Part shown: positions 1-64,000 of the stretch, piece by piece
Layout: each line of letters opens with the position of its first letter
Numbering within the stretch: position 1 is the first letter of the stretch
Notes under the pieces: model-generated
Told to the model about the DNA's origin: nothing
What the model saw: the letters and a program-made list of their open reading frames with translations, nothing else
The model's database searches: none
Made by a program: the position numbers and the translations under genes
Assembly (NCBI GenBank): GCA_963785235.1
Contig: CAWAUM010000007.1
Location: forward strand, 224,001-288,000
Source: an uncultured delta proteobacterium
GTDB taxonomy: Bacteria > Desulfobacterota > Desulfomonilia > UBA1062
Direction: 5' to 3'
Length of the DNA: 64,000 nt

Positions 1-3000
1 AGGAGGGTTATTCCGTAGTCCTCATCAACTCCAACCCTGCCACCATCATGACGGATCCCGGCATGTCCGACCGAACCTACATTGAGCCCATCACCCCTGA
101 GATGATTGAACTGATCATAGAAAAGGAAAGGCCGGACGCCATCCTTCCCACCCTGGGCGGTCAGACGGGTCTCAACGTTTCGGTTGAGCTCGCATCCCGC
201 GGGGTGCTTGCGCGTTATGGCGTAGAGATGATCGGGGCGAATCCGGAAGTCATCCACAAGGCCGAAGACCGTGAGCTCTTCCGCAAGGCCATGGAGAAGA
301 TCGGCCTGAGGGTTCCCAGGAGCGGTTTTGCACGGAGCATGGATGATGTTTTCACCATTGCCCAGGACATCGGTTATCCCATTATCGTCAGGCCGTCATT
401 CACCCTCGGAGGTATCGGCGGCGGAATTGCGTACAATCCGCGAAGACCTCGAGGGCATTGCCAGGAGCGGGCTTGATGCGAGCATGATCCGCGAGATCAT
501 GATCGAAGAGTCGGTCATCGGGTGGAAGGAATTCGAGCTCGAGGTGATGCGGGACAAGGCCGACAATGTGGTGATCATCTGCTCCATTGAAAACATGGAC
601 GCCATGGGCGTACATACCGGAGACTCCATCACCGTGGCTCCCGCCCAGACGCTGACGGATGTCGAATACCAGCGCCTTCGGGATGCGGCCATTGCCATCA
701 TGCGTGAGATAGGCGTGGAGACCGGCGGGTCAAATGTCCAGTTCGCCATCAACCCGGTAGACGGAGAGCTCGTGGTAATCGAGATGAACCCACGCGTCTC
801 CAGGTCGTCCGCCCTGGCCTCCAAGGCAACGGGTTTCCCCATTGCCAAGATCGCTGCCAAGCTCGCTGTGGGCTATACCTTGGACGAGATACAGAACGAC
901 ATCACCAAGGAGACCTTTGCCTCCTTTGAGCCTACCATTGATTACTGCGTAGTGAAGATCCCCAGGTGGACCTTTGAAAAATTCCCCGAGACCCCGGACC
1001 TTCTCACCACCTCCATGAAGTCGGTGGGAGAGACAATGGCCATAGGGAGGACCTTCAAGGAGGCCCTGAACAAGGCGGTGCGGTCATTGGAGATCGGCCA
1101 GTCAGGCCTCGGCGGGATGCTCATGAAGGTGCCGCCCGAAGAGAAGAAGCAGCTCGTCACCGGGCTCACCTATCCCAACTCCAGGCGGTTGTTCTGGATC
1201 GCAGCGGCCTTCAGGTCCGCCTGGACCATTGAAGACGTAACAAGGTTGACCAAGATAGACCCATGGTTCCTTTACCAGATCAAGGAGCTGGTAGATGCCG
1301 AGGCTGAAATCGTATCTTCGGCGGATTGACGGACAAACCCTGTACGAGGCCAAGAGGCTGGGCTTCTCGGACCGCTACCTTGCGCATCTGTGGGACACGA
1401 CAGAGAAGGCTGTCCGGGAGCTCAGGTATGACAACGGGCATAATCCCGGTCTATAAGCTCGTTGATACCTGCGCCGCCGAATTTGAGGCCTATACCCCCT
1501 ACTATTACTCCACGTACGAAGATGAAGACGAGTCGAACCCTTCGTCACGGCCCAAGGTGGTCATCTTGGGCGGCGGCCCCAACCGGATCGGCCAGGGCAT
1601 TGAGTTCGATTACTGCTGCGTCCATGCATCGTTTGCTCTGAGAGAGATGGGTTATGAGAGCATCATGATCAACTCCAACCCTGAAACCGTAAGCACTGAC
1701 TATGACATCTCGGACAAGCTCTTTTTCGAGCCGCTCACCCTGGAGGATGTCCTGCATGTGATCAGGCGTGAGAAGCCCATGGGCGTAATCGTACAGTTCG
1801 GCGGGCAGACCCCGTTGAACCTCGCCAGGGGTCTCTTTGAGGCCGGGGTGCCCATACTCGGCACATCGCCCGATGCCATCGACCGTTCCGAGGACCGGCA
1901 GCAGTTTCTTGAAATCGTGAAAAAGCTGAACCTGAAACAGCCGGCCAATGGTACCGTGGTCAGCGTGGAAGAGGCGCTCAAGGTTGCCGAGCAGGATCGG
2001 ATACCCGGTGCTCGTGAGACCTTCCTATGTGCTGGGCGGACGGTCCATGGAGATCATCTACGATCCTGATACGTTAAAGATCTTTATGGCCCAGGTGCTT
2101 GAACTCTTCCCTGACAACCAGATCCTCATCGACAAGTTTCTGGAAGACGCCATTGAGGTGGATGTGGATACCCTGAGCGACGGCAAGGATGCCGTCATCT
2201 GCGGCATTATGGAACACATAGAGGAAGCGGGCATCCATTCCGGTGATTCCGCCTGTGTGCTTCCGCCCATTACCTTGTCTAAAAAGATCATAGAGCTCAT
2301 CGAGAAGCAGACAAAAATGATCGCATCCGAACTGGGCGTGGTAGGCCTCATGAACATCCAGTATGCCATCAAGGACGGTGAATTATTTATTCTCGAGGTC
2401 AATCCCAGGGCCTCGCGGACCGTGCCTTTTGTGAGCAAGGCGATCGGCGTGCCCATAGCCAAGCTGGCCACCAAGGTAATGCTGGGCCACAGCCTGGCGG
2501 AACTCGGCTTCACCAAGAAGATCAACCCGGCGCATGTATCGGTCAAGGAATCCGTGTTCCCCTTTAAAAGGTTCCCCAATATCAACATCGCCCTGGGGCC
2601 CGAGATGAAGTCCACCGGCGAGGTCATGGGCATTGACACCTCCTTTGAGCTGGCATTCGCCAAGTCCCAGATTGCCGCCGGGGCTGAGCTGCCCACATCC
2701 GGGGCCGTTTTTATCAGCGTTCACGATTTTTACAAGGAGCGGATCGTTCCGGTGGCGCGTTCATTCGCCGATCTGGGTTTCACCATCATGTCCACCACCG
2801 GTACCGCGGCATACCTGAACAGCCATGGGGTGGATGTGCAGACCGTTCTCAAGGTGAGCGAGGGCAGGCCCAATGTGATGGATTATATCAAAAACGGACA
2901 GATCCAGCTCATCATCAATGCATCAATAGGAAGGAAGCCCACGGAAGACGCCCATAAGCTGCGTCAGAGCGCCATCCGGTACAATATACCCTATTCCACG

Positions 3001-3094
3001 ACCATTGCCGCCTCACGTGCTTCAAGCGAGGCCATCAGGGCGCTCCAGGGCAATCAATTGCAGGTTCAGCGCACTGCAGGATTACTTCTCATGA
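1..3094 (+). CDS. carB: Carbamoyl-phosphate synthase large subunit (5'-partial; split by ~4 apparent frameshifts near 440, 1330, 1995, 3070)
   Basis: Consecutive ORF pieces contain CarB motifs [60 protein letters not shown] and a C-terminal MGS domain; corrected stop TGA at 3092-3094. Confidence 0.96.
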
Positions 3095-3175
3095 GGGGGA
3101 GGCCTAAAAAAGATTATTTCTTCACGGTCCCTATCTTGACACTAGAGAATCTATAGATTAGATTAGGAGCATCAC

Positions 3176-4795
3176 ATGGCCACAAACATGTCCACCAAGT
3201 ATATCTTTATAACCGGTGGCGTTCTATCCTCTCTTGGCAAGGGACTTGCCGCAGCCTCCATCGGAGCCATCATGGAGGCCAGAGGACTGAAGGTCTGCAA
3301 CATCAAGCTGGACCCCTACATCAATGTAGACCCCGGCACCATGAGCCCGTTCCAGCATGGCGAGGTCTTTGTGACCGATGACGGCGCCGAGACGGACCTT
3401 GACCTGGGCCACTACGAGCGGTTCACCTCCTGCGTGCTCACGGCAAAGAACAACTTCACCACCGGAAAGATCTACGATTCGGTTATCCAGAAGGAGCGCA
3501 ACGGCGAATACCTCGGCAAGACGGTCCAGGTGATCCCGCACATCACTGACGAGATAAAGGATCGCATCAAGGCGGCTGCCGTGGGTAACGACATCGCCAT
3601 CGTGGAGATCGGCGGCACCGTGGGCGATATCGAATCGCTCCCCTTCCTGGAGGCCATCCGCCAGTTCGGCTTCGACATGGGCAAGGTCAATGTGCTCTAT
3701 ATCCACCTTACCCTGGTCCCCTATATCGCAACGGCAGGCGAGCTCAAAACCAAGCCCACCCAGCACTCGGTCCAGAAGCTCCGCGAGATCGGCATCCAGC
3801 CCCAGATCCTGCTCTGCCGCTCGGAGAAGATGCTCACCAACGAGATGAAGGAGAAGATCTCGCTTTTCTGCAACGTGGAAAAGAACGCGGTCATCAATGC
3901 CATAGATGTGAAGAGCATCTACCAGGTACCCATCGTGTATCATAACGAAGGCCTTGACGACAGGATAGTGGAGTATCTCAACATGTGGACCAGGGCCCCC
4001 ATGATGCAGAAGTGGGATGATCTGTTCGAGCGCATCAAGGGCAGGACCCAAGAGGTGAACATTGCAGTGGTGGGCAAGTATGTGACGCTGACCGATTCGT
4101 ACAAGAGCCTGAACGAGGCCCTTGAGCATGGCGGCATATCGGGCAACACGAAGGTGAACCGGATCTTTGTGGATGCGGATGATCTGGTGGGCAAGGACGA
4201 CCTGTCATCATACTTTGACGGCATCGACGGCATCCTCATCCCCGGCGGCTTCGGCGAGCGCGGCACCGAAGGGAAGATCCTTGCCGCCGGGTATGCCCGG
4301 ACGCACAAGGTCCCTTACTTCGGAATCTGTCTGGGTATGCAGCTTGCCGTAGTGGAGTTCGCCAGGAACATCTGCTCGCTGAAGTCGGCAAACAGCACGG
4401 AGTTCAACAAGGATTGTTCAGAACCGGTCATCGATTACCTGCCCGAGCAGCGACATATCACCCGCAAGGGCGGCACCATGAGGCTCGGGGCATACCGGTG
4501 CACCGTGGCGAGCGATACGAAAGCCATGAAGGCATACGGGTTGACAGAGATCTCCGAGCGTCACAGGCACCGCTACGAGTTCAATCCCGACTATGAGAAG
4601 CAACTCTCGGATGCCGGTCTGATCATAAGCGGAAGGAACCCTGAGACGTCATTGGTGGAAATAATTGAGCTCCCTGACCACCCATGGTTCCTGGGCTGCC
4701 AGTTCCACCCGGAGTTCAAGTCCAAACCCATGCAGCCTCATCCCCTGTTCAGGGATTTCATAAAGGCGAGCCTGGAGTTCAAGAAATCCAAGTAA
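3176..4795 (+). CDS. pyrG: CTP synthase
   Basis: [38 protein letters not shown], glutaminase GICLGMQ and FHPEF motifs; intact 539 aa; RBS AGGAG. Confidence 0.98.
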
Positions 4796-4879
4796 AGGGC
4801 TTAAAAACCGGCCATGTTTGATCGGTGCAGTAAAGGACGGGTTATTCGTATTAAATCCTGTGAAGAAGGACCTTCCATG

Positions 4880-4948
4880 CGTCATTCCCGCGAAGGCGGG
4901 AATCCAGTATTTAAAGCTATCTGGACCCCCGCCTTCGCGGGGGTGACG
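4880..4948. repeat. REP/dRS3-like bipartite palindromic element between convergent genes
   Basis: CGTCATTCCCGCGAAGGCGGGAATCCAG...CTGGACCCCCGCCTTCGCGGGGGTGACG: two inverted units, each itself a hairpin (ATTCCC-N8-GGGAAT type). Confidence 0.75.
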
Positions 4949-4969
4949 GTATTTTATTCAGTATTGCAA

Positions 4970-5875
4970 TCACTTCAAAAGAAAGATCCGAATGCCTGCC
5001 ATCAAAGGCCCGGGAAGCAGCGAGTAAGCCCCTGATGCCTCGGCCACCGGCGTGAATCCACACTGGCTGCACACGACCTCCCCACGGTCCTTCACATAGC
5101 AACCGAGAATTATTCTGCCGTCAGGGCTGACGTTGGCCAGAAGCCTATCGCGGCACGACCAGGAGTTGTCGATCATGGCATTCAGGCCCCATGCGGAATT
5201 GAGGATGGGGTAACCCTCTTTCTTGAGGGTAAGTACCTTGTTCAAGACGAGTTTTCTCTCTTCACCTGTAAGGGCCAGAGCCTTTTCACCCTGACCATAC
5301 GGGTAGAAGAGCTGGAACGTAATACCTCTGACTGTAGGAATGGATGAGACCTCCCGGACAATCTCCGCGCATTCTTTGTAATTGAGACGGTTCAGCGTTA
5401 TGTGGATGAAGAGTTTCGAATGTTTTGCCGCTTTCACGTTCTCGATCACACGATCATAGGAGTTGCTTCGGAGATGATTGTGGATATCTCTCTGCCCGTC
5501 CACGCTCACCCAGAGAATATCCGTCGGGCAATCGAGATTCAGTGTCCCGTTTGTGGTGGCGGCAACGCAAGGGAACTCTTCCCGGGCGTAATTCACGAGA
5601 TCATTAAAGGTATGTTTCCCATCAGACCAGAGAAGGGGCTCTCCACCTTCAAAGACCACGATGGGGCAACCCATGTCGGAAAGTGTGTCGAGAGACCTGC
5701 AGGCAGTCTCCCAGTCCATGTGTGTGCCGGTCTGGCCGGCAAGGAAATGGAACGGGCAGGCGCTGCATGCTAGGTTGCACTGATAGGTGAGCTTGAAGCT
5801 GGCAATAAGGGGGGACTCATGTCCAAGCAATCGCGTCTTGAGGAAGAAACGGAGAATTGAAAAGTATCTTCCCAT
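4970..5875 (-). CDS. Radical SAM protein with Cys-containing C-terminal (twitch/DUF3463-like) domain
   Basis: CNLACSAC (CxxxCxxC), GGEP and TTNG motifs; C-terminal Cys cluster. Confidence 0.85.
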   Translation of the reverse strand: MGRYFSILRFFLKTRLLGHESPLIASFKLTYQCNLACSACPFHFLAGQTGTHMDWETACRSLDTLSDMGCPIVVFEGGEPLLWSDGKHTFNDLVNYAREEFPCVAATTNGTLNLDCPTDILWVSVDGQRDIHNHLRSNSYDRVIENVKAAKHSKLFIHITLNRLNYKECAEIVREVSSIPTVRGITFQLFYPYGQGEKALALTGEERKLVLNKVLTLKKEGYPILNSAWGLNAMIDNSWSCRDRLLANVSPDGRIILGCYVKDRGEVVCSQCGFTPVAEASGAYSLLPGPLMAGIRIFLLK

Positions 5876-5880
5876 GATAA

Positions 5881-7374
5881 TCAGGGCAACGTGGTCTGCA
5901 CCTGAGCCTGGGTTTCCTCTTCAACCCATTTTTTGTATTTCACTGCCTTTGCCAGGGCGAAAACGGCCCTGTCCGGGGCCGGATAGGGCATGATGCCATG
6001 TGTATCCAGGAACTTCACCGGGTTATTGTCCATCTGAATGTCAAAGCTCATGATGTCGAAGACCGGGATGATGGGCCTCTTATATCGGGCTATGAGCTCC
6101 ACGATGAGCGAGAAGAGCCTGGTCTCCTCTTTGATCATGAGCTCGGCCGAGAGTTTCACCGCCTCGGAAGGTACCGTGCTGGATCTCAACCAGCCATAGG
6201 CGCGCAGACTCATGTATCCGAGCCCCATGAGAAGTACTGCATCTGCGGATGCATGCTCCATGAGCTCGGTTATGGTGTCTGTGATCACGCTCACCCGCTG
6301 GGGCGCCACTAGGTCGATGGGGTTGCCCCGACTCCAGTAGCGGGGCAGCTTCGTGTCAAGGATCTGCACAAGGGTACGATCCAGGGGGTCGATGGAAAGG
6401 CCATTTAGTATACACAGGTCAGTGGCCAGCACTCCCCACCCGCCGCCCGGCGTGATGATGGCCACCCGGTTACCCGAAGATATGGGCTGCATGAGCATGC
6501 CGGCCACATCGACCATCTCGTCCATGGTGTCCACTCTGATGATTCCGGTCTGGCGGCACATGGATGTGAAGAGGCTGTCATCGCCTGCCATGGCGCCCGT
6601 GTGAGACATGGCCGCAATGGCGCCTTTCTCGGTGCGGCCACCCTTGATGAGGATGATGGGTTTTACGGGCGTTATTCTCCTGGCAGCCTCGAAGAACTTT
6701 CTGGGCCTCCGCAGGCCCTCGACGTAGAGGCAGATGATCCTTGTTCTGTCATCATGCTCCAGGTATTCGAGGAAGTCTTCCAGGCTGAGGTCCGCTTCGT
6801 TGCCCGAGCTGATGAGGCGGCTGATGCCCATGCGCCGGCGAAGGAAGCGGTAGGAGATGGAAGATCCGAGGTTGCCGCTCTGGGCGATGAGGCCGATGTT
6901 CCCGGGTATGAGGGGCATGGAGCCCATGAGGGCCTGCATGATGGAGGGGTAGGCGCTGAATACGCCCATGGTATTGGGACCCACGAGCCTCATGCCACCC
7001 TTTGACGCCATATGGACTATCTCACGTTCCATCCGGGCACCCTCTGGACCGGTCTCGGAAAAACCTGCAGTTATGATGATGCCGGCAGGGATCCTCTTTT
7101 CGACACACTGCCTCACGGTTTCCAGCACAAGGTTGTCAGTGACCACGATGACGGCAAGATCGATTGTCTGCTCGATCTCACTCAGCGAGGTGTACACTTT
7201 CCTGCCGAACCATTCCCCACCCTTGGGATTCACAGGATAGACTTCGCCTGAAAAGCCCCGCTTGTAAAGGGTGTGGAGGATATTGAACCCCCACTTGAAT
7301 ATATCCGTAGAGGCACCGATGAAAGCGATGTTTTCCGGCTCGAAGAGGTGCCCCAGTCCGTTTATGCCAGGCAT
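5881..7374 (-). CDS. Acyl-CoA synthetase (NDP-forming), alpha/CoA-binding subunit
   Basis: LFEPENIAFIGAS, GPNTMG, QSGNLG, SSGNEAD, SHTGAMAG (phospho-His), NPIDL; start reassigned to MPGING at 7374. Confidence 0.88.
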   Translation of the reverse strand: MPGINGLGHLFEPENIAFIGASTDIFKWGFNILHTLYKRGFSGEVYPVNPKGGEWFGRKVYTSLSEIEQTIDLAVIVVTDNLVLETVRQCVEKRIPAGIIITAGFSETGPEGARMEREIVHMASKGGMRLVGPNTMGVFSAYPSIMQALMGSMPLIPGNIGLIAQSGNLGSSISYRFLRRRMGISRLISSGNEADLSLEDFLEYLEHDDRTRIICLYVEGLRRPRKFFEAARRITPVKPIILIKGGRTEKGAIAAMSHTGAMAGDDSLFTSMCRQTGIIRVDTMDEMVDVAGMLMQPISSGNRVAIITPGGGWGVLATDLCILNGLSIDPLDRTLVQILDTKLPRYWSRGNPIDLVAPQRVSVITDTITELMEHASADAVLLMGLGYMSLRAYGWLRSSTVPSEAVKLSAELMIKEETRLFSLIVELIARYKRPIIPVFDIMSFDIQMDNNPVKFLDTHGIMPYPAPDRAVFALAKAVKYKKWVEEETQAQVQTTLP

Positions 7375-7378
7375 ACGG

Positions 7379-8191
7379 TTAGTATTTGCCCGGGAAGTTG
7401 GGTTTTCTCTTCTCCTTCTGGGCGCGTACACCCTCGCGGGCATCCTCGCTGGCAAAGATAGGCATGCCGATCTCCACCTCTTTGATGAACACATCTTTGA
7501 ACTCCCGCATGCGCATCTCGCGGTTGAACCTGATGATGCCCTGGGTGGCAAGGGGGCCGTTTGCAGCTATCTTTTCAGCAAGTTCCATGGAAGTGTCCAT
7601 GAGCTTCTCTTTGGGCACCACCCTATTGAGGAACCCCCACTCGTACATGGTCCTGGCGTCGAAGTTGCCTGCCGTGAGGAGGATCTCAAGCGCCCTGCAG
7701 GTGCCCACATGCCTTGGGAGGAAGATGTTGCCGCCGCCGGTGGGCATGATGCCGAGGCTTGCCTCCCGCATCTGGAACACGGCATCTTCAGAGGCCACGC
7801 GCAGGTCTGCGCCCATGACCATCTCGAAGCCGCCCGTGAGGCAGTAGCCGTGGATGGCGGCTATTACGGGCTTGTTCACGAAGCTGATCTTGAGCATGGC
7901 CTCGCCCACCCCTTTGCCGTCCCACCCGGCCACGATCCATTCCTCCGCCTCGTTCTCGGGCTTGCGTGCGCCCGTGAGTATGGGTATGGCGGTCTTCAGG
8001 TCCATGCCCGCGCAGAAGATGTTCGGCAGGGCAGAGTAGAGCACGACAACCCGGATGTTCGCATCATCATTGATGTCTATCCAGGTCTTGTGCAGTTCGA
8101 GCAGGATACCCGGGTCCAGGGCGTTGAGCTGCTGGGGGCGGTTGAGCCCTATCTTGGCAATGTGTCCGGTCTTCTCATATATAAGGTTCAT
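7379..8191 (-). CDS. Enoyl-CoA hydratase (crotonase family)
   Basis: LNRP..LNAL, FCAGMDL, both catalytic Glu present (GGFEM, MREASLG). Confidence 0.9.
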   Translation of the reverse strand: MNLIYEKTGHIAKIGLNRPQQLNALDPGILLELHKTWIDINDDANIRVVVLYSALPNIFCAGMDLKTAIPILTGARKPENEAEEWIVAGWDGKGVGEAMLKISFVNKPVIAAIHGYCLTGGFEMVMGADLRVASEDAVFQMREASLGIMPTGGGNIFLPRHVGTCRALEILLTAGNFDARTMYEWGFLNRVVPKEKLMDTSMELAEKIAANGPLATQGIIRFNREMRMREFKDVFIKEVEIGMPIFASEDAREGVRAQKEKRKPNFPGKY

Positions 8192-8313
8192 TCTTCCTCC
8201 CTTGGGTATTCGATTGATAAAGCTAGACTCAGTTTAGTGCATATGAAGGAATTAAGTCAATAAATGCGACCTTAATTTCAAGGTACCGTGTTGTATCCTT
8301 CATGAAGACAATC

Positions 8314-9142
8314 TTAACCTGGTCTTCTCATCATCCTTACCAGCCTCACGATAATATCCGAACTGAGCCTGGTGGCAAGTCCATTTGTGAGACGGTGGTT
8401 GAGGTACAGCAATTTCGCGAGGAGTCCCGGGACAATCAGGAATTTCTTTTTTCTTATGCCGTTGACTATTGTCCTGGCCACCGGGCCGGGTTTCAGGGCG
8501 CCTGCGAAGTTCTTTAAAGCCCTGGCCTCGGGAGGGATGCCCGCCTCATTTGCCAGAAACGGCGTATCCACCTCAGGCGGGCAGACCAGCGTCACGGCAA
8601 TGTTACAGCACTTGAGCTCGCTCCTGAGGCACTCGGCAAGGCCTACAAGGGCATATTTCGATGTTGCGTAGGAGGTGTAGCCGAACATGCCCATGAGCCC
8701 GGCTGCGGAAGACAGGATCACGATCTGTCCGCCCCTGTCCTTCATGGAGGGAAGCAGTGCGGCAATAACGCTCCTCGTCCCGTACACATTGATCTTCATG
8801 AGTGCATCGAATGCATGGTGGGAGATATTCTCGAAAAGATCTGCCTGGCCGATGCCGGCGCTTGTTATGACGATGTCAGGTATGCCGAATTGAATGATCG
8901 CTTCCTTCATCTTTTCCTGGACATCGTCATTGTCCGCTACATCGACCTGCATGGAATGGATCTTCTGGTCAGGGGAGCGTCTGTGTCTTTCAATATCCTT
9001 CCTTGCCTGGTCGAGCCTGTCTTTGTTCCGGGCGAATATGGCGATATCAGCCCCTGAGCGATGACAACAGGCGGGCAGTATCAAGCCCTATGCCGCTGGA
9101 CCCGCCGGTAATATAGACGAGTTTGTTGCTGAAGTCTTTCAT
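8314..9142 (-). CDS. SDR oxidoreductase, 3-dehydrosphinganine reductase (KDSR)-like; one frameshift near 9060
   Basis: N-terminal MKDFSNKLVYITGGSSGIG read in another frame from ATG 9142; YxxxK (YATSK), SSAAG, CPPEVDTP. Confidence 0.82.
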
Positions 9143-9203
9143 AACGCCCCCATGCATTATTTTTAATCCCCCTTAGGGAATTGCAAAACTCAAATGAATT
9201 CAA

Positions 9204-10132
9204 TCATGCCATGCATATGCCATTCTTAAGGAATATCTCTTTTGCTCTCTGCAGGCTCTCTTTGCTGATCCAGGTCTTCTTGGCATTGTCTGTCTCAAAG
9301 GGGCTATCAAGGCCGATCTTGCTGCACTTCTCGAACCAGAGCGGGTTGTAAGAAAGGATGTCGGCCCTGTGTACGCCAAGGCCTTTGAGATACAGGGCTA
9401 TGGAGCTGATATTGGCCTCGGTGTCCGTAATGCCCGGGATCAGCGGAATCCTGGGGAGGATCACCTTGTTGTCCTTGGAAGTTTCTGCAAGAAGCCTCTC
9501 AAAGTTTTTCAGGATCGTTTCATTGGGCATGCCGCAGTACCGACGATGTTCTTGTGCATCAAAGAGTTTGAAATCAAAATAGATCGCATCGAGCCAGGGC
9601 AGGATCTTCTTCTCGAATGCATCGAAGTTGAACTGGCCGCAGGTCTCCATGAGGGTGTGGACGCCCTCAGTCTTCAGCAGTTTCAGGAGTTCTGAGGTGT
9701 AATCCATGAACAGGGCAGGCTCCCCTCCGGACAGGGTAACACCTCCTCCGGAGTTGTCGAAAAAAGGCTTGTCGGCAAGTACCTTATTCACAATATCATG
9801 GACAGACATCCTGATGCCCACCCGTGAAAGGGCGCCCGAAGGGCAGGCCTCCGTGCAGTCAAGGCAGAGGTTGCACCGGTTCCGGTCAATGAAATGCGGA
9901 TTATCCCGCGACAGGGCCTTTTCCTTGCAGACATCCAGGCAGGTGTCGCACCGGATGCAGGCCTTCTCATCAAAGGATATCTCGAGGCCGGGCTCCTTGC
10001 TCTCCGGGTTGTGGCACCAGACACAGGACAGCGGGCACCCTTTGAAGAACACCACAGTGCGTATGCCCGGGCCGTCATCAAGGCTGTTTCCCTTGATCTC
10101 AAGGATGAGCGGGGTCTTCTGGGATTTGTCAT
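9204..10132 (-). CDS. Glycyl radical enzyme activating enzyme with ferredoxin insert (start uncertain, apparent indel near 5' end)
   Basis: DDGPGIRTVVFFKGCPLSCVWCHNPES, two CxxCxxCxxxC motifs, GGVTLSGGEP. Confidence 0.92.
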
Positions 10133-10190
10133 CAGCTGATTCCCCGGTCCTTCGAAAAGAACGTGAACGACGGTCCCGACTGTTTCGAAA

Positions 10191-13189
10191 TCATATCCCG
10201 TACTCTGCACGCTCGATGAGCTCGAGCTGCATGTCCTTGTTGAGCGTGACGAAATAGGCGTTGTACCCCGATATGCGCACCAGCAGGTTCCGGTAGTTTT
10301 CGGGGTGGGCCATGGCGTCCCGGAGCGTCTCCGTGGTCACCACATTCATCTGCATCTGCATGCCGCCCAGCTGGAAGTAGGTCTTGGCATAGGAGAACAT
10401 GTCATTGACCGTCTTCTCGCGGGTGTCATGGGCCGACGGGACCACCTTGACATTGAAGGCGATGTTGTTGGTGATATTGGCCGGGTCCAGCCTTGCCACG
10501 TCCTTTATGTTGTCCAGCAGGTTCTTGGACGCGCAGGGCTGGGGGGTGAGGCCGGGTGTGAAGGGTTTGCCTGCAAGCCGCCCTGACGGCAGGGCGCCCG
10601 TGAGGTTGCCGAAGATCACGTGGTTGGACATGGACCAGAAGCCAACCGTATATTTCCCTCCCCGGTAATGGTCCAGGCTGTAGTAATGGTCATGCGCCCA
10701 CTTGGTCACCTTGTTGGCCATGGCAACGGCCTCATCGCTGCCCGAGCCGAACAGCGGCACCTTCTTGGTCACCAGGGCATAGAGGGCACCATGATTCTTG
10801 AAATTGGTATCCACCGCCCTTTTCAGCTCTTCAAAGGTGACCTTCTTCTCATCGAACACGAGCTTCTTGATGACCATGAGGGAATCCGTCACATCCGCCA
10901 GACCGATGATGGCTGCACCGGAACTGTTGTATACGGCGCCCCCCTTGGTGACATCCTTTCCTTTTGCTGATGCAGCCGCCGATGAGCGAAGAGAGCAGCG
11001 GGGTAGGGCGCAGTTCCTGGTGGGCCCGGCCAAGCATATGGTTGTACTCGATGGACTGGTCGATGATGAAGGCGAACTGCTTGGTGAAGGCATCGAAGAA
11101 GTCGTCAAAGGTCTTGAAGGACCCGTTTTCTATCCTGCCGGTGTCCGGGCCCGAGCTTCCAGTTCATCACCGGGTGAAGGCCGTTGTTCATGGCCATCTC
11201 CAGGGCTGCCACCATGTTCATCATCTGCATGTTGGTGTGGCCGATGTGCTTGCACGAAAGCGTCGGCTCCACGCAGCCGGTGGCCGACCAGTTGCGCAGG
11301 TCTCTGATGTCATAGTTGAATTTCTTCAAAGAGCCCATGACCACCTCGTCGTTGTGCATGGACGGGGTGGCCGCGGTGATGAGGTTCACCTCGCACAGCC
11401 GCTTCAGATAGGTGTCGCTGTTGATGCCGGGGTGGAAGCGTGCATTCACATTGGGGTCGCGGATGGACAGCATCTCGGTCACCTTGAGGAAGATGTAGGT
11501 CATGTCGCACACGGCATCGTCACCATCAGGCGTTACGCCTCCCAAGGTGATGGCCTGGTCCGAGGAGCTGCCGCCGAAATAGAAGTTGGCCAGGTCGGGG
11601 GTGAGCGGCAGATGGTCGGTGCAGCGCATGTAAAAGCACCCGATGAGCTCGATGGCGTGCCGGATGTATTCGTCCCGCTCGGCATCCGTGGCCAGCCTTG
11701 CCATGTCGGCTGCAAAGTAGGGCTGGAACCACTGGTCGAGCCTTCCCAGCGAGAGCCCGGCATTGGTGCTCTCCTGGTGGAGGGCCACCCAGGTGATCCA
11801 GGTGGCGTTCACCGCCTCATCCAGGGTCCGGGCAGGGTTTTCCACCACCTGTGAGCAGATCTCGGCAAGCTTCAGCAGCTCCATCTTGCGTGCGGGATCG
11901 GTCTGCGCCCCGGCATCGATTGATGCCTGTTTCGAGAGGTTCTTCGAATAGCTCGTGAGCCCTTCAAGACACAGGATCATGGCTTCAAGGGTTGCCTTCT
12001 TTTCCTCGTCGCATGCCCCGGAAGCAAGTTCTGAGCGTATCTCTTCCATCATGCCCCTGGTGCCCATCTTCATGATCTTGGGAAAGTCGGGGATGGTGTG
12101 GGATATGGTGGCCTGTTTCCAGTTGAAGTACACGGCAAAGCGCTCGTCGATCTTCTGGCACAGGGGCCTGCCATATTTTTCACGCACCCACTCCTTGAAG
12201 TTCCGGTTTGCCCAGTAGGGGAAGACCTCATGGTGCAGGATCTTCATGGTCTCTTCCGAGATGTCCGCCGGGTTGAGCGTCCGGTGGGGCAGGGTGAGGA
12301 GCTCGGACCAGATCATGGTGCCGTGGCCTTCGGGATATACCACCACGCCGATATCCTTTGTGGTTGTGGTGCCGGCGATGAGGTCGTTTTTCCGGATAAT
12401 GGGCTTCTTGTTTTCCAGGAAGTGCTTAAAAGCTCGGGCCTTTCTTGTAATGGGGACCCACGGTTTGCCATCACGATCCGTTTCAAAACCCAAGGCCTTG
12501 TGCCAGTCAGTGACGATCTTGGGCAGTTCATGACAGACCTCGGGCCTTAGGGTCAGGTGGATATCCAGGAATTCCTTCACCCGGGGGAAGTCTTTCAGGG
12601 AGTACAGGGACAGGTATGGCTCGTTGAGATATTTTACGCCCGGGTCAATGGTCTCGGCCTTCATTCCATACGCGCTTCGGGCATGGATCTCGTTGCTCAG
12701 GTCGGTCCTTGCTACAGGTGATTCCTTTAAAAGGTTCTTCTTGTCAGTTGCCCTCTCTTTTTCCATGAGGGTTTTCTGCTTCTTGTTGATGAGTACGGAC
12801 AGGAGGAAGAAGAACAGATTGAGGTACGAGGCATTGCCCTCGAACCTGAGCTCGCTCTTGAGCATCATGAAGATCTGCTCCGTGGGTGTGGCGGAAAGCA
12901 GTTTCTTTACTGCCTTGTCCGTGCTGAAGTGCAGAACCACATCAGCCTTTTCCGGGATGGAGCCTATCACCGTGACATTGCCTTCATGAAAGATGATGCC
13001 CGCTGTCACGGAATCGTTTTCCGTGCGTATGCCGAGCGAAAAATTGATCCATCCCATGTCGCTTTTCAGATAGGAATTCAAAGGCCCCCACAGGTTATAA
13101 CCGGCGGCCATGAGGCGAAGCAGCATGTGGATCATGATATTGGTGGATGTCTTCCTGACGTGTTCCTGACCGGCTTTCTCTAGCATCAT
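10191..13189 (-). CDS. Glycyl radical enzyme (~1000 aa) with N-terminal SCP2-like extension; frameshifts near 11148 and 10963
   Basis: Cys loop ATGCVEP, glycyl loop LLVRISGYNAYF, PSGRLAGKPF; three ORF pieces join into one PFL2-type fold; ~150 extra N-terminal residues. Confidence 0.9.
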
Positions 13190-13212
13190 GGTACACCCCC
13201 AAGGTATAGTTT

Positions 13213-13869
13213 TTATCTCACGCGAAATGCATGTCTCACGGTAGTAAGCTGTTCGATAAGGTTATCGACCCTGCGCTTAAGGGCCTCTTTGCTGTTTTCA
13301 TCGACCTCGGCAAGGACGTGGCTGTTGAAAAGGCTGATTATGCCGTGCAGGTCGGACCACAACTGGATGTTGATGTCGCGGATCAGGGCTTCATGATTAT
13401 CACACGCACCTATGAGCTCTTTGATGATGCCGGCAATGAGATGGAAGTTTTTCATGGCAGTCGCCTTCTCAAAGGCGGCAACGGGTTCCAGGACGGTTCC
13501 GATATAGTCGATATACTTGGGCGTGTGGAGATTGAACATGAGGTCATAATAGCCTGGGTAGGTGATCCCGAAATTGACATAGGCCCAGACCAGGGCCTTT
13601 ATTCTGTTTTGAAGGGCGGTTTTCTTACCCGATTCCCTGGAGAGCATGGAAAAGAGCATCTCAAAGCCTCTGACCCGGATCATGAGATTGATCTCGTCCT
13701 TGCTGGAATAGTAGTTATAGATATTTGCAGCCGTGATACCGAGACGCGCTGCGATTTTGCGCATGCTCAGCTTGTTGAATCCCTCCTCGATGATCAAGGC
13801 AAGGGCCACATCGAGTATCTTTTCCTTGGTATTGTTTATCTTATCCTGGGTCCAGGCCGCCTTTGGCAT
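13213..13869 (-). CDS. TetR/AcrR family transcriptional regulator
   Basis: HTH LSMRKIAARLGITAANIYNYYSSKDEI; C-terminal LWSDLHG; start could alternatively be TTG at 13884. Confidence 0.92.
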   Translation of the reverse strand: MPKAAWTQDKINNTKEKILDVALALIIEEGFNKLSMRKIAARLGITAANIYNYYSSKDEINLMIRVRGFEMLFSMLSRESGKKTALQNRIKALVWAYVNFGITYPGYYDLMFNLHTPKYIDYIGTVLEPVAAFEKATAMKNFHLIAGIIKELIGACDNHEALIRDINIQLWSDLHGIISLFNSHVLAEVDENSKEALKRRVDNLIEQLTTVRHAFRVR

Positions 13870-13913
13870 AAGGTCCTCTTTCAACTCCCCGAAGAGATAT
13901 GAACGCCGTTCAG

Positions 13914-13926
13914 TTAACAGTGTTAA
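13914..13926. promoter_or_regulatory. Putative TetR operator palindrome
   Basis: Perfect inverted repeat TTAACA-G-TGTTAA about 45 bp upstream of tetR. Confidence 0.6.
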
Positions 13927-14157
13927 TATAACCTGAAATAATTTTCGTCAAGATGGATATTTTATTGATTGGACACAGGACAGTCCTGGGCCTTGACTTG
14001 ACCATAACTCGGTCTCTACTATAGTCAGACCTACCTGCCCTTTATGGAAGGATGACCTGGATTTAAGCGCGTGTATCTTGGCCGGCAGATTGGCTGAGTT
14101 GCGGAAGAGTTTTGAAGAAATCGACAGGGATTGACGAGGGAGAATAAGGAGTAGTCC

Positions 14158-16517
14158 ATGAGGGGTACGATAATAGTTCTTGTTTCGGTATGTGGTCGGG
14201 CTCTTTCTCGCATGTGCTGCGAAGGCTCCGGCGCCGGTGGCCTTTCAGTTTCCCACGAGACATATCGATTACATGAAGGAGGTAAAACCCCTGCTCGACC
14301 GCCGCTGTGTGGTATGCCATTCCTGTTACAATTCCCCCTGCCAGCTCAAGCTCGACTCTTTCGAGGGTGCGGACCGCGGCGCCACGAAAAGGGCTATTTA
14401 CAATAGCTCGCGACTGAGATCCATGGATCCAACCCGTCTCTTCACGGACGCCCAGTCTACCGAGGAGTGGCGTCAGAAAGAATTTTTCAGCGTGACCGAC
14501 AGCAAGGCATCAGGCGATTTGAACGACTCCATCATGATCGAGATACTTTCCCACAAGATGAAAAACCCGAAAAGCGTCGGAGAGTACAAGCCCGAAGCTG
14601 AAGATTTAACCTGTTCCGAAAACCAGGAAGAACTCGGGAGCTACCTGGAAAAACACCCGAACAACGGCATGCCGTTGGGATTTCCGGCGCTCAAGCCCGA
14701 AGAATTCGATATCATTGCGGGCTGGCTGGTTCAGGGCGCCAAGGGACCTGATGCAGCAGAGCAGGAGATGCTGGTCACGCCGAAAGCAAGCGATGCCCTG
14801 GCCATAAAACAGTGGGAAACCTTTCTTAACCTAGACGACGCCAAGCACGTCATGACCGCGCGCTATCTCTATGAGCATCTGTTTCTGGCCCATATTAAAT
14901 TCGGCACGCCAGACCCTTGAATACTATGAACTGTTCCGCTCGAAGACCCCGCCCGGCGAGCCTGTTGATCTCATCGCCACCGTGCGCCCCTATGATGACC
15001 CCGGTACCCCGCGGGTCTACTATCGTTTCAGAAAGATCCACTCCACCATCGTCCACAAGACCCATATGGTTTTCGTTCTTGATGACGCCAAACTGAGCCG
15101 TGTCAAGGAGCTTTTTATCCAGCCGGAATGGTTGCAGCCCCCGCATACGGTAGGCTATGGCAAGAAACTGAGCGCCAATCCTTTTGTCGCGTTTGAACAG
15201 ATTCCCCCGCGTTCGCGCTACCAGTTCCTGTTGGACAACGTACATTATATCATCATGTCCTTCATCCACGGTCCGGTCTGTAAAGGTCAGATTGCCCTCA
15301 ATGTGCTCAATGATCATTTCTGGGTCATGTTCCTGGACCCTGATCACGATCTGAGCGTGGCGTATCCGGCCTTTCTGAAGCTGCACAGCGACAAGCTGCG
15401 CATGCCGATTGAAGCCGGCAGTGACCTGCGCGTTTTTAATGTAATGAACGATGAATATGAAAAGGCCGCCGTTGAGTTTTATAAAGTCCGGCAGGATTTT
15501 TACACGTCGCATCACTACGAAGGTCTCGGCTATGAATCCCTCTGGAAGGGAAACAAGGCCGCCGATGCACCGTTGCTCACGATCTATCGCCATTTTGACA
15601 GCGCATCCGTACATAAAGGGGTCCTGGGAAATCTGCCGAAAACCATGTGGGTGGTGGACTATCCTCTGCTGGAACGGATCTATTATGCGCTGGTTGCCGG
15701 ATTTGATGTGTACGGCACGATCAGCCATAATCTCTCGCTGCGGTATTACATGGATGCGCTGCGCGTTGAAGGCGAGAGCTACTTCCTGGATTTTCTGCCC
15801 GCAGCAAAGCGGCAGGAGATCATGAAGTCGTGGTATCAGGGGGTTGATCTCAAAAAGATTGCATACTATCCTTCCGCTCTGCCGACAAAAATTTCCTTTG
15901 TGACGGACGAACCGAAGCGTGAGTTCATGGAATATATGGTGAACAAACACATTATGCCTGCAACAGATATCGCCTTTGATGCCGTGAACTATGAGCGGGG
16001 AGATGTTGCCTATCCTGGCTTGCCGGATCAAGACAAAACGAAGAATGAATACCTCAAGGCTTTTCGTGCCATATCCAAACCCGGCACGCCATTTTTCTCA
16101 TTGATGAAAGATTACAACATCCATATCGCCTATATGAGAATACGTTTGAAAAATGGAAAAGATCTGGCAATCTCCATCGTGATCAATCAATGGCATGGTA
16201 ATGTTACCCATTTATTCAGTGAAAGTGCTCGACTCGATGTATCAAAGGACAGCGCCGATTTTATTTCCGGCCTCATCGGATCGTATCCAAACTATTTTTT
16301 TGATGTCCGTGAAGAGGACCTGCCCGACTTTTTCGATCTCCTGGCTCATTTTGATAACAGACCGAAAGATTTTGAGAGACTGGACAAATACGGCGTCAAC
16401 AGGGCACAGGATAGGCTCTGGGATGTGTATGACTGGTTTCAAAAACGATTCTATGAGGATGAACCCGTAAACTCCGGGCTGTTCGATTTGAACCGGTACT
16501 ACTACCTAGCCAAGTAG
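14158..16517 (+). CDS. cti: Fatty acid cis/trans isomerase (heme c, lipoprotein-like signal); frameshifts near 14195 and 14915
   Basis: RRCVVCHSCYNSPCQLKL (CxxCH), GADRGATK, YLYEHLFLAH, RHFDSASVHKG, ERIYYALVAGFDVYG, GLFDLNRY are all typical of Cti. Confidence 0.9.
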
Positions 16518-16650
16518 GGTACGGTATTTTTTAGAGTGCTTATACCGTGGAATGACCCAAAACGGGCATTCATGGCCCAATGAGAATCATTATATAACTC
16601 ATTGAATAGTTGTATGGAATAATTACCGGTTCTGTGAGAATGGGCCTGAG

Positions 16651-16667
16651 TGGACATGGAAGTCCCA
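16651..16667. promoter_or_regulatory. Putative enhancer (UAS) palindrome GGAC-N6-GTCC
   Basis: TGGACATGGAAGTCCCA, ~90 bp upstream of the -24 GG; a matching site lies at 22656. Confidence 0.5.
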
Positions 16668-16739
16668 ATAGCGTAGGCTGTCGGAATATGGCATGAAAAA
16701 ATATCTAATAATATCAGATTAATACTTGAAGTATCCCTC

Positions 16740-16756
16740 TTGGCACCCTCCTTGCT
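16740..16756 (+). promoter_or_regulatory. Sigma54 (-24/-12) promoter of the second GRE
   Basis: TTGGCACCCTCCTTGCT, consensus GG-N10-GC. Confidence 0.8.
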
Positions 16757-16908
16757 CATGAATGTCCTATGCATACGGTACGGTAGCATGTGTGAGGATG
16801 TGATGCACAGCAAGGGCATTCATCCTCAGGATAGAAGTTTTATCTGGCTTTATAAACATCACATGCACGCAATCCTTTTCAAGGAAAGACGAGCGGGGAG
16901 GTCCAATC

Positions 16909-19302
16909 ATGGCATGTACAATGAGGAGCAAGGTTTTACGGGATGAGACGTGCATCAAGTCACTGGGAAGGCTGGCTGACAAACGGGCGGTGCGCGAAGG
17001 GCTCAAGATCTGCCTGGAGCGGGCACGGATCATGACCGAAGTATTCAAGGCAAGCGAGGGAGAGCCCATGTGCATCCGCAGGGCCAAGGGACTGGCCGCG
17101 GTCCTGGACAACATGACCCTTTTCTCCCGAGATAAGGAGCTCATTGCAGGCTGCTTTGCAAGCTCGGAAAAGGCATGCCCGACCTACCCTGAGCTCTACT
17201 GGAGGTGGCTTGAAAAGGCTGTTGAAACCAAGCCCGACTATGCCTCCATGCTGACCGAGGTGGGCAAACAGGAGCTGTTCGCCATCCACGAGTACTGGAA
17301 ACCCTTTTCCATCCATGGCCGGGAGCGTGACTATATCCCTCCCGGAAGGTCCTGGAGGATAGGCGACTTCATCACGGGCGGATGGATGTGGCAGTGGGAG
17401 ATCTCCACGCCCAACTACGAGAAGATCCTGAGTATAGGACTCAGTGGGATTATTGCGGAGATCGACAAGAAGCGCTCCGAGGTCCTGTCCGACATCTCCA
17501 TCCCGACCGAGAAGCGCATGAAGATGATCGATGAGCTGACCGCCATGAAGATTTCCACCGAGGCGGCAGCACGGTGGGGCCGGCGATATGCGAAGATGCT
17601 CCAGGAGCACAAGCTTACCGTGAAGGACAAGGCGAGGCGCTCAGAACTCGACAAGATGATCGAGGCATGCTCCCAGGTACCCGCAGGGCCGGCTCGCAAC
17701 CTGCACGAGGCACTGCAGTGCTTCATCATGATCACCTTTATCGTCAACTATATCGACCAGCCCCAGGTGGGCAACGGCATCCGCTTTGACAAGATCTTCG
17801 GGCCATATCTTGAAAAGGATATCAAGGCAGGCGTGCTCAGCCGTGAGCAGGCCAAGGAACTGGTGGAAGGGGTCTGGGTGAAGATGCAGGAGGGGGGATA
17901 TGTTCAGCCGCCCCAATGGGTGAACAACGGCGGCGGCGGGCTTGGTTTCCAGACCATCACCCTAGGCGGCACGGATGAAACGGGAAAGGACATCACCAAT
18001 GACATGACCTACCTGGCCCTGAAGGTAACCGGAGAGCTCCAGACCATTGCCCCGCAGATTGCGGTTCGTATCCATGACAATACGCCCAAGGAGCTCTACC
18101 AGGCCATCTTCAGGTGCGTACGAACCGGATGCGCCCAGCCGGCGGTGTTCAATGACCAGGTAAACCTGCTCAGGCTCGAAGGCCTCGGATGCTCAAAGGA
18201 AGAGGCGAGGCTCTATTCCATCAACAACTGCATGCAGCCGGTCATACCCGGAAAGAACTGCCACTACCGTGCAGGGCACAGCGGAGGATTTGTGCTGCCC
18301 ATGTGCCTGAACCTGGCCCTTGATGAAGGCAGGTTCAGCGGCAAGGTGGTAGGTGCGCCGACACCCTCCATCTCAAAGCTGAAGACCTATGATGATGTGT
18401 GGAAGGCATTCTGCGCCCAGGTGGAGTTTGCTGCCGAGACCCTGGGCATCATCTCCAACATTGCGGATGTACTCCTGAAAGAGTACATCCCCCGGCCGTT
18501 CCTCTCGGCCCTGCTGGACGGCAATATCGAGAAGGGATGCGATATGAGGGACTGGGAATATCTGGGCCTGCGGCATCACCTGGTCTTCGGGGTCAACAAT
18601 GCGGCAGACGGCCTGGCAGCCATAAAAAAGCTCGTCTTTGACGAGAAGAAGCTTACTCTTGAAGAGTACCTGAAGGCGGTCCAGGGCAACTACCAGGGCA
18701 AGTATGAGAGCACCTACCGCCTGATAGAACAGGGCGCACCCAAATTCGGCAACGACGATGACTATGTGGATTTCATCAGCCGAGACATAATGCTCAAGAT
18801 ACGCCAGGAATGCGACAAGTGGACAGACATCTATGGCAAGCCTTTTATCTTAGACGGCACCACTGCATCGGCCCCCATTGGTGCAGGAATGATCCTGCCT
18901 GCTACCTGCGATGCGCGCATGGAAGCAGAGCCTTTTCATGACGGCAGCATCTCCCCGGTCCAGGGAAGAGACACCTCGGGCCCCACTGCCACAGTAAGGT
19001 CTGTGGGCAAGGTGAAGACGCTTGAGACCGGCAACTTCCTTCTGAACCAGAAGTTCATGCCCTCCTTCTTTGATGTGCAGAACTACGAGGTCATGGAAGG
19101 GTACATGAAAACGCTGCGTGACATGGGCATCCATCATGTGCAGTTCAACTGCGTGGACAAGGGCACCATGCTCGAGGCCAAGGCGCATCCCGATAAATAC
19201 CGGGACCTCATCGTACGGGTTGCAGGGTATTCCGCTTACTTCATAGACCTGGACAACCGGATGCAGGACGAGATCATCAAGAGGACCGAGCAGGCGTTCT
19301 GA
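16909..19302 (+). CDS. Glycyl radical enzyme of unassigned class (PFL2/PflD-like, 797 aa)
   Basis: Glycyl loop LIVRVAGYSAYF, Cys loop INNCMQP, PKFGNDDDYVD, ITLGG; RBS GGGGAGG. Confidence 0.92.
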   Translation: MACTMRSKVLRDETCIKSLGRLADKRAVREGLKICLERARIMTEVFKASEGEPMCIRRAKGLAAVLDNMTLFSRDKELIAGCFASSEKACPTYPELYWRWLEKAVETKPDYASMLTEVGKQELFAIHEYWKPFSIHGRERDYIPPGRSWRIGDFITGGWMWQWEISTPNYEKILSIGLSGIIAEIDKKRSEVLSDISIPTEKRMKMIDELTAMKISTEAAARWGRRYAKMLQEHKLTVKDKARRSELDKMIEACSQVPAGPARNLHEALQCFIMITFIVNYIDQPQVGNGIRFDKIFGPYLEKDIKAGVLSREQAKELVEGVWVKMQEGGYVQPPQWVNNGGGGLGFQTITLGGTDETGKDITNDMTYLALKVTGELQTIAPQIAVRIHDNTPKELYQAIFRCVRTGCAQPAVFNDQVNLLRLEGLGCSKEEARLYSINNCMQPVIPGKNCHYRAGHSGGFVLPMCLNLALDEGRFSGKVVGAPTPSISKLKTYDDVWKAFCAQVEFAAETLGIISNIADVLLKEYIPRPFLSALLDGNIEKGCDMRDWEYLGLRHHLVFGVNNAADGLAAIKKLVFDEKKLTLEEYLKAVQGNYQGKYESTYRLIEQGAPKFGNDDDYVDFISRDIMLKIRQECDKWTDIYGKPFILDGTTASAPIGAGMILPATCDARMEAEPFHDGSISPVQGRDTSGPTATVRSVGKVKTLETGNFLLNQKFMPSFFDVQNYEVMEGYMKTLRDMGIHHVQFNCVDKGTMLEAKAHPDKYRDLIVRVAGYSAYFIDLDNRMQDEIIKRTEQAF

Positions 19303-19368
19303 AAAGGAATTTAAGGCCATCCCTTAAGTGAAGATGTACGGGGTGGTGGCAAAGGTCCGAAAAGCCGG

Positions 19369-19417
19369 CCCGTTCAAATCTGTCAACTCGCTTTTTGAGT
19401 TGATGGATTTGAACGGG
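19369..19417. terminator. Long stem-loop downstream of the second GRE
   Basis: CCCGTTCAAATCTGTCAACTC pairs with GAGTTGATGGATTTGAACGGG (with G:U pairs). Confidence 0.6.
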
Positions 19418-19508
19418 TAAAATGAAGGAAAGGCGTGAACATGGGCAGGTCCGTGTTTAATGGCTATTTACACTTGATCGGGATTGATTTGAGCGTCCAG
19501 GTTCTGGC

Positions 19509-19560
19509 CTTTTCAAAGGATCAATCTCCCCGAAAAGGGGGAGATTGATCCTTTGAAAAG
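19509..19560. repeat. Perfect 23-bp inverted repeat just upstream of the activase RBS
   Basis: CTTTTCAAAGGATCAATCTCCCC-GAAAAG-GGGGAGATTGATCCTTTGAAAAG. Confidence 0.8.
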
Positions 19561-19582
19561 GTTGATGAAAAATGGAGTTGCA

Positions 19583-20515
19583 ATGACACGACAAGCATCA
19601 GAAGAGCATGAAAGAACACAGGGAACCATATTCAACATCCAGAACTTCAGCATCCATGACGGCCCTGGAATAAGGACCACAATGTTCCTCAAGGGCTGTC
19701 CGTTGCACTGCCCCTGGTGCTCGAACCCCGAGTCCATATATCCGGCCATCCAGATCAAAATCTCGCCGGAGAAGTGCCGGGGGTGCAAAAAGTGCTCTGA
19801 TGCCTGCGAGAGCGGCGCCCTTTCAATGGAGAATGGAAAGGTCCGTTTTGAACACTCCTTATGTACGGATTGTCTTGCCTGTGCGGGTGTATGTGAAAGC
19901 GGCTGCATCACGAAAATAGGGTCACGTATCAGCGCTGATGAAGCAATAGAAAAGCTCCTGAGGGACAGGCCCTTTTATGAGAATACCGGCGGCGGCGTCA
20001 CTGTATCAGGGGGGGAACCCCTTTTCCAGCAAGAATTCGTATCAGAGATATTGAGCAGGCTCCACAAGCATGGTGTGAATACGGCTGTTGATACCTCGGG
20101 CTTTGCCAGCCGGCCGGCCTTTGCCGGCATCATCGATAACGTGGACCTTTTTCTTTTCGACATCAAGCACCTGGACAGGGAAAAACACCGAAGCACCATA
20201 GGCGTAGACAATGATGTCATCCTGAACAACCTTAAGGAGTGCGCAGCCCGGACTCAGGTTTGGACCAGGACCCCTCTCATACCGGGATTCAACGATGACT
20301 TCGAGGTTACCGACGCTATCGCCAGGCTTGCACATGAAGTCGGTGCCCAGCGATGCTGCTTCCTGCCCGTGCATCGATGGGGCGAGCACAAGTATTCCCG
20401 GCTCGGTCTTGCGAATCCTTATGAAAACATCCGAGAATTTTCAGCAGGGGAGATTGAAATATTCAAAGAGCGGTACAAAAGACAGCAAGGATTCGTGTTT
20501 TTCGAGGCGGCATAA
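19583..20515 (+). CDS. Glycyl radical enzyme activating enzyme with ferredoxin insert
   Basis: HDGPGIRTTMFLKGCPLHCPWCSNPES, 2x CxxCxxCxxxC, GGVTVSGGEP; start ATG 19583 with GGAG RBS. Confidence 0.93.
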   Translation: MTRQASEEHERTQGTIFNIQNFSIHDGPGIRTTMFLKGCPLHCPWCSNPESIYPAIQIKISPEKCRGCKKCSDACESGALSMENGKVRFEHSLCTDCLACAGVCESGCITKIGSRISADEAIEKLLRDRPFYENTGGGVTVSGGEPLFQQEFVSEILSRLHKHGVNTAVDTSGFASRPAFAGIIDNVDLFLFDIKHLDREKHRSTIGVDNDVILNNLKECAARTQVWTRTPLIPGFNDDFEVTDAIARLAHEVGAQRCCFLPVHRWGEHKYSRLGLANPYENIREFSAGEIEIFKERYKRQQGFVFFEAA

Positions 20516-20710
20516 ATCAAACCATTACGCATATCTTTTTTCCCATTCTATCAAACCTGAGGATTCAAGCCCTTTTTGCGTATAAGGCTGGCTGCGTATC
20601 CAAAAGAAATGATTTGACTTTTAATGAGTAATTATTATTATCGTTAACATTGGAATTAGTTTTCCCTGTGATAGCTCACCAGTGATGAAGGCATCAAGGA
20701 GGTTTCCGGT

Positions 20711-22555
20711 ATGAAGAACAGGCTTACCAGCAACATCAAGGAAGAGCAGGCTGTGGATCTCACCAGAAAGATCATTGAGCTTGAAGAATCAACCCGCGGG
20801 TATGAGCGCAGGAGCACGTTCTTCGAACTGCTCATCAGGAGCCTGCCAGGACTGTTCTACGCCTTTGATGACAAGTTCCAGGTGCATATGTGGAACAAGA
20901 ATGTAGAGAAGGTCACCGGGTATATTGCCGATGAAATCCCGGAGCATAGCCTCTTCGAACTGTTTGACGGTGATGACCTCAAGTTCATTCAGGATACCAT
21001 CCAGAATGTGTTCAAGACCGGCGAGGGAGTGGCGGAGGCGATCCTCATTACAAAAGACGGCAGGCGGATCCCCTATTTTTTTACAGGGGTCAGTGCAGTG
21101 ATCGAGGGCACGCCTTACCTCCTGGGTATGGGGCTGGATATCAGCATCCTGAAAGGGGCCGAAGCTGCGTTGCTGGAGAGTGAGGCCCTTTACCGCACCT
21201 TTGCCGCGCGCATGACCGAAGGAGTGACGCTCATTCATGAAGATAAATTCGTGTTCGTGAACAATGCCTTTGCCTCCATGCTCGGATTTTCCGATCCCAA
21301 TGAGATCCTTGGTCAGGATGTCATGGGCTTTGTGAGCAAGGAATTCGAGATGTATTTCAGGGAACTTTTCGAGTCCATCGTAAAGGGCATGTCAAAGGAA
21401 CGTTTTTTCCAGGCCCGGTGGATGAGGGACAAAAAACAGGAGATATGGGTAGAAGGCAGGGGCAACCTTATCCAGTGGAAAGGGAATCCTACCGTTCTGC
21501 TCACAGCACGCGACATCACCGAGACCAAGCTCAAAGAGATCTCCATGCAGGAGGAGGCCGCATACCTCAGAAGGGAAAACGTAACCCTGAGATCATCCAT
21601 TAAAGACCGTTACCGCTTCGGTGACATCATCGGCAAGAGCTCGGCTATTCAGGAAGTCTATGAGCTCATCCTCAACTCGGCAGCCACTGGTGCCAATGTC
21701 ATCATCTATGGCGAGTCCGGCACCGGCAAGGAGCTGGTAGCCAAGGCCATACACCAGTTTTCCAGCCGCTCCGCCAGTCCCTTTGTCCCGGTCAACTGTG
21801 CGGCCATACCCGATAACCTTATCGAAAGTGAATTCTTTGGTTATAAGAAGGGGGCCTTCACCGGCGCCAATACCGATAAACAGGGATATTTGGATATGGC
21901 CCACGGGGGGACCTTGTTCCTCGACGAGGTGGGCGAACTGGGGTTGAATCTCCAGGCTAAACTCCTTCGCGCCATAGAGGGCAGCGGCTATTCGCCGGTG
22001 GGCGGCAATATCACCAAACATTCGGATTTCAGGATTATCGCGGCAACCAACAAGAACCTGCTGGAGTATACGAAAAAGGGCCTCATGCGGGAGGATTTCT
22101 TCTACAGGATCCATATCATACCCATACAGCTCCCCGCACTCAGGCAGCGTAAAGATGACATACCTCTCCTGGTAGAGCACTTCTTGAGAATCTATTCCCC
22201 TGGAAAAAGACTTCCTTCCGTCTCGGGCCATGTGCTGGAGGCGCTCCAGAATTATGACTGGCCGGGCAATGTGCGTGAGCTGCAGAATGTCATCCAGCGT
22301 TATCTTACGGTAAAGAGGATCGACTTCCTTACCCCGGCAACCCAGGAGCCACCTGAGATCTTCAACCAGGCACAGGCCTCGCTGGACAAGGGTAAAAAGG
22401 ACCTCAAGCTTCATGACTACACCGAGAACATCGAGAAGGCAGTAATCATGGATGCGCTGAGCCAGCATCGCTGGAACAAGAGCAAGGCATCAGAGGCATT
22501 GATGATTTCCCGCAAGACACTTCAAAGAAAGATGAAACGGCTCGGGCTGGTGTGA
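20711..22555 (+). CDS. Sigma54-dependent transcriptional activator with two PAS domains
   Basis: GESGTGKE, GAFTGA, FLDEVGE, WPGNVRELQN, Fis-type HTH; two N-terminal PAS-like segments. Confidence 0.95.
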   Translation: MKNRLTSNIKEEQAVDLTRKIIELEESTRGYERRSTFFELLIRSLPGLFYAFDDKFQVHMWNKNVEKVTGYIADEIPEHSLFELFDGDDLKFIQDTIQNVFKTGEGVAEAILITKDGRRIPYFFTGVSAVIEGTPYLLGMGLDISILKGAEAALLESEALYRTFAARMTEGVTLIHEDKFVFVNNAFASMLGFSDPNEILGQDVMGFVSKEFEMYFRELFESIVKGMSKERFFQARWMRDKKQEIWVEGRGNLIQWKGNPTVLLTARDITETKLKEISMQEEAAYLRRENVTLRSSIKDRYRFGDIIGKSSAIQEVYELILNSAATGANVIIYGESGTGKELVAKAIHQFSSRSASPFVPVNCAAIPDNLIESEFFGYKKGAFTGANTDKQGYLDMAHGGTLFLDEVGELGLNLQAKLLRAIEGSGYSPVGGNITKHSDFRIIAATNKNLLEYTKKGLMREDFFYRIHIIPIQLPALRQRKDDIPLLVEHFLRIYSPGKRLPSVSGHVLEALQNYDWPGNVRELQNVIQRYLTVKRIDFLTPATQEPPEIFNQAQASLDKGKKDLKLHDYTENIEKAVIMDALSQHRWNKSKASEALMISRKTLQRKMKRLGLV

Positions 22556-22655
22556 CCGGAAGTGGGCGCTTGTGACCCATGGATATCAATAAATCGACTT
22601 TGTATTTTAATAACAGCAAGTTATATGCTCCGATTTTATTTATACCCCTAGATCC

Positions 22656-22671
22656 GGGACACTTCTGTCCC
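22656..22671. promoter_or_regulatory. Putative enhancer (UAS) palindrome
   Basis: Perfect GGGACA-CTTC-TGTCCC, ~92 bp upstream of the -24 GG. Confidence 0.6.
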
Positions 22672-22746
22672 ACTGTCCATGTACCTGCCTTAATCCTGCC
22701 TTAAGAATACCTACGTAATATCAGCAGAGTAAATACGATTATCCTC

Positions 22747-22763
22747 TTGGCACTATCCTTGCT
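22747..22763 (+). promoter_or_regulatory. Sigma54 (-24/-12) promoter of the mutase/ass operon
   Basis: TTGGCACTATCCTTGCT, consensus GG-N10-GC, directly downstream of a sigma54 activator gene. Confidence 0.85.
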
Positions 22764-22855
22764 CTATCTTGGATAGGGACATGTAACCACAGATCTGATG
22801 TCTCAGCCTTTGAAGTTTTCTTGTTGATTGGCATGTTCCAGCGAAGGGGGTTCAC

Positions 22856-23326
22856 ATGGGTCAGGATTCAAAGATCCGCATTCTCATCGCCAAACCAGGT
22901 CTTGACGGGCATGAACGGGGCGCACACGTGGTGGCCTACGGGCTCAGGGACGAAGGCTTCGAGGTAATTTACACGGGCTTGCGCCAGACTCCAGAGCAGA
23001 TCGTTTCCGCAGCCGTCCAGGAAGATGTCGCCGTCATCGGTCTCTCCATCCTTTCGGGGGCTCACCTCTCGCTGACTAAAAAAGTCATGGAAGGCCTCAA
23101 GGCCAAAGGCGCAGAAGACATCCTGGTTACCGTTGGGGGCATCATTCCTGAAGGAGACAGAAAAGCCCTTGAAAAAATGGGTGTGGGCGGCATCTTCACC
23201 TCAGGCGCGAAGATCAAGGATATTGCGGCATTCATCCGCACAAAGCTCAGAGAAGAAATGCCGTATGAAGAAAATATGGGAATATTTGCTGAAGGTGCCC
23301 TAACCACTGTCAAGGACAGGACATGA
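22856..23326 (+). CDS. Acyl-CoA mutase, cobalamin-binding small subunit
   Basis: AKPGLDGHERG (DxHxxG), GLSILSGAH, GGIIP. Confidence 0.93.
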   Translation: MGQDSKIRILIAKPGLDGHERGAHVVAYGLRDEGFEVIYTGLRQTPEQIVSAAVQEDVAVIGLSILSGAHLSLTKKVMEGLKAKGAEDILVTVGGIIPEGDRKALEKMGVGGIFTSGAKIKDIAAFIRTKLREEMPYEENMGIFAEGALTTVKDRT

Positions 23327-25071
23327 AGGACAATAGAAAAAAGATTGAAGAGGCTGCGAGGAAGTGGGAGGCTGAGATTCTCAATCCTCGCGTGAAGAGG
23401 TTTAACCTGGGCAAGAGTCCTACGAGCTTCCACACCCCCTTGTCAATGAATGGTTCTCAATTCCTGGAAAAAGTCGGATTTCCCGGCCAGTACCCGTTCA
23501 CTGCAGGGAACAATCCCTTTGACTTCTGGAACGCACATGCACGCTCAGCTGCAAAGCTCGGTTACCGGCCCGACTGGGGCGGAGCAGGCGGGGTCGGTAA
23601 ATACGGCGGGTTCGGAACCCCTGCCGATTATCGTGATTATTTATTGAGGATGCAGTCCATGGGACGCAAGGGCGGGCCCAACATCGCCTTTGACCTGGCG
23701 ACCCAGTGCGGATACGACTCTGACAGCCCCTATGCCGAGGGAGAAGTGGGCCGGGTTGGGGTTGCCATAGACTCTCTGCAAGACTTTGCAGTCATCTACG
23801 AGGCCTATACCGGAGATCTCGACATCGACAAGGTGCCGTCCAACTTCACCATCAATGCCCCTGCTGCAATCATCATCGCCATGTATGCCTGTCTTGCCAA
23901 GAAGCGTGGTATCCCGCTTGATAAGTTGAGGGGTACGCCCCAAAACGACATCCTCAAAGAATTCATCGCCCGAGGAACATACATTTATCCACCAAAGCCT
24001 TCCTTGAGGCTGTTCCGCGATACGTGCGTATTCTGCCGTAAGCACATGAGAGCGCTCAACATAAATTCCATCGGAGGCTACCATATGAGGGAGGCCGGAG
24101 CCACACGCACCCAGGATCTGGCATTCTCCATGGCCAACGGCATTGCCTATATCGAGGCCGGTCTCGAAGGCGGACTTGCCGTCGATGAGTTCGCGCCTGC
24201 ATTCACCTTCAATGCATTCGGCGGCAGCATGGAGATCTATAATGAAATAGCATTCCAGAGGGCGGCCCGCAGGATGTGGGCGCATATCCTCAAAGATCGC
24301 TTCGGCGCAAAAGATCCCAGGAGCATGATGATCCGCCAGCCCATCACGGCTCACATCGGATGCTCCAGCACCACGCTCCAGAGACCGCTCAACAATCTCG
24401 CCCGAGCCGTTGTCGGCGGAATGGCGGCCGGCATGTCCGGCGGCATTCCCGGTGCATTCCCTCCCTTTGACGAGCCGCTGGGGCTCGGACATTCCCAGGA
24501 GGCAGTCCAGCTACAGCTCGATGCCACCAGGATCATGATCTACGAGGCCAAGGTGACAGACGTATGCGATCCATGGGCTGGATCCTATTTTATGGAATCG
24601 ATCACGGACGCCACCGAGGAAGCGGCGGCAACCGAGATGGCAAAGATCGAGAAGATGGGGGGAGCGGTTGCGGCCATAGAAAACGGTTACATGCAAAAGG
24701 CAGTGGCCAAGAGTGCATACGAGCGCCAGAAGCTCATCGAGAAGCAGGAGGATTTCGTGGTGGGGGTGAACTGCTTTACTGAGGCTACCGAGATAGAGGT
24801 GTCAGTCAACCGCATGGTGGAAGCGACCTATGACCCAGGGCTCATGAAGACGGCCGAAGAGCGTCAGAAAAAAAATCTGGCCCGATTCAAGAGGGAAAGG
24901 CATGGCAAGGCTGTCCTTACCACTCTTAAGAATCTTAAAAGTCAGGCCGCAGACAAAGACAAGAACCTCATGCCCGCCATCTGTGAATGTGTGGAAAACG
25001 ACGCGACCCTCCAGGAGATCTGCGATGTGCTCCGCGAGGTCTTTGGTGAGTCCCAGCCCATAAAACTCTAG
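23323..25071 (+). CDS. Acyl-CoA mutase large subunit (methylmalonyl-CoA mutase family; probable (1-methylalkyl)succinyl-CoA mutase)
   Basis: AFDLATQCGYDSD, GEVGRVGVAIDS, QNDILKEFIARGTYIYPP, GYHMREAGA; located in the ass operon. Confidence 0.9.
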   Translation: MKDNRKKIEEAARKWEAEILNPRVKRFNLGKSPTSFHTPLSMNGSQFLEKVGFPGQYPFTAGNNPFDFWNAHARSAAKLGYRPDWGGAGGVGKYGGFGTPADYRDYLLRMQSMGRKGGPNIAFDLATQCGYDSDSPYAEGEVGRVGVAIDSLQDFAVIYEAYTGDLDIDKVPSNFTINAPAAIIIAMYACLAKKRGIPLDKLRGTPQNDILKEFIARGTYIYPPKPSLRLFRDTCVFCRKHMRALNINSIGGYHMREAGATRTQDLAFSMANGIAYIEAGLEGGLAVDEFAPAFTFNAFGGSMEIYNEIAFQRAARRMWAHILKDRFGAKDPRSMMIRQPITAHIGCSSTTLQRPLNNLARAVVGGMAAGMSGGIPGAFPPFDEPLGLGHSQEAVQLQLDATRIMIYEAKVTDVCDPWAGSYFMESITDATEEAAATEMAKIEKMGGAVAAIENGYMQKAVAKSAYERQKLIEKQEDFVVGVNCFTEATEIEVSVNRMVEATYDPGLMKTAEERQKKNLARFKRERHGKAVLTTLKNLKSQAADKDKNLMPAICECVENDATLQEICDVLREVFGESQPIKL

Positions 25072-25086
25072 GAAGAGGTCTGTTAC

Positions 25087-26070
25087 ATGGAAGACATGCT
25101 CAAGAGATTGATCGATAGAGCCAGGCAAGGAGACGAAAGGTCCCTTGCTCGGCTCATCTCGCATGTCGAAGACCGCAGGCCGGGCTGGAAGGACGCCATG
25201 AAGACCATGTACTCCCATACGGGCCGTGCATGTGTCATCGGGATTACGGGTTCTCCGGGGGCGGGCAAGAGCACCCTGGTGGGCGAGATCGCCAAGAGAC
25301 TTGCGGATGATGGCTGCACCATCGGCATTATCGCGGTTGACCCGTCGAGCCCGTTCTCGGGCGGGGCGCTGCTGGGAGACCGCATCAGGATGCGTGACAT
25401 CAGCACCGTTAAGGGCATCTTCATCCGGTCCATGGCTACCCGCGGTGTGCTGGGAGGCCTGTGCCAGGCGGCAAAAGACGTGGTGAGGATCATGGATTTT
25501 GCGCGCAAGGACGTGGTTCTCATCGAGACCGTGGGTGTGGGACAGGACGAGATCGAGGTGGTGAGCGCTTCCGACCATGTGATGCTTGTAACCTTTCCGG
25601 GAGGCGGTGACGGCATCCAGGCCATCAAGGCAGGCGTTATGGAGATCGCCGACCTGTTCGTGGTGAACAAGTCCGACCGCGGCGGCGCCGACGAGACGGC
25701 CTCTGAGATCTCGGCCATGCTCGATCTCTCAACCGAGACAAAAGAAGAGATACCGCCCGTCATCAAGACCTCGGCCGTCACCAGGGATGGACTGACTGAG
25801 CTCGTGACCATCCTCCTGGAATACATCCATCAGAAAAAGGCCGGGCTTCCCATCCGGAAGGCCAATGTGCGTCAGGAGATTCTGGGCATCCTTGAGCGCG
25901 AGGTCACCAGCCTCATCAGGGAGCGGATCATGGGCAACGGGAAACTGGATGCAGACATCGAGAGGATAATGGCAGGCAAAAGCGATCCCTACAGCGCGGC
26001 AGACGGAATAATCGCCAGGTTCGCTTTCATGAAGGGCTTGGACAAAACACACGAAGGAGACCCTCAATGA
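25087..26070 (+). CDS. meaB: Mutase-associated GTPase chaperone MeaB
   Basis: GITGSPGAGKST, AVDPSSPFSGGALLGDRIRM, ETVGVGQDE, NKSD. Confidence 0.95.
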   Translation: MEDMLKRLIDRARQGDERSLARLISHVEDRRPGWKDAMKTMYSHTGRACVIGITGSPGAGKSTLVGEIAKRLADDGCTIGIIAVDPSSPFSGGALLGDRIRMRDISTVKGIFIRSMATRGVLGGLCQAAKDVVRIMDFARKDVVLIETVGVGQDEIEVVSASDHVMLVTFPGGGDGIQAIKAGVMEIADLFVVNKSDRGGADETASEISAMLDLSTETKEEIPPVIKTSAVTRDGLTELVTILLEYIHQKKAGLPIRKANVRQEILGILEREVTSLIRERIMGNGKLDADIERIMAGKSDPYSAADGIIARFAFMKGLDKTHEGDPQ

Positions 26071-27410
26071 GTGGAAATGGTGCAGGCTTTACCGCAAAGC
26101 TCGCCTCGTTCATCTCTCATACGGACGCTGATAAAATCCCGCAGTGGGCGTATGAGCATGCCAAGGTGGCATTCATGGACTGGCTTGCCGTTACCTTTGC
26201 CGGCAAGGACGACCCGTTGGTGGCAAAGCTCATGGACTATACCGACATGATGGGGGGCAATGAGCAGGCCACCATTATCGGCTATCACCGGAAAAAGGAC
26301 GTGAGCAGCGCAGCCCTCATCAACGGAAGCGCCTCTCATGCCCTGGATTACGATGACACGCTGGTCTCCTTCCTGGGGCACCCTTCCGTGACCATCTTCC
26401 CGGCCCTGCTGGCCCTTTCCGAGTGGAGGGGCAAATCCGGCCGTGAATTCCTCACCGCCTACCTCATCGGCCTGCAGGCCGGAGGCACCGTGGGTGCCTG
26501 CGCAAGCCTCGACCATTACATGGCAGGATGGCACGCCACCTCGACTTTGGGGCACCTTGCTTCTGCAGCAGCGTGCTCGCGCCTGCTTGGCCTGTCCGAG
26601 AAACAGACCGTCTATGCCCTGGGCATCGGCGGCACCCAGGCCTCAGGGCTCAAGCGCGTGTTCGGGACCATGTGCAAGCCATTCCATGCAGGCCGGGCTT
26701 CCCAGTCAGGCCTCATGGCGGCCCTTCTGGCAGAGCAGGGGTTTACGAGCGCCGAGGACATCCTGGAAGGCCCCCAGGGTTTCTTCGAGGCCCTGAAGGG
26801 CAAGGTGAACGAAGATATCGTCGCTATGCTGGGTCTGGGATGGGACGTTCAGAACCTTTCGCAGAAATACCATGCGTCCTGCCATGCCACCCATTCACCT
26901 CTTGAGGCGGCCCTGACTGTGATCAAATCCGAAAACATCACGCTCGATAATATCAAGACCATCACAGTCCATGCCTCCACCCTATCCCTGCAGGCGGCAG
27001 GCAAGACCGAGCCGGCCACCGGTCTGGAGGGAAAATTCAGCATTTCCTACTGTGTGGCCAATGCCCTGCTGCGAGGCGTGACAGGCATGCAGGCCTTCAC
27101 GGACGAGAAGGTGAATGACCCAGCGGTAAGGGAGATTATGAAGAAGATCAAGGTGATCAACGACCCTGAGATAAAGGCACTGGAATCCCTTGTGGAGGTG
27201 GAGACTGGGGACGGTAAAAGGTTCAGTTCCTTTTCAGACATCCTCCAGCAGATCCCGCCCCTGGAGGTCAAGAAGGAGCGCGTGGCCAGCAAGTTCCTCG
27301 ATCTGTGCGGGCCTGTGCTGGGGAAGAGGAAATCCCTTGCGCTGAAGAAAAGGATCGAGGCCATGGATACGCTTCAGGACATGGGAGATATGGCGGAGAG
27401 TCTCTTATGA
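26067..27410 (+). CDS. MmgE/PrpD family protein (candidate alkylsuccinate epimerase)
   Basis: [34 protein letters not shown]; family commonly found next to ass genes. Confidence 0.88.
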
Positions 27411-27478
27411 TCATTTGTGCAAGGCAAGATACTGAAGCTTCATTACCATCATTCACTCGGACACAGGGGGAGCAAGGA

Positions 27479-28518
27479 ATGGAAGAGCGTGTGCTGATCA
27501 CCGATATTGCCAGGTTCGCCGTGAATGACGGTCCGGGAATTAGGACAAACGTTTTCATGAAAGGCTGTCCTCTTAAGTGTGCCTGGTGCCACAATCCCGA
27601 AACCATTGCAGCAAAGCCCCGAATTATACTGGAAGAGCAGGCTCTGTGTCGCAGTGCGGGGCATGTCTTGAGGTCTGCCCGAAGGATGCCATCATGCCTC
27701 CCATAGCACCCGAGCGCTCAAGCAGCGAAGGCTCAACCTATCACAAGATAAACCGCACGAGGTGCGATGGTTGCATGAAGTGCGTGGATGTCTGCAGGTA
27801 TGAGGCCCTGCAGGTGACGGGTAAAGCCATGGGCATATCCGAGATCCTTGACGAGGTGGAGCGGGACAGGCCATTCTACAACAATCGGGCAGGAGGCATG
27901 ACCGTAAGCGGCGGCGAGCCCACGGCGCATTCTGCATTCACTCTGGAGCTGCTCAAGGGGGCAAGGGCGCGTTCGATCCACACCTGCCTTGACACCAATG
28001 GATACTGCGACTTCAGTGTCTTAAAGGAGATTGCGGAATATACGGATATCGTCCTTTTTGACCTGAAGCACCTTGACCCTGGAAGGCACCTCGAAAAGAC
28101 CGGGGTCAATAACAGCCTCATCCTGAAAAACCTTGAACTGCTCTGCGGAACCGGCTCTGAGATCTGGATACGCATTCCCGTGGTTCCGGGGTTCAATGAC
28201 ACCATAGAGTTCCATCGGGAGGCATCCGTTTTTCTCGCCTCCCTTGACGGACATGTGACACGCATCGATCTCCTGCCGTTCCACAACTGGTGCCAGGATA
28301 AGTATTCCTGGCTCGGTATCGACTGGTCATATCGCGAAACAGAAGCCCTGGATCCCTCGTTCCTGGAGATCCATGCGGACGTCTATCGCCAATATGGCCT
28401 TGTGACAACAGTGGGCGGGTCAGGGTTTGAAGACACAGGCACGGCAGCCAAGCCCGGGGAGTACTCGGAGACTTCGAGCCGTAAAGGCAATATCATAAGC
28501 CAGATGGAAAAGGTGTGA
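27479..28518 (+). CDS. assD: Alkylsuccinate synthase activating enzyme; indels near 27620-27650
   Basis: [26 protein letters not shown] plus ferredoxin motifs CGACLEVCP and [11 protein letters not shown]; directly upstream of assC/assA. Confidence 0.88.
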
Positions 28519-28574
28519 TGAGTTTAAACATGAAGCCAAAATTAAAAAATGAGCAGTGAAAGGGGGTGATATTG

Positions 28575-28739
28575 ATGACGTTATGCAAGGAGTGCAAGAA
28601 ATTTTTTCCCGTACAGGGAGACCCGAAAAAGGGGGATTGCGTTTCAAGAGAGGTTGATCCGAGGCAGGCCTACTACAAGGCGAAGCCCGTAGTTGCGGAT
28701 AAGGATGCGAGTTCGTGCTCTTCGTTTGAGAAGAGATGA
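28575..28739 (+). CDS. assC: Alkylsuccinate synthase gamma subunit (BssC/MasC family, 54 aa; absent from the ORF track)
   Basis: Translated by hand: MTLCKECKKFFPVQGDPKKGDCVSREVDPRQAYYKAKPVVADKDASSCSSFEKR; four-Cys pattern of BssC/TutF; RBS AGGGGGTG. Confidence 0.88.
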   Translation: MTLCKECKKFFPVQGDPKKGDCVSREVDPRQAYYKAKPVVADKDASSCSSFEKR

Positions 28740-28812
28740 AAACAGATCAGGGACTGACCAAAAAAGATGGAAGTCAGCTGAGAAGTCAAACGGTAACAAG
28801 GGAGGAAATATT

Positions 28813-31320
28813 ATGGCAGAGCCGGCAGCGAACATGAGTATAAAGGAACTGGAAAAAAATCAGAAATGGTGGTGGGCCGCAGAGAAGAAGCGATCGAAGA
28901 GGTTGGATTACCTCAGAAAGGCCATATGGAAAAAAGGGGCGATCGGGGGGATTTATCCCATCGGATTGAATATCGATCTGGAGCAGGCCAGACTGCATAC
29001 CGAAAAGGCGCGCGAACTGGAGTTTGCACCTGACCCGTATGTCGTAAAATTTGCCAAGATGTTCGCTCATTACCTGGATAACAAGACGATCTTCATCACC
29101 GATAAGGCCCAGCTCGTGGGCTACGTGGGCAGCCTGCCCAATACGATCTCCTGGAATCCAAGCTTAGCCTCGATCCTGAATTACGAGGTTATCAATGATT
29201 CTTCGGCCATCCCCGAGCCTATGGATGCGAGTCTGAAGATAATCAATGAGGTGGCCGCTTACTGGTCCGGAAAATCTGATCTGGACAAGATCCTGCCCCA
29301 CATGGATCTGGACGACATGACAAAGGTCCTCTCCGGTGCAATCGGGTGGGGTGTCCCGCTCTCCAGAGGTGGTTATTCCGGCAAGGATTACGAGTACATC
29401 ATGACCGGCCGGCGGGCCTTTTTAGACATCATCGCCGAACTCGACCGCCAGATCGACGAGGCGGACGCCAAGGTCCATACACAAGGCGCCACCACGGAAA
29501 TGAGCGATCTGTATGACAAGATGAACATGTGGGAGGCCATGAAGATAACCCTCGAGGCCGGTATCCGTCATGCTGGGCGCTATGCTCGTCTGGCCAGGAT
29601 TATCGCGGAAAATTACGAGACCGACAATGACCGCAAGGAAGAGCTCTTACAGATCGCCGAGGCCTGCGAACAGGTGCCTGCCAGGCCGCCTAGAACACTG
29701 CAGGAGTCGCTCCAGTATGACCTCTTCATCCAGCTCTTCAGCCGGACCGAGGCCATCGAGGGCGCCTGGCCGTCCCGGCCGGACTACTATCACGGGCCGT
29801 ATTACGACAAGGACGTCAACATCGACAAGCGCCTCACCAAGGAGCAGGCCATGGATCTGGTCGGTGAGTTCCTGATCCGGGCCGCCGAGGTCTCTCAGTA
29901 CAAGCCCAAATGTGCCCGGGAAGGGCTTCAGGGAATAGAAGGGACCTGGGTCTGGACTTTGGGCGGGGTAAACAAGGACGGGAGCGACGCCTGCAACGAC
30001 ATGACGATCGCGCTCTTACAGGCCGCCCGTCTGGTCAGGGTCGCCAATCCGACCTTCAGCTTCCGCTGGCACCCCAAGGTCAAGGACGAGGTTCTGCGCG
30101 AATGCTTTGAGTGCATCCGCCATGGGCTGGGTTATCCCTCCATGCGCAATGATCCGATTCTGATCGCCAATTCCATGAACTGGCACGGACATCCTATCGA
30201 AGAGGCCCGCACCTGGGTGCACCAGGCCTGCATGTCTCCCAGCCCGACCACCAAGCATGGATTTCAGCCCATGCGCATGGCCAACGCCACAGCCAACTGC
30301 GCCAAGATCATCGAGTATGTCATGACCAGTGGCTTTGACCCGGTCATAAACATGCAGATTGGGGCCGAAACGCCCGATGCTGCCACCTTCACCGATTTCG
30401 AGCAGGTGTACGAAGCATGGATCAGCCAGATGAAAACCATCTTCAGTATCCTGGTCCGTCCGGTGAACCGGGCCAGAATCCTGGCCTCCAAGTGGACCCC
30501 GCGACCGTACCTTTCGGCCATCTCCGAACGCTCGGTCGAAAGCGGCCTGGAAGTTATGGATCCTTCGATCAGCCGCGGGAATTCCTGGATAACGGCCTTT
30601 ACCTGGGTTGAAAACATCGACAGCCTGGCAGCGATAAAAAAACTGGTCTTCGATGACAAGAAATATACCATGGCCGAGCTCAAGCAGGCCATCGCCGACA
30701 ACTGGGAAGGCCATGAGGAGATGCGGCTGGATTTCGTCCGCAATGCACCCAAGTGGGGCAATGACGATGACTATGTCGACAACATCATGCTCAGGTGCCT
30801 GCGGGATGTGGCCAAGTTCGGACGCGTACTCAAGGACCCAATGGGCAACAACTGGCCGATTCTACCCGAAAATGTCAGCGGTAATATTCACTATGCCAAT
30901 ATCGTGGGGGCCTTGCCCAACGGGCGCCGGCTGGGAGACGCCCTGTATGACGGCGGCATCTCGCCCGGGCCGGGGCTCGATAAAAAGGGGCCGACCGCGG
31001 TGCTGAATTCGTGTGCCAAGATCGACCATATCTCCGACGGACGGGCCTTCCTCTTGAACCAGAGACTGTCCCCCACCCAGCTCGCCGGGGAAAAAGGATA
31101 CCAGCTCTGGAAATCGTACATGAACACCTGGTACGCACTCGGCATGGATCATATCCAGTTCAACTGCGTGTCGGACGAGACCCTCAGGAGCGCCCAGAGA
31201 GACCCGGAGAAGTACACGGAAGTCATCGTGCGGGTTGCGGGCTACAGCGCCCACTTCGTGGATATCAGCCGCAAGACGCAGGACAACATCATCCAGCGTA
31301 CGGTGCAGGGACTGGGTTAA
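28813..31320 (+). CDS. assA: Alkylsuccinate synthase alpha subunit (AssA/MasD, fumarate-adding GRE, 835 aa)
   Basis: N-terminal WWWAAEKKRSKRLDYLRKAIWKKGA typical of AssA/MasD, Cys loop HQACMSP, glycyl loop RVAGYSAHF; start ATG 28813 after GGAGG. Confidence 0.93.
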   Translation: MAEPAANMSIKELEKNQKWWWAAEKKRSKRLDYLRKAIWKKGAIGGIYPIGLNIDLEQARLHTEKARELEFAPDPYVVKFAKMFAHYLDNKTIFITDKAQLVGYVGSLPNTISWNPSLASILNYEVINDSSAIPEPMDASLKIINEVAAYWSGKSDLDKILPHMDLDDMTKVLSGAIGWGVPLSRGGYSGKDYEYIMTGRRAFLDIIAELDRQIDEADAKVHTQGATTEMSDLYDKMNMWEAMKITLEAGIRHAGRYARLARIIAENYETDNDRKEELLQIAEACEQVPARPPRTLQESLQYDLFIQLFSRTEAIEGAWPSRPDYYHGPYYDKDVNIDKRLTKEQAMDLVGEFLIRAAEVSQYKPKCAREGLQGIEGTWVWTLGGVNKDGSDACNDMTIALLQAARLVRVANPTFSFRWHPKVKDEVLRECFECIRHGLGYPSMRNDPILIANSMNWHGHPIEEARTWVHQACMSPSPTTKHGFQPMRMANATANCAKIIEYVMTSGFDPVINMQIGAETPDAATFTDFEQVYEAWISQMKTIFSILVRPVNRARILASKWTPRPYLSAISERSVESGLEVMDPSISRGNSWITAFTWVENIDSLAAIKKLVFDDKKYTMAELKQAIADNWEGHEEMRLDFVRNAPKWGNDDDYVDNIMLRCLRDVAKFGRVLKDPMGNNWPILPENVSGNIHYANIVGALPNGRRLGDALYDGGISPGPGLDKKGPTAVLNSCAKIDHISDGRAFLLNQRLSPTQLAGEKGYQLWKSYMNTWYALGMDHIQFNCVSDETLRSAQRDPEKYTEVIVRVAGYSAHFVDISRKTQDNIIQRTVQGLG

Positions 31321-31332
31321 CTCTGGAGGGTT

Positions 31333-31361
31333 AGGGGGGTTGCCGCCCGGGCGACCCCCTT
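31333..31361 (+). terminator. GC-rich stem-loop between assA and assB
   Basis: AGGGGGGTTGCC-GCCCG-GGCGACCCCCTT; only a short U tract, so possibly an mRNA stabiliser or partial terminator. Confidence 0.5.
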
Positions 31362-31383
31362 TGAGCAATGAGGCAAAGGAGAT

Positions 31384-31758
31384 GTGAAAATGGCAAGAAG
31401 AAATCGGGATGAATATGCAAAGGCCTCGGGGGTATTCGGCCGGACGGCGGCTGATCTGGAAAAGCAGTCGAATGCCGAAACAATCCCTGAAAAGACCTGC
31501 GGCGTATGCAAGCATTATCTGGAGAGCTCCTGGTCGAGCGATGGAAGGGGCAGTTGCAAGCAACTGAAAGAGGGGTCCGATATCACCAGTGATCCCCCCG
31601 TCTTCAATCTGGAGGGGAAAAACGGGTACCTGCTGAGAATCCTTACCGATGCCGCCAGGTGCACGTATTTCGAAAAGAGTGAATTCATCGATCATGACGG
31701 CCAGGAATGCAGTGACCCCATATACCGTCGCTCGATGAGGCAGCTCATGGACAAGTAA
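31384..31758 (+). CDS. assB: Alkylsuccinate synthase beta subunit (AssB/MasB-like)
   Basis: CGVC..C..C Fe-S pattern, C-terminal ECSDPIYRRSMRQ, ~122 aa, immediately after assA. Confidence 0.75.
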   Translation: MKMARRNRDEYAKASGVFGRTAADLEKQSNAETIPEKTCGVCKHYLESSWSSDGRGSCKQLKEGSDITSDPPVFNLEGKNGYLLRILTDAARCTYFEKSEFIDHDGQECSDPIYRRSMRQLMDK

Positions 31759-31794
31759 GGATAATTCAAACCACAACCAAAGGAGGAAGAGAAC

Positions 31795-32016
31795 ATGAAG
31801 TGTATAGAGTGTAATTACGAGGCCCCGGTTGATAAATTCCGTTACCTCTACAACGCCCGGATCGATTCATCGCTTACGCTGCGGCAGTGTCCCAACTGCC
31901 AGGCCTGGCTGGCCGTGGATGAACTGACCAGTTCGGTCAAGCAGAAGGTCGGCCCGGGCGAGGCTCCCTGGGGCAAGTCGGCCGGTATCGAGGGTCTGGC
32001 GGAGAGCGTGCACTAG
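31795..32016 (+). CDS. masE: MasE-like small subunit of alkylsuccinate synthase
   Basis: MKCIEC...FRYLYNARIDSSLTLRQCPNCQ...PWGKSAGIE matches the MasE pattern; RBS AGGAGG. Confidence 0.82.
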   Translation: MKCIECNYEAPVDKFRYLYNARIDSSLTLRQCPNCQAWLAVDELTSSVKQKVGPGEAPWGKSAGIEGLAESVH

Positions 32017-32057
32017 GGTGTGGGGCTACCAAGAGGTACCAGAAGAGGGGTGCGGCC

Positions 32058-32399
32058 ATGGATATGACCTGTCATGTCTGCGGATATACCGCCAATTATC
32101 TTAAGTTCGACTATCTGTGCAAGAACGGGTGTCCGGCGTGCGGTGAATCCGATATGCGGCTTTGTCCTGCGTGCGGGACCAAATGCGTCTTCTCACGCGC
32201 CGAAAGCCTGGAGGGGGAGGAACTCAAGATGCGAGAGCTTTCCGTAAGGCTGGCCGGCATGGTCAGGAGCCAGGACACGCAGGTCATGGCGGAAGCCAGA
32301 AATCTCCTCGAACAGTTGCACGAGATCAATCGGCGCTGGAATATTCCGGCCCTGCACCAATTCTTAAAGGAGAGGCAGCACGATTTGTTTCCGGAATGA
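32058..32399 (+). CDS. Cys-rich (zinc-ribbon/rubredoxin-like) hypothetical protein
   Basis: CHVC, C..GCPACG, CPACGTKC followed by a helical tail; RBS GAGGGG. Confidence 0.7.
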   Translation: MDMTCHVCGYTANYLKFDYLCKNGCPACGESDMRLCPACGTKCVFSRAESLEGEELKMRELSVRLAGMVRSQDTQVMAEARNLLEQLHEINRRWNIPALHQFLKERQHDLFPE

Positions 32400-32415
32400 T
32401 GGGAAGGAGAAAACA

Positions 32416-32724
32416 ATGAAGTGCGTAGAATGCTCTTACGAGGCACCGGTATCCGGTTTTCACTACCTCTATAACGCAAGGATCGATGCCTCGGTAGTGT
32501 TGCGGCAGTGCCCCAACTGTCAGGCATTGATCGCGGTTGATGAGCTCCTGGGGTTCGTAAAACAGAAGATAGGACCGGGCGAGGCACTCTGGGGCAAATC
32601 CTCAGGGATCGAGGGCTCTGCTGAAAAGCCCCGGGCCGGGCGTAGGAAGTTAATCCACAGGGGACCGTGGAACAAAGATCCGGGCGCCTCCACCCGGATT
32701 ATTTGTCCCGGTTCCCCATCTTGA
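32416..32724 (+). CDS. Second MasE paralog with C-terminal extension
   Basis: MKCVEC...YLYNARIDAS..LRQCPNCQ...WGKSSGIEG is colinear with 31795..32016; RBS AAGGAG. Confidence 0.75.
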   Translation: MKCVECSYEAPVSGFHYLYNARIDASVVLRQCPNCQALIAVDELLGFVKQKIGPGEALWGKSSGIEGSAEKPRAGRRKLIHRGPWNKDPGASTRIICPGSPS

Positions 32725-32745
32725 GTTGTTTTTGTAGAGAAAGGT

Positions 32746-33623
32746 ATGGGCATGAAGAAACTGCATAGCGTTGAACAAGGGGCTTTCGAGGGCATCGTTA
32801 CAGTGCCTGTGCCTGAGGAGCACTTTTTCCTCAAGGACGAGACAAAGGCCAACCTCGAGAGGATTCAAAAACTTTCAGAGCGCCATCCGGTGAACGTGCT
32901 GGTGGCGGGCAAGCAGGGCTGCGGTAAGTCCACGCTCGTCCGCCAGTTCGCTGCCAGGAACAACAGGCCTTTGGCCACGTTCCAGATCGGTATCCTAGCC
33001 GAGCCCGGCCAGCTCTTTGGAGAACACCGGCTCAAGGAAGGAGAGACCTATTACCAGGAGTTTCTCTTTCCCAAGGCCATACAGACCCCCGGCTGCGTCA
33101 TACACCTTGAGGAGATCAACCGGCCCGAGCACCCCAAGGCGCTGAACATGCTCCTTTCCGTCCTGGCGGAAGACCGAAGGATCTGGCTCGATGAGATCGG
33201 GCACATCAAGGTGGCGGACAATGTGGTTTTTTTCGCGACCTGAACGAGGGCGAAGAATTCATCGGCACCGAGATGCTCGATGCAGCGTTGAGGGACCGGT
33301 TTTACGTCACCGTGCTCGACTACCTGCCGCCCGAGGTGGAGACCAAGGTCCTCTCCCTGAAGGCAGGGGTATCCGATGCTGAGGCGCTCACCATCGTGAA
33401 CGTGGCGAACAAGCTGCGCAGCAACAAGAACGAGCCCATGGTCGTGTCCACCAGGCACTCCCTCATGATCGCCGAAATGGTGGGTGTGGGTGCCACGGTG
33501 AAGGAGGCGTTCATAGACAGCCTCCAGATGAACCCGGATATCCTGGAGTCGGTCCTGCTCTCGCTCCACCTCGAGCTCGGCCTGACGGACAGAGATACAA
33601 AGGGCCGGTATCAACTCTATTAG
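32746..33623 (+). CDS. assE: AAA+ ATPase AssE/BssE/MasF-like; frameshift at ~33240
   Basis: Walker A GKQGCGKS, LEEINRPE, FFAT(L)NEGEEF..DAALRDRF. Confidence 0.85.
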
Positions 33624-33629
33624 GAGGAT

Positions 33630-35387
33630 GTGGTGCTGATGAGAGATATTTCTGAAAAGGGCATATTCCATGAGCTTCAGACACTTTCTTCTTTCTGGAG
33701 GAAGAACACCTCCACCCAGGAGGCCATAGAGCTTGCCAACCTGTTGAAGTCCCTGCGCAAGGTGGTGGGTCACCTGGGCCCCAATGCCGGGAGTGTGGAG
33801 TATGCAGGCCTGTCGGGCAATGATCCCTCGGCCATCATCATTGACCCGGCATCTGCCATGGGCTCATACCCTGTTGCGGCAAAAAAGGCCGATCTGCTTG
33901 TGGGTGAAGTGGTGCATGAGGCCCTGCTCAGGATAGAGTGGAGCGATCGTGTCTGGAAGATCCTGGAGCCCTCCTTTGTTGAAATGGGCCCCATTGCCCT
34001 GGTGAAATTTCAGATGATCGTAAGGACCGCTGAAGACATCTATGTGGACAGTATCCTCGAAGGTTCGGTCCTGGGAAACTATCTGGCTGCGGCCAGGAGA
34101 AAGGAGCTGAGCGGACCCAGGGTTCAATCCATACTCCTTAAGTCGATATCATCATTTGATACACTGGTCCTCCTGTGGTGGGCCGTTTCATTCGGGGACC
34201 ATGGATCAATGGTGACCCACAGACATCATGATGCGCCGCTGACAGCACTTATGCGGCTTTCCCGGGAGATCACCGAACTGAGCAAGGACAAGTCATTCGT
34301 CGTTTTCAGGTGCAAGCAGCGCGCACTGCTCTACAAGGAGCTATGGGCACGGATTGAGGCGCAAGTCCTGGATCTCCCCCTCATCGACAAGAGGCTCAGC
34401 TGGAGCCCTGATCAGCAGCAGAACATGGCCATCAGGAATCAGAGCAACGGTTCATCCGGATACCGTTCACCCAGCCTGAGCCCGGATCTCGCCAATGACA
34501 TAGAGCTCCATCTCGCCCCAACCTCATCCGACATCACCCCGCTTATCAGAAGGGTCGCAGGCCTTGACAGCCAGGAAGTCATCCCCACCTCCCGCTGGGA
34601 TTATCACATCCCTGCACATCCCATGGTCGACCGCACTCTGGCGGGGAGGATAAGTTCCATATTCCAGAGTTATTCGGCAAGAGAGAAGTTGATGAACAGG
34701 GGTCTCACGAGTGGAAAGCTCGACAGCAGGAGGCTTCACCGGGCGCCTATCACGGGGAGGTGCTTCAAATACCTCGAATCACGCCCGTCCATGGACTGGA
34801 ATGTGACGCTCCTTGCAGACGCCAGCGGATCCATGAGGGGGACCAAATGGAGGATGGTGGAGAATACGGTTTCCACACTCCACCGGGCATTGAAGGGATA
34901 TCGGAACAGTCTGTCCGCCTACGCCTATTTCGAGATCGACGGGATCTGCATGGTCTCTTCGCTCATAAAGGACGACAAGGTGTTCTCGGTGCCCCCGTGC
35001 GGGCAGACGGCCTCGGGCCAGGCCATCATTGCGGCCGCCCTGTTCATGCCGAAAAACAAGAGGCGCAGGCTGCTCATCCACATTACGGACGGCGAGTCCA
35101 ACATCGGTCTGAATGTCCCTGCGGCCATCGAGTATTGCAGGTCACAAAATATACACCTGGTGACGCTCGGCTGCGGATGCAGGGACATGAATGCCATGCA
35201 GGCCCAATACGGCAACACCATCGAATTCATCGGCGGCTTCAGGATGCTGCCCCAGTCCATAGAACGTCTGCTGCGGTGGACATTCCTCTACGGGTCCAGG
35301 GCCCCGATGCCCGGTGTGAGGTTCGCAGGCGTCATCCGGAAAAAACTCGGCAGCTGTGAAAACCAAACTGTCAAAATAGATATGTAG
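33630..35387 (+). CDS. assF: von Willebrand factor A domain protein, AssF/BssF-like
   Basis: MIDAS DASGSM, T(ASG), ITDG; GKLDSRRL; follows the AAA ATPase. Confidence 0.78.
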   Translation: MVLMRDISEKGIFHELQTLSSFWRKNTSTQEAIELANLLKSLRKVVGHLGPNAGSVEYAGLSGNDPSAIIIDPASAMGSYPVAAKKADLLVGEVVHEALLRIEWSDRVWKILEPSFVEMGPIALVKFQMIVRTAEDIYVDSILEGSVLGNYLAAARRKELSGPRVQSILLKSISSFDTLVLLWWAVSFGDHGSMVTHRHHDAPLTALMRLSREITELSKDKSFVVFRCKQRALLYKELWARIEAQVLDLPLIDKRLSWSPDQQQNMAIRNQSNGSSGYRSPSLSPDLANDIELHLAPTSSDITPLIRRVAGLDSQEVIPTSRWDYHIPAHPMVDRTLAGRISSIFQSYSAREKLMNRGLTSGKLDSRRLHRAPITGRCFKYLESRPSMDWNVTLLADASGSMRGTKWRMVENTVSTLHRALKGYRNSLSAYAYFEIDGICMVSSLIKDDKVFSVPPCGQTASGQAIIAAALFMPKNKRRRLLIHITDGESNIGLNVPAAIEYCRSQNIHLVTLGCGCRDMNAMQAQYGNTIEFIGGFRMLPQSIERLLRWTFLYGSRAPMPGVRFAGVIRKKLGSCENQTVKIDM

Positions 35388-35402
35388 CAAAGGGGATGTG
35401 AG

Positions 35403-35814
35403 ATGAAAATCAGCGAGACCGTGAAGAACTGTTTTGGGGTCGATGGCAGGGCCAACATACTGGCCACGTCGGACAAGTCCGGCAAGCGTGAATGTGGCCA
35501 TGTTCGGCTCGTACCAGCTCATGGATGATTCATCGGTGATCGTCATGCTTGGTGACAACCGGTCTTACAAGAACCTCAAAGAGAATCCCCAAGCGGCCTG
35601 CATGGTGATGCTGCACGGGAAAACCGGCCTGGCAACCGAGGGCTGCAGGCTCTACATGAAGGTACGCACCATGGAGGATGAAGGACAGAAGTGGGTCGAG
35701 GTAAGAGAAAAGATCAGGGCCCGCATCGGGGGCGCCGCGGACATGCTCAAGCACCTGGTGTGGTTTGACATCGTGGAGGCCCGTCCCATCCTCGACTTCG
35801 GGCAGGGGATCTGA
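35403..35814 (+). CDS. Pyridoxamine 5'-phosphate oxidase-like FMN-binding protein; frameshift near 35487
   Basis: MKISETVKNCFGVDGRANILATSDKSG joins VNVAMFGS; SYKNLKENP. Confidence 0.75.
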
Positions 35815-35833
35815 TGGAGAAAGGAAAAAAGCA

Positions 35834-36634
35834 ATGACAGGGCAAGCGATCCTCCTGACGGAAATCAGGTCATGCATAGGAACTATAACCTTTAACAGGA
35901 CCGAGCGGAAGAATGCCCTGTCCCCGGAACTGCTCCTCATGGTCCATAAGACCCTCCAGGAATGGGGCCTCTCAGGTGAGGTGCGTGTGGTGGTGATCAC
36001 GGGCTCTCCGGGAAAGGCCTTTTCATCGGGCTATGATATCGCTGCCATCCCCACCGAGATGAACCCTGATCTGGCCGAACTCATGAAGTCCCACAACCCC
36101 CTGGAGCTGGCGCTTAACAGCGTTGAACAGTTCCCGTACCCCACCATTGCCATGATGAACGGGTATGCCTTCGGCGCCGGGCTCAACCTGGCCATGTGCT
36201 GCGACATGAGGATTGCCCAGTCCGATATCAGTGTGGGCATGCCGCCGGCAAAGCTGGGGCTGGTCTACCACCCCGAGGGCCTCAGGCAGTTCATCGAGGT
36301 GGTGGGCATGGCAAAGACCCGAGAGATCTTTTTCACCGGGAGGACCTATAAAGGTCCCGAGGCACTTCATATGGGGCTGGTGGACCGGCTTGTCCAGGCA
36401 GAAGAGCTTACCGGAATCACCTATGGGCTTGCCGAAGAGATAGCGGGCAATGCCCCGCTGTCGCTCAAAGGCACCAAGAGAATATTGTCCATGTTTAGGG
36501 AGCGTGTAGGGCTCACGGAAAAGCAGAGGGCCGAAGCGGATAAGCTCATCGGCGAGGCGTTTAACTCTGATGACCTTAAAGAGGGTATGGCAGCCTTCTT
36601 CGAGAAGCGCAAACCCCGCTTCTCCGGAAGGTGA
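35834..36634 (+). CDS. Crotonase-family protein lacking both hydratase glutamates (methylmalonyl-CoA decarboxylase ScpB-like)
   Basis: FSSGYDI, GAGLNL, MPPAKLGLVY, FFEKRKPRF. Confidence 0.8.
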   Translation: MTGQAILLTEIRSCIGTITFNRTERKNALSPELLLMVHKTLQEWGLSGEVRVVVITGSPGKAFSSGYDIAAIPTEMNPDLAELMKSHNPLELALNSVEQFPYPTIAMMNGYAFGAGLNLAMCCDMRIAQSDISVGMPPAKLGLVYHPEGLRQFIEVVGMAKTREIFFTGRTYKGPEALHMGLVDRLVQAEELTGITYGLAEEIAGNAPLSLKGTKRILSMFRERVGLTEKQRAEADKLIGEAFNSDDLKEGMAAFFEKRKPRFSGR

Positions 36635-36681
36635 GGGCACGATTCGACACGATCATCACTGTTTTTAAGGAGAGGAAGGCC

Positions 36682-38379
36682 ATGGAGAAAGAGATTGCGC
36701 AGGGTGAAAAAAAGATAAGGGTTCAAAGCCAGAATGACACAGGTGTTTTCCAATCCAGAGGCAAGGCTGTGCCGGAAGACATGGCAATAGAAAAGGCGAT
36801 GCCGAACATGCCGGTAGAGTGGAGCGTGGGCCATATTCCCTATAAGAGGGCCATGGTTTCACCGCACAAGACAGCCATTATCTATGAGGATATATCCATA
36901 ACCTACAAGGAACTCAACGAGGGGATCAACCGGGCTGCCCATCTTCTGGTGAGAAAAGGCATCAGGAAAGGTGACCGGGTGGCGGTGCTGCTGCTGAACA
37001 GCATTGAATTTCTCGAAATATACTTTGCCGCATCAAAGATCGGTGCGATTCTGTTGCCGCTCAACTGGCGGCTCGTCGGCCCTGAGCTGGAATATCAGCT
37101 CAACAACTGCAGCGCGCGCCTGCTTGTATTCCATGACTCCTTCCTGGGCAGCGTTGACCTCATAAGGACCAGACTCAAGGTGGAGCAGGACAAGTTCATA
37201 TTCTTAAAGAGCGGCAGTCCCCTGCCCAGAGGATTCGAGTCCCCCAGATGCCCTGAGTGGGCAGGGGATTATCATGAGCTCGTCAAGGACCAGCCGATCA
37301 TCGAGCCGCATCCGGAACAGCCGGTGGGCATGGATGACCCCCTTGCCATCCTCTATACCTCCGGGGTCACGGGCAATCCCAAGGGCGCCATAGTTTCGCA
37401 CATGCAGACATTTTTCAAGAACTTCCAGGTGGGGATCTATATCGATGCCCAGCAGGATGACGTAGTGATAGCGCAGATGCCCCTGTTCCACTCGGGCGGC
37501 CTGTTCATCGTCGCAACGCCCGCCCTGTGCAGCGGCATGACCATGGTCATGCGCAGGGGATTCGACCCGAACGAATTCGCCGAAGACATCCAGAGATACA
37601 GGGGCACCATCGTCTTTGCACTTACCACCATGTGGCGGCTCATCCTGGACACCGGCAAGCTGGACCAGATCGATGTCAGTTCGGTGCGGTGCGTGGTTGG
37701 CGGCGGCGAGAGGACCCCGGCGAGCCTCATCGAAGAGCTTGCCAAGCGCAATCTCTACATGCAGCAGGGGTTCGGCCAGACCGAAAACTCGGCCATGATG
37801 CTGCTGCCCAGGGAGGCTATCCAGCACAAGATGGGCTCCATCGGCAAGCCGGGGTTCTTTACCGAGATCTGGATCGCAGATGCTGGCGGCAGGAGGCTGC
37901 CTCCAGGCGAGATCGGCGAGATCTGTGCCAAGGGCCCTACGGTCATGAGCGGATACTGGGACATGTCTGAGGAGACCGCCAAGACCATCACAAACGGTGG
38001 AGTGCTCCACACAGGTGATCTCGGGTACACGGATGAGGAAGGGTACTTCTATATTGTTGACAGGGCAAAAGACATGTATCGCAGCGGTGGCGAGAATGTC
38101 TATCCGGCAGAGGTCGAAAAGATCCTCATGACCCACCCGAAGATATCCATGGCAGCCATCATCGGGGTGCCTGATGAGCGGTGGGGAGAGGCAGGAATGG
38201 CCTTTATCGTCCCGGCACCCAACGAGACCATCACCGACAAGGAGATCATCGATTATCTGAAAGACAAGGTGGCCAGATACAAGTATCCGGCCAAGTTCAA
38301 GTTCATGACTGAGCTGCCCCTTACCGGGACCATGAAGGTGAGGAAGGCAGAGCTCAAGGAAAAATACACGAAGGTCTAG
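36682..38379 (+). CDS. Long-chain acyl-CoA synthetase (AMP-forming)
   Basis: YTSGVTGNPKG, GFGQTE, HTGDLG, DRAKDM.RSGGENVYPAEVE, TGTMK; start could also be 36781. Confidence 0.9.
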   Translation: MEKEIAQGEKKIRVQSQNDTGVFQSRGKAVPEDMAIEKAMPNMPVEWSVGHIPYKRAMVSPHKTAIIYEDISITYKELNEGINRAAHLLVRKGIRKGDRVAVLLLNSIEFLEIYFAASKIGAILLPLNWRLVGPELEYQLNNCSARLLVFHDSFLGSVDLIRTRLKVEQDKFIFLKSGSPLPRGFESPRCPEWAGDYHELVKDQPIIEPHPEQPVGMDDPLAILYTSGVTGNPKGAIVSHMQTFFKNFQVGIYIDAQQDDVVIAQMPLFHSGGLFIVATPALCSGMTMVMRRGFDPNEFAEDIQRYRGTIVFALTTMWRLILDTGKLDQIDVSSVRCVVGGGERTPASLIEELAKRNLYMQQGFGQTENSAMMLLPREAIQHKMGSIGKPGFFTEIWIADAGGRRLPPGEIGEICAKGPTVMSGYWDMSEETAKTITNGGVLHTGDLGYTDEEGYFYIVDRAKDMYRSGGENVYPAEVEKILMTHPKISMAAIIGVPDERWGEAGMAFIVPAPNETITDKEIIDYLKDKVARYKYPAKFKFMTELPLTGTMKVRKAELKEKYTKV

Positions 38380-38380
38380 T

Positions 38381-39340
38381 ATGGAAAGCCCCTGGAAAAA
38401 CAGCATTACTGAACTCCTCGGGTGCGATTACCCGATACTCGCAGGACCCATGAGGCTCATTACCCTGGGCAGGATGGCTGCATGCATATCCAATGCAGGC
38501 GGTTTCGGGGTTATTGCCGCATCGGGCCTTACAAGACATGACCTTGTGCGCGAGCTCAAGACCGCACGAAAGCTAACGGACAAGCCCATAGGTGTGAACA
38601 TTCCGGTGTACAGGCCTAATGCGGAAGATGCCCTGGAGGTAGCAATAGATATGGGCGTGAAGACCGTGTACACCTCGGCAGGGAACCCGGCCAAGCTCAT
38701 GGACAAAATCAAGAATGCCCATCTGAAGGTGATCCACAAGGTATCTTCGGTGGATATGGCCCGCAAAGCCGAGGCAGAAGGTGTTGATGCCGTTGTGGCT
38801 ATGGGGTTCGAGGCAGGCGGGCATATCGGCAGGGAGGGCATCACAACCTTCTGTCTCATACCTGTCCTTGTCCGAGCATTGAAAATACCTGTGATAGCAT
38901 CCGGCGGCATCGGCGATGCGGCAGGCCTGCTCGCGGCTCTGGCCCTGGGTGCCCAGGGTGTGGAGATAGGCACCAGGCTTGTTGCGACAAGTGAATGCCC
39001 TGTGCCGGAATTTTTTAAAGATGCCCTGTGCCAGGCCCCTTCGAACGCCACCGTGGTGCTCGGCAAGGAGGCCATGCCCCTTCGTGTACTGAAAAACATC
39101 ATCACGTCACATGTCGCAGGACTGAGCGATACTGAGGCGGACAGGGCCATCGCTGCAAAGGGAGATGTCCATTACGTTGCTGACCACGGCAATAAGGACA
39201 CTGCAGTGATGCCGTGCGGTCAGGTGGTCGGCCTGGTTAACGAGGTGCTATCTGTGCAGGACCTGCTTTTCAATATGGTGAGCGGTGCACGGTCCATCAT
39301 GGAGTCCCTTGACATGATGACATCCGGAGAAAGGCAATGA
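38381..39340 (+). CDS. Nitronate monooxygenase / FabK-like flavin oxidoreductase
   Basis: SNAGGFG, GFEAGGHIG, IASGGIGD, GVEIGTRLVATSE. Confidence 0.85.
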   Translation: MESPWKNSITELLGCDYPILAGPMRLITLGRMAACISNAGGFGVIAASGLTRHDLVRELKTARKLTDKPIGVNIPVYRPNAEDALEVAIDMGVKTVYTSAGNPAKLMDKIKNAHLKVIHKVSSVDMARKAEAEGVDAVVAMGFEAGGHIGREGITTFCLIPVLVRALKIPVIASGGIGDAAGLLAALALGAQGVEIGTRLVATSECPVPEFFKDALCQAPSNATVVLGKEAMPLRVLKNIITSHVAGLSDTEADRAIAAKGDVHYVADHGNKDTAVMPCGQVVGLVNEVLSVQDLLFNMVSGARSIMESLDMMTSGERQ

Positions 39341-40128
39341 GCTGGGAAAATGTACTTCTCCATGTGAAAGGACACGTGGCCGTTATCACCCTGAACCGGC
39401 CCGAGCGCATGAATGCCTTTGGCGGAAGGATGCGACAGGAGATCGTCGAAGTTCTAGATCAAGTTGCCGGGGACAGCGAAATACGAGCCGTGGTGATTAC
39501 CGGGGCAGGCAGGGCATTCTGCACAGGCGGGGATGTGGATGAATTCGCATCGGGCGATGTGCAGGCCATTTCAAAGGTGGTGAGCAGCGAGCGTCATGCC
39601 ATGTGCAAGGCAGTGCTTGCCATCAACAGCATGGAAAAACCCGTCATAGCGTCGGTGAACGGCATTGCTGCGGGCGGCGGCTGCAACTTGGCACTGGCCT
39701 GCGATATGAGGATCGCCAGCGATAAGGCCCGGTTCAGCCAGATCTTCACCAAAAGGGGGGTACATCCGGACTGGGGAGGGATCTACTTCCTGCCTCGCCT
39801 GGTGGGTTATGCCAAGGCATGCGAGCTCATTTTCACTGCAGAGATCATCGATGCAGCCGAGGCATTGCGCATCGGGCTCGTCAACAAGGTAGTGCCGCAC
39901 GATGATCTTGCAAATGCAGCGGAGGAACTTGCAGGACGTATGGCAAAAAACGCCCCCATACCGAATGCCTTTGCCAAGCGGGGACTTCAGAACTTCCAGC
40001 GCTGGGATCTCCCCCAGGCCCTGGATTACGAGGCCTACGTGCTGGAGGTAACCATGAAGAGCGAGGATATTATTGAGGGATTCACCGCATTCCTTGAAAA
40101 ACGTGAGCCGTGCTTCAAAGGAAGGTGA
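39337..40128 (+). CDS. Enoyl-CoA hydratase/isomerase (PaaG-like, Asp-type)
   Basis: LNRPERMNAF, FCTGGDV, GGGCNLALACD, GVHPDWGG. Confidence 0.85.
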   Translation: MSWENVLLHVKGHVAVITLNRPERMNAFGGRMRQEIVEVLDQVAGDSEIRAVVITGAGRAFCTGGDVDEFASGDVQAISKVVSSERHAMCKAVLAINSMEKPVIASVNGIAAGGGCNLALACDMRIASDKARFSQIFTKRGVHPDWGGIYFLPRLVGYAKACELIFTAEIIDAAEALRIGLVNKVVPHDDLANAAEELAGRMAKNAPIPNAFAKRGLQNFQRWDLPQALDYEAYVLEVTMKSEDIIEGFTAFLEKREPCFKGR

Positions 40129-40302
40129 TTGCTCACGATGAAGACGAAGGCGGTGTAGACATATAAAGCCCTTTCTGGGACTGGTAGCCGGTTGGCTCGC
40201 AAGTCAAGTTCCTTTCAGCCAGACCCATGGAGATATGAAAAGGCAGACTTAGGTGAGGTGCTAATCTCCACATGCAGTCAGGACCGGAAAAGGAGAATTT
40301 AC

Positions 40303-41346
40303 ATGAGAAAAAAGATATCATTTCTTGGTGCAGGAAACGTTGGTGCTACCGCTGCCATGCGTCTGGCAGAACTTGACCTGGCCGATATAGTTCTCATCGA
40401 TGTTCAGGAAGGCATGCCGAAAGGCAAGGCCTTGGACATGGCAGAGGCTTCGCCGCTGGAAAAACATAACAGTAGGATCACGGGATATACGAATGACCTC
40501 CGTAAGACGCAGGGTTCGGATATCATCGTTATCTCGGCAGGTGTTCCCAGAAAGCCGGGCATGAGCAGGGACGATCTGCTCACCACCAACCGTGACATTG
40601 TCAGATCGCTGGTGGAGGAGGTTGCCCCCATGTCGAGGGATGCCATTCTGGTCATGATCACCAACCCGCTTGACGCCATGTGCCATGTGGCCCTTGAGGC
40701 GAGTGGGTTTCCCAGAAACAGGGTTGTGGGCATGGCAGGGGTATTGGATTCGTCCAGGTTCGCAACCTTCATTGCCCTGGAGTTGAACGTATCGGTGGAA
40801 AACGTATGCGCCTTCGTGCTTGGCGGCCACGGAGATACCATGGTTCCGCTGCCACGCTATACCTGCGTGGCAGGCATCCCGGTTACCGAGCTTCTGAGTA
40901 GGGATAAGCTTGATGCGATCATGGAGCGGACCCGGAACAGCGGCTCCGAGATCGTGAGTCTCCTCAAGGTGGGGAGCGCCTACTACGCCCCTGCCTGCGC
41001 CATCAAGGAGATGGTGGAGGCTATCTTGAAGGACAAGAAGAAGATCATGCCCTGTTCAGCCTATCTTGAGGGTGAATACGGTATCGTTGGCCTGTTTGTG
41101 GGCGTTCCGGTGAAGCTCGGGGCTGATGGGATCGAGGAGATCATCGAGGTGAAGCTCACAAGCGAGGAGCAGGATGCCCTCTCCAGATCGGCCGATTCCG
41201 TGAGGAAGCTGGTGGATGTTCTTAAAGGATTTGAAGAGAAGGCTGCTAAGAAGCAGATGACACTCAAGCTCAAGTCAAGGCTACAGCCCAAGGTGAAGCC
41301 CGGCCTTCGTGAAGAGCTCGAACAGGGTGCGGCATTGCCCAAGTGA
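40303..41346 (+). CDS. mdh: Malate dehydrogenase (LDH-like)
   Basis: [38 protein letters not shown]; RBS AGGAG. Confidence 0.93.
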
Positions 41347-41398
41347 GGTTACATCACGGGGAAGATATCAGGAGTGATTATGAAAGGGGGTATGTCCC

Positions 41399-43412
41399 AT
41401 GAAGAGCATTTGTCACGGCGCCTTGGCGGCCGGTCTCCTCGGCGGCCCGTCCGTAAAGGTGATTAACCCGGTCAAGGTCCAGGACATTACGCTCAGGGAC
41501 GGCCATCAGTCAATCTTCGCTACCCGTGGCAGGACTTTGGACTTCATCCCCATTGCCGAGCTCATGGACCAGGCAGGCTTCCATTCCATGGAGGTCTGGG
41601 GGGGGGCGACCTTCGACACCATGCACCGCTTCTTGGGAGAAGATCCATGGGAGCGCATCAGGACACTCAAGAAGTACATCGCCAAGACACCGCTTTCCAT
41701 GCTCCTGCGGGGTCAGAACCTCGTGGGGTACCGGAACTACCCGGATGATGTGGCAAGGGCCTTTGTCGAAAGGGCCTGCGTCAACGGAATAGACATCTTC
41801 CGGGTGTTCGATGCCCTGAATGATTTTCGCAACTTCGAAACCGTTGTTCAGGTGATCAAAGACCATGGCAGACACTTCCAGGGCGCCATCTGCTACTCGT
41901 TGACCGAATCCCGCATGGGCGGAGCAGTCTATAATCTGGAGTATTACGTGAACAAGGCAAAAGAGCTTCAGGCAATGGGGGCAGACACCATCTGCATAAA
42001 GGACATGGCCGGCATCATGGCGCCCTACGATGCCTATGCCCTCATCAAGTCTCTCAAAGACAGCTTAAGTGTTCCCATTCACCTCCACAGCCACTTTACC
42101 TCGGGCATGGCGGACATGACGCTCTTGAAGGCCATAGAGGCAGGCGTCGATATCGTGGACACCTGTCTTTCCCCCTGGGCCTACCGCACCTCGCACCCGG
42201 CCAGCGAGCCTCTTGTGGCCACCCTGAAATATACGAGCCGGGACACGGGCCTTGACCTGAAACTCCTTGCCCGGTGCAGCGACTATCTGGAGAAGATATC
42301 GCCCAAGTACAAACATCTCCTGGACGACCGCACATCCATCATCGATATCAACGTTCTGCTGCACCAGACCCCGGGAGGAATGATCTCGAACCTCGTGAAC
42401 CAGCTCAAGGAGATGGAGGCTGTCGACCGTCTGGACGAGGTCTTCAGCCAGCTCCCCATTGTCCGCAGGGAACTGGGGCAGGTGCCGCTGGTGACCCCTA
42501 CAAGCCAGATCGTGGGGATACAGACCGTGAACAACGTCCTGTTCGATAGCGGGAGCGAGCGCTACACCATGATGACGGAGCAGGTAAAGGACCTCTGTTA
42601 CGGACTCTACGGCAGGACCGCTTCCCCCATCGACCCCGAAGTGCAGAAAAAGGCCCTTAAGAATTACCCAAGGGGTGAAAAACCCATAACCACAAGGCCG
42701 GCCGATGTACTGGATCCGGAGCTCGACAAGGCAAAGACCGAAACAGATGGGCTCGCCAGGGACATGGATGACATACTCGTCTATGCGCTGTACCCCACAA
42801 CCGGGAAACGATTCCTGCGCTGGAAGTACGGCCTCGAGGAGGTGCCTGTGGAGGTGAAGGCCCGGGACGCTGGACGAGGTGAAGACCCAAGAAGGGTTGT
42901 TGAAAAAGACCGGAGAAGGCCTGCTTGTGGAGAAGCCCGGGAAGCCGGTTCATGAGAAGGGTCCGGATGCCCGCACCTTCAGGATTCACCTCAATGGTGA
43001 TTGCTTTGATGTGGATGTGGAGCAGGTAGGGGGCGAACCTCTGTTCACCCGGGCCTCTGCCGTCCCTGGACAGAAGACGACCCTCCAACTCGGCCGTCAG
43101 CCCGGGAAGACGGTATTGATGACGAGGTCTTTTAAGAAGAATACAGGCATTTTCCCGGAAAAGGCCGATCCGGCGGCCCTGCAGCAAGAAATCCTTCAGG
43201 AGACCCCGGTCCTCACACCCATGCCCGGCATGGTGGTGAGTTATAAGGTGTGCGAGGGCGACCAGGTGGTCCAGGGCGAGGTGGTGGTCATCCTGGAGGC
43301 AATGAAGATGGAGAACTTCATAACGAGCCCTGTGGCCGGAACCGTGCGCAAGATCACCTTCACGGAAGGGGCGTCTGCAAAAAAGGGCGATGTGCTTGCA
43401 TTGATCGCATGA
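41399..43412 (+). CDS. Pyruvate/oxaloacetate carboxyltransferase fused to biotin carrier (transcarboxylase 5S+1.3S or pyruvate carboxylase B-like); frameshift near 42865
   Basis: TLRDGHQS, WGGATFD, MLLRGQNLVGY, IKDMAG, LVTPTSQIVG; biotin motif EAMKMEN in the downstream piece. Confidence 0.88.
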
Positions 43413-43446
43413 TGAACCGGTAAGGCCGAATAAGGGGGTAGCCCGG

Positions 43447-45014
43447 ATGGATGAGAAGTATGAGCAGCGGATAGCAGGCCTGAGGCAGGTCAAAAAAACC
43501 GCACAGTTGGGCGGGGGCGATACGAAAATTGCTAAACAGCATGAGGACGGAAAGCTTACGGCACGTGAGCGTATCGAGTGCCTGCTCGACGATGGCAGCT
43601 TTGTGGAGCACAATCTCATCACAGGTCACCTGGAGGGGATACCTGCAGACGGGCTCATCGCAGGACACGGCAAGATTCATGGCAGGGCCGTGTGCGTCTA
43701 CTCCCAGGACCCCACGGTAAAAGGGGGCTCCATAGGCGGGATGCACGGCTTCAAGATGTACCGCACCATCGAATGGGCTCTGGAGATGGGAGTGCCCTTT
43801 ATCGGCATCCACGAGTCGCCGGGCGCCCGGATACCGGATGCGACTGCCAGGAGTGTCTTCGGCGAGGCCATGGAAAAACACGGTGGGGCGATCTTTTACC
43901 CCAACACCCAGGCCTCGGGCATCATACCCCAGGTCTCGGCCATCATGGGAAGTTGTGCGGGCATCTCGGTGTATTCGCCTGCGCTTACCGATTTCATCTT
44001 CATGGTGGACAAGAAGAGCCACATGTTCATCACCGGGCCTTCCGTCGTGGAGGTCGTTACCGGTGAGAAGCTCTCCAAGGAGAACCTGGGCGGAGCGGAA
44101 GTGCACTGCAAGGTGTCGGGCGTTGCCGACAAAAGGTTCAAAGGCGAGCACGAACTCCTGGAGAACATCCGGGAACTCATGACCTACCTGCCGCAGAACG
44201 CCGACGAACAGCCGCCCATAATCGACCTTGGCGATGACCCGGAACGATCGACCGATGCGCTGGCCGACATGGTGCCGTCGGATGCAACAAAGGCCTATGA
44301 TGTGCGCAGCTGCCATTTCGTGCATCGTGGATGCAGGGGCATTCTTCGAGATCAAGCCCGAGTTCGCACCCGAGATGGTGGTGGGACTCGCGCGTCTTGA
44401 TGGCAGGGTGGTGGGGATCGTGGCAAATCAGCCAAGTTTTCTTGCCGGAAGCCTTACCGTGGACAGCTCGGACAAGCAGACGCGATTCATGCGCTTCTGC
44501 GACTGTTTCAATATCCCTATCATACTCCTGGTCGATACATCTGCGTATATGCCGGGAAAAGACCAGGAACATCTGGGCATCATACGCCACGGAGCCAAGG
44601 TGCTCTATGCCCTGTGCGAGTCAAGCGTGCCGAGGATAGGCCTGGTCATGCGCAAGGCCTACGGGGGAGGCAATCTTGGCATGGGCGTGATCCCGGCCCA
44701 GGCCGGCACGGACATGCTTTTTTACTGGCCCATAACAGAGCTTGGCATCATGGGTGCGAAGGCATCGGTGGAGCTCTTTTTCGGCAGAGTTCATCCGGAG
44801 TTCCCCGACCCCTGAAAAGGTTCGTGAAGATCTCATCAGGGAATATGAGGAGCGCTATGCCAACCCCCTGCGCGAGGCATCCTACAACCCCTTTATCAAC
44901 GATGTCATCGAACCCAAGGACACCAGGAAGGTGCTTATCAGATCCCTGGAATTCCTCTCCACCAAGAAAAGGCCGCTACGGCATGCCAAACGCCACGGGA
45001 ATATGCCCATGTGA
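43447..45014 (+). CDS. Acyl-CoA carboxyltransferase (transcarboxylase 12S / PccB / MmdA-like); frameshifts near 44310 and 44790
   Basis: GKLTARERI, GGSIG, YSPALTDF, MFITGP, VGIVANQP, RKAYGG, KRHGNMPM. Confidence 0.88.
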
Positions 45015-45064
45015 GGGAGCCGAAGGGGGCACGTGCAGGGGTCTGTCATGAAGGTCTGAGAGAT

Positions 45065-45991
45065 ATGAAGGGTCTCGTTCTTGCTGAGCAATTCTTTCAC
45101 GCCCATGGCCTGCCCATGATCCTTCGGGATTTTCCCCTCCATGCAGGGCGAATGGCATGCGGGCTCGTGGGCGACGGCTCCGAATGCTTTGGGTTTGATG
45201 ACGAGATCTCCCGCGACCATGACTGGGGACCCGGTTTCTGCATCTGGCTGACTCGAGAGGATTACGATGACATCGGAGAAGACCTGAAGCAGAGGTATGA
45301 ACAGCTCCCTAAAACCTTTTCAGGCTTCGGCCCCAGGAAACTGAGCCAGTGGGGTAATGACAGGGTTGGTGTATTCGAGATCCACGCGTTTTATTGTCGG
45401 TTCACAGGCTACAGTAACATTCCTCAAAATGATAAAGAATGGATCATGGTTCCGGAGTCGGCACTTGCGGCAGCAACCAACGGCAAGGTTTTTAATGATC
45501 CTCTCGGGGAGTTTACTTTGATCCGCAACCGGCTTCTGCACTTCTACCCGGACGATGTCAGGCTCAAGAAGATGGCTGCGCGATGCATGACCATCGCCCA
45601 GTCGGGCCAGTATAACCTTGGACGCTGCCTTAAGAGGGGGGATCAATTCGCTGCCCGGTATGCAGAGACTAAATTCTGTGCCGATGTCATCTCTCTGATT
45701 TTTCTCCTCAACAGGCAATACACGCCCTTTTACAAGTGGATGAACCCGGCGCTTTCTGCATTGCCACGGCTGGGCCGGGAGATCCATGAAAGCATATGCT
45801 TATTGATACAGGCCTTGGACTACCGGTTAAAGCTTAAAATAGTAGAGGAGGTATGTTCACTTATCATTGCTGAGTGTAAAGCTGAAGGCCTTACGAACTC
45901 TTCAAGCAGTTTCCTGCTGGATCACGGCCCGATCATTCAGGGCAAAATAAAGAATAAGGGGCTTCGGGAGCGAAATGTCTGGATCGGATGA
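45065..45991 (+). CDS. DUF4037 family protein (nucleotidyltransferase-like N-terminus)
   Basis: GLVGDGSECFGFDDEISRDHDWGPGF, AQSGQYNL.RC, PFYKW. Confidence 0.75.
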   Translation: MKGLVLAEQFFHAHGLPMILRDFPLHAGRMACGLVGDGSECFGFDDEISRDHDWGPGFCIWLTREDYDDIGEDLKQRYEQLPKTFSGFGPRKLSQWGNDRVGVFEIHAFYCRFTGYSNIPQNDKEWIMVPESALAAATNGKVFNDPLGEFTLIRNRLLHFYPDDVRLKKMAARCMTIAQSGQYNLGRCLKRGDQFAARYAETKFCADVISLIFLLNRQYTPFYKWMNPALSALPRLGREIHESICLLIQALDYRLKLKIVEEVCSLIIAECKAEGLTNSSSSFLLDHGPIIQGKIKNKGLRERNVWIG

Positions 45992-46006
45992 GGAGAGAAG
46001 CAGCCA

Positions 46007-46927
46007 GTGAAAAACGTGCTTGTCATCGGTGGAAGCTATTTTGTGGGGAGGGTTTTCGTAGAGGAACTCTCAAAGGTTCCGGGATACGTGATGTATGTCA
46101 TGAACAGGGGGAATGTCCCGCTTGGGATTGAAGGCATAACCGAGATCAGATGTGACCGGCATGACACTGAAGCCATGTGCGAGGCCATACCAGGGGTCAT
46201 GTGGAGCGCTGTAGTGGACTTCTGTGCCTATACGCCTGAAGACATCGCCATGATGATTTCCGTCCTTCCTTCCCATGCAATAGGTCATTATGTCTATATC
46301 AGCACGGCGTCCGTTTATGAGAGGACCCGGGAACTTCCTGTAAAAGAAAATGCTGCGAAAGTGAGCGGTCCGCAGCCAGGCCCCCATGGTGATTATGCCT
46401 ACAATAAGTACCTCGCCGAAGAGGAGCTTAAACACCAATGCCGGGAAGACAACATCCCCTGGACCATCTTCAGGCCGGCATTCATATACGGGAAATACAA
46501 CTACGCACCGCGGGAGGGCTATTTTTTCGATCTCCTGGAAGGAGACAAGACCATTATCCTGCCGGACAATGAGCTTGCACTCTTCACGTTTGTTGCCGTG
46601 TGGGATGTGGCCCGTGCAATCATCGGATGCATCGGGAACCAGGAGGCCTATGCAAAGGCATATAATCTCTGCTCAGAAGACCTTGTATCCTACCAAAGGC
46701 TCATGGAGGTGCTTAGAATCGTCACAGACAAACCCATTGGCACTGAGACCATGAGTATTGAGAGGATCGAAGCTCAAGGAATTCCCCTGCCGTTTCCCAT
46801 TGATGAACATCTGGTCTATTCCGGAACACGTATCACGAAGGATATGGGGTTCTCTTATATGCCGTTCCTTGAGGGAATGATGGCAACCTATGCATGGTAC
46901 TCACAGATAAGAGGTGAAAAGATATGA
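46007..46927 (+). CDS. NAD-dependent epimerase/dehydratase (atypical SDR)
   Basis: VIGGSYFVG, YISTASVY, YAYNK, RPAFIYG. Confidence 0.82.
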   Translation: MKNVLVIGGSYFVGRVFVEELSKVPGYVMYVMNRGNVPLGIEGITEIRCDRHDTEAMCEAIPGVMWSAVVDFCAYTPEDIAMMISVLPSHAIGHYVYISTASVYERTRELPVKENAAKVSGPQPGPHGDYAYNKYLAEEELKHQCREDNIPWTIFRPAFIYGKYNYAPREGYFFDLLEGDKTIILPDNELALFTFVAVWDVARAIIGCIGNQEAYAKAYNLCSEDLVSYQRLMEVLRIVTDKPIGTETMSIERIEAQGIPLPFPIDEHLVYSGTRITKDMGFSYMPFLEGMMATYAWYSQIRGEKI

Positions 46928-47526
46928 CGATGGGAACGAAGGAAAAGAAAGATATCATAGAAGAGATCCTTTCAAAAGAGCTCAAGATGTTTCTGAGCGT
47001 ACCTTCCGCACAGAAAAGCACGTGTCAGGAGAACCCGGAAAGCTTCAAGCTCCACCGCAGGGCGCAGTTCTCATCCTGGTCGAAAGTTACGCTTGAGAGC
47101 TATCTGCATGACCTTGAAAGGGCGCAAGAGAATGGGACGAATCTTATGACGCAGAAATATGCACGCATGGATAATCTCATTTTGCAGTTAAGCAGCAACC
47201 CCCTTATCGATATGATCGTGGGCTACCAATGTGCCTGGCAGCGCTCGATGATGATAAAATATCCCGGGATAATGAGCGGAGGCCGTCCTCTGTCCAGTGC
47301 AGAGGATTCCACCTTCATGACCTCCTTCGAGACGTATTTGAGGGGGGAGCTTGAAACCTATACAGACGCTACCCTTGAACTCCTAAGCAAAGACATCCTC
47401 GATAAACATGCACATGCCATCAGCATGGCCGAGGAGATCTATACGTGTCTGGTAAAGGACATGGGGTATGATTCACTAGATGAAGCCGAACAGACATTGA
47501 GAGTCCGGAGGAGTGGACAAGGATAG
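46924..47526 (+). CDS. DUF4125 family protein
   Basis: CQENPESF, SYLHDL, NLMTQKYARM, TSFETYLRGELETY. Confidence 0.72.
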   Translation: MTMGTKEKKDIIEEILSKELKMFLSVPSAQKSTCQENPESFKLHRRAQFSSWSKVTLESYLHDLERAQENGTNLMTQKYARMDNLILQLSSNPLIDMIVGYQCAWQRSMMIKYPGIMSGGRPLSSAEDSTFMTSFETYLRGELETYTDATLELLSKDILDKHAHAISMAEEIYTCLVKDMGYDSLDEAEQTLRVRRSGQG

Positions 47527-47542
47527 AAGCGGGTGGCGGCAG

Positions 47543-47941
47543 TCAGGCCAGCCTGGCCGAGATGAAAAACCCGAAAGCCACACACCAGATGTTGATGAAG
47601 GCATTCAGGATAAGATCCAGGGAGGAACTCATATAGATCCCATTTTGGATATTGAAGCTGAAATCAAGTACGCCCAGGAACATGAGGCTCCCGGCGCATA
47701 CGAGGGACAAGATCCTGCCCAGTGGGTTGCCCTTCATAACCAGGGCGGCAGACGTGATTAGTGCCAGGCCCAGGATGATATCCGGAAGAGGGAAGGCGTG
47801 TTCAAAGGCAAAATAGCACTGGGGAGGATTTGTGGGTGCAAGTCCGATTGTAAAAAATCCTATCCAGAATAGGAGCAGCCCGAACCCAGTGCACAGTTCA
47901 AAGATGGCCAATAATCTCAGCTCCTTCCCGTTCATTTTCAT
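47543..47941 (-). CDS. Small integral membrane protein (about 4 TM)
   Basis: 132 aa, four hydrophobic stretches, FEHAFPLPD motif; RBS GGGGG. Confidence 0.65.
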   Translation of the reverse strand: MKMNGKELRLLAIFELCTGFGLLLFWIGFFTIGLAPTNPPQCYFAFEHAFPLPDIILGLALITSAALVMKGNPLGRILSLVCAGSLMFLGVLDFSFNIQNGIYMSSSLDLILNAFINIWCVAFGFFISARLA

Positions 47942-48097
47942 ATCCCCCCTGATGGCCTGTCGCCTTGTATGGACGGATGATGCAGCTTATTCTCCCGTTG
48001 TTTTCCTCAAGCAGAGGTTATAGCCTGAGCTGAAAATAAACCATGTAATGCTTATAGTATTATACTACATCCCAGGCTTCATCTTAATCAGATGGTC

Positions 48098-48902
48098 CTA
48101 TATGGGTTTATCCAGTGCCTTGCGGGCGAAGATAGCAGCTCCCAGTGCCCCGATGATCTGGGGGTCCACCGGCAGCGAGGTCACGTCCATGTTGATGATT
48201 TTTGCCAGTGCCCTGAGAAGACCCAGGTTTTTGGCACAGCCCCCCGTGACCGTAACCTGTGGACGCATGCCGATGCGCTTGAGAAGGGTGAAGCACCGCT
48301 TGGACACGGCCGTCTGGATGCCTGCTGCTATCTCTTCCGGCGGATTCTTTCTGGCCAGGAGGCTTATGACCTCGCTCTCGGCAAAGACACTGCACTGGGC
48401 CGTGACCGGTATGATCTTCCTGGCCTTGAGCGAAAGATCCGAGAACTGTCCCAGGTCCATGCGGAATATCCTGCTCATGGCCTCGAAGAAACGTCCGGTG
48501 CCGGCGGCGCACTTGTCGTTCATGGCGAACTCCAGGACAGAGCCGTCACCGTCGAGTGCAATGGCCTTCACATCCTGGCCGCCGATATCGATGATGGTTT
48601 TGATGAGGGGATTGCATGAGAAGGTGCCCATGGCGTGGCAGCTGATCTCCGAGATATTCTTGTTGGCAAAAGGCACCTCGTTTCTCCCGTAGCCGGTGCC
48701 CACCAGGTAGGCGATGTCCCGGTAGCTGCCCATATCCGGAACCTGGGCGCAGGCCTTTTCCAGGGCAAGTACCGAGGTCAGCTCCGGGATCGATCTCGCT
48801 GGGGACAATGGAACTGGCTATGATGGCGCCTGCTTCATTGATAATGACTGCCTTTCCTGTTGTCGATCCCACGTCGCATCCGCCGAAATACTTTGTTGCC
48901 AT
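48098..48902 (-). CDS. ATP-dependent activase (HgdC/BadFG/BcrAD ASKHA family); frameshift near 48790
   Basis: GCDVGSTTGK, GTGYGR, DIGGQD.K, NDKCAAGTGRF, CSVFAESE, TGGCAKN. Confidence 0.9.
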
Positions 48903-48939
48903 GTCTGTCTCCCTATCGTTATGATGTAGTTATTTATTT

Positions 48940-50250
48940 CTAGATATCAAGCATCCATCCCTTGCCCTGCAATTTCGCAATAACCTTTGCCGTGCTCAGG
49001 AACGTGGATCTGAACATATCGCTCATGATGGCACTCTTGACCGGCGGCAGCCTTAAAAAGGCGCCGATAAAGGATCGCATGAATTCCTGGGTCATGCTTT
49101 GAGGGTTGTCGAATAACTGATTCTGCAGGGTGCCGCGCTCGAGTGATGACAGCATCGTCACCTCGAAGAGCGATTCAGGATGGAGAACCCTGCTGCTGCG
49201 GGGCATCATCTCAATGGCGCCTGTGGGACACTTTGCAATACAGACCCCACAGCCAACGCATATTCCTGTATTAACCTGGCCCTTTTTTCTTTTTATATTT
49301 TTGGGGTCATTTGCGGAATTCAGACTTAAGGCGTTCACCGGGCATACTTCAACACATTTTCCACATCCTGTACACTTGACGGTGTCTATCTTTGATATGA
49401 AGTTGGAGGTGATAACGCAATTCAAATATCCGAACTTGTTCAAACCGCCGAGGAAATTACAGCAACATTTGCAGCAATGACAAATAGCCATGGGTTTCTG
49501 TTTGGTGTTAACAGAACAGAATACCAGATTAAAGTCTTTGGACCTGGCAAAATTGTCCATCATTTCAGACTGTGATACCTCACGTCCAAAATTGTTTCTG
49601 ATAGCATATTCTGCACCTATCCCCAAAAAACAGCAGCTATCGAGCGGTGCATCGCATTCTTTATTGCCGGTGTGCAGCTTTTCATTCCTGCAGGAACATA
49701 AGCCGATGGCGAGTTTGGGAGAGCTCTCGATAAGCGATGTGGCCTTCTCATAATCAAAGAATTCCGTATGGCTGTCTTCTTTAATGGATTCTTCTATGGG
49801 GATAACCCGTAGCGCAGAAACCTGTTCACTCTTGGAAAAGTTCGCTGCGTAGACAGAGCCGAAGTATTCATGAAACAGCTCGGCCCATCTCTTCATATTG
49901 AGACTTTCTCCAGACCTCATCATGGTGAATTCGAATATCCCTATGGCTATGGGCCAGGGCATGTAGTAGTACTGGCCGTGGACTTCATTCCACAGGTCCA
50001 TGACGAGCCCTTTCTTGCATAGCCTCTCCAGGATTCCCTGCAGACGGGTTTTCTCAAAGCCGGTGACGTGTGAGATTCTCTCCAGCGAGGAGAGGGTGTA
50101 GGGCATTCTAACAACGACGTCTGCCTCATCAGTGGTGTACAGTTCCTTCAGAATGCTGTGCCATGTCTCGTTCCAGGGCGCCCTCACATTCAGGTTGTCT
50201 ATCTTTTTCCCCAGTTTATAATATACCTGGCCTTCTTCTATCGTATGCAT
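48940..50250 (-). CDS. 4Fe-4S dicluster protein with N-terminal winged-helix-like region
   Basis: GIFEF, CSCR, ICHCCKCCC, 2x CxxCxxCxxxCP; start MHTIEE at 50250 with AAGGAG RBS. Confidence 0.82.
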   Translation of the reverse strand: MHTIEEGQVYYKLGKKIDNLNVRAPWNETWHSILKELYTTDEADVVVRMPYTLSSLERISHVTGFEKTRLQGILERLCKKGLVMDLWNEVHGQYYYMPWPIAIGIFEFTMMRSGESLNMKRWAELFHEYFGSVYAANFSKSEQVSALRVIPIEESIKEDSHTEFFDYEKATSLIESSPKLAIGLCSCRNEKLHTGNKECDAPLDSCCFLGIGAEYAIRNNFGREVSQSEMMDNFARSKDFNLVFCSVNTKQKPMAICHCCKCCCNFLGGLNKFGYLNCVITSNFISKIDTVKCTGCGKCVEVCPVNALSLNSANDPKNIKRKKGQVNTGICVGCGVCIAKCPTGAIEMMPRSSRVLHPESLFEVTMLSSLERGTLQNQLFDNPQSMTQEFMRSFIGAFLRLPPVKSAIMSDMFRSTFLSTAKVIAKLQGKGWMLDI

Positions 50251-50294
50251 CCTATAACTCCTTAATATAAAATTATAAATAATCTGATCATGTC

Positions 50295-51843
50295 TTATTG
50301 ATCGAGGCGCTGCGCCTTCATGACATTCTCCATGAAGAAATCCACCTGGTTCATCATGCTGTCTTTGGATACGATGCGTGGGTCGAGCAGGTCGTAATCG
50401 AGGATGAGCAGCGGTATCTTCATTTCCCGGCATTTCTCCCGCAGGATGCCGTTCATGGCCTGGCCGCTCTTGCAGCCCACGTGGTTCGCCACCCACACCA
50501 TGTCGAGATCGAACTGCTTCACCATGCGGAAGATGTCGTCGAGATAGTTCTCCGCAGGCCCCCTGGTGTGGCGGACCATGGGACCCTGCATGATGGTCCT
50601 GCCCAGACCTCGGAGCATGGATTCGGGGGTCGAGGTGTCTATGGGCTCGTGGCGGTGAAATGTCATGCTGTCATTGATGACCGTGACCCCATAGGTGCGT
50701 TCGGTATGGTTGAAGATATCGATGAAATGGGGGAAGGGCGGGTTCCAGACAACGGCCCGGAATTTCTCATTATCCGTTGCGGGAATCCCTGCAGAGAGAT
50801 TCTTCCGTGCCATTTCCACCAGCCGCTCATAATGCTTTATGGATATGGGGTGGCCTGGAAAGAGATTGACATGCCACATGTGGCTCAGGAATACGGCCTC
50901 GGCTGCAAGGGGGGCAGGCCTGACCCGGATCATGTCCCAGAGCTCCAGCTCAAGCTCCAGCATGCGGTTGCGGCCTTCACAGTTCTGTCTGAGGCGGTTC
51001 CAGTCCATGCGGCCGGGGGTATGTTCTTCAAGGAATGCGATCATGCCCTTGAGGTCCTCAGCAAAGAACTTTTCCGCCCTTTCATTGTAGAAATTATGCG
51101 GGGCATCGATGCGGTATATGGGGATCCCCAGTTCCCGCTCCATGAGGGCATAGGACGCCATACCGGCATCGCAGGGCATATTGGAGCTGAGCATGGCAAG
51201 ACCCTTAGGCATCTGGCCCTTGAGCACCATGCCCATGGTAGCCTTGGGCAGACTGCATGCATCGGGATTGACCCCGGCGTTTTCCGCTTCGTCTATGTAT
51301 TTCAGGTCGCTTTTCCCCGCCAGAAAGGGCAGGAGCAGGCTCATGGATTCCAGCACCCAGACCTTCAAGCCCATGGCGCGTGCTATGTCGGGTGGGACCA
51401 TCTCTTCACTGATGATCATACGCTCGGATTGGTAAAACAACTCCTCCAGGTTCTCTGCCAGGGTCAGCGAGACCGTGTAGACGGTCATGCAGATGGACTC
51501 CAGGTAGAAACCGCTCCGGGAGCGGCAGAGCCGCCGCATCAGGCCGGTCACTTTGAGCAGGTACAGCATCCAGGGATAGCGGATGAGCTCGCGGACAAAT
51601 CCCGGTCCCCGTTTCAGGACGAGTTTCGCAATACACAGCCAGATCAGGACCCAGTATCTGGCGTAGATAAGGAAATCTTTAGCCGACAGGGTCAGTAAAT
51701 CGCGTACAATTTCCCTGGATGGAATGCCCAAAGGAGCTGATCAGGCCGGGAAGGGTTTGTAGAAAAGACTTAATCCTGTTTATTATGTCATACGAATAGC
51801 TGATTTCATCCGGATAGGTATCAGGCACGGTTTTTGTCTTCAT
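50295..51843 (-). CDS. 2-hydroxyacyl-CoA dehydratase/benzoyl-CoA reductase family subunit (3-Cys type); frameshift near 51731
   Basis: DACSLPK, NMPCDAG, NHVGCK, LDYDLLDPR; start ATG 51843 overlaps the upstream stop (ATGA). Confidence 0.85.
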
Positions 51844-53376
51844 CTGGTTGCTGAAGCTCCCTTTCCATCCAGGCGCGGGGCCTTCATGACGTTCTCCATG
51901 AAATGCTCAACCTGCCGCTTCATGTTGTCGTGGGACACGATGCGGGGGTCGCTCAGGTCATAATCAAGGATGAGCACGGGGATCCCCTTCTCCCGGCATT
52001 TCTCCCGCAGGATGCCGTTCATGGCCTGTCCGCCCTTGCAGCCCACGTGGTTTGCCACCCATACCATGTCGAGATCGAACTGCTTGTGGGCGCGGAAGAT
52101 GTCGTCCAGGTAGTTCTCGGCCGGCCCCCTGGTGTGGCGGACCATGGGGCCCTGCATGATGGTCCTGCCCCATCCCAGCAGCATGGATTCGGGCGTGGAG
52201 GTGTCGATGGGCTGGTGATGGTGGTAGGTCATGCTGTCGTTGATGACCGTCACGCCGTAGGTGCGCTCGGCCCAGTTGAAGATGTCGGAAAAATGAAGGA
52301 AGGGGGGGTTCCACACGATGGTCCGGTACCGTTCGTTGAGCGTGGCCGGGGTGTTGGTCTCAAGGTTCTTCCTGGCCATGTCCACGATCTTCTCGTAGTG
52401 CTGGACCGACGCCTCGTAATCCGGAGTGACATTCACATTCCAGAGGTGGCTCAGCCATACCGCCTCCGATGCCAGGGGGGCGGGCCGTAGCCGGAGCATG
52501 TCCCACAGCTCCAGCTCCAGCTCCAGGATGCGGTTGCGGTTGCCGCAGATCTTCCGGAAACGGTCCCAGTCCATGCGGCCCGGCGTGTGCTTTTCCAGCC
52601 AGGCGATCATGCCCTTCACGTCTTCCAAGAAAAGATTCTCCGCGCGCTCATTGAAAAAATGAAACGGCACGTCGAGACGGTAGGTGGGGATATCAAACAT
52701 GCGCTGGATGAAGGCGTACGAGGCCGCACCGGCATCACAGGGCAGATTGGAGCTCACCATGGCGATCCCCTTGGGCAGGTGGCCCTTGATGACCATGCCC
52801 ACGGTGGTCTTGGGCAGGCTGCAGGCATCTGCGTTCATCCCCTCGTTCTCCGCCTCGTCTATGTATTTCAGGCACGATTCCGCATCAATTATGGGCAGAA
52901 CGATGCCCATGACTTCGAGCAGATAGGCGTCAAGCCCCATGGCATGGACGATGTCTATGGGAACCAGGTCTTCGTTTATGACCATGCGTTCAGGGTGGAA
53001 GAACATCTGCCTCAGCATGTCGGTGGTCCCGGTGACCACGGTGTGCAGGGCCAGGCAGACGGATTCAAGATACAACCCGGTCCTGCCCCGCCCATACCGG
53101 CTCATAAGTCTGTTGACCTTCAGAAGTATAAACAGCCAGGGATTTCTGATAAGCGTCCGGGCAGCACCAACAGGTCCGAGGGTAACAGTCATCTCGGATA
53201 AGGAATTTCCCGATACAGTAATTATTTAAAGACCAGTATTTCAGGTACGTCAGCGCAGCCCCGGAATCCCGCGAGCTGATGAGATATTCAGCCAGAGAGT
53301 TCTGCCATAAGCTCTTTCCTGGTCTCCGGCAGCTTCCCATCAGGGACGTGAGATATGCGCGCACGTTTTTCAACAT
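51840..53376 (-). CDS. 2-hydroxyacyl-CoA dehydratase/benzoyl-CoA reductase family subunit (3-Cys type), paralog of the previous gene; frameshift near 53195
   Basis: DACSLPK, NLPCDAG, NHVGCK; N-terminus MLKNVRAY at 53376 with GGAGG RBS. Confidence 0.85.
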
Positions 53377-53399
53377 GGAGGGTCCTCCCTGTGCAATCA

Positions 53400-54533
53400 T
53401 TATTTGCCCATGCTCTCGATGAAGGCCTGCACACGGGTGCGCAGCTGGCCTTCGCCGCCTGTCCGGTATTCACGCTCCAGTTTCAGCACCGGTATCCCTT
53501 CTTTGCGCAGGGCGCTCACCAGGGGCATGGAATCCACCCCCCAGAGATCACAGAATTTGATGATCTCCAGGACCACGCCGTCCACCTTGTATTCCTTCAC
53601 CGTGTCAATGATGGTCTGGAGCCTGAGATCGAAGTTCTCCATCATGCGCGGGCAGAGCGTCTTTTCAAAGGTATGCTCCGCCAGGGACCTGATGGGGTCG
53701 CCATTGACCTGTACGGGCTTGAATCCGGGAATGGTGCCGGTGCAGAAACGGTCCGCCACCACCATTGCCCCCTGGGACTCGATGATCTTGATGAAGGCCG
53801 GATCGTGCAGATGGCCACCCACCACCATCAGACGGGCCCGGTAATCATTGATTCCTTGGCGCTCTTCAAGCATTCTGCGGAACTCCATGAGGTCGGGCAT
53901 GATCAGGTCCTTGGGCGAAACCAGGGAGGCCATGAGCAGGGTGTGGAACTCGGTTCCGGTAATGGGCGGGTCGGTCCTCTTCCGCAGATCTCCGATGGAC
54001 CGGATCACTTCTGTGAACGCGTTCCATTCGTCAATGGCCTTCCTGAGCGAAGAATCGCTCATGTCCACGCCGAAATGGGCGGAAAGCTTGTCCGCGAGCA
54101 TCCTGAGTTCCTGGTCCAGCCAGGCAACGGTGTGCCCGTTCACCTTTCGCGGAACATCGATCACATGGTTGAACGCGGGCTTTTTCAGATACTCGAAGTT
54201 GTCGATGAGACGCTGCATGTGGGCGCAGGAAGGGACAAAAACCCATCCCTGTATCTGTTCGAACCGGTCATCCATGGCGAATTCCAGAATGCTCCGGGTG
54301 TACGAGCAGATCAGGCTGGAAAGGTAGTTGTCGGCAAGCTCGGTCCCTGCAACCCCGGGTGTATGCAGGCGCACGGGAAAGAGCCTGTCCGCCATGAGCA
54401 GGGCCTCGGGCACGAAGGAGCAGGAATACCCGATGGGTATGCGGCCATTCTGCGCAGCCTGCTCGACCAGAGGGTTCTGTGGGTTTTCAAGAAGCTCTTC
54501 GAATACGCGCATTGTCTTGCCGGTTGTCGTCAT
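53400..54533 (-). CDS. 2-hydroxyacyl-CoA dehydratase family subunit, six-Cys (double-cubane-type) pattern
   Basis: GYSCSFVPE, ICSYTRS, PSCAHMQR, DRFCTG, LCPRM, KFCDLWG; C-terminal GQLRTRVQAFIE. Confidence 0.85.
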   Translation of the reverse strand: MTTTGKTMRVFEELLENPQNPLVEQAAQNGRIPIGYSCSFVPEALLMADRLFPVRLHTPGVAGTELADNYLSSLICSYTRSILEFAMDDRFEQIQGWVFVPSCAHMQRLIDNFEYLKKPAFNHVIDVPRKVNGHTVAWLDQELRMLADKLSAHFGVDMSDSSLRKAIDEWNAFTEVIRSIGDLRKRTDPPITGTEFHTLLMASLVSPKDLIMPDLMEFRRMLEERQGINDYRARLMVVGGHLHDPAFIKIIESQGAMVVADRFCTGTIPGFKPVQVNGDPIRSLAEHTFEKTLCPRMMENFDLRLQTIIDTVKEYKVDGVVLEIIKFCDLWGVDSMPLVSALRKEGIPVLKLEREYRTGGEGQLRTRVQAFIESMGK

Positions 54534-54611
54534 GACACTTCTCCCGGTACCATGGTGATCCCACGGCCTTCACCTATTATTTTCATCACCGTCAGCTCCT
54601 CCTTCGGCATG

Positions 54612-55445
54612 TCAATAGATACGCTCGCCTGGTTTAACATCGCCAAAGAGGCGGGCAAAGAGCGTGTTGTAAAGCGAAAAAATCACGATGTTGCCCAGCA
54701 GCCAGGACGAGCTTATGGCTTTCTGAGGGCAGATGTTCTGGCAGTGGTAGCACCGGATGCACCGGCCATCCAGAACCGGGTAGGGATTCAGGGTAATGCT
54801 CTGCACCGGGCATTCGTCGGCGCATATCCCGCACTGATTGCACAGGGTCTGATCAATTTTGGGCTTGGGCAGGAGGATGCGCAGCAGGAATGGTTTCGCG
54901 ATGAGGGCAACCAGGTCATAGAATCCCCAGTTGAGGCTTAAGGGGTCTTTTCCCCCTTCGTGTATAACGCTTGAACCGCCGGCCTGCAGTTGCCTGTCCA
55001 CTGCCTGGGCGAACGAGTGGGCACGTTCCAGATCCTCGTGATTCGGGCGCCCAGGCATGCGGCCGATCAGGCAGGGTGCAGGATGATGCACCGTGCCGCG
55101 CCCCATGAAACCTGCGAGAACCGATGCGCCTTTACCCTGTATGATGTGTGCCAAGTCGTAGAGAACCCTTCCGGGAGATCCGCCCGAGGTGGCAAAGACA
55201 AAGGCGGGTTTGCCATAAAGTGGAGGCAAGGCAGTGAGAAAGTCCTTGACCGGCGTGGGGGCCTGGCTTTCAAAACAAGGCGTTCCCATGCCCAGCACAT
55301 CACAGCTCAGGATATCCGCAGGCTGAGCCTCCTTCATGGACAGGGTGCGGACCGTGTGCCCTTTATCACGAAAGGCCTCTGCCATGGTCTCGGCAACCTT
55401 GCGCGTATTCCCGGTCTGGGAGAAGTACACCAGCAGCATGTTCAT
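54612..55445 (-). CDS. Flavodoxin-ferredoxin fusion (EFR1-like)
   Basis: YFSQTGNT flavodoxin loop plus CNQCGICADECP and CIRCYHCQNICP. Confidence 0.85.
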   Translation of the reverse strand: MNMLLVYFSQTGNTRKVAETMAEAFRDKGHTVRTLSMKEAQPADILSCDVLGMGTPCFESQAPTPVKDFLTALPPLYGKPAFVFATSGGSPGRVLYDLAHIIQGKGASVLAGFMGRGTVHHPAPCLIGRMPGRPNHEDLERAHSFAQAVDRQLQAGGSSVIHEGGKDPLSLNWGFYDLVALIAKPFLLRILLPKPKIDQTLCNQCGICADECPVQSITLNPYPVLDGRCIRCYHCQNICPQKAISSSWLLGNIVIFSLYNTLFARLFGDVKPGERIY

Positions 55446-55496
55446 CTCACTCAAGCCCTCCTTTCAAGTGCAATGATGGTGGACAATGTGACGCTT

Positions 55497-56267
55497 TCAT
55501 GGCAATAATCCGATCTTTTCGAGGATGTGTGCGACCTTTAAGAGCGCAGGTGAGGTTTCAGGCATGCCGGTAAGCGGTTCGCCTCTGAAGTCGAACGATC
55601 TGATCAGGTCATCGTCGTCGAGCCATCCGTACATTTCAAGGTCTGTTCTGCCCCTGATGTCGTCCACCTCTGGCTGGTTCCTCACCCTGTTGAGAACGAG
55701 CCCCATGCTCTTGAAGTCCACCGCCTTCTTCTCGTTCGCAACGTGCGCTATCGTATTTGCAACGCCAAGGCCCTTTACCGAGGTGTCCGACACCAGGACC
55801 AGGTGATCCACGGTCTTCATCACCCGCCTGTTGATCTGCTCGATGCCGGCCTCGCCATCGATGAGCACGATGTCGAACCTGCCGGCCAGGTCACCGATGA
55901 TGTCCTTGAGGAGGTTGTTCACCTTGCAGAAGCATCCCTCATCCTCGGGCCTGCCGATGGCAAGAAGGGCATATCCGTCACGTTCATGGAGGGCATCAAA
56001 GACCTCATAGTCCAGGAGCTTGAGCGTCTCCTTGCTCCCCTGGGGCTCGCCTTTCCGGATGTCTGCAATGAGTCCCTTCCTGATGTCGTCCACGGTCTTT
56101 TTCACTGTAATGCCCAGGGCCGATGCCAGGCCCACTGCCGGGTCCGCGTCTATGGCGAGGATCTTCCGCCCGTTCCCGCAGGCCAGCAGCTTCACCATGA
56201 GGGCCGAGATAGAGGTCTTGCCGACACCCCCCTTGCCGCACAGCGCGATAATCTTTGTATCAGTCAT
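55497..56267 (-). CDS. CooC/AcsF-like nickel-insertion ATPase
   Basis: GKGGVGKT, IDADP, GCFC (CxC), DGEAGIEQINR; own start MTDTK at 56267 (ATGA overlap). Confidence 0.85.
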   Translation of the reverse strand: MTDTKIIALCGKGGVGKTSISALMVKLLACGNGRKILAIDADPAVGLASALGITVKKTVDDIRKGLIADIRKGEPQGSKETLKLLDYEVFDALHERDGYALLAIGRPEDEGCFCKVNNLLKDIIGDLAGRFDIVLIDGEAGIEQINRRVMKTVDHLVLVSDTSVKGLGVANTIAHVANEKKAVDFKSMGLVLNRVRNQPEVDDIRGRTDLEMYGWLDDDDLIRSFDFRGEPLTGMPETSPALLKVAHILEKIGLLP

Positions 56268-56921
56268 GCAATACCTCTCGTGTTTTTTTCCAGGGCGGTT
56301 TCTGTCTCCTCGAGGACAGTGATCGCTGATTGCGCATAACCATCCGCCCCGTATTTTTCTGCCAGTTGCCGGTCCAGGGGGGCTCCGCCTACCATGATAA
56401 CCGTGCCCGGGGCACGTCTGTTTTACCGTTCTGATTATGTCCGGCATACAGGCCATGGTAGTGGACATCATGGCCGACAGGGCCAGGATATCGGCCTTGT
56501 TTTCGACAACCGCACGCTCGAACTCATCTGCCTTTACCTGCACACCCAGGTCAACTACCCGGTAGCCGCACGCCCTGTAGACCCCCGAAATTATGCTCTT
56601 GCCCAGATCGTGCGGGTCACCCTCGACAACGCCTATGACAACGGTCAAAGCCTCCTTATCTCCGGTGTCTCCGAATTCAGAGAGTTTCGCCAGACCCTGT
56701 GTTGCTGCGTCGATGCACAGGAGGAATTCGGGCAAAGAGGTATGATTCGACATCAAATTCCTTCTGAGGGTGTTGAGGCCATCGAGGATGGCGTGGCGCA
56801 CCTCTTTCATGGAAAGACCGGCATCCATTGCCCTGGTCGTCAGCGCCACGGTTTCATCCACCTGGTAAGCAGCTACCGCTGCTTTGATTTTTTCCATAAG
56901 TCCAACTTCTCTCTTACTCAT
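56264..56921 (-). CDS. Corrinoid (cobalamin-binding) methyl-carrier protein; frameshift near 56410
   Basis: Cap domain LPEFLL, GDPHDLGK (DxHxxG), LSAMMSTT; corrected tail VIMVGGAPL...YGADGYA ending at TGA 56264. Confidence 0.87.
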
Positions 56922-56935
56922 CCGGGTCCCTCTTT

Positions 56936-58105
56936 TCATCCATACAGCTCTGCTGCCTTGACCATGGCATAGGCATTTTCAAGGGGGGCATTCTGGGGGA
57001 ACTCGCAGCCGGGTGAAAGGATATAACCCCCGCCGGGAGCGAGGTCATCGATCTGTTTCCTGCATTCGGTCATGACATCGTAAGGGGTGCCGCGTGTCAG
57101 CAGCGGGGTGTCAATCATGCCGATGAGCACGATGTGGTCTCCATAGCGCTTCTTCAGCTCCTTACGGCTCGAACAGTCGTCCGGGAGGTGTGCGAAGCTT
57201 ATTGCACAGGGCTCCATGCTTCGAATCTGTGCATCGAAATATATCCCGTGACCGCAGTTGTGCACCCCAACCAGGCAACCTTTTTTTCTGACTGCCGAGG
57301 CGATTTCCCGTGCAAACGGCCCCTCGATCTTTTCCCAGAGCTCCTTGGACAACCCGTTCCATGATGCGAAGAGGGTGTCGATTACAACCATAACCACCCC
57401 GGCGTCGCATTGCGCTTCTGCAAATTCAATGAGCGCACCCGTGATGGTCTCACACGCTGCCATGACATCTTCCGGATTAGTAACACAGTCCTTGAAGAGT
57501 TCCTGTGTCCCCCGCATCATGTTGAGCACACCCAGCGGGCCGAAGAGAAAGCCTGCTACAAATCCCTTCAAGCCTATCCGGCGAACCATTATGGATAGCG
57601 CTTTTGTATACCCCTGCATGCGTATGGCATGCTTGAAATCGATGGGCTTGAGCTTCCGGTAACCCTCGATATTCTTGATCACCGGGTTCGCGTAGTCGGG
57701 ATGTGCGGTGGAGTTGTCCGGGTAAATAAGCCTCTGTCCGAAATCGGCGGCCTCTATTGAGAGGTCCACCAGCGCGACTATACCGTCACCGCCGATGAGA
57801 TTGAAGCCGGCCACGAAGGACTCGGCAGCTATTACGGGGTCGGCGCAGAATTCCGCGTAGGTGTTTCCGATAAGCCGTCTGCCTGCGCCGCATATTATGG
57901 GGCAGCACGGGACATGGTCAGGCTCCTTGTGCCGCAGGGTCACCAGCATCCTCTCGAAATTTGTAAGGCTGCTGATGCGCCCCCTGGCACTGCATAAACC
58001 CCCTGCAGCATCCAGAAGGAAATCCGGCAGCAACGCGGGCGAGGGGGGTATCCCTCCAGCAAGGGTCTTCAGCGCTCTCCAAATATCCTTTGTTGTGTCA
58101 GCCAT
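56936..58105 (-). CDS. Uroporphyrinogen decarboxylase-family methyltransferase (MtaA/CmuA-like, Zn type)
   Basis: DLSIEAADFG, GPLG, GVHNCG (HxC) and SPGCE Zn ligands. Confidence 0.85.
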   Translation of the reverse strand: MADTTKDIWRALKTLAGGIPPSPALLPDFLLDAAGGLCSARGRISSLTNFERMLVTLRHKEPDHVPCCPIICGAGRRLIGNTYAEFCADPVIAAESFVAGFNLIGGDGIVALVDLSIEAADFGQRLIYPDNSTAHPDYANPVIKNIEGYRKLKPIDFKHAIRMQGYTKALSIMVRRIGLKGFVAGFLFGPLGVLNMMRGTQELFKDCVTNPEDVMAACETITGALIEFAEAQCDAGVVMVVIDTLFASWNGLSKELWEKIEGPFAREIASAVRKKGCLVGVHNCGHGIYFDAQIRSMEPCAISFAHLPDDCSSRKELKKRYGDHIVLIGMIDTPLLTRGTPYDVMTECRKQIDDLAPGGGYILSPGCEFPQNAPLENAYAMVKAAELYG

Positions 58106-58836
58106 GCAGTGTCTCTTTTGATTTTTCCATGAGCTTATCCCTCATGCCTTTAAGTCCATCGGCCTCATCGCATACATCCTGGTAGTCACAGCTCCCGCAC
58201 TCGAAATCCATCTCGGCGGCCATCTTGTTCATGGCAGCGATAATCTTCTCCGCAGGCGCAGTGATCTCCTTGAGCCTGTGTACATCATCCGTGCTGGAGG
58301 TGAAGAAGATCACCTCGAAGGCCTTCACATAGGGCATCTCCTTGAAAGAGGGCCATGAGAGACGAGCCCAGTGACCGGGCGGAAAACCCCTGGGATAGGG
58401 ATTCCCTGCTGATCCTGCACCACTCTCTCATGTACTGGGACACAGCCCTCATCATGAATCCCTTGAGGTCGAGGTCGTATCGCAGGAAATCGAGCTCCTT
58501 GTGCCGGTCATAGGCATTGTCTTCGGTGAAGCCTTCCACCCCCAACAGGACCACCTTGCCGAAGGGGAGGCTCTTGCCGACGCTCTCCTGGAAATCAGGG
58601 CCGATGAGGGTTATCCTGCCATCTGTAATGGCAGAGAGGTTCTCTGTCCACAGCAGGCATGACACGGACTCCATTTCCGGGCTGCCCAGCTCAAGGGCCA
58701 TGTCCTCCTTCAAGACGATGTTTCTGCCGTGTCCGCCCGGCCACAGCCTTTTATTATCAGCAACCCAGGACCTTTTGCTGGGCATGTCCTCTACAAAGGC
58801 CCGGACTGACTCGATGGTGTTGGTAAAAAGTTCCAT
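58098..58836 (-). CDS. Small acetyl-CoA synthase beta-subunit (AcsB/CdhC middle-domain)-like protein; frameshift near 58345
   Basis: ELGSP, DGRITLIGPD, LPFG, GFMMRA..REWCRIS..GFS resemble the ACS middle domain; C-terminal CGSCDYQDVC; ~245 aa. Confidence 0.7.
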
Positions 58837-58844
58837 AGATTCCT

Positions 58845-59636
58845 TTATCCTGCCTTGTCAGCAGCCTGGCGGGCAATGAGCGCCGCACCAAGTGCCCCGA
58901 TGATCTGTGGGTCGGTGGCCATCTTCTGGAGCTTCACCCCCAGCGCCTCCTCAAGGGCCGCGAACATGCCGGTGTTTTTTGCCACCCCTCCGGTCATGGT
59001 GATTTCTTTATCGAGCTCTATGCCCCTGGCCAGAGCAGCCACCCGGTGGGCCAGTGACTTGTGCAGCCCTGCCACGATATCAGAAAGGTTGTTGCCTGCA
59101 TTGATCAGCGAGATGATCTCCGTCTCTGCGAAGACCACGCACTGGTTGGAGATGGAAAGGGGGTTCTTAGACTTGGAGGATATTTCTCCCATGTCTTCGA
59201 GATTGATCCCCATTGCCCCTGACATCACCTCCAGGAACCTGCCCGTGCCGGAGGCGCACCGGTCGTTATAGGCAAAACGGATGACATTGCCGCTATCATC
59301 CAGTCTGATGGCCTTGGCGTCCTGACCCCCGATGTCGATCACCATATGCACCTCAGGCATGAGCCACTGGGCTCCTTTGCCGTGGCATATGATCTCTGAC
59401 TCCACGGCATTGGCAAAGGGGATGGAGTTCCTGCCATAGCCTGTGCCCACGCAGTAGGCGATGTCTGCTAGGGTAAGCCCTGCCTTCTCCAGGGCCTTTT
59501 CCATCACTTCCCGGGCCGATTCCTCGGGTTCTGGTTTTGCAAATATAACGTGTGAGGCAAGCACATCACCATTTGTCATGATGATTGCCTTGGCGCTCAA
59601 TGATCCGACGTCACATCCTGCTACATACATGCTCAT
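58845..59636 (-). CDS. ATP-dependent activase (HgdC/BadFG family)
   Basis: GCDVGS, GTGYGR, DIGGQDAK, NDRCASGTGRF, CVVFAETE. Confidence 0.92.
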   Translation of the reverse strand: MSMYVAGCDVGSLSAKAIIMTNGDVLASHVIFAKPEPEESAREVMEKALEKAGLTLADIAYCVGTGYGRNSIPFANAVESEIICHGKGAQWLMPEVHMVIDIGGQDAKAIRLDDSGNVIRFAYNDRCASGTGRFLEVMSGAMGINLEDMGEISSKSKNPLSISNQCVVFAETEIISLINAGNNLSDIVAGLHKSLAHRVAALARGIELDKEITMTGGVAKNTGMFAALEEALGVKLQKMATDPQIIGALGAALIARQAADKAG

Positions 59637-59821
59637 AATCTCTCCGTTACATGGTTTTGTTCTTTTTTAAAACCTGGCCCGTAAAAACTGATCATCTCGC
59701 CTCTGGTAAGGATGATGTTTCTCCCGAATCGTTCAGGCGAGATGATCAGTTTTTACGGGTTCATTTTTTTCTCCTGCAAACTATATTTCCACTGATGAAA
59801 CATTGGCCCATTCTTCTCTCA

Positions 59822-60604
59822 TCAATTCTTTCCGGCCATCTCTTTGGCAAACACCGCAGCCCCCAGTGCCCCCATGACCTGAGGGTCCACCCTAAGCCTG
59901 CGCATGGGAACGCCCAGCTGTTTTTCCATGGCCTCGAGCACCCCGGCGTTCTTTGCAACACCGCCTGTCATGCACACATCCTTCTCAACACCCACTGACT
60001 TGGCCAGGATTGCAACCCTGGCCGCCATGGCCTGGTTGATGCCGGAAGCCAGGTCTGCCTTTGATGTGTTCGAGTTCAGGTGCATGATGACCTCGGCCTG
60101 GGCCCAGGCCGTGCAGGTGGCAGCCAAGGAGATGGGGTTTCTGGCCTGTGCGGATAGCTTGCCCAGGTCATCGAGCTCCAGGCCCAGGAGCTTTGCCATG
60201 ACCTCGAGGAACCTGCCCGTACCCGAGGCGCACTTGTCATTGGTGATGAACCTGACAATGTTTCCCTTCTCATCGAGGCGGATGGCCTTGCAGTCCTGAC
60301 CCCCGATGTCGATGATGGTCCTCACCGTTTGCAGGAGCCAGTGGGCGCCCTTGGCATGACAGGCGATCTCGGACAGCGTCTTGCCCACAAAGGGTATCCG
60401 CTCCCTGCCGTAGCCGGTCCCTACGCAGAACCCGATGTCCTTCATGGTGAGCCCGGCAGCGCTCAATGCCATATCCATAACCTCAGGGGCGGATTTTTCA
60501 GGATTGAAGGATGATGGGATCAGCGCCTGGCTGATGACACGGGTGTTGTTGAGGATCACCGCCTTGGTGGTGAGTGATCCAACGTCACAGCCTGCTGTGA
60601 TCAT
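59822..60604 (-). CDS. ATP-dependent activase (HgdC/BadFG family)
   Basis: MITAGCDVGS, GTGYGR, NDKCASGTGRF, CTAWAQAE. Confidence 0.92.
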   Translation of the reverse strand: MITAGCDVGSLTTKAVILNNTRVISQALIPSSFNPEKSAPEVMDMALSAAGLTMKDIGFCVGTGYGRERIPFVGKTLSEIACHAKGAHWLLQTVRTIIDIGGQDCKAIRLDEKGNIVRFITNDKCASGTGRFLEVMAKLLGLELDDLGKLSAQARNPISLAATCTAWAQAEVIMHLNSNTSKADLASGINQAMAARVAILAKSVGVEKDVCMTGGVAKNAGVLEAMEKQLGVPMRRLRVDPQVMGALGAAVFAKEMAGKN

Positions 60605-62006
60605 GACGAAATCCCCCTTACGTGCATGAACTCGCTGATCTTGTCCACGCAGTGCTCCCATGATGCGACGCGATCGTCAAAGGCATCGGCAAAGAGCAGC
60701 ATGGTGGGCAGGCCTTCGCGCTCGCAGTCGCGCTGGATGAGTTTGTTCGCGCCCCAGCTGTTGCGGCACCCCATGCTGCCTACATAGACCAGGAAGTCGG
60801 GCTTCATGATCTTGGACATGAAGAGGAGGTCGTCGCGCCACATCCCTGGCGCGTCATACGGTCCCCTGAGCTGTTTGACCATGGGCATGCGGGAGTTGAG
60901 ATCGGCCAGGGAGTCGATCATGGTGTCCAGATTTGATGTGTCTATATGGTAGGTCTCGTCTTCGCGGCCTTTTGTATATTGATGCCCTCATTCCAGAAGT
61001 TGAATATGAGCGTGGGCAGGAGGCTGATATCCTGTGAGTCGACCCATTCCCAGAACCGTGCGTCAGTGGTGTAGTGGTCGATGTAGCACATGAGGAGCCG
61101 CGCCCGTTCCTTTTTTGAGGTCGTGCCGGCATGGCCCTGTGGCTGCATTTTCACGCACAACCTTGAGCATGGATTCCAGCACGGCGGTGTATGCCTTTCT
61201 GCCCGGCATGCTGAGCCTTCCGGCGTAGATGAAAAGGGTGAATATGGGAGGGACCGGGCATGGTTTGAGCCTCATGAGGTCATAGAGTTCGATTGAGAGC
61301 TCGTCCTGGCGCTTCTGCTCTTCAAGGAGTTCTTTCAGCTTGTCTTCGTTCAGCCTGGAGCCTGACTGTTCTTCAATGAAGGAGATAAGGGCCTTGTAGT
61401 CTTTCCGGTGATAGTCGTCGATCCTTTCCCCTGTGAGCTTTGAGGGGAAGTTGAGCTGGAACATGGGGAGGTCGAGGTAGGAGGAGAGAAACTGGACCGC
61501 ATTGGCATTCGTGTCGCAGATGCCGGGAGCTCCGCAGATCAGAAAATCGGGTTTTTCGGCAAGGCCTGCCAGGTATGCCCCGAACGACCCGCGCTGGGCC
61601 GAGCAGGAGGTCTCAGTGAATCCTACCTCGCAGCAATAGTCCATGTACTCCGCCGTGCCCTTTCTCAACGCCAGCGTACCGAATACGGTCATGGTCTCAG
61701 CCCATGCAGGCACCACGTTGTCAAAGGCGAAGAGCAGATGTTTTGCCGAGACAAAGGTTCCGAGGCAGAGCTTTTTGCCCTGTCATGCGCTGTCATGATG
61801 TCGTCGAGGTATTCTGCAAGCATCTTCATGAAGAGCACGCCGGGCTCCCCGTGCTTTAACATCGTATTGCGACGGTCTTGAAGTTCGGTATGACCCGTGG
61901 TCAGGCTTTCATACTCCTTCTGCGTCCCATCAAGGGCCTTGGAAGCGGCACTGAAAATGCTCCAGAGCATCCAGTCGTAGTTATATTCTCTTGTTTCCTT
62001 CTTCAT
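60601..62006 (-). CDS. 2-hydroxyacyl-CoA dehydratase family subunit (3-Cys type); several frameshifts
   Basis: ORF pieces 62006, 61716, 61160 and 60921 join: ETSCSAQRG, GICDTN, SMGCRNSWG, ADAFDDR. Confidence 0.78.
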
Positions 62007-62019
62007 AGACTTTGCCTCC

Positions 62020-62262
62020 TCATACTGCCGACATGCTCAGATGTGCCCCGGACTTGATCCTCTGGATGTAGAGCTTGGAGCGGTCCTTGAGGACCTCCAG
62101 GTCTGTCTTTCGGACAATATATTCCAGTGTCATAACCGCAGAGGTGGGGAACAAGGTGAGTGCATCGATGGCCCGCTGCCTTTCGGCCAGCATTCTTTTG
62201 TCATCCAGCGCTATATCGCGTAAAACTTCTATGGCTATTGTTTCTCTGTCTATCTGGCACAT
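62020..62262 (-). CDS. Small helical hypothetical protein (80 aa)
   Basis: ORF with AAGGAG RBS sitting tightly between two dehydratase-family genes. Confidence 0.6.
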   Translation of the reverse strand: MCQIDRETIAIEVLRDIALDDKRMLAERQRAIDALTLFPTSAVMTLEYIVRKTDLEVLKDRSKLYIQRIKSGAHLSMSAV

Positions 62263-62273
62263 GAGAATCTCCT

Positions 62274-63408
62274 TTATGAAATTCGCTCCATGAATGCATC
62301 GAGACGCATCCTTATCCTTCCCGTCTCCACCAGGGGGCCGTATTCCCTCTCGAGGCGCATGCAGGGGATGCCTGCCGCCTCGAGGTCGCGCTCAAGGACA
62401 CCGTTTTCCGAGCCATGAAGGTCGCAGAAGCGCACATTCTGAAGGATTACGCCGTCTACTGAGGCCTTCTTCACGAGGTCCATGATGTAGGAGCGCCGGT
62501 CCTTGTAGTAGCCGAGCATGCGCGGGCAGATGCTGTTGTGCAGGTAGTGCGATGCAAGGGCATGGACGGGCTCTGCCTTATCGTCCACCAGGCTTGCATA
62601 GGTGCGTGACCCGAAGCACACGGTGTCTGCAACGACAACGGCGCCGCCGTCCTCGATAAGCTGATGAAGTCCAGATCGTCGTTGGCGCTCCCGATGAGCA
62701 TGAGCCGCTTCTTCTGGTCTGACACGGATGGCGCCTTCTCCAGGTCATTAATGATCAGCCTTGAGCATGTGGTTGAATGATTCCCGGGGTATGGCATGGC
62801 CTGCAATGAGGATGGCCATGGCATCCTCTCCCGTGATGGGCACTTCTGTGCGGTACCTGAGCGCATCGATCTTCTGCAGGAGTTCTCTTCCCTCGTTGTA
62901 GACCTTGATGGAATTTCTTCAGTGCCTTTGCCGTGATCTTCACCCCGAAATGTTTCTCAAGGGTTGCGATCATATCCTTGAGCTCGTTCTCGTAGAAATC
63001 GATGCTGTAATCCACCGCCTTGTGGGGCACGGAAAAATATTCATAGTATCCGGGTAGCGTCCCTGGGTAGTCTTCGCTCGCCTTTCTCCAGCACTCCTCG
63101 AGCCTGCGCATGGAGTCGCAGCCGTTACTGATAATGGCTCCGTCTAGGAAGTTGTATGACCCCTGTCCTGCAAGCTGGAGCATGCACTTGGGGAGGCTGC
63201 AGTTTACCGGACCGTAGTAAGAGTCGCCGATGGAGAGGGACGTGGTCCCTATGCCCCGCAGCCTGAAGGGCAGGAGCCCTGCTGCATGAAGGATCTCTTC
63301 GGGGATGAAGGTGCAGGAATAACCGACAATCTTGCCCCCTTCATCCTTGTGCTTCTGTACGAGCTCGCTGCACAAGGTGTTTGCTGCATCTTTCATCTTC
63401 TCGATCAT
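62274..63408 (-). CDS. 2-hydroxyacyl-CoA dehydratase family subunit, six-Cys (double-cubane-type) pattern; several frameshifts
   Basis: GYSCTFIPE, NCSLPK, NGCDSMRR, DTVCFG, ICPRM, RFCDLHG; C-terminal GRIRMRLDAFME. Confidence 0.82.
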
Positions 63409-63983
63409 CTCACACCCCCTGATGAGGGCTGGGTATCGCCTTGGAACTTCGAGACATCGGGGTAATTGCCGTGGCCGGTTGTTTCGTTATCTCCGGTCAA
63501 TTCGGAGATGCCCCTCTTGAGTATGGGCATTAGGGCAGACGCAAGCGGTTTCAATGCCCCTACCACGTCTGGCACCAGCCACTCGGCAGTCCTCACGATA
63601 TCCTGTGTCTTTAAGGAATCGACCACCCCGCTGATGAGATTCGCCACGAGGTCGGGTCTGGCATCATGGATCTTGTTGATGACCCTGCTGGCTGTATTGA
63701 TCAGCTCCGCGGCTTCAAAGGTGTCCAGATCCGTCATACTCTCGCTCACTGCTGCCTTCAGGCCGGTTTCCTCCAGATTCTCAATGAGGGAAAGCCTGCG
63801 GTTCCCGGCCCTGATGCCCGAGCTTTTCACCGCCCCTATGGATGCGATATGGGACAGCAGTATCTGGGGATTGGCAGAGGCTGCATCAGCATACGCATTC
63901 GCTATTGCCTCCTTGTCTTCCGCAAACATGATGCTGACCTTTCTGGCGAGCTCAGGATCAATCTCCTTGAAATACTCACCCAT
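63405..63983 (-). CDS. Helical hypothetical protein (may start beyond the window edge)
   Basis: Open frame of at least 192 aa whose stop overlaps the next start; no motif recognised. Confidence 0.55.
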   Translation of the reverse strand: MGEYFKEIDPELARKVSIMFAEDKEAIANAYADAASANPQILLSHIASIGAVKSSGIRAGNRRLSLIENLEETGLKAAVSESMTDLDTFEAAELINTASRVINKIHDARPDLVANLISGVVDSLKTQDIVRTAEWLVPDVVGALKPLASALMPILKRGISELTGDNETTGHGNYPDVSKFQGDTQPSSGGVR

Positions 63984-64000
63984 GAGATCGGTGAGATACA

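Follow-up and report, generated by a model that had tools for sequence, protein, structure and literature searches.

Organisation of the locus

The 64-kb stretch of DNA analysed here (the window) carries two gene units on its plus strand, each behind a sigma-54 promoter, and the gene of a PAS-PAS sigma-54 activator, an enhancer-binding protein (EBP), lies between the two promoters, where the first-pass annotation had placed it (Table 1). The first unit encodes an unclassified glycyl radical enzyme (GRE) and a radical SAM activase that scores well above its family cut-off; the label 'orphan' given earlier to the GRE does not hold, as its own activase adjoins it. The hallmarks of the superfamily are all in place, i.e. 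the RVxG motif (RVAGYSAYF), the Cys loop (INNCMQPVIPGKNCHYRAGH, with the catalytic Cys441) and the dedicated activase. The activase ORF opens at a TTG (19553), the ATG at 19565 being the likelier start, and the gap before it holds two long hairpins, the first unique in the genome and conserved at one related locus (L001). No conserved small ORF is found in the GRE-activase or activase-EBP gaps, and the small FeS subunits (beta, gamma) that an X-succinate synthase (XSS) has encoded with its alpha subunit are missing beside the GRE. Across the genome there are some nine GRE loci, not all of one kind.

The second unit (the mcm-ass operon) continues from mutase, MeaB and PrpD-like genes into an alkylsuccinate synthase operon holding the full set of MASS/ASS (9o8u): the alpha subunit, gamma (MasC), MasB-like and MasE-like subunits and the activase. 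The AssA ORF opens at 28693, with a likely start at the ATG at 28813.

Table 1. Features of the GRE and mcm-ass units (window coordinates)
Feature	Position	Strand	Remarks
Putative activator site, GRE promoter	16651..16666	.	TGGACATGGAAGTCCC; 10/12 of GGGACA-N4-TGTCCC; 90 nt before TGGCAC
IHF-like box TATCAGATTAATA	16712..16724	+	WATCAR-N4-TTR, one mismatch; 29 nt before TGGCAC
Sigma-54 promoter, GRE unit	16741..16756	+	-24 TGGCAC, -12 TTGCT; exact consensus
Glycyl radical enzyme, unclassified	16909..19302	+	797 aa; PFL-like and Gly_radical domains
First long hairpin, GRE-activase gap	19368..19414	+	z = -10 for 19300-19570
Second long hairpin	19507..19565	+	stem ~26 bp; ends at activase start region
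GRE-activating radical SAM enzyme	19553..20515	+	TIGR02494, 323.7 bits (cut-off 174)
Sigma-70-like promoter candidate before EBP gene	20614..20641	+	TTGACT-16-TATTAT, 10/12; consensus match only
Enhancer-binding protein (EBP)	20711..22555	+	PAS, PAS, AAA+ sigma-54 interaction domain, Fis-type HTH
Putative activator site, mcm-ass promoter	22656..22671	.	GGGACACTTCTGTCCC; perfect dyad, 12/12; 92 nt before TGGCAC
IHF-like box TATCAGCAGAGTA	22719..22731	+	29 nt before TGGCAC
Sigma-54 promoter, mcm-ass operon	22748..22763	+	exact consensus TGGCAC-N5-TTGCW
B12 mutase small subunit	22856..23326	+	
B12 mutase large subunit	23323..25071	+	
MeaB GTPase	25087..26070	+	
MmgE/PrpD-like protein	26067..27410	+	
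AssD, alkylsuccinate synthase activase	27577..28518	+	
Gamma subunit, MasC / BSS-gamma homologue	28566..28739	+	9o8u_C, E 5.6e-11; 4pkc_C, E 1.8e-5
AssA/MasD catalytic subunit	28693..31320	+	1241 bits vs MasD chain 9o8u_A
MasB-like subunit	31384..31758	+	
MasE-like subunit	31795..32016	+	

Shared promoter elements

The first-pass annotation had described the promoter regions of the GRE and the ass operon as nearly identical, and the sequences read directly, ATCCCTCTTGGCACCCTCCTTGCTC at 16733-16757 and ATCCTCTTGGCACTATCCTTGCTC at 22741-22764, do agree. Both promoters keep the -24 GG / -12 GC spacing and are the only matches to TGGCAC-N5-TTGCW in the window, against 0.04 expected; none of 100 shuffles gave two. 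The 3.9-Mb genome encodes sigma-54 itself (rpoN; PF04552, 208.8 bits, G000:C11:186555-187031) and contains 16 strict consensus sites; the palindrome lies within 130 nt upstream of these two and of no other, and the TAATATCAG box is likewise confined to them. The likeness between the two upstream regions is limited to the dyad, this box and the -24/-12 elements.

The GGAC-N6-GTCC palindromes reported earlier about 90-92 nt upstream of the -24 GG were found at 16652-16665 and 22657-22670, 89 and 91 nt before TGGCAC and so 90 and 92 before the GG. This core by itself is weak evidence, with five matches against 1.32 expected. The longer dyad GGGACA-N4-TGTCCC, matched at 10 or more of its 12 positions, occurs at 136 genome sites, and a sigma-54-type promoter lies 60-140 nt away at two only, those of the GRE and the mcm-ass operon; the genome scan for this motif with sigma-54 boxes that had been proposed thus singles out the same pair.

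The EBP has the features expected of an activator for such promoters: PAS/PAS_9 domains, a Sigma54_activat AAA+ domain (PF00158, 214 bits) with GAFTGA in the translation, and a DNA-binding HTH_8 domain (49.8 bits), whose recognition helix ISRKTL.RK is conserved. Many other EBP paralogues are encoded in the genome, so the assignment of these promoters to the EBP at 20711-22555 rests on adjacency and co-occurrence.

XylR/Pu and DmpR/Po are hydrocarbon-responsive sigma-54 systems of aerobic pseudomonads, and their architecture is close to that seen here, with a dyad some 90 nt before a -24/-12 promoter, an IHF-like box in the interval, and a one-component EBP that combines a sensor at its N terminus with a GAFTGA-bearing AAA+ domain and a Fis-type HTH. 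The window's EBP differs in its PAS-PAS sensor, as against the V4R/XylR_N type, and its targets are GRE operons of strict anaerobes. RedR1/RedR2 of Aromatoleum may be a further system of this enhancer-dependent sigma-54 type. In the literature searched we found neither a link between sigma-54 (or sigma54) and alkylsuccinate synthase nor a description of how fumarate-addition alkane-activation genes are switched on.

Conservation in related genomes

The elements were compared across MAGs of Smithella, Syntrophales, Desulfomonilia and Desulfobacterales. The sigma-54 promoter, the dyad at its fixed distance and the IHF-like box are kept in several lineages, before GRE orthologues as well as before the mcm-ass operon, an upstream site thus being common to the two targets and retained in relatives. 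A dyad matching at no fewer than 9 of 12 positions lies 89-104 nt upstream in 21 of 27 related promoters, against only 3.3% of 20,000 random windows, and an IHF-like box 26-30 nt upstream in 22 of 32, against 2.6% of random 50-nt windows; the related genomes behind these counts are not independent. The dyad of the L034 promoter lies 109 nt upstream, and those of L002, L003, L026 and L040 are degenerate (7-8/12). GRE, activase and EBP genes are linked at 13 loci, and mcm/ass genes are present at 9.

Dyad variants particular to a lineage are common to its GRE and ass promoters. The variant TAGTCAAATATGTCCC of Smithella is found ahead of the GRE at L014-L016, L019 and L025 and ahead of the mcm-ass operon at L029, L014 and L029 being almost identical over about 40 nt, and a single Smithella genome (G136) has closely related sites at its GRE promoter (L017) and its ass promoter (L034). 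In Smithella, related dyads also stand before a malate dehydrogenase-transcarboxylase unit and a fumarase gene.

Gene content points the same way. Among 122 genomes of the window's class, orthologues of the EBP sensor half occur in 13, a set identical to that of the AssA genomes in the window's family (f1), and GRE orthologues occur in 10, all among those 13; no GRE orthologue is found in the 106 AssA-negative genomes of the class. A check of this GRE clade against assA had been proposed at the outset, with GREs occurring independently of assA as the outcome that would speak against a common pathway; as the GRE is confined to AssA genomes (10/10), that outcome does not arise within the class. 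Over the wider comparison set AssA was found in 20 of 24 GRE-holding MAGs and not found in four, whose completeness is not reported. Three AssA and EBP genomes have no GRE, and one of these (G086) is 99% complete, so the core pathway does not require the GRE.

These data bear on whether the GRE could be unrelated to alkanes, catalysing some general fermentative or lipid reaction and having come by its regulator through local promoter copying or a mobile ass island. Such an origin would suit the variety of GRE loci in the genome, the gene content of G086, which by this measure degrades no less despite missing the GRE, and the mobility described for ass islands in Smithella (PMC13685792). It would also suit the GRE loci in other contexts: at the 25 loci with GRE orthologues a sigma-54 promoter was found at 16 with the strict pattern and at one more with a relaxed pattern, and was not recognised at eight, which include GREs that follow beta-oxidation/mutase genes (L011, L012, L022, L028), one within an Atu-like carboxylase cluster (L013) and one adjoining a TetR gene (L009). 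However, promoter, dyad and linkage persist even though the GREs are only 63-75% identical and their flanks diverge, the GRE-EBP unit of Smithella has the same site as its ass island although the two lie on separate contigs, and the GRE is absent from all AssA-negative genomes of the class. We therefore regard an origin unconnected with alkanes as decidedly improbable.

Comparative genomics, through the shared dyads and the co-occurrence of the genes, thus supports co-regulation of the GRE and ass units by the intervening EBP, as had been proposed from the window alone. As the shared promoters and dyads recur in several lineages of oil-degrading anaerobes, the GRE probably has its place in the anaerobic breakdown of alkanes.

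The C-M-Q glycyl radical enzyme

Judged by its sequence, the GRE is a catalytically competent member of an uncharacterised family. Full-length proteins 43-47% identical to it share the loop frame INNCM-x-P-x-IPGKN and are metagenomic, from Chloroflexota, Thermodesulfobacteriota, Asgard archaea and others, whereas an NCMQP...HYRAGH loop and a GGWMWQWEIS motif occur only in the alkane-associated clade. NCMQP is present in 32 of the 36 closest homologues, the window protein reading C441-M-Q443. In a tree whose sole XSS is the window's AssA, the clade has 100/100 support, is nested in a family with 99/99, and is distant both from AssA and from CXE-type paralogues. The GRE passes no NCBIfam equivalog cut-off. 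Pyruvate formate-lyase has an adjacent Cys-Cys pair on its Cys loop, where the GRE has N-C-M, and the corresponding model TIGR01255 gives 93 bits against a cut-off of 994. Nor do fold comparisons classify the enzyme, as their scores are near ties: Foldseek puts BSS first (TMq 0.90-0.91), and VIA-align puts CutC first (Z 43.0), ahead of MASS (41.2) and BSS (40.2).

The highest scores among solved structures are those of glycerol dehydratase 1r8w (400 bits) and propanediol dehydratase 5i2a (387 bits), which have the same fold and about 30-32% identity, and the best NCBIfam match is TIGR01774 (457 bits), so that a B12-independent diol/glycerol-type dehydratase or other 1,2-eliminase might be considered; an aldehyde:ferredoxin oxidoreductase gene lies downstream of the GRE at one locus (L004). 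However, all NCBIfam scores are far under their cut-offs (457 vs 678, and 422 vs 1100 for another model), and the active site has changed. Eliminases and isomerases keep a CXE motif according to a 2026 review (PMC13450708), and the C-M-Q loop leaves the GRE without the Glu of eliminases, isomerases and most decarboxylases. The replacement by Gln is clade-wide, and E-to-Q mutants of HypD and CutC are reported to be inactive (PMC7079210). The catalytic Glu (E435) and the diol-site His (H164) and Asp (D447) of glycerol dehydratase read Q (Q443), I and H (H457) in the GRE. An eliminase of this kind is thus extremely improbable, and the GRE would be unable to use the Glu-dependent chemistry of 1,2-eliminases and isomerases.

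There is more to say for an XSS-type adding enzyme, either a second activator with other substrates or an alpha subunit that borrows the small subunits of the ass operon. The Cys loop starts C-M, as in BSS (LCMSP) and AssA (ACMSP), and the three top Foldseek matches are BSS alpha chains; MASS (9o8u) likewise has the same fold (TMq 0.91). In the alignment, the Trp-rich GGWMWQWEIS falls opposite the part of BSS around E189-Y197-S199. R454, nearly invariant in the family, lies on the segment past the Cys loop near the position of R508, a functional residue of BSS. Strict co-occurrence with AssA in the window's class and the shared regulator agree with this assignment, and the lack of adjoining small-subunit genes would fit borrowing. 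Yet the R454-R508 alignment is off by two or three positions, Gln replaces the XSS Ser after C-M, the 797-residue protein lacks the N-terminal extension, and its family stands apart from AssA on a long branch. Identity is only 27-32% to BSS and MASS (about 27-28% to MASS/ASS), and the scores of 371 bits to BSS and 303 to MasD compare with 478 between AssA and BSS and fall below that to glycerol dehydratase. Furthermore, the review describes XSS alpha subunits as insoluble without gamma and always co-encoded with small subunits (PMC13450708). Dong et al. 2019 (PMC6472368) proposed fumarate addition for a 'distant' GRE group, to which the INNCMxP family might correspond. On balance we consider an XSS-type role for the window's GRE doubtful.

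Alternatively the GRE may be a PhdB-like decarboxylase or other H-atom-transfer enzyme acting on a carboxylic acid tied to alkylsuccinate or branched fatty-acid processing. PhdB is reported to have Gln in place of the Cys-loop Glu (C482-x-Q484; PMC7079210), its Q484E, Q484A and Q484L variants are inactive, and W495 and Y691 are among its essential residues. The C441-M-Q443 of the GRE, invariant in its clade, has the same Gln at Cys+2, a likeness drawn from the residues reported for PhdB. The GRE stands alone without small subunits, as the review has it for AAD (PMC13450708), and enoyl-CoA hydratases, acyl-CoA dehydrogenases, carboxyl transferases and the mutase are frequent neighbours; the oxidoreductase that follows it at L004 would suit such a role too. 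Against this, Cys+13 is Arg in the GRE and Trp (W495) in PhdB, which comes from other bacteria and acts on an arylacetate, and the decarboxylation steps of the accepted alkane pathway all have enzyme candidates, with carboxyl transferases encoded nearby. A decarboxylase of this kind seems unlikely to us.

We tentatively raise a further possibility, that the C-M-Q GRE founds a new functional class, a stand-alone enzyme without small subunits that carries out an unassigned reaction of alkane oxidation and is switched on together with the ass operon by a dedicated new EBP. Only seven classes are recognised in the superfamily, according to the review (PMC13450708). The GRE might activate hydrocarbons in a second way or convert acids derived from alkylsuccinate by radical chemistry, and the EBP could be dedicated to the alkane pathway and common to Smithella, Desulfomonilia-like syntrophs and Desulfobacterales.

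Proposed model of the regulon

Our preferred reading, which we hold to be likely, is that of one small sigma-54 regulon for anaerobic alkane metabolism, in which the EBP opens both promoters and the GRE is an accessory enzyme. The EBP, probably made from its own sigma-70-type promoter, would sense a signal through its PAS domains and bind the 16-bp GGGACA-N4-TGTCCC-related dyad, whose centre lies some 84 bp, or eight helical turns, before the -24 element, and an IHF-type bend at about -55 would bring it to the closed sigma-54 holoenzyme. The first promoter would then give the GRE and its activase. The second would give the mutase, MeaB and PrpD-like genes, AssD, gamma, AssA and the MasB-like and MasE-like subunits, and also acyl-CoA, malate dehydrogenase and transcarboxylase genes farther along the same strand. 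Because the GRE unit would share the EBP regulon with the ass operon, the GRE is best seen as a probable accessory to the fumarate-addition alkane pathway, one held by most, not all, organisms with the EBP and AssA. It most likely acts by hydrogen-atom abstraction on a substrate that is hydrophobic, carboxylate-bearing or a hydrocarbon, with XSS-like addition or PhdB-like decarboxylation as the outcome.

The locus thus offers a testable regulatory model, in which a single activator would act through a defined 16-bp site on sigma-54 promoters, for the principal syntrophs that degrade alkanes in oil reservoirs and contaminated sediments, and it singles out one particular uncharacterised GRE as a conserved companion of alkylsuccinate synthase. 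The dyad and promoter may be used to predict further members of the regulon in metagenomes, as for the malate dehydrogenase-transcarboxylase unit and fumarase gene of Smithella. If the GRE acts on hydrocarbons or pathway intermediates, it would represent a new reaction type for the GRE superfamily and would give anaerobic alkane degradation a second marker gene.

Promoters of the two units

Reading of the window sequence confirms what the first-pass annotation had described, namely two closely similar sigma-54 promoters and two GGAC-N6-GTCC palindromes at the places claimed, one set ahead of the gene for a 797-residue glycyl radical enzyme (GRE), the other ahead of the mcm-ass operon for B12 mutase and alkylsuccinate synthase. 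The strict sigma-54 consensus TGGCAC-N5-TTGCW has just these two matches in the 64 kb, where 0.04 would be expected and 0 of 100 shuffles reached two. The palindrome by itself is weak, being mildly enriched in the window (five matches against 1.32 expected), and we therefore used instead a 16-bp dyad, related to GGGACA-N4-TGTCCC, together with its distance from the promoter. When the two upstream regions are aligned their likeness is restricted to three islands: the dyad, a box, and the -24/-12 elements together with the bases next to them. The 3.9-Mb draft genome, which encodes rpoN, contains 16 strict sigma-54 sites, and palindrome and box accompany only the two in the window; of its 136 sites agreeing with GGGACA-N4-TGTCCC at 10 or more of 12 positions, only the window's two sit 60-140 nt from a sigma-54-type promoter.

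Between the units lies the gene for the enhancer-binding protein (EBP), preceded by a sigma-70-like hexamer pair that is a consensus match only. The GRE had been called an orphan, a label that falls because its own activase is encoded in the same unit. AssA of the second unit scores 1241 bits against MasD, the solved alkylsuccinate synthase alpha chain. The whole window gave no Rfam match at the gathering threshold, so a known leader RNA was not found, and no RNA run covering 16500-23300 was among the runs listed, all 22 of them DNA contigs whose word share reached at most 0.36.

Features of the two units and their surroundings, in window positions
Feature	Position	Strand	Remark
Activase of third GRE system	9204-10055	-	
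Split GRE, glycyl radical domain	10191-11108	-	third GRE system; abuts the ORF of the N-terminal part
Split GRE, PFL-like N-terminal part only	11105-13189	-	third GRE system; abuts the ORF of the glycyl radical domain
TetR gene	13213-13884	-	third GRE system
CTI (fatty acid cis/trans isomerase) gene	14180-16517	+	two overlapping ORFs
Island 1, 16-bp dyad, GRE promoter	16651		TGGACATGGAAGTCCC
Sigma-54 promoter, GRE	16741		strict consensus
GRE, PFL-like, 797 aa	16909-19302	+	first unit
GRE-activase gap	19303-19565		two hairpins
GRE activase	19553-20515		first unit
EBP, PAS-PAS/AAA+/HTH_8, with GAFTGA	20711-22555		after first unit
Island 1, 16-bp dyad, mcm-ass promoter	22656		GGGACACTTCTGTCCC
Sigma-54 promoter, mcm-ass	22748		strict consensus
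Island 2, box	both upstream regions		TAATATCAG
Island 3, -24/-12 elements and immediate flanks	both promoters		
B12 mutase small subunit, large subunit, MeaB, PrpD-like protein			start of second unit
AssD, MasC/BSS-gamma homologue, AssA, MasB homologue, MasE homologue	28566-28739 (MasC/BSS-gamma homologue)		second unit, next
MoxR/VWA proteins, enoyl-CoA hydratases, acyl-CoA ligase, malate dehydrogenase, transcarboxylase parts		same as second unit	downstream

Conservation among related loci

A scan with one genome per species identified 28 loci with GRE orthologues (63-97% identity), all of them in MAGs or in single-cell genomes that carry the label Smithella, Syntrophaceae, Desulfomonilia, Deltaproteobacteria or Desulfobacterales. 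In most of these loci an activase comes after the GRE, an EBP orthologue is present in 13, and mutase or ass genes are present in nine, in three arrangements (co-directional, divergent, or with the GRE downstream). The start of the GRE orthologue is covered in 25 loci; in 16 of these a sigma-54 promoter stands no more than 350 nt before the gene, and L020 adds one whose -12 element is relaxed.

The dyad was counted over 27 promoters, those before GRE and mcm-ass genes and, in Smithella, before malate dehydrogenase or fumarase genes. In 21 of them at least 9 of its 12 positions match, 89-104 nt upstream, an equal match being seen in only 3.3% of 20,000 random windows. Of 32 promoters, 22 have an IHF-like box (WATCAR-N4-TTR, at most one mismatch) 26-30 nt before TGGCA, as do 2.6% of random windows. 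The dyad varies by lineage, and its variants are common to both kinds of promoter: GGGCACATCTGTCCC-type sites precede both units in the group of loci L006, L007, L008 and L018, five Smithella loci have TAGTCAAATATGTCCC ahead of the GRE, as Smithella locus L029 does ahead of mcm-ass, and closely related sites precede both units of the related genome G136. L014 (GRE) and L029 (ass) are near-identical over some 40 nt. The EBP recognition helix is conserved in all loci compared, which are kin of one another and not independent samples. The argument for a shared regulon is that these elements are conserved while the flanks have diverged.

Smithella loci contain additional sigma-54 promoters with an inverted dyad (GGGACACTCCTGACTA or GGGACATTTCTGGTCA), at L015 21365, L016 16082, L019 11778, L025 6212 and L034 18852. 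Behind them lie malate dehydrogenase-transcarboxylase genes and one fumarate hydratase gene, and the Smithella regulon seems to include fumarate regeneration.

Co-occurrence of AssA, EBP and GRE

We compared 122 genomes of the window's class, with cut-offs of at least 55% identity for the EBP sensor half and at least 75% for the GRE. AssA orthologues are present in 16, 13 of which belong to the window's family, and sensor-half orthologues are found in exactly these 13. GRE orthologues occur in 10 of the 122, all within the 13 that have both AssA and EBP; the three without a GRE are 99%, 92% and 86% complete, and the order of EBP, promoter and ass genes is retained in one, G086. Of 24 genomes with GRE loci, 20 yielded AssA, the completeness of the other four not being stated. 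Together with the conservation of the promoter elements this makes it a well supported proposal, drawn from sequence comparison, that the two units would be under shared regulation, as the first-pass annotation had suggested in assigning both to one activator.

In the three AssA genomes of the class's other family the EBP ahead of assD-assA is another one (37-40% identity); their ass clusters are L043, L044 and L045 of G048, G050 and G057. Two of these clusters, L043 and L044, have sigma-54 promoters without a dyad of the GGGACA-N4-TGTCCC type. The ass genes of that family may be controlled by a second, unrelated sigma-54 regulator, and sigma-54 control of ass genes may thus extend beyond the EBP of the window. 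In the openly searchable literature, outside which supplements and subscription papers lie, we found no paper joining alkylsuccinate with sigma-54. A 2026 comparative paper on Smithellaceae describes ass islands as mobile, and its main text makes no mention of sigma or a regulator, though its supplements might list the GRE or a regulator (PMC13685792).

Four other GRE orthologue contexts were seen away from ass genes. The orthologue adjoins an OYE-type reductase and an aldehyde:ferredoxin oxidoreductase in L004 (7681-16376), lies inside an Atu-like acyl-CoA carboxylase cluster in L013 (3448-9857) and amid beta-oxidation and mutase genes in L012 (11-9842), and adjoins acyl-CoA dehydrogenases in L020 (4930-11817).

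Neighbouring genes and other GRE systems

The gap between GRE and activase is filled by two very long, near-perfect hairpins (folding z-score -10). They are unique in the genome; L001, a locus 97% related, retains them, and L002 does so in part. Through RNA processing, stabilisation or attenuation they may make the level of the GRE independent of that of its activase. Directly upstream of the GRE the CTI gene is split by a 1-bp insertion near 14909; L001 has it in one unbroken frame, at least 735 aa long. The split marks a pseudogene or else an error of assembly. A third GRE system with its own activase occupies the minus strand at 9204-13884. Its long GRE is split, through either a frameshift or a natural division, and contig C12 of the same genome encodes a paralogue of 991 aa (47% identity) that is not split. 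Counted over the whole genome, GRE loci number about nine; their Cys loops are of several kinds (CXE types, C-V-G, C-M-S and C-M-Q), and there are many activases.

Identity of the GRE

No NCBIfam equivalog scores above cut-off for the GRE, and the ESM Atlas places it only in generic PFL-like clusters. Among solved structures its sequence scores 400 bits against glycerol dehydratase, 371 against BSS, an X-succinate synthase (XSS), and 303 against MasD. The AlphaFold2 model is confident (pLDDT 87, pTM 0.90) and resembles all non-PFL GREs to a similar degree (Foldseek TMq 0.83-0.91, VIA-align Z 36-43), so fold comparison leaves the enzyme unclassified.

The Cys loop reads INNCMQPVIPGKNxHYRAGH, and among the 36 nearest homologues of the GRE 32 share NCMQP. 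A 2026 review, which gives seven GRE classes, states that eliminases and isomerases keep the CXE motif (PMC13450708). In our GRE the CXE Glu is replaced by Gln, and glycerol dehydratase E435, H164 and D447 have Q, I and H as their counterparts, which excludes eliminase chemistry; an E-to-Q change is reported to inactivate HypD and CutC (PMC7079210). The same source describes the phenylacetate decarboxylase PhdB as the only one with Gln at the Cys-loop Glu position, and this Gln as essential (PMC7079210). The GRE shares that Gln with PhdB, compared here through its published motif, and a PhdB-like decarboxylation or other hydrogen-atom transfer on an acid, although among the leading guesses, is unlikely. 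BSS and AssA have C-M-S where the GRE has C-M-Q; an XSS-like addition, also among the leading guesses, is a doubtful but slightly better candidate.

The tree has 45 rows, one of them an XSS; most of the locus copies and two paralogues that are truncated were left out of it. In it the GRE clade is monophyletic (support 100/100), lies far from both AssA and the CXE-type paralogues of the window's genome, and nests (99/99) within an INNCMxP family of metagenomic proteins that is large and uncharacterised. Members of this INNCM(V/Y/F/S/W)P family (P0037-P0120) are 43-47% identical to the window GRE, and none exceeds about 400 bits to any solved structure; the rows with a source name are Chloroflexi, Dehalococcoidia, Thermodesulfobacteriota, Smithellaceae or Candidatus Jordarchaeaceae, and most rows are nameless.

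Given the Cys loop, the PhdB and CXE literature, the tree and the non-classifying fold, we file the GRE without an assigned reaction and with eliminase chemistry out. Judged from sequence, it probably has a role in alkane metabolism.

Follow-up and report, generated by a model that had tools for sequence, protein, structure and literature searches.

The window, the whole 64,000-nucleotide stretch of an uncultured delta proteobacterium that was analysed, is in our judgement best explained, with reasonable probability, as holding a conserved catabolic operon that is present in three paralogous copies and encodes an uncharacterised member of the BCR/2-hydroxyacyl-CoA-dehydratase/double-cubane superfamily. 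Operons of this type comprise genes for a GMC flavoprotein and a helical protein of no known family, for a BzdN-like subunit with six Cys and one with three, for two BzdPQ-like ATPases, for a 245-aa protein with the ACS middle domain and an invariant CxxCx5C motif, and for a CooC-type ATPase with a CxC motif; in many cases another six-Cys/three-Cys pair and a single HgdC-type ATPase come next.

Results

The cluster is one co-directional run on the minus strand, on which all its genes lie, from 48098 to 64718. It reaches 718 nt past the window edge, where the remainder of the 437-aa protein U is followed by a GMC-type flavoprotein and an ABM protein; such a continuation had been anticipated in an earlier note on this DNA. 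Profile searches with Pfam and NCBIfam recovered all gene types listed in that note: its five HAD/BCR-family subunits are five HGD-D-family genes, its three HgdC-type activases are three BcrAD/BadFG ATPases, its flavodoxin-ferredoxin is of the EFR1 type, its polyferredoxin-like protein is a Cys-rich Fe-S protein, and the Zn methyltransferase (MT), the corrinoid protein (CP) and the CooC-like ATPase are each present with their motifs. The several ATGA-type overlaps it had seen are located at the junctions U/A, B/p, MT/CP and CP/CooC. However, the truncated AcsB-like protein that it described and a fused corrinoid/CooC reading frame are products of frameshifts, and two paralogous clusters elsewhere in the genome had been missed.

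The part of U within the window (63405..64000, the gene extending to the window-equivalent position 64718) encodes the C-terminal part of the 437-aa, all-helical protein. U had no Pfam or NCBIfam match, and its AF2 model, with a pLDDT of 77.5 and helices throughout, gave no Foldseek match at E<=0.001. Only helical-hairpin matches to residues 1-99 (Z<=8.3) were obtained in VIA-align and only unnamed clusters, with scores of at most 0.83, in Atlas.

The next four genes, A, B, p and q, are referred to as module 1. A (62274..63408) is a BzdN/DCCP-like HGD-D subunit of 377 aa once it is read through, in which Pfam finds HGD-D fragments. Its six invariant Cys (54-55 of 55 orthologues) line up with Cys of BzdN (8s02_B), which is also the best PDB sequence match (3.1e-39), and A scores 145 against the BzdN equivalog cut-off of 454 in NCBIfam. 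Its best NCBIfam model is NF040772 double_cubane with 172.7 bits, under the cut-off of 350. B (60601..62006) is a HadB-like HGD-D subunit of 468 aa once read through, with three Cys invariant in all 70 orthologues; its only PDB sequence matches are HadB (3o3m_A, 2.3e-9) and DCCP, and no BzdO match was obtained in NCBIfam at E<=1e-5. The gene p (59822..60604, with the ORF open up to 60661) encodes a BzdQ-like BcrAD/BadFG ATPase (PF01869, 203 bits; TIGR03192 bzdQ, 206.6 bits, under the cut-off of 380) in which Cys144 and Cys183 are invariant among orthologues. A second, different BcrAD/BadFG ATPase is encoded by q (58845..59636; PF01869, 200 bits), with Cys127 and Cys166 invariant (57/57).

Downstream of q follows a CdhC-like gene (58098..58836) for a 245-aa protein of the ACS middle-domain type (PF03598, 47.5 bits), the C-terminal motif of which is CxxCx5C; the Cys of this motif (C213, C216 and C222) are invariant in 69 of 69 sequences. 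The earlier note had described a truncated AcsB-like protein; it is indeed a partial ACS, holding the middle domain only, but the 183-aa reading is that of a frameshifted 245-aa protein. Matches to PDB sequences were to ACS only, and with the AF2 model (pLDDT 94) all 23 Foldseek matches at E<=0.001 were ACS/CdhC, with an E of 2e-10 and a TM of 0.53-0.56 on the query; a W-x-R stretch is aligned with ACS as well. Of the ACS chains, which have about 400-730 residues, only 167-194 columns align with the fragment; it has neither the N-terminal nor the A-cluster (A3) domain, its helical tail contains only the three Cys of CxxCx5C, and it scores 46.6 bits against a cut-off of 372. The canonical ACS of the genome lies at C5:293.6 kb.

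The CooC/AcsF-type P-loop ATPase (55497..56267, 256 aa) has its best PDB match in CooC1 (3kje, 7.3e-14), of the CooC/AcsF nickel-insertion ATPases; the P-loop is retained, as is the CxC motif, which is aligned with that of CooC1; C10, C112 and C114 are invariant (70/70). For two CooC-like chains together with the ACS fragment a complex was predicted with a score of 0.43, the best of three controls reaching 0.00. Of 80 solved complexes 58 attained this mark, as did 2 of 110 mismatched pairs; scores up to 0.60 accounted for only 7 of the 80 and for both of the mismatches. Between runs at least 34 % of contacts recur, with a partner pLDDT of at least 77. The prediction thus weakly favours a complex of a CooC-like dimer with the ACS fragment.

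Between these two genes lie MT (56936..58105), a Zn methyltransferase of the URO-D/MtaA-CmuA family with 389 aa (PF01208, 192 bits), and CP (56264..56939), an MtaC/MtbC-type corrinoid protein of 224 aa in the intact paralogue. The best PDB match of MT is MtaA (4ay7, 1.5e-14), with the HxC and PGC positions, which include the Zn-ligand positions, aligned; it is 98 % identical to the C5 copy described below. The intact CP of the C5 copy contains DxHxxG and matches 1y80 at 2.1e-23. The pair thereby resembles the MtaA/CmuA and MtaC-type systems of O-demethylation and methylthiol-type conversion in its URO-D fold and His-on corrinoid protein, and differs from them in the single MT, the lack of a RACo-type activator in the cluster, scores under all NCBIfam cut-offs and the unusual placement, flanked by an ACS fragment on one side and a CooC-type gene on the other. 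A single MT is able to serve both half-reactions, as in MtsA/MtsB.

Module 2 consists of A2, B2a, B2b and r. A2 (53400..54533) is a second BzdN/DCCP-like six-Cys HGD-D subunit, intact with 377 aa (PF06050, 280.8 bits; NF040772 double_cubane, 163.5 bits, under the cut-off of 350), with all six Cys invariant (40/40). B2a (51840..53192, 450 aa) is its HGD-D partner subunit, in which C124, C152, C385 and C399 are invariant (23/23), and B2b (50295..51731, 478 aa) is a tandem duplicate with 74 % nucleotide identity to B2a. The HgdC-type ATPase r (48098..48902) has 266 aa in the paralogue and matches positions 60-271 only of the PF01869 profile. Two further genes accompany them: the fusion of an EFR1-family flavodoxin with a 2x[4Fe-4S] ferredoxin (54612..55454; Pfam flavodoxin and Fer4; NF038196, 107.7 bits, over the cut-off of 75), present in only 5 of the 80 loci surveyed below, and the Cys-rich Fe-S protein, which has a single 2x[4Fe-4S] ferredoxin domain (48940..50250; Fer4 families), present in 20.

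Conservation of the operon

The survey covered 80 named loci from genomes labelled as Desulfomonilia, Spirochaetota, Desulfobacterales and Bacillota. Where 5.5 kb or more of upstream sequence is available (59 loci), A, B and an ATPase lie upstream of the ACS fragment in 56; where it is 7 kb or more (57 loci), U occurs in 53. The GMC flavoprotein was seen in 30 of 51 loci, and module 2 in 36 of the 58 that extend 4.5 kb or more downstream. In 77/80 loci the gene next after the ACS fragment is CooC-like, and the association of the two, which the earlier note had placed beside HAD/BCR-like genes, is therefore general. An acyl-CoA context is seen among the 80 loci as well, with acyl-CoA dehydrogenase-like genes in 15, aldehyde:ferredoxin oxidoreductase in 9, enoyl-CoA hydratase in 7, AMP-forming CoA ligases in 5 and ADP-forming ones in 3.

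The genome itself holds two further copies of the cluster. In the copy at C13:220928-232586 every gene is intact, MT and CP are missing and a long-chain-type CoA ligase stands at the end; the copy at C5:602774-612658 contains MT and CP. The same architecture including both genes was found in the independent genome G002, and the position between the ACS-fragment and CooC-like genes is shared by the window, C5, G002 and G011. Overall, the pair occurs in 2 of the 80 named loci and in 1 of 20 loci of relatives. Because of this and of its absence from C13, methyl-transfer coupling is not general to the system, and the link is lineage-specific. The earlier note had itself named missing conservation of the methyltransferase, corrinoid and ACS-like genes beside HAD-like genes as an argument against its proposal, and for the first two this is what was found.

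Frameshifts

Five genes of the cluster are broken by about eleven 1-nt indels. In comparison with the intact C13 paralogue A has three of them (near 62917, 62761 and 62661) and B five (near 61897, 61869, 61786, 61139 and 60979), and one each lies in the CdhC-like gene (near 58340-58373), in CP and in r. Through the frameshift in CP, which lies at about 56410 and close to residue 176, the reading frame runs on into that of the next gene; the single 480-aa ORF of corrinoid protein and ATPase is its product, while on C5 and in G002 they are two separate, overlapping genes. In r, which tblastn recovers in two pieces, the frameshift lies near 48786-48800, related environmental contigs being one base short at 48786. 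Environmental contigs at least 93 % identical contain a compensating indel at 48786, 58373, 60984, 61141 and 61900 (5 of 11 sites among the matches listed); these contigs derive from other samples, and paralogues may be among them. In every relative's locus that holds them the orthologues are single full-length tblastn matches.

Discussion

In its make-up module 1 resembles a Bzd-type class I benzoyl-CoA reductase (BzdNOPQ; BzdNO structure 8S02, PMC11971306), with two HGD-D-family subunits and two different BcrAD/BadFG ATPases. According to the available text of that paper, six Cys of BzdN carry an [8Fe-9S] cluster and three Cys of BzdO an aqua-[4Fe-4S] cluster. Judged by the Cys patterns, A would carry an [8Fe-9S] double cubane and B, which like BzdO has three invariant Cys, a [4Fe-4S] cluster whose open iron faces the substrate, while the different ASKHA ATPases p and q may pair as a heterodimer with a bridging [4Fe-4S] cluster. 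The ATPase cluster would be reduced by a low-potential donor, in this case the fusion of flavodoxin and ferredoxin, ATP hydrolysis would drive the electron via the double cubane to the open cluster, and an acyl-CoA-type substrate would there undergo reduction or elimination in a one-electron step (ketyl or aryl radical). The substrate is probably an acyl-CoA.

There are however clear differences to the known systems. The scores lie far under the Bzd equivalog cut-offs, B has no sequence match to BzdO, and the operon carries the helical protein, the ACS fragment and the CooC-type ATPase, often together with the GMC flavoprotein and the second module, none of which is mentioned for Bzd in the available text of PMC11971306. 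DCCP with its reductase (6eno, 7yyl) provides the best NCBIfam model for A and A2, and the Cys positions align, but both score below its cut-off and the six-Cys subunits are here paired with a three-Cys partner gene. The solved DCCP is a homodimer. No described Bcr/Bzd or Hgd operon corresponds one-to-one to the cluster and every subunit scores below the NCBIfam equivalog cut-offs, in line with the uncharacterised system that the earlier note had proposed. We infer the label reductase rather than dehydratase from the architecture alone, because those cut-offs are not reached and the only solved relatives of B by sequence are HadB and DCCP.

One or both modules might instead be 2-hydroxyacyl-CoA-type dehydratases, with A2/B2 and the single ATPase r acting catalytically like HgdAB and HgdC, a reading that we consider rather unlikely. 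A, B, A2, B2 and the ATPases belong to the same superfamily as HadBC/HadI and HgdAB/HgdC (3o3m), module 2 has one HgdC-type ATPase, the closest solved relative of B by sequence is the dehydratase subunit HadB, and a hydroxy or oxo group might be formed or consumed by the GMC-type flavoprotein upstream. On the other hand, A and A2 keep the six-Cys set aligned with the Cys of BzdN and DCCP, the first position of which is not Cys in HadC, module 1 has two ATPase genes, and the HadB/HadC equivalog cut-offs are not reached. Quite unlikely is also that the frameshifts are real and that this copy is a decaying paralogue, redundant beside those on C13 and C5. Besides the two further copies, their density would be in favour of this, with about eleven in the 16.6 kb of the cluster, of which eight are crowded into 2 kb of A and B, and at least seven in the other 48 kb of the window, as would their position outside homopolymer runs. 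However, carB is split into four ORFs in the same window, as are a PFL-like gene, CTI, a radical-SAM activase and a carboxyltransferase, and in the same assembly rpoC is split in two, with rpoB intact. The C5 copy also has a split ATPase, all indels are of 1 nt and larger deletions are absent, and dN/dS in the corrected frame (0.11 for A, 0.10 for B) is not above that of the intact neighbours (0.08-0.18). Since rpoC and carB are broken too and dN/dS of the broken genes is near 0.1, the eleven frameshifts are read as assembly errors, and the genes are probably intact in the organism.

The earlier note had proposed a coupling of ATP-driven reduction to methyl transfer or carbonylation. In an integrated model of this kind the ACS fragment would form a metal site handling methyl or acyl groups, MT and CP would deliver a methyl group to it or remove one, and the reduction would be coupled to methyl transfer or to an acyl-CoA being (de)carbonylated. 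In favour of it, the fold of the ACS middle domain is genuine, CxxCx5C and the CooC-type partner suggest a metal site, MT and CP stand exactly between the two genes, and with one MT and no RACo in the cluster the partner for the second half-reaction is not obvious. The model is nevertheless very unlikely in view of the scarcity of the pair, and carbonylation is unsupported, the A-cluster domain being missing from the fragment. In addition, six other genomes of the family hold MT at 53-62 % identity, and in the four of them that were scanned no BCR/HAD-type gene was found among the ORFs around it; in two of these four contexts MT-CP is a free-standing pair between enolase and thiolase genes. 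It was further suggested that the HgdC/Bcr-type ATPases of the cluster re-reduce the Co(II) corrinoid protein to Co(I) in place of a RACo/RamA-type activator. The cluster contains no RACo-type gene, and ATP-coupled low-potential electron transfer is established for the family of these ATPases in the available text of PMC7317905. Yet the same ATPases occur in 78/80 loci without corrinoid genes, and such a function is unnecessary because the genome encodes RACo-type activators (RACo_C_ter matches at C5:270412-271188 and C1:434214-434952), the one on C1 adjoining a canonical MT-CP-MT set of two URO-D methyltransferases and a corrinoid protein; we regard it as extremely improbable.

Of the earlier interpretation, the lack of a one-to-one described counterpart and the ACS-like/CooC association stand, but not methyl-transfer coupling, carbonylation or Co(II) reactivation. 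In the Bzd-like reading that we prefer, the MT-CP pair would be an insert in one sublineage, outside the core machine. Against this, the overlaps of 4-8 nt on all three junctions from the CdhC-like gene through MT and CP to the CooC-like gene, 8 nt at the first, show a translationally integrated insert, for which a functional link is a better match than casual insertion.

The ACS fragment and the CooC/AcsF-type ATPase, located in a BCR-like operon and not with CODH/CFeSP, would form a fixed accessory pair of module 1. Our guess is that the ATPase would deliver a metal or cluster to the ACS fragment or by way of it, which would either give the enzyme an additional metallocentre or be part of its maturation. 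Module 2 would contain the same two cluster types with a single HgdC-type ATPase instead of two different ones, and may be taken as an activator-dependent sister enzyme for a following step; the operon type itself is widely conserved but unstudied.

Organization of the gene cluster

Every gene of the cluster lies on the minus strand, the 5' to 3' order running from high to low coordinates. The helical protein U (64718–63405; 437 aa, no family), the start of which lies 718 nt outside the window, is followed by module 1, comprising the two HGD-D family subunits A (63408–62274) and B (62006–60601) and the two BcrAD/BadFG ATPases p (60604–59822) and q (59636–58845). Next come a CdhC-like protein corresponding to the middle domain of acetyl-CoA synthase (58836–58098), which we call the ACS fragment, a URO-D-type methyltransferase (MT, 58105–56936), a corrinoid protein (CP, 56939–56264), a CooC-like P-loop ATPase (56267–55497) and a flavodoxin-ferredoxin (55454–54612). 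Module 2 contains the HGD-D family proteins A2 (54533–53400), B2a (53192–51840) and B2b (51731–50295) and, behind a Cys-rich Fe-S protein (50250–48940), a third ATPase, r (48902–48098). ATGA overlaps are found at the U/A, B/p, MT/CP and CP/CooC junctions, and the genes of the ACS fragment and MT overlap by 8 nt. The gene inventory of the earlier note was right, as all of its types were recovered in this minus-strand run, and the cluster does run on outside the window, as was guessed there, with the rest of U, a GMC-type flavoprotein of 439 aa and a protein with an ABM domain forming its upstream continuation.

B2a and B2b (50295–53192) are tandem duplicates with 74% nucleotide identity; relatives have one or two copies and their order varies. 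Upstream of the cluster and divergent from it, at 7599–10016 of L001, the stretch of DNA that reaches beyond the window, lies a gene for an 805-aa GltD-like NAD(P)-binding Fe-S flavoprotein fused to a C-terminal nitroreductase domain.

A search of 47000–64000 with Rfam at E<=0.1 found nothing, terminator scans of the same interval and of L001 gave counts at or below those of shuffled sequences, and the promoter scan of L001 gave a count no higher than in shuffles. In 47000–64000 promoter-like sites (21) were more frequent than in shuffled sequences (10.2, sd 3.2), but they fall on both strands and match only 9–10 of 12 positions, so this excess has no evidential weight, and the sigma-54 pattern, with 15 matches against 10.3 expected, is not above chance. 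The ABM gene heading the cluster is preceded, at a distance of about 210 nt, by a GG-N10-GC sigma-54-like site (L001:5831–5846, minus strand; window-equivalent 66831–66846), and a PAS/sigma-54 activator is encoded at L001:11926–14226. RNA-library contigs (X20) match parts of the cluster at 90–99% identity; such contigs cannot show transcription.

Frameshifts within the cluster

Five cluster genes, namely A, B, the ACS fragment gene, CP and r, are broken by frameshifts. When compared with the intact paralogue on contig C13 of the source genome, A shows 1-nt indels near 62917, 62761 and 62661, and B near 61897, 61869, 61786, 61139 and 60979; the frame changes near 58340 in the ACS fragment gene and near 48800 in r. 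The supposedly truncated AcsB-like protein of 183 aa in the earlier note owes its length to the change near 58340. A 480-aa fusion of corrinoid protein and ATPase was rejected as a frameshift product, since its residues 1–178 and 173–480 are two separate, overlapping frames both in the copy on contig C5 of the source genome and in the relative G002; intact CP has 224 aa.

We read these frameshifts as assembly errors, because genes elsewhere are split as well, the indels are of single bases, dN/dS is low, compensating indels exist and the relatives are intact. In this window carB likewise falls into four ORFs, and splits also affect the genes for a PFL-like protein, a fatty-acid cis/trans isomerase, a radical-SAM activase and a carboxyltransferase; in another part of the genome rpoC consists of two pieces, although rpoB is whole. 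All eight indels in A and B (8/8) are single bases, and in the corrected frame dN/dS against the C13 copy is 0.11 for A and 0.10 for B, not exceeding the 0.08–0.18 of intact neighbours. The orthologues of the broken genes are single full-length matches in relatives. Contigs at least 93% identical from other metagenomes have a compensating indel at 48786, 58373, 60984, 61141 and 61900, which covers 5 of the 11 sites and comes from samples other than the source sample. That the frameshifts are real and this copy of the cluster is decaying would agree with their density, about 11 in the 16.6 kb of the cluster against at least 7 in the remaining 48 kb. No sequencing run contained half or more of the sampled words, the best reaching 0.23. 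We consider decay improbable and retain the reading as assembly errors. Split genes, some of them essential, occur throughout the assembly of the source genome. Many 1-nt indels seem to have been left uncorrected in it, and any fusion, truncation or pseudogene found there therefore needs checking. Genes split over adjacent frames are located at 3–3153 (carB), 10194–13261, 14177–16514, 27218–28515 and 43447–45048, and on contig C3 at 146059–150280 (rpoC).

Paralogues and distribution

By blastn and ORF tables, two further copies of the cluster were found in the source genome. The copy at C13:220928–232586 is colinear and intact, has 91% nucleotide identity to 59804–66768 of the window, is without MT and CP and has a long-chain-type acyl-CoA ligase as its last gene. 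The copy at C5:602774–612658 includes MT and CP and is 91% identical to 54630–59622; one of its ATPases is split. Several genomes have more than one operon copy, among them the source genome with three and the relative G007 with the loci L016 and L031, the latter of which is rearranged in that r, B2 and A2 stand between the ACS fragment and the CooC-like gene.

Around CooC-like matches, 20 loci were collected from 19 genomes belonging to the same family and class. The ACS fragment stands beside CooC in 14 of them, behind U-A-B(-B)-p-q as far as the contigs extend, and MT together with CP occurs in a single one, that of G002. As the overall gene order of this locus agrees with that of the window, the architecture of the window is no chimera.

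Members of the ACS-fragment family are stand-alone proteins of about 240 aa, with 374 cluster representatives at E<=1e-10 and, in a word-indexed search, 216 matches at E<=1e-5, which bear the source names 'hypothetical protein' or 'CO dehydrogenase/acetyl-CoA synthase beta subunit'. Scanning a single genome for each species yielded 80 loci, which may share records with the relatives' loci and were compared with the reference proteins by tblastn. By record title they come from Desulfomonilia, 'Deltaproteobacteria', 'Smithella', Spirochaetota/Leptospirales, Desulfobacterales (including Desulfosudis oleivorans, Desulfocicer vacuolatum and Desulfobacula) and Bacillota. The earlier note had treated ACS-like and methyl-transfer genes alike as parts of the reductase cluster; gene-neighbourhood conservation bears this out for the former, CooC-like being located directly 3' of the ACS fragment in 77/80 loci, but not for the latter, MT (with a CP more than 50% identical) being found in 2/80. 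A, B and an ATPase lie upstream in 56 of the 59 loci with at least 5.5 kb of upstream sequence, U is present in 53 of 57 (at least 7 kb upstream) and the GMC flavoprotein in 30 of 51 (at least 8.5 kb upstream). Module 2 (A2 + B2) was detected in 36 of the 58 loci with at least 4.5 kb downstream, and the flavodoxin-ferredoxin in 5/80. Since many loci without module 2 retain the pair of ACS fragment and CooC-like ATPase, this pair belongs to module 1.

Recurrent neighbours of the 80 loci are acyl-CoA-dehydrogenase-like proteins (15), aldehyde:ferredoxin oxidoreductases (9), enoyl-CoA hydratases (7) and also CoA ligases. Regulators near these loci are of the GntR type in 20 and of the TetR type in 12 and 9. 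Together, these neighbours point to an inducible catabolism of CoA thioesters.

BCR-like subunits and ATPases

Enzymes of the HGD-D/BCR family perform some of the most reducing reactions that biology is known to have. The closest solved sequence to A is BzdN (8s02_B, 3.1e-39), followed by HadC, MbdN and DCCP. Its Cys residues 32, 70, 97, 264, 294 and 328 are invariant in 54–55 of 55 orthologues and aligned with Cys of BzdN and DCCP, and A2 has the same six (40/40). B, which has sequence matches to HadB and DCCP only, contains exactly three invariant Cys (135, 164 and 414; 70/70), and B2 contains four. Phmmer gave no alignment of B with BzdO, in which a catalytic Glu/His pair lies beside the aqua ligand. 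Each ATPase has two invariant Cys at equivalent positions (127/166 in q, 144/183 in p and 131/170 in r), which we take to be the positions of the HgdC cluster ligands.

According to PMC11971306, the six Cys of BzdN carry an [8Fe-9S] double cubane and the three Cys of BzdO a [4Fe-4S] cluster with a water-bound, substrate-facing fourth iron, and the dehydratase subunit HadB has a single three-Cys [4Fe-4S] cluster. Module 1 is like the Bzd class I benzoyl-CoA reductase in the HGD-D pattern of a six-Cys A and a three-Cys B, the clusters themselves being predicted from these motifs, and in having two adjacent and distinct BcrAD/BadFG ATPases, p and q. Unlike Bzd/BcrA-D, however, its subunits remain below the equivalog scores (A 145.2 versus 453.8; p 206.6 and q 193.8 versus 380.2), B matches no bzdO or BcrB model at E<=1e-5, and the curated equivalog cut-offs for Bcr/Bzd, Had and DCCP are reached by no subunit. 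2-Hydroxyacyl-CoA dehydratases have a single three-Cys [4Fe-4S] cluster in both subunits and one homodimeric activator; unlike HgdAB/HadBC, A and A2 have six invariant Cys and module 1 has two ATPase genes, and scores with the HadB model (44.8, cut-off 750) and the HadC model (154.2, cut-off 700) are low. The double-cubane cluster protein NF040772 differs as well (A 172.7 and A2 163.5 bits versus a cut-off of 350). The cluster may work like BzdNOPQ but is no member of it by sequence, and it is set apart from every described member by its constant companions, namely U, the ACS fragment and the ATPase of the CooC type, to which the GMC flavoprotein is often added.

ACS fragment, CooC-like ATPase and U

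The model of the ACS fragment (pLDDT 94, pTM 0.90) gave 23 Foldseek matches at E<=0.001, all 23 of which are ACS/CdhC chains, over 167–194 columns and with a query TM of 0.48–0.56. In sequence, residues 33–197 align with about 325–487 of bacterial ACS, that is, with its middle domain, and the tail contains an invariant DCxxCxYxxVC motif. Unlike AcsB/CdhC, which have about 460–730 aa and an A-cluster domain, the ACS fragment has 245 aa and the middle domain only, and it scores 46.6 bits on the AcsB/CdhC model against a cut-off of 372. Longer or fused forms were not found at E<=1e-10, which is weak evidence.

In its alignment with CooC1 (3kje, 7.3e-14) the CooC-like protein shares the CxC motif, and its C10, C112 and C114 are invariant (70/70). 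With a deviant Walker A motif (GKGGVGKT) and a putative metal-binding CxC it resembles the CooC/AcsF metal-insertion ATPases. A complex prediction of two CooC-like chains with the ACS fragment scored 0.43, compared with 0.00 for the best of three controls, the runs having at least 34% of contacts in common and a partner pLDDT of at least 77. Solved complexes attain the same mark in 58 of 80 cases and mismatched pairs in 2 of 110, and at scores of 0.60 or under it is attained by just 7 of the 80 solved complexes and both mismatches. The prediction gives weak support to an association of the two proteins.

U is all-helical and has no recognisable relative: it matches no Pfam or NCBIfam family and nothing in Foldseek at E<=0.001, Atlas scores are at most 0.83 and to unnamed clusters, and a wide VIA-align search gave helical hairpins alone (Z<=8.3, residues 1–99).

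Methyl-transfer genes

MT belongs to the MtaA fold family, its HxC and C positions aligning with those of 4ay7 (1.5e-14), and in CP the DxHxxG motif is present by alignment with 1y80; neither reaches any NCBIfam cut-off. With the presumed Zn-binding HxC...C and DxHxxG they are like an MtaA/CmuA-type methyltransferase and an MtaC-type corrinoid protein. Unlike in full corrinoid sets, a second methyltransferase and a reductive activator are lacking from the cluster, both being located at 434–438 kb of contig C1, where a canonical MT, CP, MT set, with both methyltransferases of the URO-D family, is accompanied by a RACo-type activator (C1:434214–438048). This activator is itself in two pieces. 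A second RACo-type gene lies near the Wood-Ljungdahl genes of the source genome.

Homologues of MT (E<=1e-60) are present in 9/41 genomes of the family and class. Close copies (94–98% identical) were found within the cluster in the source genome (twice), G002 and G011, and copies with 53–62% identity in six other genomes. The contexts of five of these six and of G011 were retrieved, and among the ORFs of those scanned with Pfam (G024, G007, G012 and G015) there were no BCR/HAD-type genes. In G007 and G012, MT and CP form an isolated pair with enolase and thiolase genes on either side; the scan detected CP only in G024 and neither gene in G015. MT-CP is therefore an insert of one sublineage, being rare in relatives and free of BCR/HAD-type genes in the scanned contexts.

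The insert sits exactly at the junction of two genes whose overlap is otherwise 4 nt, with overlaps rebuilt at all junctions. Because of this tidy integration, we allow a slight chance that the insert is functionally linked to the ACS fragment. In this sublineage the ACS fragment would then be a working organometallic site that receives nickel or iron from the CooC-type ATPase and exchanges methyl groups with CP, the BCR-like enzyme being coupled to C-methylation, demethylation or decarbonylation of an acyl-CoA. We regard this as very unlikely; if true, it would represent a minimal ACS-like chemistry outside the Wood-Ljungdahl pathway.

Other genes of the window

Three PFL2/glycerol-dehydratase-type glycyl-radical enzymes, each with a radical-SAM activase, are encoded within 22 kb (9207–13261, 16804–20512 and 27218–31317), none of them reaching NCBIfam equivalog cut-offs. 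Amid these, at 22814–27407, are genes for a B12-binding subunit, a methylmalonyl-CoA-mutase-like large subunit, MeaB and a PrpD-like protein. A frameshift-split fatty-acid cis/trans isomerase (CTI, PF06934; larger piece 659 bits) is located at 14177–16514 in a host that looks like a strict anaerobe.

Proposed function

From the gene architecture, conservation, Cys patterns and folds observed here we infer that module 1 would work by analogy with class I benzoyl-CoA reductase. Reduced ferredoxin or flavodoxin would feed the [4Fe-4S] cluster of p/q, ATP hydrolysis would drive an electron via the double cubane of A to the open cluster of B, and a CoA thioester would be transformed there by radical chemistry. 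Module 2 may be a sister enzyme with an HgdC-type ATPase, and the CooC-type ATPase may load a metal or cluster onto or through the ACS fragment. The earlier note, which had proposed a BCR/HAD-type reductase cluster coupled to methyl transfer or carbonylation, or used to reactivate Co(II) corrinoid, is confirmed in part as to its observation and supported in part as to its interpretation. The practical lesson for this window is that the fusion and the truncation are to be read as assembly artefacts and the B12 genes as an accessory insert.

Word searches of the literature, covering texts without supplementary tables, gave no description of an association of an ACS fragment and CooC in a BCR-like operon. 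The 'Magic' benzene cluster of ORM2 was rejected as a match because it is a different, GlcDEF-like set (PMC13101534), and passages of PMC6776118 and PMC13416013 only mention Hgd-like annotations.

Desulfomonilia, Spirochaetota, Desulfobacterales and Bacillota thus share an operon type in which a BCR-like four-subunit enzyme is joined by an ACS fragment and an ATPase of the nickel-chaperone type. Its conservation hints that a metallocentre or a route of maturation has gone unrecognised, and also at an uncharacterised, apparently common anaerobic transformation of acyl-CoA. Should the operon be present in the cultured strains of Desulfosudis oleivorans and Desulfocicer vacuolatum, the question would be open to experiment.
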